DNA from: Calcarisporiella thermophila CBS 279.70
Lineage: Eukaryota; Fungi; Calcarisporiellomycota
Assembly (NCBI RefSeq): GCF_041956535.1
Contig: NW_027192204.1
Coordinates: 682,186 to 734,496, forward strand
Direction of reading: 5' to 3'
DNA length: 52,311 nt
How positions within the stretch are numbered: the stretch's first letter is position 1; each line of letters opens with the position of its first letter. The position numbers and the translations under genes were made by a program. The notes below the pieces were generated by a model that worked only from the letters and a program-made list of their open reading frames with translations, ran no database searches and was not told the DNA's origin. Below, piece by piece: positions 1-52,311 of the stretch.

Positions 1-22
1 ATGCGGCATACTGTATATTTAA
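1..22 (+). repeat. Left terminal inverted repeat of the window
   Basis: ATGCGGCATACTGTATATTTAA. The reverse complement of 52290-52311 is ATGCGGCATACTGTATCTTTAA: first 16 bp identical, 21/22 overall. Confidence 0.95.
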
Positions 23-418
23 ACAACCTTTTTGGATAATATCCTATGATTATTCTGAATACATTAGTATTTGCATGTGGCAATGTTGTTGCTTTAACGC
101 TAATTAGATTTTAATTGAAAATGCTATTTAACTTTTGCAGATTAGTTTATCAGTTGAGTGAGTGAGAATCCATTTGTATTCTGAATAAAGTATTTTAGGT
201 GTCTTCAAAGAATATATTTTTATATTAATAAATTCTTAATATCCTATGTACAGATTCAACATCTTCATATCTTACAACATGAAGTTCATCGGGTATATCG
301 TTGCAATAAAAATGTAGAAATGACATTCTAATCGATTCCAATGCTATGCGTAAATATAATAATCAAGGTACTCTTTTATTTATGAAATTTCAAACAGCGA
401 ATCCAATATACTCTCATC

Positions 419-1361
419 CTATTTCGACAAATTCGCGTATTTTTTATGCCAATCAACAATAGAGAGATCAGGGTATTTTTCAAAATATTGATCTTCGTGG
501 CCACTTGCTTCTTTTGCCTTTGTGAGAGACCGTGGGTCCGCCCATTTTTGTCCAGAAGAGAGCAATAAATGCACACGATGTGGAGGAACTGGTAGTTCAG
601 TGTCGAAAGCAGAAGCATAAGGATATATCTGTGTTAAAATAATTTTCGGCAGACGAGTTGGTAAATTCCGCTTAAAAATGCTGAGCTCTGAATGGGTATA
701 GGAATGCTTACCGAATCGAACCACTGTGGATCATCCGCCCAAAGGTAAGAAGCGCACTCGGAACAGAAATAGCGTAGATTACCACTGTAATAGGAGGCGG
801 TATTAGGTAGTAGGAACTGTCAATTTCGGCTAACAAGATACCTTTTGCCAAGGTGCTATAATTAGACTTGTGCTCAATTTACTCACCATAGCTCTTGCTT
901 TTCTACAGGATCCTCTCTATTACGAATGGCATGATATACCCTGAAAAAAAATTTAGTCTTGTTAATCATTTTCGAATTTGTTTTGATAGCCGGCTCTGGA
1001 ATCAGAATTTCGAGAAACTTGCTTAAGGTACTGGGCACCTCGCACCAATTTGAATGTTTCTCTCTACAATTTCATGTGAAAAGGAAATTTAAGAACTCTA
1101 CAACAATCAAGATAAATGACGAAAAGTTTTTCATACCTCAGCTCTGATGTTGATGCAACCGCCAGATCCACCCTGAGTTTTACGGCATATGGAGCTTTGA
1201 AATACAATGCGATTTACACAAATGTTATCGACACATCATATTTAATGTATTGGTCATTCGACAGGGCATACTCACCAATAGCAAATCATATATGGATATG
1301 GAGTACTTGATTCGCATGTGAATGCGATTTTTCCACAATGGCAAGATCCTTCGAGCAACAT
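419..1361 (-). CDS. GFA/CENP-V (Mss4-like) Zn-binding protein, glutathione-dependent formaldehyde-activating family; 6 exons
   Basis: Manual splicing gives MLLEGSCHCGKIAFTCESSTPYPYMICYCSICRKTQGGSGGCINIRAE-RETFKLVRGAQYLK-VYHAIRNREDPVEKQELCGNLRYFCSECASYLWADDPQWFDS-IYPYASAFDTELPVPPHRVHLLLSS...YPDLSIVDWHKK. It has the CxC, CxCxxC and FCxxC motifs of the GFA family. One intron (941-1022) has a GC donor. Confidence 0.88.
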
Positions 1362-1510
1362 GATTAATAATTTTACTTGCGAGTACTGGTGTAGCTAACC
1401 AAGAATTGACCCCTACACAAGCGAATACAACACATAATGCAGTATACTAGATTAGGAAGGCATACAAACGCCGCTATTTATTTAGAGTGATATTTTTCCT
1501 TGAAAAGCCC

Positions 1511-1581
1511 TACGGTTTATAATAATATCTTGAGCTCTACATCTGAAAAATCTTAAAGCTTGAGATTATTATAAAGCCGAT
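1511..1581. repeat. Imperfect hairpin / tiny MITE-like element
   Basis: TACGGTTTATAATAATATCTTGAGCT ... AGCTTGAGATTATTATAAAGCCGTA: ~25-bp imperfect inverted arms with a short spacer. Confidence 0.55.
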
Positions 1582-2092
1582 AAGACCCAAAAATCTTCTA
1601 AAATCAATTGGAAAAAGCTCAATCTATGGTGTTGAAAACGATGCTATCCTGTTAAAACCAATACTTAGACTTAAATTTTGTATATAGAGGCCATGTTGTG
1701 AGTTTTCGAATGAAGCAAGAGTAGAACTTTGGCTTTCACAGAGATCAATCATAACTGGCGATCATCGCAAGGATTCATCGATGTGTTTACTCTTTGATTT
1801 TCAATATTTATCAACTCTTCTTTATTGGGCAATGTCTAGGATAACAACTTAAGTGGGAAATATTTCTTTTAGTGTATACACTTAATTTGAAACTCCAATC
1901 TTTTGACTCTTGCGGTGTTCAAGAAGTATAGTTATTTAAAAGAGATTAATTCTCAAATAAGAGGTGTATAACAAATTACTTGTATTGAAAATAATATACA
2001 GTAATATGAAATGAATTTGCACTGTATTCATTAGATTAAAATAAAAGCAATTGGGGGATCATAGAACGAACAAACAATAGATATTGTTCTAT

Positions 2093-4168
2093 CTATAAGG
2101 CAAAGCGAAAATCGGGATCCCTATCTGTAACTTCTTTAGTGCCTTCCATTTCAACGGTATTCGCATTGGATTGGCGTTCCCGACTTCGATTTAGATAATA
2201 TAGATATATTTTAATGGTGAATGCAAGTATAATAGTAAGAAGAGTCGCACAAAAAAGGATAGTGTGTCCGCGAACATAATCAGGTTCATCGTCTTTGCGA
2301 TATATTTGAGTTCCAGTAGCACCTACAAATTGGGGTCATTATCAATCTCAAATTTAATTCTTTAACTACAGAAGTACAGAGTTCATTTTTTACATACCAA
2401 TGCAATTGGCTACACTTGCTATGAATCCAATAGCCACTGCCCTCTTTTCAGCAGGGTAGAAGTTGGCGTTTGCCCACATAAGTCCAATAGGAGGAGCAGA
2501 GCCCATACTATTATTTATAAGGCAACCTTGGTTAATAAGAAATGAAAAAGCAGGAGGGAAATCAACTCTAATAATCTCAGAAAAGGGAATACTTACGCCG
2601 CCACGACAAGGAAAACTGCAAAATATCGCACAGCATTATTTCGTGCCAGCATCAAAATCAAGTATCCACAGGCTCCCAGTAATCCGACCGCTGCCAAGTG
2701 GAACCCTCGTTCGAATCGATGGTCTGAATGGATTGCGATGGAGACACTTACAAAGAAAGCCACGAAATTAGGAGCAAAGGTAAGGGCTTGTGAAGTATAT
2801 TTATCATGGCCCATTTCTACAGTTTAAAAAGGAGAAATCGTAATCCACAAGAATATAATGCAATGAAAGAGGATGCAAATTACGATTGATTATTGTAGGC
2901 AAGAAGTTGGTCAGCGCGTATAGCGCAAAGGTAAATGTGCTCCCAACAAGCGCGAATAGATATACCCGCGGCTCCTTAAACACCTCCAACATATATTTTT
3001 TGTTAGTGCGGGTCATATGAGGATCGAACCTTGCATCTTTTTGAAGCCGAGCAACCGCAACAGCTCGCTCTTTCTCAGTAAGGAACTTGGCGGTTAGGGG
3101 AAAATCGGGGAAATAGAAATATACCAAAAAGCCAGCGATAACCGAGGGAATTCCTTCGATTATGAACAGCCATTGCCAGGGACGGAGTGGATCACCAAGA
3201 CGGGTAATCCCAAAAGCGAGGAGCCCACCTAGAATTAAATAATAATTACGGCGGGATGATGATAGCAATAGCAGGTTCATTTCTTACCCAGAGCATTAGC
3301 CTATTGAAATGAAAAATATATAGCACTAAGTATCTAACCAAAAACCTATCTATTAATTTATGCTCACCAAACTGGCTGCGCCATTAATAATAGCAAGCCG
3401 AGTAGCCAATTCCCGCTTTCTATACCAGCATGAGAGATCTTAAGCGATAGCAATTTACGTGAAGTTCAGGTATATAAATCATAATGCACTTACAGAAGAC
3501 GCACCCCGGGAAGAGGCCTCCTTCGAACATACCTAAGAGACTATAGGGCGTTTTAGTAAGGCTTGGCTTGTCGAATATCGATTTCATGGTTTACGGTACA
3601 ATCTTGTAGCAAAGAGAGACTCGAAATTTTTGACGAAGCCCATGCCAACCGCCGCAGCACCCCAGCTTATCATAATGAAGGCAAACCAACGAGAGGGCCG
3701 CAACTATGTTTAAGCCATAGAGTAAACATAACAAAACCACGCGCAATATTGATTGGCTTTTACCCTCTTAAGGCCGATATTCGACGGAATTTCCGACAAT
3801 GCATAGGGGAAAAAATAGATGGCCACGCACCACAGAAACTGGCCTTCCGAAAGATTCAAGTCCTTCTCCAAGCCCGCCAACCTCGCCTAATAATACAACC
3901 ACATTAGAGCCAGTGTGTCAGGCAAACTCTTGGGGGCGAGTACATTTGCGATATTGGCTCGATCGAGGAAGCACAGGATCAGAAGAAGCACCAGGAACTG
4001 CAGCGTTGAGTTAGCATTTCCCTTGGTTCAAGAGAGCGAAAGCCAAACGGAGACCAATACCGGCAATAGAAACCCATCGGTTTTTCTGACGACTCTTCTC
4101 TCTACGCCGTCGAGCTCGTCGACCGCCTCCTTTTGCAGAGAAACCTCAAGGACCGCAGCATCATTCAT
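2093..4168 (-). CDS. MFS transporter, anion:cation symporter family (Dal5/Tna1-like permease), multi-exon
   Basis: Exons encode MNDAAVLEV..ERRVVRKTD, LCFLDRANIAN-ARLAGLEKDL, EIPSNIGLKR, PWQWLFIIEGIPS, PDFPLTAKFLTEKER, SDHRFERGFH and the C-terminus DRDPDFRFAL*, all typical of fungal ACS-family permeases. Confidence 0.9.
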
Positions 4169-5265
4169 TCTATGTAGTGTAAACTCGAGAGTAGTCGAGG
4201 GTTGCGGCGGGCCTAGCGATACTTGCTCTTTATATTGTTCGGCGCATCCTTAATCTTTCTGGGACAGCGCTGTAGGTGTGGGAATGGGGCCGCCAGGGTT
4301 ACACTTCCTCGAACCTACGGCGATGATTCAATGTCAGCTGATACGGATTCAGGGAGGGGTGTTATTGGAATCCAATGATTTCTCGTTTGCCTTGCTTGAA
4401 CAAAGTTTCTTTTTGCGAAGGGCACAAAAACTTTTCACAAGGCGAGGCTGGTACTCCTCAATCCCAACGTCTGCTCTCTGAGCGCTCTTATTGGCTGAGA
4501 TGTTTTCGTAGATTGTGGCTGTGGCTGGATGGACCAGTGATTTCCTCCGGCGGGATGGTTGCTTGCAAGTAGGATGTATTTTCAAATTTAGTTTAAAGTT
4601 TAAAGCTTTCTTTGTAGGGGCGGCTGCAGAAAGAGATAATTACTGCGATCCTGGAGATACCTAAGGAGATAACCTAACCTGACGGAGGTTTATGTGGATT
4701 TTATAATAACCTAACCTAATCCAGATATCAACCGAACTAAACCCGCTAATGCTTAATAGGTTTGGACTAAGACATGCTAGAAGCAAAGTGGTTAGTTTTT
4801 AGTTTTAAATTTGTGTTATTATAAGGGAGCGTTAACTAATAGCCTCTGCAGCTAAGTTCCTACCTGATCTCGGCTCTAATCGAATAAACTTTCTCCTAGA
4901 CAAAATATAATCTACAAAACTCAAACTCATTACTGGGAACTGTATGCATCGGTCTCGTCCAAGATAACGGGCCAAAAATTTCAATGATTGCTATATTGTA
5001 GTAGTTATACTTCATCGTTTTCTATAATAATAAGTTTAAATGCTATCTGCTCTTCGAAAAACGTTATGGAAATTTCGATCTTTCAATCTAACTAGTATTA
5101 AAGATAAAATAGAGTAATTACAGGTTTTCCGAGAAAAAAGCAAATAGAGAAGCAATATAATGAAATACAAAGGTACGATAAAAGAAACCCATTAATACAA
5201 CAACCGCCCTGCAAGTTTCGGGACATTATGGAAACCTCGATTATTTAGGAAAAATATTTATCTCA

Positions 5266-5727
5266 TTAATAAGTAACGCAAGAACATCGATTCTTGTTGA
5301 CATCGTCATTAACACAATGCCCACCGCTCACACCATGGAACACCATGCAGTGAATGCTACACCCAAAGTTTCCAAAAGCGCAGGTAACTAAGGTAGATGA
5401 ATTAATTTCACATTAAAGAATTTGAAATGGTTTAATAATGATAATTGTTAACTTACAGTCTGGACGCTCATTAGCAGAAGGTTCACAGACGCATTTTCCA
5501 CCAATGCAACTTCCCATGCTACGACCGTGGAACACGGAACAGTGTAGTCGACAGCCCTGATCACCTGATAAAGGACATACTCCTGAAATAATAATTTGTA
5601 TATTAGATTGGGTGTGCTACTATTAGAATAATGTTGTACACCTACGGTCTCTCGAGGGCTCAACGCTAGGGGCAGCAAGCACAAGGCCGGATGAAAGAAA
5701 GAAGACAATTGCTACTAGGCCACGCAT
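5266..5727 (-). CDS. Secreted tandem two-domain CS-alpha/beta defensin-like peptide precursor (109 aa, 3 exons)
   Basis: Exons 5727-5646, 5582-5457 and 5387-5266 with GT-AG phase-1 introns give MRGLVAIVFFLSSGLVLAAPSVEPSRDRVCPLSGDQGCRLHCSVFHGRSMGSCIGGKCVCEPSANERPDFTCAFGNFGCSIHCMVFHGVSGGHCVNDDVNKNRCSCVTY*. Signal peptide followed by two C..CxxxC..GxC..CxC units. Confidence 0.85.
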
Positions 5728-7068
5728 TATTATTTGTGATGTGATTATTTTAAGTATAAATGAGTGTTTAATGAATGGGATGGGATATGGATGGAAACTT
5801 CTCGGGAGGGTCTCTCTTTATATACACTTTACGGTGGCAATGTTTCCAATAAATATGGGACCTCTTTACCGAGAATATGTGATATTATTCGTTTCGATTG
5901 TTACTCGAGTTGGAAATGACTTTTGAACACTACTTTAAATAGAAATCATATCGATGACCATCCAACACGGTTAACGGATTGGACCAACAGTTATCCTGGA
6001 AAATGAAACCTTGTGCCATCAAAACTCCTTTAAGATAAACCCTGACTCTCGAAGGTAAAAACCATTACCAAATCAAGTAGATAGACCTAATATCCCCGGT
6101 TCGAAATTTTCATTGAAACTATTCGAGGGCGTAAAAATTTGAACTTGTATCGAATTAGCCAAAGCGATATAGTAGACTCTATGACACAAATTCTACCTTT
6201 ACATATTTGGGTGACTTGTAGCAATAGTGAGGCCATGGATCATTTGTTAAGATTGCGTCTGATATATATACATAAGAGTTTTAACCCCAGTGTCACTTAG
6301 TCGCTCTATACACCTCATTGAGGAGCTCTTTTGGTAAGGCTATATGCATAGATACCTGATAGAATGTGTAAAAGATACCTTAAGTTCAAATATATTACAA
6401 ATGTTAAATGCAGTGTAATATAAATCATCTTTCACATACTGTATATATTGTAGGTATGTATATTCTCCTAAAAAATGGCTTAGTTATCCGAATTATTTAG
6501 ATGATTATAAAAGCGTAGTCAATAATAATTGATAGTGACTGATCAAGAAGGTTTGATTTTGTGAATAATCTGAGCGGCGTAATTAACTTACTTTTTCTAT
6601 GTTCAAAGCAGGGATAGGAGGAGATCTACAAGGGAATCCCTTAAACACTATTGAAACTAATTTAGCTCCGGAGCTCAAACGTTTCTAGTGCTAGAATAAA
6701 TTCTATCTGAAGCATATAATAAAGATTGGCACAAATTTTTAGCTACAGTCATTGTACTTACTGTAAATACAATATATAAATAGAAAAAATATTTTCGGTG
6801 TTGCAAAAACTACCGGAAAGGATGCTAAAAAAATCAAACCGATACAGGGATTACAACAAAAGTCACTTAAATTCCATTTGGTTAAGCTTATATCAAATGG
6901 TTATATGATAGCCATGTAATCTCTATATGGAAATTAGGTCTTTGGATCAATTCGCCATTGTTTGCCTCAAATAAATCATGGTATAAAACTGGATATTTTA
7001 ATGAAATCCATGAAAAATTATTCAGAAATTACTGTTACCATTGAGGTTTTTTTCTACAACTTAATAAG

Positions 7069-7590
7069 ATGAAGCTCCTCAGTATTAGATTTCTCTCCCT
7101 CGTTGCTCTAGCTACCCTAGCTATTGGAACACAAGAGCAAGTTGATGAAAATGACACGCTAGTTAACAATGAGCCTAATGTCAATTTAGGCAAACGCGAA
7201 ATCCGTATCCATGGAAGTAATGAGGTCGGCCTTCATCAGCAGATTGGAGAGGTAATTAATATTATTTGGATCTTTAAATGGTTCAGTTGAAGTTTTAAAT
7301 TCTGCGCCTTGCATTAGAATAATCATAATGGGACAAAGAACGATGGCGACGGTAGTGGAAGTTTGAATCAAAACATTAACAAACAAAATCAAAAAGGCAT
7401 CAACTCAGAAGAAATTTCAACTACTATCGAAGAGGAACCAATATCCTTATTAACTGAAACTCTAACTCCAACTCCATCTCTTGTGTATTCTGAAAGATGT
7501 TACACTAGCATTATCACTATGACTTTATCATGCATTTCTCCGCCTTGCAAGACCCCAGATCCAACCACCATCGTAAATTGTGTTTTATGA
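7069..7590 (+). CDS. Small secreted protein (~151 aa, 2 exons) with KR site and C-terminal 4-Cys Thr/Pro-rich segment
   Basis: Signal peptide MKLLSIRFLSLVALATLAIG and an LGKR dibasic site. Intron 7252-7317 (GTAATT..CATTAG) joins the two ORF-track frames in phase. Confidence 0.7.
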
Positions 7591-8023
7591 TTCTTATGAA
7601 GAATTTTTTTTCACTTCTTAATAAAGTAAATATTTATTAAAATGAGCTTACATAGCCATCATAACCAGTGTGGAAAATATGAATTTGGAATCAATCGTCT
7701 CATTGAGCAACACTACCTGTCTTAAAACGCAATAAATCTCTCATCTATTTGCATTTAGGTTCTACTGCTCAACTCATGAATTTGAATGTAGCCAGTTGGA
7801 TTGATTTAATGTCTAATTCTATTGCCAACTTTTTCTATTAGTACATGATTATTCAACATATTAATAATGAATATTAATTAATCTAGGAAATAGATCATCA
7901 GATATTAATATTGATATTAATGGTAGCACATACTGTATAATACAACTTAATATGTTATAAATTAATTCAGCAGATGCTTGTCAAATGGATTAATAAATTA
8001 ATTATATACAATTAAAAAGTAGC

Positions 8024-9238
8024 TTAAAGTCTGATTTTGGCTGCAATATTGATTGGGCGATTAGAGGTGATATTTTGATTAAACTCGAGGACAAATTTCG
8101 CCTCCTTTGCCTCTTGTTCACGTACTCTAGTTACATTGCCTCCTTTCTTAAGGATTATAGACTCGGGTAGTGGCTTGGGTTTTGTGAGAAGTTTTGGCTT
8201 TGAACTGGACTTGAGCCTGGTGGAGCTGGCTGAAACCATAGATTGGGCACCATCATACCTGTAACAAAACCCATCACTAGTTGTATCCATAGTTGACCAA
8301 ACCTGAGTATTGAAGGGTGTAAGAGTATCATATATTGAAGCAGTGCTTCCGTCGGAATTCGTTCCACTGTATCGATATACAAAGCTCGGGTCCCGGCTTT
8401 GCCAATCTGCCCAGAGTTTGTCAACAAAGGCATGATGCATATAAAATATGGGGCTATAGTAAACATGAAATTAGCAAATGATAAAAAAGTTCACTGTAAA
8501 TGGACTCTTACTCGTTTGGACTTGCCAGATCTAACATATCCCCACCAACTCCGACATGAATACTATCATGTGGCACTTCGATCGCCGAACGAAAGTCATC
8601 ATAGTCATCTCTAGTAGATATAATGTTCTGGAGTCTGTAGGGATCCCTAACCTCGTCTTTGGAGAGGTTTATTTGTCTCTCAAGACAATGTGGGGATGCT
8701 GAGCCATCTCCAACATAGGTTACTTGCCAATTTGCGAATTGTCCGTTGGTTACACAGCTACCGCTTCCCCCTAACCAACTATTAGAAAATATTGGACTAT
8801 TATTGGCATCTTCGTAGTCTAAGCTCCAATCCTATATGGAGCAATGTTAATATTGCGATAGGATACGATGGATGTGAAGATACATACCCAGTATGGGACA
8901 ACAACATTGGGGTTAGTTGACTGAAGCGCTTTCTCAAATTCACGTACAAATGCACGATGCCAAGGGAGAAATTGCGGGTTTTGATGGGCGTAATACCTAG
9001 CTTGGGTATGCCATTTTGAGAGATTGTCATATCTATTGGGTCTAGTTCCTTGATTTAAGGCTTTGACGGCGTTGATAAAATCCAATCTCTCGGAATCCGA
9101 GAGCTGACGGAATTCTTTTCGGACTGAGATGTTACTACATTGTCCGTTAACAAGTGTGATTAGAGTTAAGAGAATTATAGCTAGGAAAAGCTTGATGAAG
9201 CAGATTAAAAGATAACGTTCAGTGTCAATTGGGGACAT
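8024..9238 (-). CDS. Secreted tyrosinase (type-3 di-copper protein), 3 exons
   Basis: Signal peptide; VRKEFRQLSDSER; CuA region WHTQARYYAHQNPQFLPWHRAF; VPYW-DWS; CuB region [35 protein letters not shown]; C-terminal CYRYD. Confidence 0.93.
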
Positions 9239-10847
9239 TGTTCTGAATAAATCCTTGATTCCAGCGGAAAATTTCCAAAGAAATTATTTCCTTTATATCA
9301 TCTAAGGTTGCCTAGAAAATTGGCAAATTAAAACAGGTATCAGGCATAGATACACTTTGGTATTTAAACTGCGATTGATTTTAGTCTAATTTTTTCGTGG
9401 GAAACGCACGTTGGCTTAAGTACAATTTACGTATGCACCTCCCGACCAGTCGAATCAAATCCCTGATTCCAGTACTTAAATGCTTTGAAAAGTGATCCTT
9501 GCGTAGCAAATTTGCCAAATTATATATCAATTGTGGGAAAAACGGCTTTACGTAACAAATTAGCTCATTTATTAATACCTCGTAGCAAGAACAGCTTCGC
9601 CAGAATTGAAACCGTGCGATACACTTTCATGCTTTATGCTTTTGTTCAAAAACAGACCAATATTCGCTAGGTCTAAAAATAAGCATTAAGAAATCCACGA
9701 AAATATTTTGGTAGGACATTCGGGTTTAATCCCTACGGCCTTAACTCTAAATTATGTTAGTATTTGTATTAATATAGAAATCAATTACGCTCATTTCGTT
9801 TATGTATTACTGATAAGGAGAAAAGATTAGTCGGGTTTAAGGATTTGACTAGTAACCACAAAGGCTAGAACGGATTATTCTAATATTAGAATTCTTTTCT
9901 TTTAATTAAACAATATAGTGAGCCGATATCCTATTTCTTATAAACTAAAAAACTACGGGCTAATATAGTGAATTAAAGAACTAAACTACTTTTAAATGCT
10001 TGTTTTGATAGTTTCATTACTTAAGAACTAACTTTTAAGTTGATGTGCTAGTATAATTGAATAATATCGACGAAAGGAGAGCGAGGTACAAGGGGCGCGA
10101 GGTAAAGTATAATACAAAATATCAACTTTTAACCCTTGTCTTTTTTATATCAAAAATGGTCCTATTCTCTAAGATTCTATGCGGATTAACAAGGATACAT
10201 TTAATATGTTCATTAAAAGATGCTCACTGAACCGGATGTTTATGACACTTGAACGAAACTGTTTAATATCTATTATAAATCTTGTCCGAGTGCCAATAAC
10301 CTTCTACTGTTGCCTATTGCCAGCATCATTTTCCTACAGATTAAATATTTATGGCGTCTATTGTCATTTAGCTCTACGATCAGCTAATCTTGGGTTTTTA
10401 TACGGCGAATTCAGCCATTTTTCCGGGAGGATGGGCCAAAAAAAAAAATCAAAGCAAATAAGAGTAGAATAAAATCATTTTATACTGTATGAAAGCGTCC
10501 TTTCTGGGCGGATATTTTCTCGAGATTTAATAGTTCATCTATTTTACACTCATTTGTCTGCTGGATTTCAATGATATGGGCAGAGCGATGCATTCTATAA
10601 CTATTTATTTCAGAATTTCTCTTAATATTTATTTAGGACAATAGTTCAATTCTTATATTCGATTTATGTAGATAATAGTCTTATGTTTAAAATTATTCTA
10701 TAGTATAAATGCAGGGATTTGATATAAATCACTCCCTTGTTATAAAACCCCGGCATGCTCGGTTCACTACAGTGAAAAACATATATTATCATGCTTTTTG
10801 TTTCTTTCTTTTTTGTTTACAAACAGTTTTTTTATCATTTCACTAAA

Positions 10848-11096
10848 ATGAATATATTCTTCTGGGTAGCGCTCTTTCAGATGTGCTTTATTACGTCGGT
10901 AGTCTATGGTAGTTCAGTTGAGAAACGTTGTGCCATACCGTCCAAGGCTGATACAGGCCCTTGTGAAACTATCACGGTACCCTACATGTATCGTATCGTC
11001 CAATGCCCAACTACTACATACACAACTTCTTCTTGTTCAACTGGGACGCCTATCGTTATATATGGTAGAACCATTCCTCCTGTATATTGCTATTAA
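10848..11096 (+). CDS. Small secreted Cys/Thr-rich protein (82 aa)
   Basis: MNIFFWVALFQMCFITSVVYG signal, VEKR processing site, then a mature peptide with 5 Cys. TATAAA-like boxes at ~10704 and ~10741. Confidence 0.65.
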   Translation: MNIFFWVALFQMCFITSVVYGSSVEKRCAIPSKADTGPCETITVPYMYRIVQCPTTTYTTSSCSTGTPIVIYGRTIPPVYCY

Positions 11097-11866
11097 ATTT
11101 GTTACTTTGTTACTTTTATATTAATTCGTTGATTATTCGCTCTGATGGAGAAATGTACCCAAATTCCGTAAAGTAAATATTCATTATATATTTTTTCATT
11201 AAATACACGTTTTCCGAACAATTCGATTATAATATTCTCTGAATGGTTTTACATACGAAATATCCAAATATACTTAGTCCTTGTTCCAAATAATGATATA
11301 CTTGATTAATACACTACAAATAAAAGTCCTGTAATAATTTTGCGGAAAATTGTTTTACATGGGCAAATAATATTATGATAGATTTCTAACAAACATTGTC
11401 CCTAGTTGCTCTATTTAAATTGCTCTATCTAAAAGAGGAGATCATTAGCAAGACCATAAGGCTATTATACTCTTCTATTGTAAAATAAAACTAGCATTAA
11501 AATCATTTTAAAAATTCTGCAAAGTGTCCAGCAATACCTCGGAGAATATTTGCCGCCTTCTGCACATCCTTAAAGCCTCGTCGATTATTCGATAATAAAC
11601 TCAATTGTTAACTTAGTAAAAATCAAAACCGCAAGGAAATAATGTCTTTGATGGAAGATATTTCTGAACTAAATCAAGGGTTTCATCACTAAAGAATGAT
11701 CAATATCTTCGATAAATTAAGGAATTTTAGACAAGTAATAGTAGCCAGGGTGCACCTTACCTTGTTTGAAATAAAAAAACACCCTTGTTTCAAGAATAAA
11801 TTATTTTTAAATAGTGAAGAAAGAAACAAAATAAAAACAAACAAATATCCTGTTATTCCGGCTATA

Positions 11867-12865
11867 ATGTTATTGTTATTATATGTAATTACGTTAATTT
11901 TTTCCCGAACTGCTTTCGGGGTGGATTTAAGGGCTATTGGGCTGCTTCAACCTGGAGTGGGATTAGAGGGATGTAAAAAATATTGCTTTTATCCTCGATA
12001 CTTGGTCGGCGGGTTCCCAAAGCTTTCCTTCAGTGTAATGAATAGCCTAGGACTTAGCAATTACACTTGGATGACGCAATCACCCTGTTTCTGGTGCTTT
12101 GCAGAAGGAACAGAGTGCGCTGAGAATAAATTTTGCTGCTCCGATAAATGCGAAAATGGTAGATGTACTGATCATAAGGGAGTAGATTCGGGAAAATTTT
12201 GTGCAGAGTGCGATGCGGGACCAATTAAAGCGATAATGCCCTTAGCAAAACTGCCACCAATTTTAGGGAAATCTAACAAACCTGCTCCGGAGGGACATAT
12301 TAGAAATTGTGATCAATCTTCGACGAGTCCTGCTGCTGCTGCTTCTCAGTCACCAACGGGATCACCTAGCCCAGCAGGAGCGGCTTCTCAATCGCCTGCA
12401 GAATCGGGCGCCTCTCAGTCACCAACAGGATCACCTAGCCCAACAGGAGCGGCTTCTCAGTCGCCTGCAGAATCGGGCGCCTCCCAGTCACCAACAGGAT
12501 CACCTAGCTCAGAATCGCCTAACTTGTCTAACGCTTCACAGTCTCCATCCACGTCTCCATCCACATCAGGATCTTCTACTAAATCGAAGAAAAAATTAAC
12601 AATTACGCTTACGACGACTGTTTTTGAGGATGCTTCTCAATCGCCTGCAGTTTCGGGTGCCTCACAGTCACCAACAGGATCTCCTAGCCCAATAGGAGCA
12701 GCTTCTCAATCGCCTGCTGCTTCGGGTGCCTCTCAGTCACCAACAGGATCACCTAGCATGTCTAACACTTCACAATCTCTATCCACGTCTCCATCCAAAT
12801 CAGGATCTTCCACTAAATCTAAGAAAAAACCAAAAAGTAAGCAGACGACTACTTCGCAGAAATAG
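11867..12865 (+). CDS. Secreted protein with Cys-rich (knottin-like) head and Ser/Pro/Thr/Ala repeat stalk
   Basis: Likely start MLLLLYVITLIFSRTAFG (signal). Contains CFAEGTECAENKFCCSDKCENGRC, followed by SQSPTGSPSP/ASQSPAESG repeats. Confidence 0.75.
   Translation: MLLLLYVITLIFSRTAFGVDLRAIGLLQPGVGLEGCKKYCFYPRYLVGGFPKLSFSVMNSLGLSNYTWMTQSPCFWCFAEGTECAENKFCCSDKCENGRCTDHKGVDSGKFCAECDAGPIKAIMPLAKLPPILGKSNKPAPEGHIRNCDQSSTSPAAAASQSPTGSPSPAGAASQSPAESGASQSPTGSPSPTGAASQSPAESGASQSPTGSPSSESPNLSNASQSPSTSPSTSGSSTKSKKKLTITLTTTVFEDASQSPAVSGASQSPTGSPSPIGAASQSPAASGASQSPTGSPSMSNTSQSLSTSPSKSGSSTKSKKKPKSKQTTTSQK
12341..12830 (+). repeat. Coding tandem repeats (72-bp unit) nested in a larger internal duplication
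   Basis: The GCTTCTCAGTCACCAACGGGATCACCTAGC..-type unit is repeated. Two blocks each end in SNxSQSxSTSPSxSGSSTKSKKK. Confidence 0.85.
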
Positions 12866-14206
12866 GTATACACTAATAAGAATTAGCAGAAGATATCACG
12901 CCTTTAAATTCTTATGATAAGCTTAATGAAGGCGTGTAATGGATCTGTTCTAAAATCCTCTCTAAAATAACTCCTTTATTTTAGTATCGACTAGAAATAA
13001 TTTTACTTACTGTCTGTTCTATTCTTATAAAGTATATTCAAACAGATATAAGCTGATGGATATGCTATCAATTTATTAAATTTTTAAAAAAAATAAGGAT
13101 AAAATTAAGTCGTCATATTATATCTTTTATTGTGTTATATTCACTTCTTGAATAAACTTTTCTTATAGGCTGGGAGTTTGTTTGATTTTTAAGAATAACG
13201 CATATAGCAATGTGTCGTTGCGCCATACATTGAATTGAAATAATTTTACTAACATTTCATATTTTGATCTATTGAATTTCTTTTGGAATTTTTTTAATAA
13301 GGGGCAAACTCAAATGCATTGCAATCTATACTCATATGTTAAATTTAACTACCCGTATTCAGACGTGAGAAGGGTTTATTACTGCACGTACTCGAAAATT
13401 AGTATCTAGTTTGCCTTTACTCTTGGTGAACAGATATATCAGAAGCAAAAGTTAATTAATCGTAATATTATTCATTTGATGAAAAATGCACTAAATGAAC
13501 CTGCTAAATAAACCCTTATTCACTCACATATCTTCCTATGCGTAAGTTACTAAAGAAAGCACAACATATCAATAATATAGTTCAGATCTATTAAAATTCA
13601 TATTTTTCATACTCCAAATAAATAGTTTAAACCTCACGCCATTTACCATATTTGACCAATTTATTTTTTTATAAATTTTTCGATATAAGGAGAAATAGCT
13701 TATGGCAATTTGAAGTATATAATAATTATACAATTATTAGATCAAATCTAGTCCCTAACTACCGCGTTTGTTCAGTAGGTCAGGACTAGATTTAATGCAG
13801 TACGTTACAATTTTCACAATCTGTTCAGTGAATAATGCGAACTCTAAATGTTATAATGTAAGTATAATAATAAAGGTTGGTTATTCCAGTGACTAAATCA
13901 TCGAATTTCCTATTAGAGTTTAGTTGTGTGGAACTATATTGGTGATATGAGATGAAAATTTTTACATTCTGTACTAAATTTAATATTATCAAATGTGGCG
14001 AAGTCATTCTTAATGCCCTATTTTGTAATGCCAAAAGGATTCGTGAAGGCTTAGCTCGGCCAATTTTCCAATTTCCTATATTGATGGTATCTGTTGAGAA
14101 GTTGTAAAATTATCGTATAAATATCCAGAGGAAATACTCAGCATTAAAAGTCTTAACATTTAGCTTTTTATATCCGTTTTGTCCCAAGGTTAATAAACAG
14201 ATAGAT

Positions 14207-14488
14207 ATGCTTTATTCATCCTTGATTATCTTTCTGGTATTTTTTGTCGTCGTTTTGCAAGTTGATGCTTGTGTCTACCAAATCTCTTGTCTTTATCAGG
14301 GTGGTGGGGTGGACCAGGGATTGACCGATAGATGCTGTGATGCATGGGGAGGATATAAACAAGGAACATGCGATACGGACTGTCCGCAAAAAAGAAATAA
14401 TATCAGAGGCTGCTGCACGCACGGAGGAAGAAGACACGTAACTTCTACATGCTTGGATTGTTTTGGGTGTGAAAACGGAAAATGCTAA
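14207..14488 (+). CDS. Small secreted cysteine-rich protein (93 aa, 12 Cys, two CC pairs)
   Basis: Hydrophobic signal ending VDA, then C-x5-C-x14-CC-x10-C-x3-C-x9-CC-x11-C-x2-C-x2-C-x4-C. TATAAA at ~14116. Confidence 0.8.
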   Translation: MLYSSLIIFLVFFVVVLQVDACVYQISCLYQGGGVDQGLTDRCCDAWGGYKQGTCDTDCPQKRNNIRGCCTHGGRRHVTSTCLDCFGCENGKC

Positions 14489-16099
14489 AGTTTACACTAT
14501 AGCAAAGACACATCTAATAATCTGCTAATAAGTTAATTGGAAGATTTATGTTTTATTGTAAAAGGGTATATCTTTGCCCTATTTTTTTCACATGGAGTCG
14601 AATAAAAAAATGTTTCCAGTTTTTAATATAGCATGTAATTTCATATTAGATTATTTTTACACTGAAAACATGGAGAATGAGGGTAGGATCTGAACGGTAA
14701 ATATAAACAAGAACGAATAGGAGCCTTGATCTGTGTTTTGAATTTTGCGATTACTTACCGAAATTTCGCTTCCACCTTTGCAGTTATTATAATTAAGTGG
14801 AATGTTTTCCAATGTTGCATTTACGATTTGCAGTAAGTGCTAATAAGAATGAAGTAGTTTCCATAGCAAAGCAAAGGGCTATATCGTGCCATACGGCAAA
14901 TTAAATTGCAAATACCTTTAAATAAAAATAAAGGTAAACGAGGTCAATTTAAAAGTGTTTGTTTATTTTCACCTCTAGATTTCCTGTAATGAAGAATATT
15001 ATGCATGTCAATTCAAACTTATTCCCTTACCTCGAATATTGCTTCTGCCTACGGCATGTGGCAATTCAAGCGAATTGCAGTTAGACAAATCAAAAATTTA
15101 TTTTATTGTTGTGATAATTATCTCTTCGATTCAGATCAAATCACTTACAAGATTAACTCATGTAGGTATTTATTATTGAGAAATTGCAATGCTAAAAAAG
15201 TAACTTTGTGTAAGACAATTTTTGTGTTCTTGTGAATACTTTTTAAAAATGTATTCTTTTATCGACTAATTATATTGAAATAGCAGACCCTCTGCTAAAT
15301 AATAATACTATTAGACATTTAGCATTCATCATTTGCACTTGAAGTATATGCTATTAAACTTCAAATTAATTGAGGATAAGTATTTGTTTGTGATTGTCCA
15401 TGAGGGCCAATTATATGTATTCAATATGAATAATTGTGTGTATGTATCCTAATAAATAAAGCGACGGGGGTTATCTAATGGCAACGGGGCGGCAATTACA
15501 TAACTAGGAAAAAGATAAGCATTCTTAGTGAAGCTAATTGATTTAGGCAAGAATCTCTCTTGGGTAATTCGCTCATGCAATATCACTTGGCATCTTAAAG
15601 TTAACTATCATAACGGAGGGAGATCTGCAATTGCCAATTCTTTTTCCACGCTCAAATCTTAGTTTTTTTTTTTCAGTCGCGTCACTAAAAATGTTCTCAT
15701 CGCTGGCTGATGAACTTGTACCATATATGATTCTTTCCGAGTAATTCAGAACATCAACTTTCAAAACAGCCTCCAAGTGTACCTGTGCATAAAAGGAGAG
15801 GTCCGAGATATAAACGATATAGCAACTCTGCACACTCCACCTTCATCTTCAGTCTCCAAAAGGCTATCGAACTTGGATATAATAGGCTACCCTTTCTAGC
15901 TAGGTAAATTGTAGATGCTTGTCAATTTGAGGCAAGCTCTGACGCCATTCTATACTTGAAAAGGGCCACACAGTCTTTACTCAATCATATTCCTTCATTC
16001 TCTTTTCGCTCGTTTTAACCTGAAAATAATATCAAGTATGTTTTTGGGTTTTTGATAGAAACGCTTAATTATACTGAAGTTAATGTTAAACTTTCATTA

Positions 16100-19000
16100 G
16101 GTATATCATTTTGCTTCACCTCATCCTGACCAGTCTTGTTGCAGCTCAGGTATTCGCAGCTATTAACAATACAGTATTTCTGTCCCAATTTGGAGGCAGA
16201 ATTGAAAATATTGTCGAAGTGGTCGCCGACGGCAAAGCAACTCCTATCAGCTCAAATGAATTCCTTTCTAAGCTTGGAAAAACTAGCGGCTGGCGCGTTA
16301 ACAATGTTGCTAATACTCGCCATTAGTCAACGAAAGTATAATCTACCCCAAAAGCTGAAGAAGAGGAAGTATTGACGGCTTGTGTTCCGCTGATCAGCCG
16401 AAACCCCTATGCCAATCCTTATTCGCCAGCAATGGTGAGTACCCCCTATACCTCGACGCGCCGAGGATATGGACCACCTATACCGCTGGATCAGTACAGT
16501 CTTGCATGTGCCAAAGACTCGCCTTCTCCTTGCAGCATTGCCTACACCGTGCAGGCGAGCACAAGTAATGGGTTAAGCTACGCAATTACTACTAGCGATT
16601 CACGTACTTGGAGTAACACATGGATATAGTACGACTCGTTCAGAAGGAGATGCCTTTACCCAGAAAGTAGCCGATTCCATTGAAAATTCACTCTCTGATA
16701 GCTACAGCCACACCGATAGCCAATCGGTCACCGACAATGTCTCGCGCACACTCACAAATGGTTATCAGAAGAGCCACGCCACAATCAATACCAGGGGGTC
16801 TGAAACGTTCTATAGCAAAGATTCCCACTGGGATCAATCCGCTAATGTTTATTTCCGCAGTGGTGATTACAAAGAAGATTCAAGTTGGTGGAATATCGAT
16901 GCTAAGATCTCCGGATGTCTGGGTGCTTCAGAATTAATGAAAGCTATTACCAACTGGAAAGCATGTGCTGAAGTTTCTAGCGGATACGGAGAGAGTAAAT
17001 TTGAATCCCACAGCAGGGAGAACGGGGTTGAAGTTTCTGCGTCAAGTGGAGGCTCTTCGCTCTACAATTTCCGTGGCTCTGAGAGTAGCACTAAATCCGA
17101 TTCGTTCACTGATACGCACACTGAAGCAGTCGAAAACTCACACAGCATCAATAGAGGCACATCCGACACGACAACAAAGACTAAGACCGTGACACATGGT
17201 CATACTGAAAGCTTTGCAACGACACACAATGTTCAATTTTCCAAATCTGAGAGCCACGAAGACCAGAAGAGAGGTGCCTGGCAGCGGGCCGTGAATAATG
17301 GCACCACTTTCAGCCAGGCCCAAGGCTACACAGTGCAGTATCAATTTCAAGTGGCACCAGGCAAATGTAAGATGCTGGTAGCACTTCCTTATGCCACTAT
17401 TATTACTGTGCCATTCTTATGCGTTAGTTCGGAGCAATTGTACGAAATACGCTACACTGACATTATCAACCTGGACATCGATCTCGAAAAAAAATTCAAA
17501 AGTGCCATCGGGGTCGTTAACTGCGGTGCCGAGCGCGATGATATTGATCTACCACCCTTCGGCAACGATATGAGCGAACTAGACACAGCTGATTCTACTA
17601 ACAGCATCCGATTCGGTGATATCTTTAACAGTTCCAGCAAACTTACATCTAAGAGTGGCGAATTTTCATTTTATTTTGAGATAACTGGTAAGCTTGTTCT
17701 ATATCAAGGCAGCAATACGATATGGCAAAATAGTATCGACTACTTAACCAACTACCCTGTGCGTGCACGCATAAACGAGAAAGGCCACTTTTTAATTGAA
17801 GCGCAAAATATCTTCAGCAAAGTTAGTCCGCCCTATCATCAACCCGATGACTAGACTACCGTTTGGTCTACTACTGCAGTCAATCACAATTATACGATTG
17901 GAGTGCCTCGACGTGCTAGCCTGCAGCAGATAGTTACACGTTGCTGCTCAAAAACCGAGGCCAGCTAGCATTATATGATGCGGCCAGTATAAAGACGTGG
18001 TGTGCAGTGAACGCTGCTCGTGAGAGTTGAAACTATCGCTTCTGTTTTAAGCATCCCGAGATATACCGTGCACCAACTGACATGGTGACTAGTGGTCCTG
18101 AGCGAGGTCAGAAAGATTCACATAACGAGATAAGCAACGAAATCGAATTACTAAAAAAGGATTCCATGATTTCTTTGAACTCTGATTGCAACAGTAATTT
18201 AGCGCAAAACACCGGCTTAGTCTCGCCAAATGGACGATTCAAAGTAATTCTACAGAATACCGGTAATCTAGTCATAAAGGATAGCATGCGGACCATGTAT
18301 TCCAGTTATTCTGCAAATATCAATGGTACTAAAGGTCCATTCCAGATGGTCCTGACCAACATTGGCGAGCTTGCTATTCGAGACGTTACAAAACGATTAC
18401 TATGGAAGACAGTAAATGGTTTGGACCGCGAAAATCCACCCTATACCGCGAAAATCCTGGATGAAGGTCGGTTGGCCATATTTAACCGTCATGGTAATGA
18501 AGTGTGGGAATCCTGGCCGCAACGCAATAATAGCTACTCCTTAAATGTGAATAGTCCCTTCTTTTCTTCCTATTGCCAATGTGATAAGTGCATTTCACCC
18601 ATCTGTCTCTGCACGGATCCCAAACAATCAAATCACAACGGCACATACTGTGGCGCTCAATTAAGCACTCTCTCTATTAATCTCAACTGCAAGCCCGATT
18701 CGCTATACCAGTGCGATGGAGTATATGGCTCTATAGTAAAGGAAATTGATGCCTGTACCCATGGATGCAGGAATGCTACCTATGGGCAGAGTGTATGCAA
18801 ACCCAAGCCTTGTTTGCCCGATGGGACATTGGTCCAAGAGAAAAACACCTCAAAGCGCCGAGCTGCACCCATATTCTATATTCAAGGATGTAAACGCCGC
18901 GAAATCACTTACGCGACCCTGCAATGTTTGGGTAAAAGTAACTCGGACATCCAGTTAATTGTCCCTGCAGACCTCGCTGCCATAGTACTAGGGCCACCGA

Positions 19001-19852
19001 TGACAAACTGGGACAATAATACCTTGCTTAAGGGAAGCAATAATAATCGAGCGCGTATATTGGATGCAGAATTGCAATGCCCGCTGGATTCCTGACCCAT
19101 CAACATTAAACTGTCTTGGAAAACCAAAGAATGTTTTGAAGATTTCTGATAATGACCTGAATTCAATTCCAAAAGGTAAAGATTTGCCTTCACGTGCAGA
19201 CGGTACACCACTCCGGGGAAGTGCTGAGCGTGTATATTGGATGCAGAACTGTAATGCGCGCTGGATACCTGACCCATCAACTTTTAATTGTCTTGGCAGG
19301 CCAGAGAATGTGCTCCAAATTACGGAGAGTGAACTTAATTTAATTCCTAGAGGCGATGATTTGGCCTCACGTGCAGATGACACATTACTCAGAGGTAGCG
19401 CTGAAAAAGTGTATTGGATGGAGGGCTGTCAGCGGCGATGGATTCCAGATCTACCAACGCTACAATGTGTGGCTGGTTCCCATCCAAATATTCGACAGAT
19501 TTCAGACGCAGATCTATTTGTTATTCCAGGAGGCCAAATTCCACAATGCCGAGCTGGTGTCACATTTTACCGGGAGGAAAACATTGGTGGTGAACTCAAT
19601 AGAATTCAAGGAGAAGCTTGCAGATATTCACCCATTGACTTAGGCGGATGGGGTTCAGTGAGAGCGGATCCAGGAAATGTTTGCTTTTTGTATAAATCCG
19701 GAAGTTGCACACGGGGCACTTGTCATGTGTGCGTGGTCGAAGAAGGATGGGACAAAACTTCTCCTCTTCATGACTACCGTAACATCGAAAGCTTACGATG
19801 TGAACCAGCAGACGAGAAGGGCTGTAGTAATGCGGGATGCACTTATAAATAA
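16100..19852 (+). pseudogene. Disrupted large secreted multidomain gene: Ser/Thr-rich aerolysin/ETX-MTX2-like region, two bulb-type lectin-like domains, Cys-rich module, four ~59-aa repeats, C-terminal Cys/beta-gamma-crystallin-like domain
   Basis: Protein-like sequence is continuous across ORF fragments, broken by frameshifts (~16300-16375, ~16620, ~17925, ~19045) and in-frame stops (TAG 17852, TGA ~18028). Bulb-lectin-type motifs LTSKSGEFSFYFEITGKLVLYQGSNTIW and LVSPNGRFKVILQNTGNLVI. Repeats of DGTxLRGSAERVYWMxxCxxRWIPD. Confidence 0.75.
18820..19545 (+). repeat. Four tandem ~59-aa (~177-bp) coding repeats
   Basis: Units start near 18820, 19012, 19199 and 19376, for example RVYWMQNCNARWIPDPSTLNCLG and RVYWMQNCNARWIPDPSTFNCLG. 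Confidence 0.85.
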
Positions 19853-20261
19853 TGTGGCTCGGGGGTCCATCGTGGCGGAAGATTTGAACCCAAGCTACCG
19901 AGTATTTAAATAATATCAAATAAATAGATAATGTTCCAAAGCCTTTATAGCTTTAATATCATTAGTTTAATCATTAATGTATTAGTGATTAAAGCCTCAT
20001 TATATAATTTATTGATAAACTTAGCTTTTAATTATTCAATCCTAGGCAATAGAGTAAATATCATAACGTACATGACGATGGATCCTTAATTTGTTCATCT
20101 ATTTGCCATGTCTACATTGCTTATGAATTGCTCATCTAGCTAAGATATTCTCAAAAATGGAACTTTCCACTTTGACGCTGCTATCTCGAATTTTGCCCTT
20201 TACTCTCTCTGTCAGCTGTTGCCAGCCCTAGATCGTTGCATAAGAAAGCGACTGTTCGCAT

Positions 20262-20709
20262 ATGTCGACTGAAAAAAATATTCGAAAAAATTTCTGCGAT
20301 CAGTTTGGGAGACACAGGCATAATGTTAACTCAGATATTGCTCCGTGTTGGATATCTATGGAATAAATCTAGTGCAAAAGCTGACCTGGTGGTCTATTAG
20401 GGAGGTATTCTGACTCCCACCACTGCAGGAGCCATTAGTGCAAGAATGATAGCCAGCGTTCCTCTAATTATAGAGGAGATGGTCAAACACGAGTATGCTA
20501 TTATTCAAGATTCAGACTTTGGCAAATCACCTAGTTCTGTTAAGGTAAGCTCGGCATCAATATATTTGTTTTAAAAAAAGACTAATGAGGTTATGATCAA
20601 CTCAGAGATTCCAATATTTATCCATGGGATATTTAGAGAAGAACTGGCTGCGGGATATGGTGAGGAAGAAGATTTGGTCATTGTTAAAGCATTGCGCATT
20701 GATGCCTAG
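20262..20709 (+). pseudogene. Internally deleted relic of an NAD(P)-dependent oxidoreductase, 6PGD/beta-hydroxyacid dehydrogenase/imine reductase-like
   Basis: Manual translation gives ISAISLGDTGIMLTQILLRVGY-LWNKSSAKADLVVY*GGILTPTTAGAISA (degenerate Rossmann start). It is fused directly to MIASVPLIIEEMVKHEYAIIQDSDFGKSPSSVK..F*KKTNEVMINSEIPIFIHGIFREELAAGYGEEEDLVIVKALRIDA* (IRED-like C-terminus). Confidence 0.65.
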
Positions 20710-20989
20710 TTTGCGCGGTATTTATTCAAATTTCATGTTTCGATTTGAGTTCAATGTAAATAGTTATCTGAATATCATAAAATAAAAAAAAGACTGTAGC
20801 TTAGAGAAAAATAACAAATTTATGAAAGATGGTGGCAGAATGGGTTTTGTGCAAGTCACCAGATCGGCTTATAATCGCCATTATTATACCAAGTCGCTTA
20901 AATGAATTGATTAAATAATCTCCTTGCAGTCATAAACAGATACTAGACAAAATCTGTGCAGATAGGTAATACTTGCAGATTGGTTGTGG

Positions 20990-21799
20990 CTATTGGTTGG
21001 CATCAAAGATAACTGGCATTTTAAACCTCCATTTACTCCATGTCTCCAAATTCACCACTAACTCACACATAAAGTGAGCAATGTTTGCCTTGGTGGTCCT
21101 ATCAGGGATGTAAAAGGGATGGCGAATTGACTCACTAAGAGTATACTCGGAAATATCACCGTCGATAAATGAGTCAGGGCGGACAACAGTCCACTCGATA
21201 TATGGATGTCCAGTCTTAATCTCCTTGCTGATGTACCCAGCTGAGAGAACATTGTCCGTGTATGGAGGGATCAAGGTTTTCAATAATGAGACAACCGTCT
21301 TCTCAAAGCGGCTCCGTACGTGAGTGTCTGTCCCAACTGGGTTTTCAACACCAACCGTATTTAAAAGGATGAACTTAATTGGAGTGGCTGGGCGTATTTT
21401 TTCGATGGCGCAGCAAATCATTTTGGATGCCCTCAGGACCAGGTCGTGTGGGGGAGCCCAAATACCTAAAAAGGCTCTAAGCGATCAGAGAAGGTGATTT
21501 ACATAGTACCGGGAATTAAATGGCAGTTTCCTACCGAGAAAAGGGACCCCTGCATAATTTAGATTATGTCCTAGGGTGGATATGACGGCGTCACATCCTT
21601 TGACATGCGCGATCAATTCGTCTTCACTGAGGTCAAGCAGACTTGCTTTAATTAAGCAGAGCTTTGGGTTGGAGGCAAGTGTAGCGGCCAGGCTATCAGG
21701 CGAGCGAACAATGGCTCGTACTTTGATATCCCTATCAAGTAGCTGCTGTAAGACGAGCTTTCCGACGTTTCCAGTTCCACCTACAACTAATACACGCAT
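20990..21799 (-). CDS. NAD(P)H-binding atypical SDR (NAD_binding_10; flavin/biliverdin reductase-like), 2 exons
   Basis: MRVLVVGGTGNVGK Rossmann motif, DAVISTLGH, IEWTVVRPD, TTKANIAHFM. Intron 21466-21534. Confidence 0.88.
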
Positions 21800-22412
21800 T
21801 ATCCGGATAAATTTGAAGAGTTTGTTGGCTGCGTAGTTTAATTTCGTGGTTTCACTGGCAGATTGTCTTTTTATAGTCTATTTTCTCAATGCCAAGCTGC
21901 TTGCCGCTCAATTACAATGACTACGTCATTAGAGCCGTGAAAAAAATTACCCTTTGAGCAGCCAAGCCATTTCATGCGATAAGCCACAATCGGGAATTTA
22001 AAGCACAAAAGGAAATTTCATCTATGAAAATCCTTTCTATAGATTGTTCCAAAGCGTCTGGTGGCGTGGCCACGTGTAGTGGTTGTATTGCACGAAAACC
22101 AGGTTTTGTATATTTATTTCAAGGGATGATCACCGCATTAGATGCATTAACTTCTATAATACACGGAGCTATTCAAATAGCTTTAGGATAAAATTTAGAT
22201 TATTAAATTGTATTAATGTAGACAACAGTAATCCCAGTATATTTATATACTGGTGATCATATGTACAGTATGTATGATCACACACCAATGAACAACCAAG
22301 AAATCACTTATATTTTAATATTTATTAGTGTAAATGAATATCATGACAATCCGGATTTATCTTAATTTACAACTTATATAAGCTAACCCTTGCTCTACTC
22401 AATCTCTTCCCG

Positions 22413-23659
22413 TTACAATCCATCGTCAATGAACTTGTTCTGCCTCATCCACCCATCATTCAAGAATTTGGTCATATAATTGCGCACTCCATCGGCCAAT
22501 AGTACCACACATTTTTGGCCATATCCAAGCTCTCTTGCAACTTCAATGGCGGCAGCCATTGCAGAGCCGGAAGAACCGCCACATAGCAAGCCCTCTTCCC
22601 GAATAAGGCGACGTGACATCAAGAAAGACATCTTGTCATCAACTTTGAACCACCTGTCGACAATCGACCGATCAAGTGCACGCGGAATAAACTCATGACC
22701 AAGTCCTTCAACCAAATAACTATTCACACTGTTATTGAGCGATTCGGGTTGGGCGAGAATTGACCCATGAGCATCTACTGCCACAATTTTGACTTCAGGG
22801 CATTTCTCCTTCAGCTTGCGTGCGACTCCAGTCACTGTGCCTCCTGTACCAGCAACTGCCACAAACATATCTACTTTTCCGCCACAAGCATGCAGGATCT
22901 CTTCTGCAGTAGTATCATAGTGAGCAATGGGGTTGTATGGGTTATTGAACTGGTCTAAAATTACAGAATCTTTGATTTCTTTGTTTAACCGCTTGGCAAC
23001 ACTGATATTAGAATCAGGCGCATCCCATTTGGCTTCACTCGGAGTGCGAATAATCTCAGCACCTAGTGCTCTTAGTACATCGACCTTATCCTGAGAAATT
23101 TTCTCGGAGAGTGTGATGATAGTGCGGTATCCCTTAATAGCAGCAGCGAGCGCCAACCCAATGCCAGTATTTCCCGATGAGGGTTCAATTATCGTACTTC
23201 CGGGCTTTAGAATGCCTTGCTTTTCAGCCTCCTCAATCATGCGTTTACCAATACGATCTTTGACGGAACCACCAGCATTGAAGAACTCACACTTGGCAAC
23301 TATAAATAATGAAAAAAAAAATGCAGTTAACAACACGGATCCATGACTGATAAAAGCTATCCAATTATTATAGTACGCAAATCACACTTGAGTCCCTCTG
23401 AATTTGCTATTCTGTTTATACGAACGAGAGGGGTATTCCCAATATGATCAAGAATAGAGTCTAAGATAAGAGGTTGTGATACACTGAATTTAAAAAGGAG
23501 GTAGTGTTAATATTCAAAATATATATGATGCGAAAAACACAATACAAAGTCAGATTCCAGCGCGCACCTTTTGACATGGTTATAATCGTCCCTCACAGTT
23601 GGATCCCAACAAGGATTGTCAAGATAGGCAGGATTTGCCTTGTCGATTGCTTTTGTCAT
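22413..23659 (-). CDS. Cystathionine beta-synthase-like PLP enzyme, catalytic domain only (3 exons)
   Basis: [31 protein letters not shown] (PLP lysine), [41 protein letters not shown]. The ORF stops right after the catalytic domain. Confidence 0.92.
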
Positions 23660-25171
23660 TTATTGTCGCTTCCAAGATATGATGGGAAATGAAAAAGAAC
23701 CAGTCCTTTTTATTTGAAACTTATAGTTGTCGAAAATATTGAAGTATTCTCCTATCGTGGGAAAAAGGGTGAGCATGAACGTATCAATGTGACGTGGAGT
23801 CCTAAAAGTATACCCAGAGAGCCATGATTAAAAATGCACTTGAATATTTATTATTTCACGTTATGATGTCTGCAAGCTGAAGTGTGATGACGCATAGCAA
23901 GATCTTATAAAAAGTACCCATAAGAAAACTCCGATAAAAAATCAAGTGATCATTAGAGAAAGAAGATTCGCAGAAAATATATTGGTTCAACCAAAATTAA
24001 GTTGGTACAAATGTCCAAAATTCGGCGCATAATAATGCTTGGTTTTTTAAATTCTCGGCCATGAGCATATTTTTAGAGGAAATGAATCTCCGATATCTCC
24101 GAATAATCTTCATAGTAATAAACATTATCGATTTCAGATTAAGTCACAGTAGATGACACGATAAAACAAATTAAAGCATGCTCCCGTATGGTATAAAATC
24201 TGTTTGGACGTCGTTGGAAATACATCTTGCAAAAGTATGTGACGTTGCAGTTTGTGACGCAACACTATCTCTAAATTTACTGTGTTTCTAACTAGCTTGC
24301 CAGGTCAATAAACCATTTGAAATAAGGAATGTAAAATCCATCAATCCACATGCATCTTAATACAGATGATAATATAAAACCTATAATCTAACCTTCTTCT
24401 CAATAAAATGTTGAATATAGCACCTTTTCGAAAAACGTTATCATAATCCAAAATTTTAATGTTATAGACTATATTATTACTACCCTTAGAGGATGGAAGT
24501 AGACAAAATCGTTAAAAATACTATACAAAATAATCACAATCCTTAGAGCACATGAAAGCAACATTTAAATAGGAAAACTTGGAGCGATAGAGAGGGGTTG
24601 AAATTGTAAAATTGTAATATGCATTTTGGGAAGCTTTAGGTTTCTGCATGTCGACAATTTTTGTGCTTTGGATAGTACTAAGTATTGTCAGTGATTTACT
24701 ATTAGAAGTTAATAAAAAGAGTGCAAATTTTAACATATTTTATGTTCACAATTATAATAAAATTGCGAAATAATATGGTTTACTGTATGTCTGTTTATTC
24801 CATAAAATCTCTCCCCCCAACAATTCGCAAATTGACTAATCCTCTGTAGAACACATAGGGCTCGTTAGGCCAACAGATTCAAAGATTTGACATGAGGCTG
24901 ATGGATACTAAAGAGCTTAAAGCCTTATACTGTAAGCTATAAAAGACTTTAGTATATTTAAGGGTCTTATCTACCTACATAACACTTTTCAATTCCCAAA
25001 TATCATACTACTTAGACCAACTGTAAATTACATGCTCAGAAAAACCTTTTCCATTCATTCTTCAGTATTCATATTATTATTATTCGATATTAGAAATCTC
25101 TACTCTATACTGTGGTATTTCCAAGACACTTAAAAACTCTATTTAATATATTAATCTAATCCTGCGTTAAT

Positions 25172-26395
25172 CTACATATCAACAGTAGAGTGTGCAAGGC
25201 AGCCATCTACTACGATGGTTGCTCCATTCGTGTATGCGCCCGCACGTGAAGCTAGATAAATACATGTTCCAGCAATATCTTCGGCTGAGCCTGGGCGGCC
25301 TGCTGGAATTGTTTTCTTGATAAATTCGCTTATCATTGACTCATTGAATTGCGAAAAAACTTCTTTCGTCATTTCTGATCGCAATATTCCTGGTGCAATT
25401 GTGTTCACAGTGATATTGCGCTGACCTAGTAGAGGGGCAAGTGCCTCGGTCATCCGATGAAGTCCAGCTTTGGATATACTGTACATATAAGTTGGTATCG
25501 ACGAATTCACCCATACGGTAATTGAGCCTATCATAATAACACGGCTCGGATCTTGTGGTGTACTCTTAGCAGTTAGGAGCGGAATAAGTCTGTCCATGCA
25601 AACAAGCAGAAAGAACTCTTTTTAGTCAATTACTCGATTTTCAAAATGCTTGAAGCAAACTTTTCTAAAAATCATTTTAAAACTCCAAACACTAAAAAAT
25701 ATAACTTACGATTTGGTCAAAAAATAAGGCGCTTTCAAGTTTAAATCGATTATTTCGTCCCATTTTGCTTCAGTGCTAGCTTCAAATTCTTGCGAATTAT
25801 ATGCTCCTGCATTATTTACTAGCACATCGAGATGATCCTCCCTTTTCTTCAGTTCTTCAACAAGTCGTTTTATTCCTTCTGAGCTTTGTAAATCAGCAGG
25901 AATGCTGATGCATTGACCGGGTCCTTGTTCGCAAAGCCTGGCAGCGACCTGGAGCATATTTCAATAAAATAAGGCATATTTTATAAGAGAGAGGTAATTT
26001 GCGATCCATAGAATGGAGAATCATTGAAGGGATATTTGCTTTACCTTATCACATACATCGGCAGATCTGCTGGAGATATAAACCTTCGCGCCATTAGAAA
26101 CGAATCCCTATATATACAATGTGTGGCATAATGAGATAATAATGAAGAAAATGAGGTTGTTTTTCAGTTGGTTTAATTTGTCTAGCTATAGTTCTTTCGC
26201 AATAAACTTTCGCAATTATAGAATCCTTACAGTTGCGATCATCTCTCCAATACTATATACAACATATAAGAGGAAGTGAGATACTTTGTAAACAAGACGG
26301 TATTGACTAATTATCACAAATAACACTCACCCACGACCTCCACCGGTAACAAGTACAACCTTGTTCTTAACGGTAAATAACTTTGATATTTCCAT
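25172..26395 (-). CDS. Classical short-chain dehydrogenase/reductase (RhlG/FabG-like), multi-exon
   Basis: MEISKLFTVKNKVVLVTGGGRG, LDVLVNNAG, catalytic YSISK, ITVNTIAPG, IPAGRPG..EDIAG, GATIVVDG. Confidence 0.9.
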
Positions 26396-27039
26396 CGTGA
26401 AATTACTAAACGCTACTAAATTAAGACAGAATTATTGAGACAATTTGGAACAGGGTAAGCATATGCTTCCTAGATTATATTATATATAGTATGCCAAGGC
26501 TTAGTCAGAATATAATATTATATCTTGGTAAAATTGGTGTCACGTATACTTTGTTTATGTTAAATAAATTCCGTTTAAGTGCGGTATATACAGTCGCATA
26601 TGAATCACCGCTTGTTGGATCATAACCATTGGTTGGGATTAGTCATTTTGAGAGGAGTCACAGCGGAAGAACGGAAACAAGAGAATCCGTTGTAATAAAA
26701 ATTAGTTATTCTGTATTAAGCTGACAAAGAGAAGGGTATTATTACGGCCAATTATATTTACTTACTACAATGTCTACCATAAATTGAGGCATCCCTGTTG
26801 TGAACATAATTTGCTCTCCTGAATGAATACTATCACTAGTAAGTATTGTTATTAAAAATAATTTTAACATTACTGCTACCAAAATATTATGATGATCGGA
26901 GGTATACGAATAATTGTCACGGAGTTTTTCTTTTAATTATCCATTTTACATTTTGTATATAAACTATTATATAAACTAGTCACGTATATTTGATAAATAA
27001 TTTTTTGCAGAGCTATTATTTTCGAGTTCATAGAGTGAT

Positions 27040-27910
27040 ACAATACGTCATCATGAATTTCTCATTATTAGTAGAGTTATATTATGGAGGCAAAAGGAAG
27101 GCGAAATTGTTTCGAGGACAGATTTCGATGCTAGTGGACAATTGAAAGTAGAATTGCCTTGATATCAAGGAACTCTGTTACATGATGTTGCTTTTCCATC
27201 CGTATGAATTAAGTGGAAGTTAAGTAATATTAGTGTGGGCAAGATTGAAGCTTCAGTAGTCGAGATTCTATCAACAACTTTACCATAGGCGATCTCCAGA
27301 GTAATGGATCTGCTTGTATGATGCTACTTCGAGAGTTATGGTAGAGTTTGTAACCGCCGTTTGGGGAAATTTTTCCAATTATAAACGGCGCTAGAAAGGA
27401 GCATGGGAAATCGTTTTTCCTCCAGAACTTGCTGTAGATTCATTTCATCAACACATTCATCGACAGAAATTTAACAGAAAAGATGGACGTAATAAGTCAT
27501 GGAGACAGGGATTTGGTATATACTTAGTTGATCCGAGATTACATTATATTTCAGGAAGGCGTTCAAAGTCGGAAACTTAATTATCGTGTGTAATATTTTC
27601 TCTATCGCATACGAACTTAAACACGACAATCCAATTCATCAGAAAATCGCAGAATCATTTTCAGCATATTGACGAGGTTCCAACATCTAGAATCTCTAAC
27701 ATTTGAACATTATGTTGTAGAAGAGGGGCTCACATTTGTTTTTGTGAATGACAGAGCATGCAATAGATAAAGAATGATCGATGACTGAATCCAGAGCCAG
27801 AGAAATAGAGAAAAGTATTACTAATATACTCTTCAACTGTTCGTTGTCTGCCTGTGAATGCTTTGCCATTAGAGAGCACAAGTGAAAGAGTACTGGAATT
27901 TTGCATAAGG
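27040..27910 (-). repeat. Degenerate coding relic, copy 1 of a dispersed direct repeat (copy 2 at ~44880-45740)
   Basis: Colinear similarity starts at ATACGTCATCATGAATTTCTCAT. The minus-strand frame, with stops, reads DEMNLQQ..LEIAYGKVVDRISTTEASILPTLILLNFHL. Confidence 0.75.
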
Positions 27911-27942
27911 CTACTAAGATTCTTAGGTATAAAATGCCATCC

Positions 27943-27970
27943 ATCACTATCACTATCACTATCACTATCA
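27943..27970 (+). repeat. (ATCACT)n microsatellite
   Basis: ATCACT x4 plus ATCA. Confidence 0.85.
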
Positions 27971-28097
27971 AAGTTAATGGTTTTGTTAATTTACTATGCA
28001 ATTATTACCAAAGTATACGGATTTAAGCACTACTGTGACGGCAAAGGGGCAACTCTGACGTCAATAAATTCCATACAAAGGGTTTCATCTTCATATC

Positions 28098-28613
28098 TGT
28101 AACGAAACGAGAGCTGATCAGGATTTCTCTGGAAAGTTCGGTCGTTTGTAATTTTCTACAACGTTCTATCAGTTCATGACAAGTATAAACATGCCTTTTA
28201 TTCGTATTTCTTGATGTACAATCTTAGTTTTTCTTGACTTTTCTTGATTTCTCTTTATCTATTTTAACCTTGATTTTGCCTTGATTCTTGAATAACATTC
28301 TAGTTTTTTCCTGAATTCTTTACAATTGAATCTTGAATCTTGATCTAGAAACTTGAATATGAACTGTTAAAATAATGTAACCAGGCTCGTAAAGTAGACA
28401 GATGATCTTAATAAAATATAGAGATCGATGAGGAGCAAAAAGAAACAATAACTGGTTTTTAAATAAGAAAAGAACATGAAATCTCCGATGAATATATCTT
28501 AACATAAATATTTTACGAAAAAATAACAAAGTAATAGCTAAGCCATAATAAGTTAATAATCATGATATTATATCATATCATGAGAAAAGATGTAAGCGAG
28601 CCGTCCTGTTACA
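28098..28613. mobile_element. Putative solo LTR
   Basis: Termini TGTAAC...GTTACA; no matching TSD seen. Confidence 0.45.
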
Positions 28614-28742
28614 AGTGAGTCTAAAATAATTGATTGATTAGAGTAGAATGTGAACTCTATATAAATGAAGATTTCATAAAAGATGTGAAACTTTTACAAT
28701 TTATATAAACGCTAGCATTTATAGTTTTTCTTCTGATGTTTC

Positions 28743-28937
28743 TGTAACAGTTGTGGCTGTTGGGGGGAAGAGAGGTGACCTTAATAGTAGAAAGAAAGAG
28801 GTGAGGAACAAGAGAATAAGAAAGGTTGGCTCATATAGGGGAAAACATAGTGATTCGAAAGAGGATTGGATTCAGTAAAGGTAAAGGAATGTAGTCACAA
28901 TTGGATCTGAGTAGGATCAAGAGTCTGTGGTGTTACA
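28743..28937. mobile_element. Putative short solo LTR
   Basis: TGTAACA...TGTTACA, flanked by GTTTC / GTTGC (5-bp TSD with one mismatch). Confidence 0.55.
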
Positions 28938-29252
28938 GTTGCTTTATTTCAAAGTTCTCTGTATTTAAGATACAGTAGAGCGAATAATGTAATGTAAAAA
29001 TTCATCAGACTTTTGTCATTCCTGAGCTTTTTCATCATCCATTAGACTTATTATAAAAAATATATAATTATTTTATTGTTTATTTATTTATTATTATGTT
29101 GGATTATATATATTATATTAGGCATCATCAGAAAATTTTCATCAACTAATAGTTTGACTGTGATATGAGTTCGAGATTCTGAATCAAGAACCTATCCCAA
29201 ATGAATATTAAAATTATGGTTTTTAAACCATCATACCATATGCTATAAAACT

Positions 29253-30609
29253 TTAGTTCTCTGTTGCTCGAAGCTCAACTTTATGCCATAATTCCTCCAG
29301 GTCATTGCCAATCATTCTATGCGTCTCCTCCTCCAACATCCGGGCCGAAAGCGTACGTTTGGAGATCGAAGCCAGAGACTCCTCACGAGCGAGAGCAACT
29401 AGAAGAGCGTGATGAGTATAAATGCTTTAAAACAGCAACAGAAAAGAAAAAACGAAAGTGCAAAAAAAAAAAATGGAAAAAATGGAATAAGAATTCAACT
29501 CACCATGAATATAAACCGCAGCCCGCTTGCCACTAAACATTGCATGTGGCACATTGGTACTTCCATCGCTGTTGGCGTCTCCAACTGCGTATACCCCATT
29601 AAGGCTCGTCTGCATATCACTGTTTACCTGAATCTTCTTATCAACCATAGTGAGATTTAGCTTAGCCGGTAGAGTCGAGAGTTGGTCAGAAGGGAAGTTG
29701 GCAAGGAAGGCATTACGTTCCACGCTGGAGCCATCTGCCAAATTCACTAGGAACTTATCGAACTGCAGGCCCTTCTCTGGATCATGAACCTCCGCACCAT
29801 CCTGAAGGCGGTCGATAGAGGTGATTGTTAAATTATTGATTTTGACGTTGTATGCCGCAAGCTGTGCTTTCCAGTTGGGGTATTTAGCAGCCAAAGCAGC
29901 TTCGTTTTCAGGAGTGTAAGTGCCATTTACAAAAGCGATGATGTCGGAATTCAGGGTCTTAATTTCAAGGACACCGCCCATGACATCTGGCAGGGGGCCT
30001 AGGATTCCGAAAGGTTGGTCGCGGTGCTCGTAGCCATCACACCAGGGACACCAAAAGATGCCCTTGCCCCAGGCTTCCACTACCCCTGGAGTCGAGGGGA
30101 GGATGTCCTTCATGCCAGTGCCCAGGATGATTCTGCGCGCAGTGTAGTCGTGTCCCTTGTCATCAACTACGCGAAAACGCGAGCCGTTGTTGTAGGGCGT
30201 GATCGACATTACGGTTGCGTTCTTCATTGTGACGGTGGGGTACTTGCTAATCTGCTCGCGTGCCAGAGCTCGGAAAACACTGGGAACAGTCCCTAGTAGT
30301 TTGCCTGTCACTTTCACTGGTATCTGAGCTCTAGAAATACCACACTGGCTTACCATCATTACCGATCACATCGTGCATTTCTCTCGTTGCTGCATTGCGA
30401 TATTCACCGGAATCTAACATGAGGGTCTTTCTCCGAACTCGAGCCAGGCCGCTCGTAGCACTGAGACCAGCCGGGCCACCGCCGACCACGATCACATCAT
30501 AGTCGACTTTGTTGGACGATGGATGGCCTGCCGGATGGATGGCGACAGCAACAGCAAATGGCAAGAATGATAGAAGGAGGGCTGCAAGTGTAGCCCTAAG
30601 CATAGCCAT
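29253..30609 (-). CDS. Secreted FAD-dependent thioredoxin-reductase-fold sulfhydryl oxidase (GliT/SOX-like), 3 exons
   Basis: Signal peptide; DVIVVGGGPAGLS; RNAATREMHDVIGNDG; ILGTG; FWCPWCDGYEH (CxxC); VYAVGDANSD. A third exon after ~29400 ends ELWHKVELRATEN*. Confidence 0.9.
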
Positions 30610-32339
30610 GGAGACAACACTAGCGACGCTTATAGTGGTAAAATCTATTGAGGGGGAAACCTAGAAAGAAATAGTTCCAGTACTTTTTCCAAGCACCCTT
30701 TATAAGCTTATAAACTCTCCTACTGAACCGCCTATCTCTATCGGATCGGAGTATAACAAAGCTTATAATTCTCAAATTCTCAAATTGTAAATTTCACCTA
30801 AAATCTGCAGTTGAATGTAAACAATTAACCAGTTGGCACGGTATCAGTAAATATATGGTTCAAATTAAACATCATGATGATATAGTTTATACATAAACCA
30901 AGCCTAGAATACAGTCTGTTTTACATAAATTACATGTAAACTTACCCAAGTGGGGGACTCAACCTATAAAAACGTTATAAATCGGAATATATGCTACATG
31001 AGTGGGCTTTACCTTTTCTCTGCAATCGCATATATTGGAAAAATGCAATTTCAACTGGTATTTCGATTTAATTTGCAGCTTCTTTAATAAGCTCCGATAG
31101 GAGAGCTGGGAAAAAGCAAAATCAAAACTTAATTTTGGAACTAAAGGGTCCAGATCACGGAACAACCCGGTAAACCGGGCGTCCTATTTCTCAGCCCTAC
31201 GCTCCTATTTTTACCCGATCCTAAAAGGCGTTCGCAGGGTGGCCTCGAAAGTCGCAATGAGCTCAAAGCAACTTTCTCAAGAGGACGCCTTACAGGATGA
31301 TGCTTGCAGATGATGCGGATGACGATTGGGCAGTGTGAACCAGCACTGAAAGAAGTCCACGTTTGGAAAATGCTTGGATCGATGTAACGGTAAAATGCTT
31401 AAAACTGACACAGTGAAAACGAAACCTTCCCTTAGTCACAAAATTCCCTACAAAAAGCCCTCGTTATCGTATAAGATCAGACCATAAATTTAAAGTTGGC
31501 TCGCCTAGTTTTAATCTCCGCTTCCAATATATCCTAATTTGGTATCGTCCCAAGCTATCTTTTAAGGTTTAGCTTTTATTGAGTTAACCATATATGAAAG
31601 AATATTTTTCTCTTTTGACTGCGATCTACAGCCAAACGCGCGAGGATTCATTCGGAAAATTTTTGCGCTTGACTGTAATCTACAGCCAAAAGCGTGAGAA
31701 TACGTCCGAGTTTAGCTGATTTCTATTGAAAAAAGACATTGTGCATATCTTTTACGTCTGAAAGCAGCAGAAAAATCTGCTTAGCCAATTGCCATCAAAT
31801 AAAAAAATAACAATATGGATATTTTTGATTCCCCGTCAACACCCCGTCAACACCCCATCAACACTCGCAATAGTCCAATTGATAGAGGACTGAAATAAGA
31901 ACTATCCCTCTTGGATATTCCTTTACATTCATACTCGCTGTTTAGCAGCTTGATTACGGCACCGTATACGGTTCTCTAATCATCCGCTTGAATCAATTCC
32001 ATTTTACCTGTATACCAAGAAACGATGTTACAGTAGATTGAATAGGTTAACTTGGTTAAGAATAAAAGAACACTTCCATTCCAAGTCATAAGTAAATACA
32101 GTAATTAGTTACTCTATCAGATCTAAGAATATGGCAATGGATCCAAGAAACAATAAAAAGTGATATCTTTCTTCTGTCTAAAACCAGCTTGCCTTCGATA
32201 TTGTTTAACTTGTACTATCAGGACGGCGTTAGAATAGCTATTTGAAACCAAGCCGTATCATGTAAAAGGTGTATTTCGAAGGTTATGGCTCATAGGGAAA
32301 AAGTGCCCGAAAAATTTTTTATTCAAATAAATTGCCCAC

Positions 32340-33690
32340 GTAAAGAGTTCCTGCCAAAATGAGCTGGTGAACATGCTGTCTCGGTCGGACACAATGACAC
32401 GCGGTAATCCATGTAGACGGAACACAATGTCGAAGAAGAGACGTGCGACTTCCGGCGCTGTGACGGTGGACTTTGTCGGAACAAAATGAGCGCGTTTGGT
32501 GAGCCTATCGACAAACACAACAATAGAGTCATATCCGGATCTAGTTTTGGGTAGACCAACGATAAAACCCATCGACACTTGTTCCCATCTATCGCGAGGT
32601 ATGGGGGGTGGCTGAAGAAGACCGGGTGTTTGTTGATTGGTCAACTCGTTCCTTTGGCAAGAAGCGCAGTTAGCTATCGCTTCACATCGCGAGATAGGCG
32701 TGGCCAGTAGAAGTTTCTGCCAAGTTTGAGGTATGTCTTGTCGTAACCGGGGCGTCCTGAGATGGGTGTATCGTGGGACTCTTGTAAAAACCTTAGTCGT
32801 AAGTCGTTGTAATTGTGTACACAGAGGCGCTATGAGTCGTCAGTGGGGTCGTGGAAGTAAAGAAGGTCGTCTCGTAACTGAAATCGGCTGGTTTTTGATT
32901 TATCGTGAATGTTGAGCGAATCTGGGGTAACTTCAGGAGTCGGGCGAGCTCGTTAAAGTGTGAGTCTTGGTTGTAACCTTGTATTAGGTCGTTCAAAAGT
33001 TCTGGGGCTATATTAGTGGTCGATATGTAGTTAACAAGTGGAAGTGGGTTACGAGAAAGGGGGTCGACATTGCTATGTTTTTTTTCCTTGTTTGTGAACA
33101 ATGTGCATGTGTTCACGATGTGGTTGAATTTCCAGTGTCCAATGAATGAGTCGAGAGTCGGAACCTTTGAAGTCAAAGAGCCATTGTAGTGCGCTGTGGT
33201 CGGTTGTTAGTTGGAATTTTATCCATCGATGTAAGGATGTAACTTGCGGAGAGCTCAAATGACGGCAAGGCATTCCATTTCAGTGGCACTGTAATTTCGT
33301 TCGGTTGGGCTAAGTTGTCTGGAGAGGTAACAGATAACGCGTTCTTTTCCGTCATCCTGTACATGTCCAAGAACGGCACCGAGACCGGTTTTGTTGGCGT
33401 CTGTGTAGACAATGAAGGGCTAGGAAAAGATTGGCTGGGCAAGGATTGGCGCGGTGGTCAGTCGCTCTTTTAGGGTATAGGATGCAGTTTGTTGTTCATC
33501 GCCCCAAGTGAAACTACATTCTTGACGAGTAGTTGGGTTAGAGGGCTGGCTATGGTTGCGAAGCCTTTTACAAATCGTCTGTAGTAAGATGCTATGCCGA
33601 GAAATTGTTGAATTTCCTTGTGAGATTTGCTCAGCCACAAAACCGGTATTCCGGAGTGGGTCTGGTCTTTTGTTTGTGGTTCGTGGAGAA
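32340..33690 (-). mobile_element. Ty3/Gypsy pol remnant (RT C-terminus, RNase H, integrase), frameshifted
   Basis: [27 protein letters not shown]; LTTAPILAQP; TDHSALQWL; PGLLQPPPIPRDRWEQVSMGFIVGLP; VDRLTKRAHF; HGLPRVIVSDRD. Confidence 0.93.
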
Positions 33691-33729
33691 AGAGATCGTT
33701 CAACCACTTTTCTTCTGCTAATCCTCAAA

Positions 33730-34411
33730 CTGCCGGATGAGTAGATGCATCTGGCGAATCTTGCATATTGGCGGCGGTTCAGGAGGGAATCCGGGATGGT
33801 ATAGTGGCCATCTATGTGATTCGCTCGGGCTTCTTCCGTCTTGGCCTCAAAGTTTGCCTCGCTCAGGTTCATGTTGTTGGAGAGTAGGCCACAATAGAGT
33901 ACGTGGGCTCTATTGAAGTGCTGCCGACATTCAGGGCAGCGTTTCCCGATGCCGAAGGTGTTGAGACGCCATCTTACTGCCAATGACACCACGTTGGGAT
34001 CCGCGAAGAAGATGAGCTTGTCTATTCCGCATTGTGCTCTACATGACGGGAGCATATAGGAGCACTGGCCTTCCGTTTATAAGGGTCAAAGAGCTTTACA
34101 AACACCTGTTTAATATGCGGATTAAAATGTCCAAGGTGTTCAACGTTGCATACCTTGGACCAGGCTTTGACTTTGGCCTTGATAGCCTCGTCCGCCTTTG
34201 GGTCCAAGCTTTTGGTAGGATCATACTCGTGATCTACCGTCAAGCCAAGAGTGAAGAGGGTCCTCTCCAAGTTATTCTGGTAGTCTGCCGTTACCAGGAT
34301 TTCTACGGTATGCTAGCCAAGGTATGCGTCGTTAAATACCTTGGACATTTTAATCCGCATATTGAACAGGTGTTTGTAAAGTTCTTTGACCCTTATAACG
34401 AAAGGCCAGTG
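33730..34411 (-). mobile_element. Non-LTR retrotransposon 3' fragment with CCHC-type knuckle and an inverted duplication
   Basis: LAVRWRLNTFGIGKRCPECRQHFNRAHVLYC (C-x2-C-x7-H-x3-C). Segments 34063-34158 and 34317-34411 are inverted copies. Confidence 0.6.
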
Positions 34412-34463
34412 ACGTACACCCTCCTCAGCTCATGTTGCAGATCAGCTTTCATGGTCAACCTTA

Positions 34464-35466
34464 CAGCCGACCGCAATAACATAGTCACAGATGGATATAT
34501 TTTGTTAAAATCTAAATATTTCAGTAGCTACTTTCAAGGGAACACTGAAAATATGTTGAGAAAAATCTCCCACACTATTTTCAGAGGTATATGCCACCCT
34601 GGCTTAATGAAAGAAAACCGGTTAACCGGGCTACTGAATTTGAAAAAATGCATATCTATATTTTGCCGTTTTTTTGGATTATAGTACCATTTTGATGTTT
34701 GAATGCTCTTTATTCACATATTTGATATTATTCTCTCGCTTCTCGTTTATTAAAACTGTAACTGGAGTCGATGTGTCATTGTTCAGTGGAAAATTAAGGA
34801 GGAAAAACTACGGTTATTGTTATTAAAATTAAGCCTCTTTCAAACAAGATTCGCTCTAGCATAATTCAGCTCGCAAAGGAGGGAAAATCTTCTTATCAAA
34901 TCGCCGATGCGTTGGACATTCATTTCACTACAGCAGCCAAGATTGTAAGAGAAGAAGTAAAGCGACGCTCCGATCTTAATAGACGACCCGCTGGCCGCCC
35001 TCGTATTTTGAGTAAGAGAGAAGAGAAAGATAGTGACATTGATGACGTCGGGTCAGTGCAAAAACTCAACCGATGTGAGAAAATTTTTTAAAGAGGAATA
35101 CAACAGAGAATTGACCGCTGATACCGTGAGAAGGGTAATCCAAAGAGAAGAAGTGCTGACTCGAGTGCTCCCAAAGAAACCTCTTCTCTCAGCTGCGCAC
35201 CGTAGACGTCGCCTGGAGTTCGCGAGAAAGCATATAAATTGGACTGTGGAAGATTGGAAACGAGTAATGTTTTCCGATGAGACTAAATTAACGTTTACGA
35301 ATGTAACAGGAAAGCAATACTACTACAAGCGCAAGGGAGAACCGCTTCGTAGTAGACATATCCAACCCACAATGAAACAGACAGGAAATGGAGTGATGGC
35401 GTGGGGTTGCGTTACAGATCATGGCGCGGGAAATCTGCGCCGTATCGATGGGGCGCTCAACGCTGC
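34464..35466 (+). mobile_element. Tc1/mariner element, 5' part (left end plus truncated transposase)
   Basis: Candidate left end TA|CAGCCGACCGCAAT. From ~34828: IKPLSNKIRSSIIQLAKEGKSSYQIADALDIHFTTAAKIV..AGRPRILS, then a frameshift, then KKPLLSAAHRRRRLEFARKHINWTVEDWKRVMFSDETK..VMAWGC..RIDGALNA. Truncated at TGTAAC. Confidence 0.9.
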
Positions 35467-35738
35467 TGTAACAGGATTAACTCAGCTCATTATGCTACCG
35501 AGATAAAGTTAATATCCTTTACTATTTTTGATAGTTAGTCGTCTTATTGTGTTTATGAGATACATCTTAAGTTTAGTCATGTGAAAACCATATTGAGTTA
35601 TTTGTGATTTCTTATTTATATACGAGCCCATTCATTTATGAATCCTCACCGATCTTCTATTTCATAAAGGTGAGGATATCCCTTTTATTTATGATATTAT
35701 TATTATTATGGTGTTATATTGTAGATATTTTTGTTACG
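35467..35738. mobile_element. LTR-like insertion truncating the Tc1 transposase
   Basis: Begins TGTAACA exactly where transposase similarity stops. AT-rich body; right end (TGTTAC) uncertain. Confidence 0.4.
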
Positions 35739-38184
35739 CTCACATATCATCAAAGGTCAACCCGTTTACAGACCACGCGTCGGGGTGCTTTATGTCCACT
35801 CACAGAGTGATATCCCCGCACACATGGCTGACAAATTGGGTCATGCAGACAATAATCTCCAGCCATAAAGCTTCTGCTCCGGCAAAGTCCCTTCCATAGA
35901 AGTTGTAAGGAAATGAACTTAGCCAAGTCCAATGTCCTTAGAACCTTAGCATTGACCTTGATCCATCAAAGACCAAGCAACACCCATACGCCAAGAACAA
36001 TACAAGCATTTACCCATGAAAACCCACATTAGCTTAGTTATACTTTTATCCTTTTTACATTATTTAAGACACACGATCATTCGTCAGAATTAGATTTAGG
36101 AATGTCAATGTCACTCTTCCCTTAGTTTTCTTTAGTCAATTTCCCCTTGTCTTTAGAATAAACCTTGTCTTTATTTTTCTTTGCAAAACCAAGTGTCCTT
36201 CCTTATAGAAATGCAAACTTATCCTGGTCAATGGTCACCATTAAATCTCCAGACTCATATTCCATGCCGAGTTCTGTGTCAAATAAGTTGGCCTAGTGCC
36301 TTCAGTTGACTTTAGTTCAATTATAGCTGTTAGGGACGCGCATTGATGTTTTCCGTCTTGAACCTCAATGTGGCTGGTGGCGGATGTGCAGTTTTCAGAT
36401 GCAATCTCCACTCGAAATGACCTCTTCTTAAATTGTACGGCATTGCTGGCAGCGTGTACTGGCAACAGGTACCTCTACCCTAACTTGTGCATCGTTGGAC
36501 TTCTCATCCTCTTCGCTTTGCCAAGGCTGCAGTTCTTCAATGTAATCTCGGATCCACTTCTGCAGTTATTTCTCTAATGGGTCGAATATAACTTCATAAT
36601 CAATCGTCCGAGTGGATGTATTCGTGGGTGGGTTGTGTTTCCCAGGAGCTGGATTACTTTGTCGACCCGAAGCCATTTTTTAAGTGTTGACCAAGTGTGC
36701 ATTAACGTGTACATAATACTGCGCCTCTAGTTCCTTTTCGATATTCGAGAAGCCTTACCAGTTTACCCTATAAAGCAAAAGGACTTTCGTAAAAGAGATG
36801 GTTGGTGGTATATACTTGTCATCAAAATAAAGAGCTTTTTGTCACGTCCTGACAATGCCTTCTGGTTCCTCGAGCTCAGTTCTTTAAATTAATTTCCGTA
36901 CCATCATTAGTTTTAGCAACAAACAACCTAACAATCTCCTAGTGTTCCTGGTACAGTTCCATGTATTCAGCCTCTCACCGTTCTGAAAGGACCTTGAATT
37001 CAGCTTCTAGAATTTCATTATGACTATACTTATCAAAATTATTTCTATAAAATTATCGTATTTTGCATACTCTAGGTCTATTTGGCTATTTAAGAATTTC
37101 TCAACTATCACAATAGGCACAAGATTAGTCTTTTCCTGTTTTCCTTTCGGAATCCCTTGTCGCCCATTAGCCATATTGTTGATATGTATTATACAATATA
37201 CAGATCGGGTGAACATTAGGGAGAAAAATGGGAAGTATCAACAAAAAAGTGGAGGCAGCAGACTGTTAGGTTTCCACACCACGCGGGAACTATGGGATGC
37301 CCACAAGCAATAGTGGAACAAATTTATCCATATTTATGAATATTAACATTGCTGCCAGTCAAAGACTACGCTGGAAATTAAAATTTCTAATTTTCAATAA
37401 TTCATGAGACTGGAGATTCTTCCCAGTTCCGCAACTGGAGAGGCGTAACATTCAGGGACAAACCAACAGGAGAATCGCACGAACAAAAATCAGGTTAATT
37501 CTCATTTTGTTTATCTGTATTGAATGAAATTTTAATAGATATTGTAATTTAGGTTACTACTGCAAATATGAAAACAGGAACTTATATAAATTGTATATAT
37601 TTGATATATGTCATTGTTTAAAAAGCTAGCATTTAATTGTTAAATAATAGTTTAGACTAGGTGGTTTTAATTACTGTAACACTATCGTAGTTAATGCTAA
37701 GAAGCAGCCGCATACCCTTTTAAATATAGCAATGTAAGGAAAGGAAATAAGAAATATTGCATATTAAATGGTACAAAGTGGACTCCCCTAGTGTGCTGCG
37801 ATCATCACTACGAATATAAGCATGTGACTTTAGCTTGGTATTCTGAAAACCGGTAGGTTTTTGCCTGAAGCACTGATTGCTACTCATCTCATTAAATATA
37901 AGTGGCGATAATACTGTGATCTTGAAGACGTAATAAATGAATATGATAGCATTATCATTATAGAATTCAACTTAAATATTCTCTTTATTTTCGATTCCTT
38001 TTTTACAAAATATTATATGATCATACTCTGAAAGCCATGATAACATGTTAAAACAAGAGATAATCGGAAAATAAACTTATACATATTTATTAGCAAATAA
38101 AGGAAACTTACATCCTAACACTTATATATACTTTAGATAACATGAACCACCAGATTCTTACTAAGTTCATTTCAAATACTCCTG

Positions 38185-38445
38185 TTAACAGCCGCGGTCA
38201 TCACAACAATGGATCTCGTAATTGGCATTCCAGCGTGTGCAAGAAGGACCAGCATTGTAGCACCGGCCACATGTCCAACCTTTGTCTCGGCATATGCGGT
38301 TTGCGTAGTTATCACATACAGGGCGGCTATCCGTTCGTAAACACTGTTCAAGGAGGCAAGGGGGGTCTGCCAGTACCCCCATTGCAAACACAATAACCAT
38401 CACATAGCTAATTAGAAATAGGATATTAAAACGAATTGAATGCAT
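38185..38445 (-). CDS. Small secreted cysteine-rich protein (86 aa, 10 Cys)
   Basis: MHSIRFNILFLISYVMVIVFAMGVLA signal, then DPPCLLEQC...CGRC...HCCDDRGC*. Confidence 0.78.
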   Translation of the reverse strand: MHSIRFNILFLISYVMVIVFAMGVLADPPCLLEQCLRTDSRPVCDNYANRICRDKGWTCGRCYNAGPSCTRWNANYEIHCCDDRGC

Positions 38446-40086
38446 TGCCAAAGTAATAGTTCAGGGCTAAACAATCAAATTGTAATCGTGAGGACATAAA
38501 ACGCGGATTCTCCAAGTCTCTTTAAATACGTGTTTTTTAGGTTTTAATATCATAATGAAACTAAGGATAGCAGACTATTATACAATACCTTTTACAAGTT
38601 ATTTTATGCTATCTGAAAGTTAATTTTAGAAATGATCCGCCTTTGTAAGGGAGTCAAAGTGGCTGATATTTTGTTATTTTTCTATTTATAAGTGGACCGC
38701 TTCATTAACCTCTTCTGAATAACCATTCATATCAGTGGCGTGATTATTTTGGGCTTTGAGAGTTAAATTTGGATTTTGAAAAGTTTGAAGAGATGCAAGA
38801 TGCTCCTCAATTCGTATAATTTGTTTGAATTATTTTATAGATCTTTTCAATACCGATCATGCAGTAAAAGCTATATGCATTCCAAAAAAATATCACTCAT
38901 TCCAAGTCTAATTATAATGTGATGGCTCATAAAGAGCAATAAAAGGTTTGATTGTTAAAAAAACTCACTCTAAGCTACACTTAAGTTTACCTTTTTTACA
39001 AAGAGCAATTAACTGAGAGAATTGTAGTAATTTTTTGATAGTGACTCTGACTGGAGGAAAAAGAAAATAAATAACAGCATATTGAATGACAATTCGTTAT
39101 CGTAAGAATAAAGAGTTATAGTGTATATTCATTCGAGCGTTTACAGTGGGAATAAGTCTTATAATATAAAATATAAAATATATAAGCATTAAAATTGAAT
39201 AAAATATTAGGATTTAAAATAAAAAAGCTTATAGAGCATTAATAAACTTAAGCTACTGAATATATTCCTTATTAAAAAAATTTTTTTTCTCACTCTTTGT
39301 AGTATTTTGGAGAAACTACTGTATATTTAGAAATATACTATCAAGATGACTAAGACAAACTCATCTTGAATTCAATAAAAAAGTTAAACTACACCATTTT
39401 TACTTTGTTCTTACCTTCATATTCTTAGTCTAAACATTGAGTGATTCTTAAAACTAACTCTAATAAATGATCATGTGTTTTAAACAATGTAAAAAGGTTA
39501 AAGCCTAGATAATCCAAGTTGATTTTTCTGGGTAAATGCTTGCATTATTTTTGGTAGGTAAGAGTTGTTTGGTAGTCAATAGGTCAAGGTCGTTGCTAAG
39601 CAAAAGTTCTAAAGAAAATGACCTTGGTTAAATTTATTTCTTTACACACCAGGCTTTAAAAACTAAACCGACAATGTACTGCGACTCCTCCTTATTCTCT
39701 ATCCTAAGATAATATTCGCATCAATTTGAATTTGAAATATTAAAATTGCTAGTTACAATTCACCCACAGTTATATTAAAACAATGCATTAACCTATTTCA
39801 AATTACAATCATTAAATACATTTTCCTTAATAAACACGTGACAAACTACCACCATTATTTACACTGTAATATTGAAATGGTTTAAATATTGATGCGGGAG
39901 ATACTGTAAAATAGATTCGAGATATAAGCCAATAGAATATCTGTGCGGGGGTACAGTGCTATTCCTTGTGTATTCTTGCCACTCATTGTTGCTTAAAATT
40001 CATTACTAGCTATCTTAGTAATGTTCCAAATAGATTTATGATGGTTTAGAAAATTAGCAGACTCTTATAATACTTCGAGTAATTTT

Positions 40087-41520
40087 TCATGTGTTGTAAT
40101 AAACCTCAGTTTCCTGGTTATTTAATCCTCCACTAGCAGCTAATATCATGGGCCAGTGGGATCTGGCTCTATTAACTCCACGCCTGAGTGCAGAATTGAG
40201 CTCTGCCCAATTCGTTTCTCCTGGATCCGTTGCGTAATAATCCGTACTAATTGAGTTCAAAGGACGTATCTGTAGAGTTCTAGCAGCTTCGTCAACGTAA
40301 TCGCTAAGGTTCTTCCACCACGTATCGTACTCAGCTTCAGGTAAATTGATAATTCCGAGGTTGCGTATATTAATGACCGGAAGCCTAGTAATATATGCGG
40401 CATACGCTACTGCTTCAGCCCTGGTCGCGAGAGTTGCAGAGAGTACCTTAGCAGTTGGGCCAGCTCTTGTGCGAGAGCCATGGGTTAAAGTTTGTGCTAT
40501 TATTCCTGTTAGCAATAGCACTAAATATGAAAATTGGGCATATGCCCCGCCATTAGGAACCAGGACTAAGTTGCCCAGCACCTGCAGTACTCCATGGAGT
40601 GCAAACCCCCATGCCATCCAAGTCGGAGGTTCCCTCGCAATAATTTTACTGCGGCATAAACCTTCAATCTCATTTGATTTCCCAACTACAAGCGTCACAT
40701 CTTCTCCCAGTTGCACGGCTATGTTATTATTATCTCTTTGCACTGTTTCCAGCTGATATGAACAATCTACCGTCTTAAAGTAGAGAGTTTGTATCAGTGA
40801 ACCATAGAGCAATAATCCACCCATTGCGGTCATGAACCAATCAAGCTGCCACACTGCCACGACTTCTACTCCACATATCAACATTATTGACATAATCCAA
40901 GCGAGGGCGCCTTTAATGCTGGCTTTTTGTCTTCCAGGATGCTGAATAAATTCCTTATTCTCAGAGTCCGGCTACCATATTACAGTGCATTCCGCTCTTT
41001 TATCGCTCCATGGGCTCCCAATACCAGTATCATGCTTATCTCGTTCGATAAGGGTTTCCACCATCCCAGATTGCATCCGAACTGGCCGTTGATTAGGCAG
41101 CTTATATGTAAGACTGGGTACTTCTTCAATTAGTTTCCAAGGAGATTGTACCGTGTTTGAAAGCCGCGGTGTACGCCAGTGTTGTAACATATCAACAGTA
41201 GCTCGGACAGCTGGTAGTGCGAATCCTGGAGCTACTAATGCAGTTCGCCAGCGCCCACGACGCGAAAGTAGCGCTTCTTTACTATGCTCAATACTAAGTG
41301 CACTTGAAGCTACAGCCAATGCTCCAATGAAATCCAACTTTATAGTGCTTGGAAGCACTTCCAGCTCCATATCTTGAGCACTCACAAGGCGCATTCCCGC
41401 AAGCATGGCAACATAACCGGCCACTCTCCATACAAATTGATTCTTTGAATTTAATTGCAAGCGCGGTTGATTTCCGAAATTGATGTTGATAAGTGGTTTT
41501 GCGCTAGGTTCATTATTCAT
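40087..41520 (-). pseudogene. Uncharacterised multi-pass membrane protein gene split by a single in-frame TAG
   Basis: The two ORF-track frames are the same frame, separated only by TAG at 40972-40974 and 26 sense codons. Several hydrophobic helices. Confidence 0.6.
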
Positions 41521-43580
41521 ATTCTGAAAAATTTTTTAATATCTTTAATCTATTTGTATTCAACAAATGCTACTTACAACCGCGATATCTAATTACGCCT
41601 TGGCGCGAAAATCAAGGAATTCATAAATAAAAATAAAACTTTTCACTGTTCTTCTAATCTTTCGCGTTTCTGATGGGGTTCTATAGATTCTTTAATAGAG
41701 ACATTACGCGTATTTTATTTGTTACAATTAACACGTCTATCTACCTGTAATAAAATAAAACTCAGCTATTGAATTCCACTATTTAATTTGTACCACGTGT
41801 GACTTCATTTAAGTTTAAGATATTCCCAGAATTGCAAGACATATTATCATAAACTCTTCCGGATAAAATTGGAGAGCAGGTTAATACAGAATATATAGAA
41901 CAAGGCATTTTAATTTTAATACCTAAACAAGATTCTGAGTAGAGAGGATTAAGTGTCTTAATCAATATTCTAGGACTTTTTACCACAATGTATCCGGTAA
42001 TAGAAATAGCAGACTGAAGTGCACCTACTCTTAGGTACAAGTATTATAATATATTAATAAAAGTTGTATTATTGTATATATTCACCAACTATATTGATAT
42101 TCTGAAGTAAATCTTATATCGTAAATTCCCTCAATTCAAACAACTAAATATAGAACAAACAGGTTCTTGATCGATATAATATAGGTGTGGCTTGAATCTT
42201 CTCCAAGTTAAACGAGTTTAATTAATATTATCATCTTAACCCACATTTTAGTAATTTTTAATATTTATAATTACATTAGACCATTAAAAGTAATTAACAA
42301 TTTTCTAAAAATAAAACAAACAAGTTTAATCTAACTTATTATACTATTTACAGTATAAGAAATTTTGGTATTATAAAGAAATACAGGATCATTACGAGAT
42401 TGGTTAAAGAAAATATCACATCGATAACTATATCCCATCATTGCGTGGATTTAAAGTGATAATTTGTTATCTTATTTCCAAGATATTTTCAATTTTTGAA
42501 AGAAAGACTTTTTTTATTGCACCGAATCAACACTCTCCGAAAAACCTCTATTGAATTATTCAGCTTCGTTTCGAAAATTAAGGAATTCGTCAGTCAGCGT
42601 TATTGTTAGGTTATGAGTAAGGCAGCTCGCTAATGGATCTTATATATATGAAGATTCTTATATTTAATATAATACGGTATTATGCTCTTCTGAGGTTATC
42701 TGACGGATCAAAACTCAATGACTGGAGTAATGATTTCTGTTCGAGTTTAATATTTTACATTTCTCATTAATAAAATGAAAAATAATTATATCGACTCTGT
42801 TAGGATGGCTATATGGAATCATTTAGGGTTTAGAGTAAATATATAAATTTGAGTTGACCTTGTTAAACAAAGAGTGATAAGTTATATTGGTGAGCAGGTA
42901 CCAAAGAATAAATGTTTTATGCATGGTTTATTGAAATAAATGAAAGAAGAATGAAAATATTTTCGATATGGTTTTCATAATACACAAAATTAAATGGAGT
43001 TGATGCTGTTAAATACAATAAAATATAAATCTCATCAACGATCGATATACACTGCTAAATTTATTCTCGTAGCTAATATCTTCATCGCAAAAAAGTTTGT
43101 TTAATGTACATAATATTTAGCATTCTCGAAGCGACGGTTAATGCACCGAATAAATCAAGTTTTTATAATGGATATAACTTATAATTCCATAAATTGGGTA
43201 CTCATTAAAAAGCTTTCAACAATGGTTGTTGATTGACAAGAATCTATCCCTAAAAATTTGTCTCCTGCATTAATTCGCTGTCGTAAACGCTTCTCAGCAT
43301 AGAATCAGGTAGATAGAGAGTGAGATTATCGCAAAAAAGTTCAGGTGCATATGCCATTAGGTATGTATAAAAAATTCTAGAGGTTTTCTTTATCCAACTC
43401 CATTTCACCTGTGCTCATCAGCGCTCTAATTTAGAAGACAATGCTGTCGCTAATAATACCATTCTGAAACTTCGAGTTGAGATGTGCATCCACCAACTTG
43501 TGACCTCAAAGTGCAGAGGGTATATGTCTATCATGTAAGATTCAAGAAAAAAAAACCCTACTTTCTTCCAAACTATGCAT

Positions 43581-44333
43581 TTAGAGAATGGCGCTCTTGA
43601 TGATTCGTTGCTTTTTGGGCTGGAAAAAATGGCTCTGCTTCACTATAGCTTCAGTGTCCGGCTGTATGAATAGCCTGAGGGCCGCTTCTCCAAGTACTAT
43701 ACCGATTAAAGCCCAGGCTTCAAAATTGCTTATGTTATGCAATTGGGCGCAAAGTCTCCCAACCAGTTCCCACCACTGCCTTGGGACAGACGATGGTTGA
43801 GCACCATGAAAATATCTGGCCAAGTGTTTGATCCATGTGTAGGTATCCCCAGCTTGTGTACCACACAAGTATTTGCCAGCCGTCCAAATTGCGTCAGCTG
43901 GCAATATCACCCCACGTTCCATAGTTACCTCGTGGTTAATAGCCCAGAATAGGCCGGGAGAACCTGCGCATATCTCCAGTAGACACCAAGGTCTACTAAT
44001 CACTATCATCATAGTCTCAGTGTTGCACACTTTTCCTTTTCCAGCTAGCTTTAACCACCGCATTCCAGAATACATACAACTATGGTATAGTACTGATGAT
44101 CGTATTACTTTGAATGCTGAGCGCCATAATTTACTTCGAGCCTGAGAAGTACGAGTAAAAGAAACTGCTACGACATTTGTGTGCACTAATAGAACTGACT
44201 TTTCAATAATTGTTCTAGATGGGAGCCGTTTCATTGATCCTATTTCACCCTCATTTACTGGCAGCACAATATTTGAATTGTAAACGTCGATGGTCTCAAT
44301 GAATGGTTTAGCATAAGATGTGCAATTGAACAT
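43581..44333 (-). CDS. Hypothetical Trp-rich protein (250 aa)
   Basis: Long open frame in AT-rich context with a splice-acceptor-like TTTGTAG just upstream of the ATG. No family recognised. Confidence 0.5.
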   Translation of the reverse strand: MFNCTSYAKPFIETIDVYNSNIVLPVNEGEIGSMKRLPSRTIIEKSVLLVHTNVVAVSFTRTSQARSKLWRSAFKVIRSSVLYHSCMYSGMRWLKLAGKGKVCNTETMMIVISRPWCLLEICAGSPGLFWAINHEVTMERGVILPADAIWTAGKYLCGTQAGDTYTWIKHLARYFHGAQPSSVPRQWWELVGRLCAQLHNISNFEAWALIGIVLGEAALRLFIQPDTEAIVKQSHFFQPKKQRIIKSAIL

Positions 44334-44879
44334 AATCTACAAAAATTTTTAGCATCGAGATGATAAATGAGTTCATCAGGAGATTTACTTACTATTCCTA
44401 AATCTATTTGTATCAATTCAGTTACAATTGGAAGAATAGATAGTCGAGACTTGTTATTCTTCGCGTATCTGGTACAGTATCAAGGTCTCTTCAAGATGAG
44501 AATTACACTTTTATCTTCCAGTTGAAAATTGCCGCTCTGATTTAAAGCACTGTAATCTATCGACCCATATTTTTCATAATTTCTATATATTCGTAAATCC
44601 TAGTAACAGGTTCATAGGGAAAAAATGTCCGATTCATTTTTAATTCCAGAAAATTGGCAACGTATCTTTGAAAAAATATTTTTCAAAAATTTTGTGGCTT
44701 ATTATTTTGCCTGAATTTGTTACATATGTTACTTTCAGATCTTCTTAATCTCTGTCTACGTAGCTACGTCATCATTTATTGGATATATATACGTACATTT
44801 GAGATTGTAATAAATTAATAAGGAGTTAAATCTTTCTCTCCAACTAAAAACCCCCGTCACAGAATTCATTATCAAAGTG

Positions 44880-45740
44880 ATACGTCATCATGAATTTCTC
44901 ATAGTAGATAGTTTATATTGCGGAATCTTAGGACGAAGGAATGTTAAAATGTTTCGAAGCCAATCTTCAATGCTAGCGGATATTTGAAAGTTGAAATGCT
45001 TTAATATCAAGGAGCCCTATTATATGCTGTTGTTTTTCAATCTGTATAAAGTAAGTGGAAGTTAAATAATAATAGTGTAGGCAAAATTGAAGTGTCAGTG
45101 GTCGAGACTCTATCGACAGCTTCATCAGAGGCGATCTCCAGGAAAATGGAACTACTTGTAAGATGTTGCTTCGAGAGTTATGATCCACTTGGTAATCGCT
45201 GTCTGGGGGAATGCTTTCTAATTAAGGGCTTTAAAAAACCATCTATAATCGTTCTTTCCCCCAGAGCTTACTGTAGATTCATTTCGTCAATTCTGGCATC
45301 GACAGTACTTTAACAAAAAAGGTGGGAGTAGTAAGACACTAGAGCAACGTTTTGAAATATATTTTGACAATCCAAGCTTATTTCAGGAAGGAGTCTAAAG
45401 TTGGAAGTTAGATTATCATGTGTAGTATTTTAGTGCAATCTCGCATATGGCTCTAACACAGCAATCCAATTCATCGGAAAGTCAAAGAATCATTTTCAGC
45501 ACATTAAGGTGGCTCCAGCCTCTATTATCTCTAAGTTTTGGACCTTATGCACTTTAGTAGAGGAAGTCAAGTTTGTTCTGTTGTGAATGGCAGAGCATGC
45601 AACCGATTATACGCCAGCTATTGAATCCGGAGCCTGTGAGAGAGAAGTATTTTTAATATACTCTTCAACCGGTTCATAGTCTGTCTACAAATGTTGTTAA
45701 CGTAACCAATTCCATAGAGTACTGGAGGTCCTAGCATATT
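44880..45740 (-). repeat. Degenerate coding relic, copy 2 (paralogue of 27040-27910)
   Basis: The minus-strand frame, with stops, reads IDEMNLQ*..LEIASDEAVDRVSTTDTSILPTLLLFNFHL, colinear with copy 1. Confidence 0.75.
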
Positions 45741-45799
45741 GGTGTAAATATACTGTTATTCCATTCTGCTTTGTCCATTGGTGTAACAAGTACAGTAAC

Positions 45800-46071
45800 T
45801 GTAACAGTTTTTGAGGACTGTTAGATATCCTTATTCTTAAAGAATAGAATTCCATTCTATCTTGAATTGAATTCAGGAAAGAGGTGAGGAACAATAAACA
45901 AAAGGGAGTGATTTTAAATAGAATCTCGGGAGTATCTAAGTGGAACATTAATACACCAATAATAAATTTGTGGTCAATAAGTATATAAAAGGAAAGGTAA
46001 TTAAATAAGTAAATAATGTAAATAAGGAAGTATTATAATTAATATTATAGTGTAAATTCGGTCGTGTTACA
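45800..46071. mobile_element. Solo LTR with perfect 5-bp TSD
   Basis: GTAAC|TGTAACA...TGTTACA|GTAAC. Confidence 0.75.
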
Positions 46072-47376
46072 GTAACTAATATATGTTTAATTAATCGACA
46101 ATCGATCTCGGATATTTTTACTTAACGTATAAAATCACTTGTAGAACTTAATTACGTCTTTACCGAATCTTTAACCGAATTTTTTACGAAACGACTTTAC
46201 GTCTTTTTACGAACTTATTTTAGTGTAATAAACATTAGTATATGCCGAACCCTACTTGTGCTTATTACAGTTCCTCACGTCTTGAATTCAACAAGAATTC
46301 CGATATCTAACTGTTCCAAAAACTGTAACATCTGGGGGATTTCAATACAAATGATTATAGAACTCTGGCTAAGATTTTAGCAACTGAAATATGAATAAAA
46401 GGTTTGTTGTTTTTTCTAATTCACCTGTCCTTTTTACTTTTTTGAATGCACGTGTGGTCTCTGTGACTTCTTTGTGTTCAACTTGCTTAAATGGGTACGA
46501 ATTCTTGTCTGAGCAAAATCCCTTTGAGAATCGATTCAACGAATTTCTCTTAATGATATTCAAAGTGACAAAAGGATCTCATATTACTGTTTACATGTAC
46601 CATTATTTAATTGGAAAATGAATCATAAAATATCACTTCCGTTATAATACGACTGCCTAATATATTCGAACATCGCCCATTTCGATCTAGTGCCTAGAAA
46701 TTTCTAAGTTCCCTATAATACTGTATTTTAAAGGCATGGAACTCTGACGTACAACTCGAAACCACCAAGGATTTCAAACCCTGCAATCAATCTCCCCCAC
46801 ATGAAATTATCCTTTATTTCTCCTTTTCTGCTCAATTACTGAGTTTGTTCCTCATCTACACCCCGCATAACATACACATCGTCCTCAATAAACTGCCATG
46901 GAGCCTAACATTTGGGGTCAAAGGAGATGTGGCTTGGATATTCCTCCATTTCTGGGCGCGGCTAAAGAAAAAGGACCGTGTACCTCCCTAATCTAAGTGC
47001 GTATGAGAAAAAAAAGTGTGCTGAGTGTGGGGGCGAAGTACTTGAACCCTAAAGTCAGTAGAGTCAAAAAGTCGAGTGTGATTGGGTTAGATGTCTTAGG
47101 TTATGGCTAATTGTGCCACAAAGCATAAGCAACCAATACACAATGGAGTGACACACCGCAGTTCGAGTGCTTTAACTTGTTAAGTGAGTGCGTGTGTGTG
47201 TCACACTTGAAGCTAGTCTGACACAATCATCCCTTTTCTTTTAATTCGACCATCTTAGTTGTGGCGATCCCCTTTTTTAAAACTTGTATATAACGAGGTC
47301 TAACACTCTCTCACTGTTCGATGCTTACACTTATTCTTTATTTTTTTTATTAGCTTTCTAACATCGAATATCGACA

Positions 47377-47694
47377 ATGGGGTTATGCAGTAAGGGAGGT
47401 TGTTGGAGTTCTGCATATTCGCGCGGTAATTATTGCGAGGTGCACACTTGTCGTGGTAGCTCTTGCTTTAGGGAAAAGCCGAAACAGAGAAGCTTATGCA
47501 GTGAGTGCGAATGTAGAATAAACGGCTGCAACGAAGAAGTAGTCGGTTCTAGCTCATATTGCGGGGCACACAAGTGTATTTCCGCTGGGTGTTATAAACA
47601 CAGAGACTTTGATGAGGAAGGAGACGCAGCGAAATATTTTTCGGCACATAAGGGGCTTGTACATCAGGTCAAAGACTTTCTTTTCAGACGATAA
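47377..47694 (+). CDS. Small protein of four C-x4-C-x10-C-x2-H/C Zn-finger-like repeats
   Basis: CSKGGC..YCEVH / CRGSSC..LCSEC / CRINGC..YCGAH / CISAGC..YFSAH (last repeat longer and degenerate). No signal peptide. Confidence 0.65.
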   Translation: MGLCSKGGCWSSAYSRGNYCEVHTCRGSSCFREKPKQRSLCSECECRINGCNEEVVGSSSYCGAHKCISAGCYKHRDFDEEGDAAKYFSAHKGLVHQVKDFLFRR

Positions 47695-47964
47695 AGATGC
47701 CCTGAGACATACAGTAGGCCGCATGGGTGTTTGAGCAATTCGTGTGTTTTGCTTAACACGCGTATATTTCCTACATTTATCGTAGCTATGGTTTGAAACT
47801 ATATTAATATAAATAGCAGATCTAGCCTTTTCAACCATGTGCAGGCACTTCCAAATTAGTAGTTATAACATGGTCAAATCCCCTTTCACCACAATTATTT
47901 CGGCATCTCCTCATAAAAGAGGGATGGGAAAGTTAGTATAAAAAATTAGAGTCTACGACCTTTT

Positions 47965-48093
47965 TTGGATACAGTATGTCGAATCAACGAGGGGCTTGAT
48001 GCTCAACATTACTGTAAGATTCTCAGCGAAGAATATACATGGACATTGGAACATCATAAGCTCAATAAGTCGAAAGTGATATTCCAACACGAA
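47965..48093 (+). mobile_element. Tc1-type transposase DDE-domain fragment
   Basis: CRINEGLDAQHYCKILSEE..L...VIFQHE resembles the Tc1 segment preceding the second catalytic Asp. Confidence 0.7.
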
Positions 48094-49158
48094 TGTTGTC
48101 CAGCTAAAACTTGTGTTTATTTTAGTCATGTATTTAATAAATCCAATTATAGCAGGGATAGATAGAAAAACTATTCGAAAAATTTCGCTGTTTCAACCAT
48201 ACCATCTCTCTTGACTGACAACTACTGACTTCTGGTTAAAAGCTTAAGGGATGAAATACTGTCCGCAACCATCACAAAAACCATCATTCTGTTTCTCATC
48301 ATCCGAATTGGCGGAATATCCGCACTTATTACAAGTCCAGCTCTGCATAATCGAAATAGTTAAATTTACAATCGTTTGCCTACAAACAAATGTAAAGATT
48401 TCAATATTATTAAGGATACAAAAAATTTTGACCTAGATAGTCGTCAGTATGGACTAGTAGAGTAGTGCAAAAGACCGGTTAATACAAATACAAAGAAAAA
48501 AATGAGGAGATGCTATCTTAAATAATCTTCAAACTGGTGCATATTTTATCCGGCTGACTAACTTAGAAAGGCGGTATTTAGTTCACACATGACTACAAAA
48601 TATTTTTCTGAAACTAATATTTTAACCGATCCATATCATGGTTAAAATTCTCTATTGACATTTAAATATCCAAAATTATGCTAATATTTTTTTTGTATTA
48701 TTATCATATCTAGTATCACAGGTAGACTTAATTCTTTAATAAAGATTCTGTATATAATCTATTTATTAGTTCTAAAGGATAGGACTAAATAAATTGATGA
48801 AAATAATACAATCAAAAAAGTGAAGTGATGTAATTTTAGAGTTTACGGCGTAGAAACTTAATTGTAAGCCATGATATATAGTTTGCACCCGTCCCTAAAA
48901 GAAGATTTCATGTAGGATTTTAATTAGGTACAGTAGTCGTAGCTGTTTCTACAGACGTGATCGAAATATTGGGAGTGTTCACGCTCGATTTTTTGAATAA
49001 GCGCTTATTGCGATTATAAAACACTCCCAGCCAATCATGCACCGCTAATTTTTCTCGCTACGCTAGGGTTATTCACGCTCGATTTTTGGCGTTTTTGCGT
49101 TTTGCTTTTTGATCGCATTAATTTTACAAAAAGAATTGACATGTTTTAATCAATTGTC

Positions 49159-50337
49159 ATGCCATCACTCTCGGAAAGGGAGATTTTGGAAATTCTTATC
49201 GTGTAACATTTGATTCAACTTGAGGAAGCGGATGTGGATGACTATACTAGTTGGGATTTCGGTCTTTTCTTACTTTTCATTTACACCTCTCGATATTTAT
49301 CCCCAAGATCCTTGGTTCCCAAATCCCCCCATTTTCGCGATGATGTTCTTTTTCGCTTAGATGATGGGCGATTTCGTAGACAAGCTCGCATGTGCAAGCA
49401 AGCATTCGCTGCTCTGGTAATGATGTTAGAAAGAAATCCTTCCCTTCATTCAACTGGCCCTACGCAACAATTGCCGGTATGGGTACAACTGTTAATTTTT
49501 CTCCGCCGGCTTTCCAATGGCAATGATGTTTTCGATTTAGCCTCAAAATATTCGATCGCAGAAGGTACTGTCATCAAAGTCACAAAACGAATTACCCTCG
49601 CGATTGAATCACTACGCCCCGAATATGTTACCTGGCCAAATACTAGAAGAAAGGAGGAGATTAAAAACAAGTTCCTTGATATGAGTGGCTTTCCAGATGT
49701 AGTAGGAATTATAGATGGGACACATTTTCGTCTTAATTTCGCACCTAGCAAGGATCCCGAAACGTATTGGTCTCGAAAGAAAGAGTATGCAGTTCAGGCT
49801 CAATTAATTGTTGATTCGGATTTTCGCTTTATCGACTATGAAATTGGTTGGCCTGGGTCGGTCCATGACGCTAAAGTTTATGTGAATTCTCAATTTTTTC
49901 GGCAACGTGAGGTGTTACTGCATCCACCCGAATACATTATCGGTGACTCGGCTTATCCCATTTCACCTTTTTGCATCACGCCTTTTCGATCTCCACAAAA
50001 TCGCCAAGAGAGAATATTCAATACGATATTTTCAAGTAAAATTAGAAATATTATTGAAAGAGCTATTGGTCGGCTCAAGAACCACTTCCCCGCATTCTAT
50101 TCATTGTGCTTGAAGGGCATGGAGAGTAATTGTAGGCTGATACATTGTGGAATTATGTTGCACAATTTTGTTGAATCCTTTGGAGATGAGTGGGAGGTTG
50201 ATGAGGGGAATATATTGGAAGAAATGGATGATGAATTGACCTATAATATGGATTGTGACAGAAGTGCTCGTGCTTTGGGAAAAGAAAAGCGAAGCAACTT
50301 GTTGACAGAGGTGCTATTAAGAAACGGCTACGATTAA
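49159..50337 (+). CDS. Harbinger/HARBI1-type DDE transposase (DDE_Tnp_4); one premature TAA near the N-terminus
   Basis: GIIDGTH, GWPGSVHDA, IIGDSAYP, IERAIGRLK, CGIMLHNF. The upstream in-frame ATG at 49159 reads MPSLSEREILEILIV*HLIQ. Confidence 0.92.
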
Positions 50338-50722
50338 CCATTCAATGTATATATGACACAATACAAGGGTATTTATTTTGTTAAGCTTGGGTTCAATGTA
50401 CTAAATATTCGGGGTTGTAATTTATCATTTGATCATACTGTAATCACTTTCATAAATAATTCTTAATCAAATATAATTCGGTGCACTTTCCATAAAAATG
50501 TAGTAGGTGCTAACTGGTAATTCGGTTCCTTAGAAAGACTAGGATGCTTTATTGAATTGGACTTATGATTACCATACACGTACTAACACAATTACATTAC
50601 CAGTGAATTGTTCGGAAATTATTAGGAAATTAATATAGGTGAAGACAAGAGTTAAATGAATTAATGAGTTGAAGTTAATGGCTAAAAGTTAGATAGTACG
50701 AAAATGAACAAGCCGTTGTACT

Positions 50723-51698
50723 TTACTCATCCTCCTGCGCTCTATTTCTATTTAGCTTCTTCATTTCAATATCTAACCTCCTATTATTAAACTTAATTTC
50801 TTCAGTGATCCGAATTCTCTCCAACTCCATATTATTTCGTTCCAATTCTAGCTTTTGGTTAAGCAATCGTAACTTCTCTATCTCCGCCTCATAACTCAAG
50901 TGTGCCTGGCTTTCCTCTTTACGGCGCTTCGACTCCCTTTCGTCTGCCATTATTTTTACATATTCATTAAGTACTTCCATCGTATTCTTTGAACGTTTTC
51001 CACTAGATTTAGCAATTTGAGATTTTGTTCGATTGCTAACAGACGTTGGTGGGGTTGCCCACTCTACATCAGATACGTCCTCCGCGTCCTCAAAATGGCT
51101 CTCCTGGCTTGGGCCGACTTCATTATCCACCGTACTTATGTTGTTTTCTTCTCTATCAATATCGGAGAATATTTCAATGAGGCGCGTCGGATATACGTCC
51201 AATACAATTTTGTATTGTATCTAAAAAAATTAGTTTTCACCTTTCAACAGATTCACTGATAATTCTGCCTAGATTTTGACCATCTACACTGATAGCTGAG
51301 GTACTATACTCAGGCCCAGGAATCTTGTAGGAAGGCGACACATTCTCCCTTGATCCATGGTATCTTTCAAAATGATCACGGCGTTCAAACACTTGAACAT
51401 CTGATCCAGTCATGCCTTCTTTTTTCTCGACGGCTACCCAGAGTTTAAGGAGCGAGTCGTATTTGTTCTTGCACTGTTGTGTAGTAAAGCCGAGCTTATT
51501 TGACGTACGCTTCCATATCTCCATTTTAATCCCCTTAATATACGTATCCCAATGTTCTTCTACAATTGCGATCAATGTATCAATCTCCTTAGCTGTCCAT
51601 TTGGCTCGTCGATTGCCAGTCGCCGTATGTGAATGGAGAGATGAAGATGAAATTGAAACGCCCGTAGAGCTCAATGTAGAACCACTTCGTGTTTTCAT
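50723..51698 (-). CDS. Myb/SANT-like DNA-binding accessory protein of the Harbinger element (splice junction near 51221-51300 unresolved)
   Basis: KWTAKEIDTLI..IWKRTSNKL..TTQQCKNKYDSL trihelix motif, acidic linker and C-terminal coiled coil. Confidence 0.8.
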
Positions 51699-52289
51699 TT
51701 ACTAAAAAAAAGTAAAACGATTTTCTAATAAATCTTTTATAACCAGGCTGTATTAATGGAGCATTTTTTTTTTCCTTTCGTAATATAGTAGTTCATCTAT
51801 ATAGTTCTTTGAACCTTGTTATTTGAACCCTGGAGATTGTCTGGGCAACCCCTGTAATGTACTAAATCTTCATCATGCATAATTTAATGGAACTTCCCAC
51901 TGTGATAAAGATAAGATATTTTAACTTGTGAATCAAGTTATGATAAATTCGTTTCAGCCAAAAACGCGACTCGAGAGGTGATTATTTTTAAGCGATATTA
52001 CGATTTTCTGAGTATTCTGCTGAATCCAAATTAGCCAGTTAAAATGCAGGATTTCGCTTAATTTTAAGCGAATAATCAGAAAAATCGGTAGCGTGAACCA
52101 CCCCAATATCGGATTGATTTCAGCCAAATTTACTTACAGGGACTTTTTACAGGGTACTGGGAGAAGGGAAAATTTTGCATGTGGTTTCCAAAAAGAAGCA
52201 GCAAGAAAAGGAGTAATCATTGCATCAAAAATGAGGGCATTTGGATGTATATTGGTAGAACTATTAGATCTCAAAAGAAGAACATAATA

Positions 52290-52311
52290 TTAAAGATACA
52301 GTATGCCGCAT
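52290..52311 (-). repeat. Right terminal inverted repeat of the window
   Basis: TTAAAGATACAGTATGCCGCAT, the inverse of positions 1-22. Confidence 0.95.

Follow-up and report, generated by a model that had tools for sequence, protein, structure and literature searches.

The 52,311-bp stretch of DNA analysed here (called the window below; C14:682186-734496, part of a 781-kb scaffold of Calcarisporiella thermophila CBS 279.70) carries an inverted repeat at its two extremities. This window-wide repeat is an ordinary artefact of cutting the sequence at assembly gaps. The window very probably represents one assembly contig within scaffold C14, which ended on each side 13 bases into a Tc1-type copy lying outward of it.

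Both ends of the window are outward-facing Tc1-like tips

Window bases 1-16 (ATGCGGCATACTGTAT) are the exact reverse complement of bases 52296-52311 (16/16). Lengthened to 22 bases, the repeat matches at 21 of them, the sole mismatch being at base 17 (A versus C), which confirms the coordinates and counts of an earlier note that was based on the letters of this DNA. Within the window, the exact 13-mer CAGTATGCCGCAT was found at the two ends only, and shuffled controls yielded a mean of 0.83 13-mer matches even when two mismatches were tolerated. The genome-wide count of the tip proposed in that note gave six exact copies and none for the reversed control. Chance is ruled out as the source of the repeat.

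The repeat corresponds to the 13 terminal bases of a Tc1-like terminal inverted repeat (TIR) together with its TA target, TA being immediately followed by CAGTATGCCGCAT. On the left, the tip occupies positions 1-13, with CAGTATGCCGCAT on the minus strand, and the TA of this insertion lies inside the window at 14-15; the body of the element would extend to the left, into the gap at C14:679905-682185. On the right, the TA is at 52297-52298, again inside the window, and the tip of a second Tc1-like element follows at 52299-52311 on the plus strand, its body extending to the right, into the gap at C14:734497-739097. Thus, at both ends the body side points outward and the TA lies inside. This arrangement indicates that each tip is the inner end of a separate element concealed in the adjoining gap, and that the two tips do not terminate one element of 52 kb.

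The same polarity bears on the proposal, made in the earlier note, that the window is a giant cargo-carrying TIR transposon with bases 1 and 52311 as its real termini. A perfect 16-base inverted repeat at the window ends is what such an element would display, but the repeats have the wrong polarity, with the body side outward and the TA inside, which refutes the proposal; moreover, the window ends are N-run edges, and a second copy of the supposed element is absent from the genome. Window-end-family transposase in intact form is also lacking inside the window, because both internal Tc1 copies are truncated (see below). A giant TIR transposon has practically no chance of being the correct description.

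The edges of the window coincide exactly with runs of N, of 2,281 b on the left and 4,601 b on the right, and the last 270 kb of C14 contain eight such runs of irregular length (355-4,649 b). The genome of CBS 279.70 was assembled from 454 reads with SOAPdenovo (PMC11393059 Suppl. Data 1). It is the N runs, taken as scaffold gaps, and not biology that fix the window ends; the inverted repeat stands at bases 1 and 52311 because the assembler stopped there. Beyond the gaps, the far edge is unique DNA on the left and a different high-copy repeat on the right.

The flanks past the TA also resemble each other, 6 of 7 bases agreeing between the two window ends (empirical P 0.0025-0.0054). This agreement counts against the reading with two separate Tc1 copies, and the other copies in the genome are without such a target motif. 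An extended target preference (TA-T-N-TTTAA) was considered as the cause of the 21/22 match and rejected, since the motif is absent from every other copy. Alternatively, both window ends might flank one and the same Tc1 insertion, in a circular molecule or a collapsed tandem unit, at a near-palindromic target (TTAAAGA-TA-TATTTAA). The agreement of the flanks would fit this, and Tc1-type elements prefer palindromic AT-rich targets. However, scaffold C14 has further contigs to the left and to the right of this one, the target of the copy on C10, the sole one with both flanks readable, is non-palindromic (4/10), and a 54-kb circle or tandem unit has a low prior. We regard the single-insertion explanation as extremely unlikely.

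Many matches of a young Tc1-like family lie at contig ends

The family to which the window-end tips belong gave 28 matches in the genome, many of them at contig ends. TA stands directly outside the tip in all six exact 13-mer copies, window ends included. In four of the six, the sequence reaches no further than base 13, where a gap or the start of a contig intervenes, and the remaining two lie at most 1.8 kb from a contig start; the repeated halt at exactly base 13 was counted against the contig-gap reading. The ends with diverged tips on C10, C8 and C49 likewise have TA directly outside, and that on C74 is without it. In all readable copies, the element body is 3′ of CAGTATGCCGCAT and the TA is 5′.

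The copy on C10 has both of its TIRs readable, each of about 40 bp and each with its TA, spaced about 1.75 kb apart. The TIRs of the family are thus about 40 bp long and start, after the TA, with CAGTATGC(C/T)GCA(T/C)GAA, and the whole element measures about 1.75 kb. Contig C70 has a copy with the same 13-mer tip and the body 3′ of it. Its ORF matches the catalytic domain of the Sleeping Beauty transposase SB100X (5CR4) with an E value of 1.8e-38 and contains an HTH_Tnp_Tc3_2 domain; it has the motifs WSDESKF and FQQDNDPKH, and it ends short of the expected site of the third acidic residue. Pfam DDE_3 gave no match in this ORF at E<=0.01, and the element is assigned to Tc1 from its HTH domain and the match in the PDB. 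The reading frame of the C70 copy is broken. Another copy, on C2, emerges from a gap at the very point of the element with which contig C70 begins. A 274-b element on C37, searched genome-wide as a candidate for the subfamily that fills the gaps, has a Tc1 tip in its first ~100 b only, the remainder being an unrelated high-copy small repeat, and the search was uninformative on this point.

The family shares with Tc1/mariner elements of the Tc1 / Sleeping Beauty type the TA target, the terminal CAGT... tip, TIRs of about 40 bp, a length of about 1.75 kb and a transposase with a Tc3-type HTH. The comparison differs for the copies at the window ends, which are known from 13 bases plus the TA and whose bodies would lie in the gaps.

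The window contains single-copy genes followed by transposable elements

Positions 16-33400 are single-copy, gene-bearing DNA that has paralog-level matches only (68-81%) elsewhere in the genome. Accessory-type genes of the sort described in the earlier note are indeed present; they include sequences for an MFS protein (2804-3280, minus strand), a tyrosinase exon (8819-9238, minus), a B_lectin-like protein (18082-19095, plus), an NmrA/NAD_binding_10 protein (20990-21799, minus), a PALP enzyme (22413-23336, minus), an SDR (25172-25597, minus) and a Pyr_redox_2 protein (29427-30359, minus). Next to them, at 32258-34055 on the minus strand, is a likely LTR-retrotransposon remnant with weak integrase-core and RT-RNaseH fragments, both under the Pfam cut-offs.

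The internal Tc1 end that the earlier note had placed at 34464 is real; TA followed by CAGCCGACCGCA at 34462 begins a truncated Tc1 of a different family (34462-35466, plus strand) with an HTH_Tnp_Tc3_2 domain. Its protein is 54% identical to the C70 transposase, and its DNA is 91-92% identical to copies on C26 and C8. An old, internally deleted Tc1 at 47710-48114 (plus strand) has a tip of the type seen at the window ends (TA followed by CAGTAGGCCGCATGGGTGTTTGAG, like the C37 copy) and retains a transposase remnant at 47965-48114. These internal Tc1 relics are detectable at the protein level only, and the C70 element gave no blastn match to the window. Between the two relics lies a non-autonomous TIR element of about 3.65 kb (35945-39600; arms at 35945-36103 and 39444-39600), parts of which are multi-copy at 91-96% identity.

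The rightmost feature is a Harbinger-type element at 48966-52112 (plus strand), consisting of a DDE_Tnp_4 transposase (49210-50337, plus) and a Myb/SANT gene (Myb_DNA-bind_4; 51237-51698, minus). It ends at about 52112, 199 b short of the right end of the window, in line with the distance of ~200 bp noted previously. Window positions 49508-52112 are 97% identical to C3:41741-44345, and further Harbinger copies are found on C6 and C17. This element is unrelated to the repeat at the window ends.

Of the 41 ORFs in the window that reach 95 aa or more, 32 were scanned with Pfam, among them all 16 that reach 150 aa, and these scans gave no DUF3435 captain. A search of the genome with PF11917 gave no match, and the control genomes were equally without one.

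The window resembles its surroundings in composition and TE load

From C14:642 kb onwards, up to where the scaffold stops, GC content is 36-40%, so that the window matches its own flanks. It lies in a low-GC, gap-rich and TE-rich zone of about 140 kb (about C14:642-781 kb) that reaches beyond it on both sides. TE families of the window have further copies at C14:750-751 kb and 769-770 kb. Three Tc1 remnants were found in or beside the window, at 35.0-35.5 kb and 47.97-48.11 kb of the window and at C14:743.8-744.3 kb, and none was found in C14:512-680 kb. The genes of the first 33 kb are unique and have diverged native paralogs. Neither the unique 33 kb nor any other unique segment of the window occurs a second time in the genome, so that the search for the same gene block at another locus, as envisaged in the earlier note, came out negative within this genome. 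The one protein of the window that is represented in the genome collection occurs there on a single contig.

These results bear on a composite, or 'sandwich', transposon, in which the 52 kb and the Tc1 copy on either side would move, or would have moved, as a unit, with the transposase acting on the outer ends. If true, this would give an early-diverging fungus a means to mobilise a set of genes for tyrosinase, lectin, detoxification and defence peptides. The block has the same tip on both sides, at two of the only four gap or contig edges with this tip in the readable genome, and it holds accessory-type genes; moreover, engineered sandwich Sleeping Beauty vectors and BAC-sized cargoes can be mobilised. 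Against this stand the lack of any recurrence of its unique parts in the genome, the diverged native paralogs of its genes, and a base composition and TE load that are equal in the flanks past both gaps, so that the block is not discrete; the TA duplication is uninformative. As the right gap borders at its far side on another repeat and the left gap on unique DNA, the outer ends of a composite element cannot be defined. The efficiency of Tc1/mariner transposition also drops steeply with length, and a natural 50-kb composite is not known. We consider a composite transposon very unlikely. A variant in which the facing inner ends serve as a substrate for alternative transposition is, taken jointly with a natural sandwich Tc1/mariner, also highly improbable.

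The block shows no sign of being a mobile unit. The earlier note had offered, as its second reading, that the repeats are the ends of two Tc1/mariner copies outside the window, the window then being either composite-transposon cargo or a contig that breaks off in two repeat copies. The outside copies and the broken contig are supported, the breaks being scaffold gaps and both contig ends running into Tc1 repeats as that note had allowed; the composite cargo found no support.

Discussion

We return to the reading of the window as a contig bounded by two outward-lying Tc1-type copies. Read directly from the assembly were the tips with their TA and polarity and the gaps next to them, as well as the transposon family with its transposase and the presence of the block in one copy. 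The following course of events would account for them. On each side, the assembler probably halted at a young Tc1-like copy of about 1.75 kb, near-identical to other copies in the genome, because a short-read assembly could not have resolved these copies from one another. Judging from the 13 bases and the TA at each edge, full Tc1 bodies are expected to occupy both gaps. The two insertions would be independent events. As the ends of a Tc1 element are inverted, the tips that face each other across the window, the right one of the left copy and the left one of the right copy, must form an inverted repeat. The intervening 52 kb would then be ordinary chromosome, belonging to a low-GC, TE-rich scaffold end in which several Tc1 insertions have accumulated.

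The exact tip is found at only four gap or contig edges of the readable genome, and two of these face each other across the window. We attribute the two facing tips to local clustering of Tc1 copies; they remain a coincidence.

The observation has a practical side. Windows that are cut at the gaps of short-read assemblies will often have both ends a few bases inside one repeat family, and ends inside the same TIR family automatically provide the whole window with a perfect 'terminal inverted repeat'. The direction of the tips and the position of the TA offer a test, which takes minutes, to distinguish this artefact from a real giant element. The biological gain for Calcarisporiella thermophila consists of a young Tc1-like family and, at a scaffold end, a low-GC compartment rich in Tc1, both of them ordinary.

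Two copies of a TIR element around unrelated genes are likewise seen in the bacterial composite transposons Tn5 and Tn10 and in sandwich Sleeping Beauty vectors. Unlike in those systems, the block studied here shows no evidence of movement: it is present once in the genome, its composition is that of the flanks, and its outer ends are undefined; its 52 kb also far exceed natural Tc1/mariner cargo. The Starship elements of Pezizomycotina similarly span tens of kilobases and carry accessory-type genes in a TE-rich region of a fungal genome. The present host belongs to a different phylum, Calcarisporiellomycota, and not to Pezizomycotina. In contrast to Starships, the boundaries of the window are outward-facing Tc1 tips.

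Inverted repeat and its transposon family

The first 16 bases of the window (ATGCGGCATACTGTAT) are identical to the reverse complement of bases 52296–52311, and the inverted repeat extends to 21/22, with the sole mismatch at base 17. Direct comparison thereby confirmed the perfect terminal repeat described in the earlier note. Within the window, the exact 13-mer CAGTATGCCGCAT, corresponding to the outermost 13 bases of a Tc1-like TIR (hereafter referred to as the tip), occurs at both ends and nowhere else; shuffled sequence gave a mean of 0.83 matches with two mismatches allowed. The genome-wide count that had been proposed for this 13-mer yielded six exact copies, versus none for the reversed control. 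The window-end repeat is genuine and not a product of chance.

All six genomic copies are directly preceded by TA, the Tc1 target dinucleotide. Three of them (the left window end, the right window end and one on contig C50) enter N right after base 13, one constitutes the first 13 bases of C6, and the two on C37 and C70 can be read beyond the tip. The ORF lying 3′ of the tip on C70 (C70:784–1272) has the motifs WSDESKF and FQQDNDPKH, and matches Pfam HTH_Tnp_Tc3_2 as well as the catalytic domain of SB100X, a Sleeping Beauty transposase (5CR4, E=1.8e-38); the catalytic triad is incomplete in this readable copy. With the C70 element as the query, 28 matches were obtained in the genome, many of them located at the beginning or end of a contig. 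When aligned, their termini read TA followed by CAGTATGC(C/T)GCA(T/C)GAA(G/T)GTAT(A/G)TGAAATT...GTGTTTT, with a TIR of ~40 bp, and a copy on C10 has both ends visible, each with TA, ~1.75 kb apart. The repeat family at the window ends is of the ordinary Tc1 type. Assembly breaks fall repeatedly at fixed element positions: four of them are at tip base 13, and a copy on C2 starts after a gap at the element position where contig C70 also starts. Such recurrence is the pattern expected from near-identical copies collapsing in short-read assembly.

C70 also encodes a GST-like protein of 277 aa (VTP21DRAFT_10810; positions 2253–3086, − strand, of L010, the stretch read from C70), identical at 249/277 residues (90%) to one from Actinomortierella wolfii, which belongs to a different fungal phylum. 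It is encoded within a 1.33-kb segment shared by C70 and C49 at 98% identity (second copy at L038:344–1675, L038 being read from C49). Within ~0.3–0.45 kb of each copy of the segment there is an independent Tc1 insertion, the two being from different subfamilies. This gene could represent TE-associated horizontal transfer or contamination.

Orientation of the tips and assembly gaps

All readable copies have TA on the 5′ side of CAGTATGCCGCAT and the element body on its 3′ side. On the + strand, the left window end reads ATGCGGCATACTG followed by TA, with the body side to the left, in a gap, and the right window end reads TA followed by CAGTATGCCGCAT, with the body side to the right, also in a gap; the TA targets are inside the window, at 14–15 and 52297–52298. 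Because the body sides face outward and the TAs lie inside, these tips cannot be the termini of an element that fills the window. The earlier note had offered two readings, and this polarity refutes one of them, a 52-kb giant TIR element with cargo, and supports the other, the ends of two Tc1/mariner copies outside the window. The two tips would thus each mark the inner end of a copy that extends away from the window; the copies are recognized here by the 13-base tip and TA, and their bodies are predicted to lie in the gaps. Inverted ends are a property of all Tc1 elements, so that the right tip of any copy and the left tip of a second one necessarily form inverted repeats.

The window (C14:682186–734496) is located inside C14, a scaffold of 781,212 b in a genome of 28.2 Mb and 116 scaffolds. 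An exact sequence match for a protein encoded on C70 assigns this genome to Calcarisporiella thermophila (locus tags VTP21DRAFT). The flanking sequence, which the earlier note had suggested retrieving, consists of N runs directly outside bases 1 and 52311 (2,281 b on the left and 4,601 b on the right). The final 270 kb of C14 contains eight N runs of irregular size (355–4,649 b), six of them within the last 100 kb. The published CBS 279.70 assembly (Calth1, JAZGQU000000000) is described as the product of 454 sequencing and SOAPdenovo (PMC11393059, Supplementary Data 1). Given the irregular sizes and this mode of assembly, the N runs around the window are most plausibly scaffold gaps whose sizes were estimated. 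The window is a single assembly contig, and assembly stopped at bases 1 and 52311. That the repeat sits at the very ends of the window is an artefact: the window was cut at two assembly gaps, and each gap coincides with a predicted copy of an ordinary Tc1-like transposon.

Beyond the tip and TA, the next seven bases agree at six positions between the two ends (TATATTTAA against TATCTTTAA; window 14–22 and 52290–52298, TA included), with an empirical P of 0.0025 for TA sites sampled from the window and 0.0054 for AT-rich sites only. A target motif like that of the window ends is absent from every other family copy, and the flanks of the C10 copy agree at only 4/10 bases. One reading of the 6/7 agreement is that a near-palindromic site received a single insertion, in a contig that is circular or represents a collapsed tandem unit; with the contig scaffolded on both sides, we consider such an arrangement very improbable.

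The block between the tips

The whole window was searched against the genome in three pieces, and no second copy of the block was found. Window positions 1–33 kb gave paralog-level matches only (68–81%), and high-identity matches were limited to discrete TEs at 33.6–39.7, 44.6–46.3 and 48.97–52.11 kb. Tip orientation and copy number, the defining tests of a giant TIR transposon, both led us to reject the window as such an element. Along C14, the GC content per 10 kb is 0.45–0.55 up to ~640 kb, and drops to 0.36–0.43 between 642 kb and the end of the scaffold; that of the window (0.36–0.40) matches its surroundings over 40 kb on the left side and 47 kb on the right. The left flank has ordinary genes (phospholipase D and S28 peptidase). 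Beyond the left gap the sequence resumes with unique DNA, and beyond the right gap (L003:4602–4940, read from C14; C14:739098–739436) with a different, high-copy repeat of ~250 b. In copy number, composition, TE load and flanks, we found no sign of the block as a mobile unit. The reading of two outside Tc1 copies is supported in its plain form, a contig broken at two repeat copies; a composite transposon is very improbable, the block not being discrete from its surroundings.

Copies of this ~250-b repeat reach 99% identity on C5, and there are many others at 70–96%. A second repeat, of ~90 b, comes next and is present at 89–98% on at least nine contigs; both are probably MITE families.

A Tc1-rich compartment at the scaffold end

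The terminal ~140 kb of C14 (C14:642000–781212) form a distinct compartment (GC 36–43% versus 45–55% further in) with clustered copies of Tc1, Harbinger and small TEs, and resemble a subtelomere-like or accessory region.

Tc1 transposase remnants are present at window 35033–35503 and 47965–48114 and at C14:743763–744347, with none in C14:512–680 kb, and copies of the window's small TE families lie at C14:750–751 kb and 769–770 kb. The second remnant belongs to an old, internally deleted Tc1 copy (window 47710–48114), situated ~850 b to the left of the Harbinger element, in which TA is followed by CAGTAGGCCGCATGGGTGTTTGAG, a tip of the type seen at both window ends and on C37. Taken together, the remnants, the TE load and the flanks show that the region around the window is a Tc1 sink near the scaffold end. 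The older, diverged copies would have been assembled through, and two young copies would not, leaving contig borders. The window-end tip is present at four gap or contig edges, and two of these face each other across the window; this notable coincidence is softened because the region is a Tc1 sink.

The window contains further repeats. A ~3.65-kb element at 35945–39600 has inverted arms (83 nt at 72% and 59 nt at 83% complementarity) and no recognizable transposase; parts of it are multi-copy at 91–96% identity, and its ~310-b units recur at C14:750392 and C14:770005 and on C13, C25, C30, C3 and C6. Direct duplicates of ~750 b (27094–27837 and 44936–45669; 72–90% identity) lie 17.8 kb apart and have ~10 paralogous copies elsewhere at 73–85% (C31, C19, C16, C33, C15 and C56), and thus belong to a multi-copy gene or element family.

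Relation to known systems

For Starships, a search for the captain domain DUF3435 gave no match in the genome, with the control of the search also silent, and the host here is outside the Pezizomycotina. As regards a composite transposon, the one testable feature is discreteness from the surroundings, which the window block lacks. The flanking elements share with the Tc1/mariner elements the TA target, the tip and TIR, and a transposase-bearing sibling, all of which were tested and found; with their bodies in the gaps, they are predicted members of this group.
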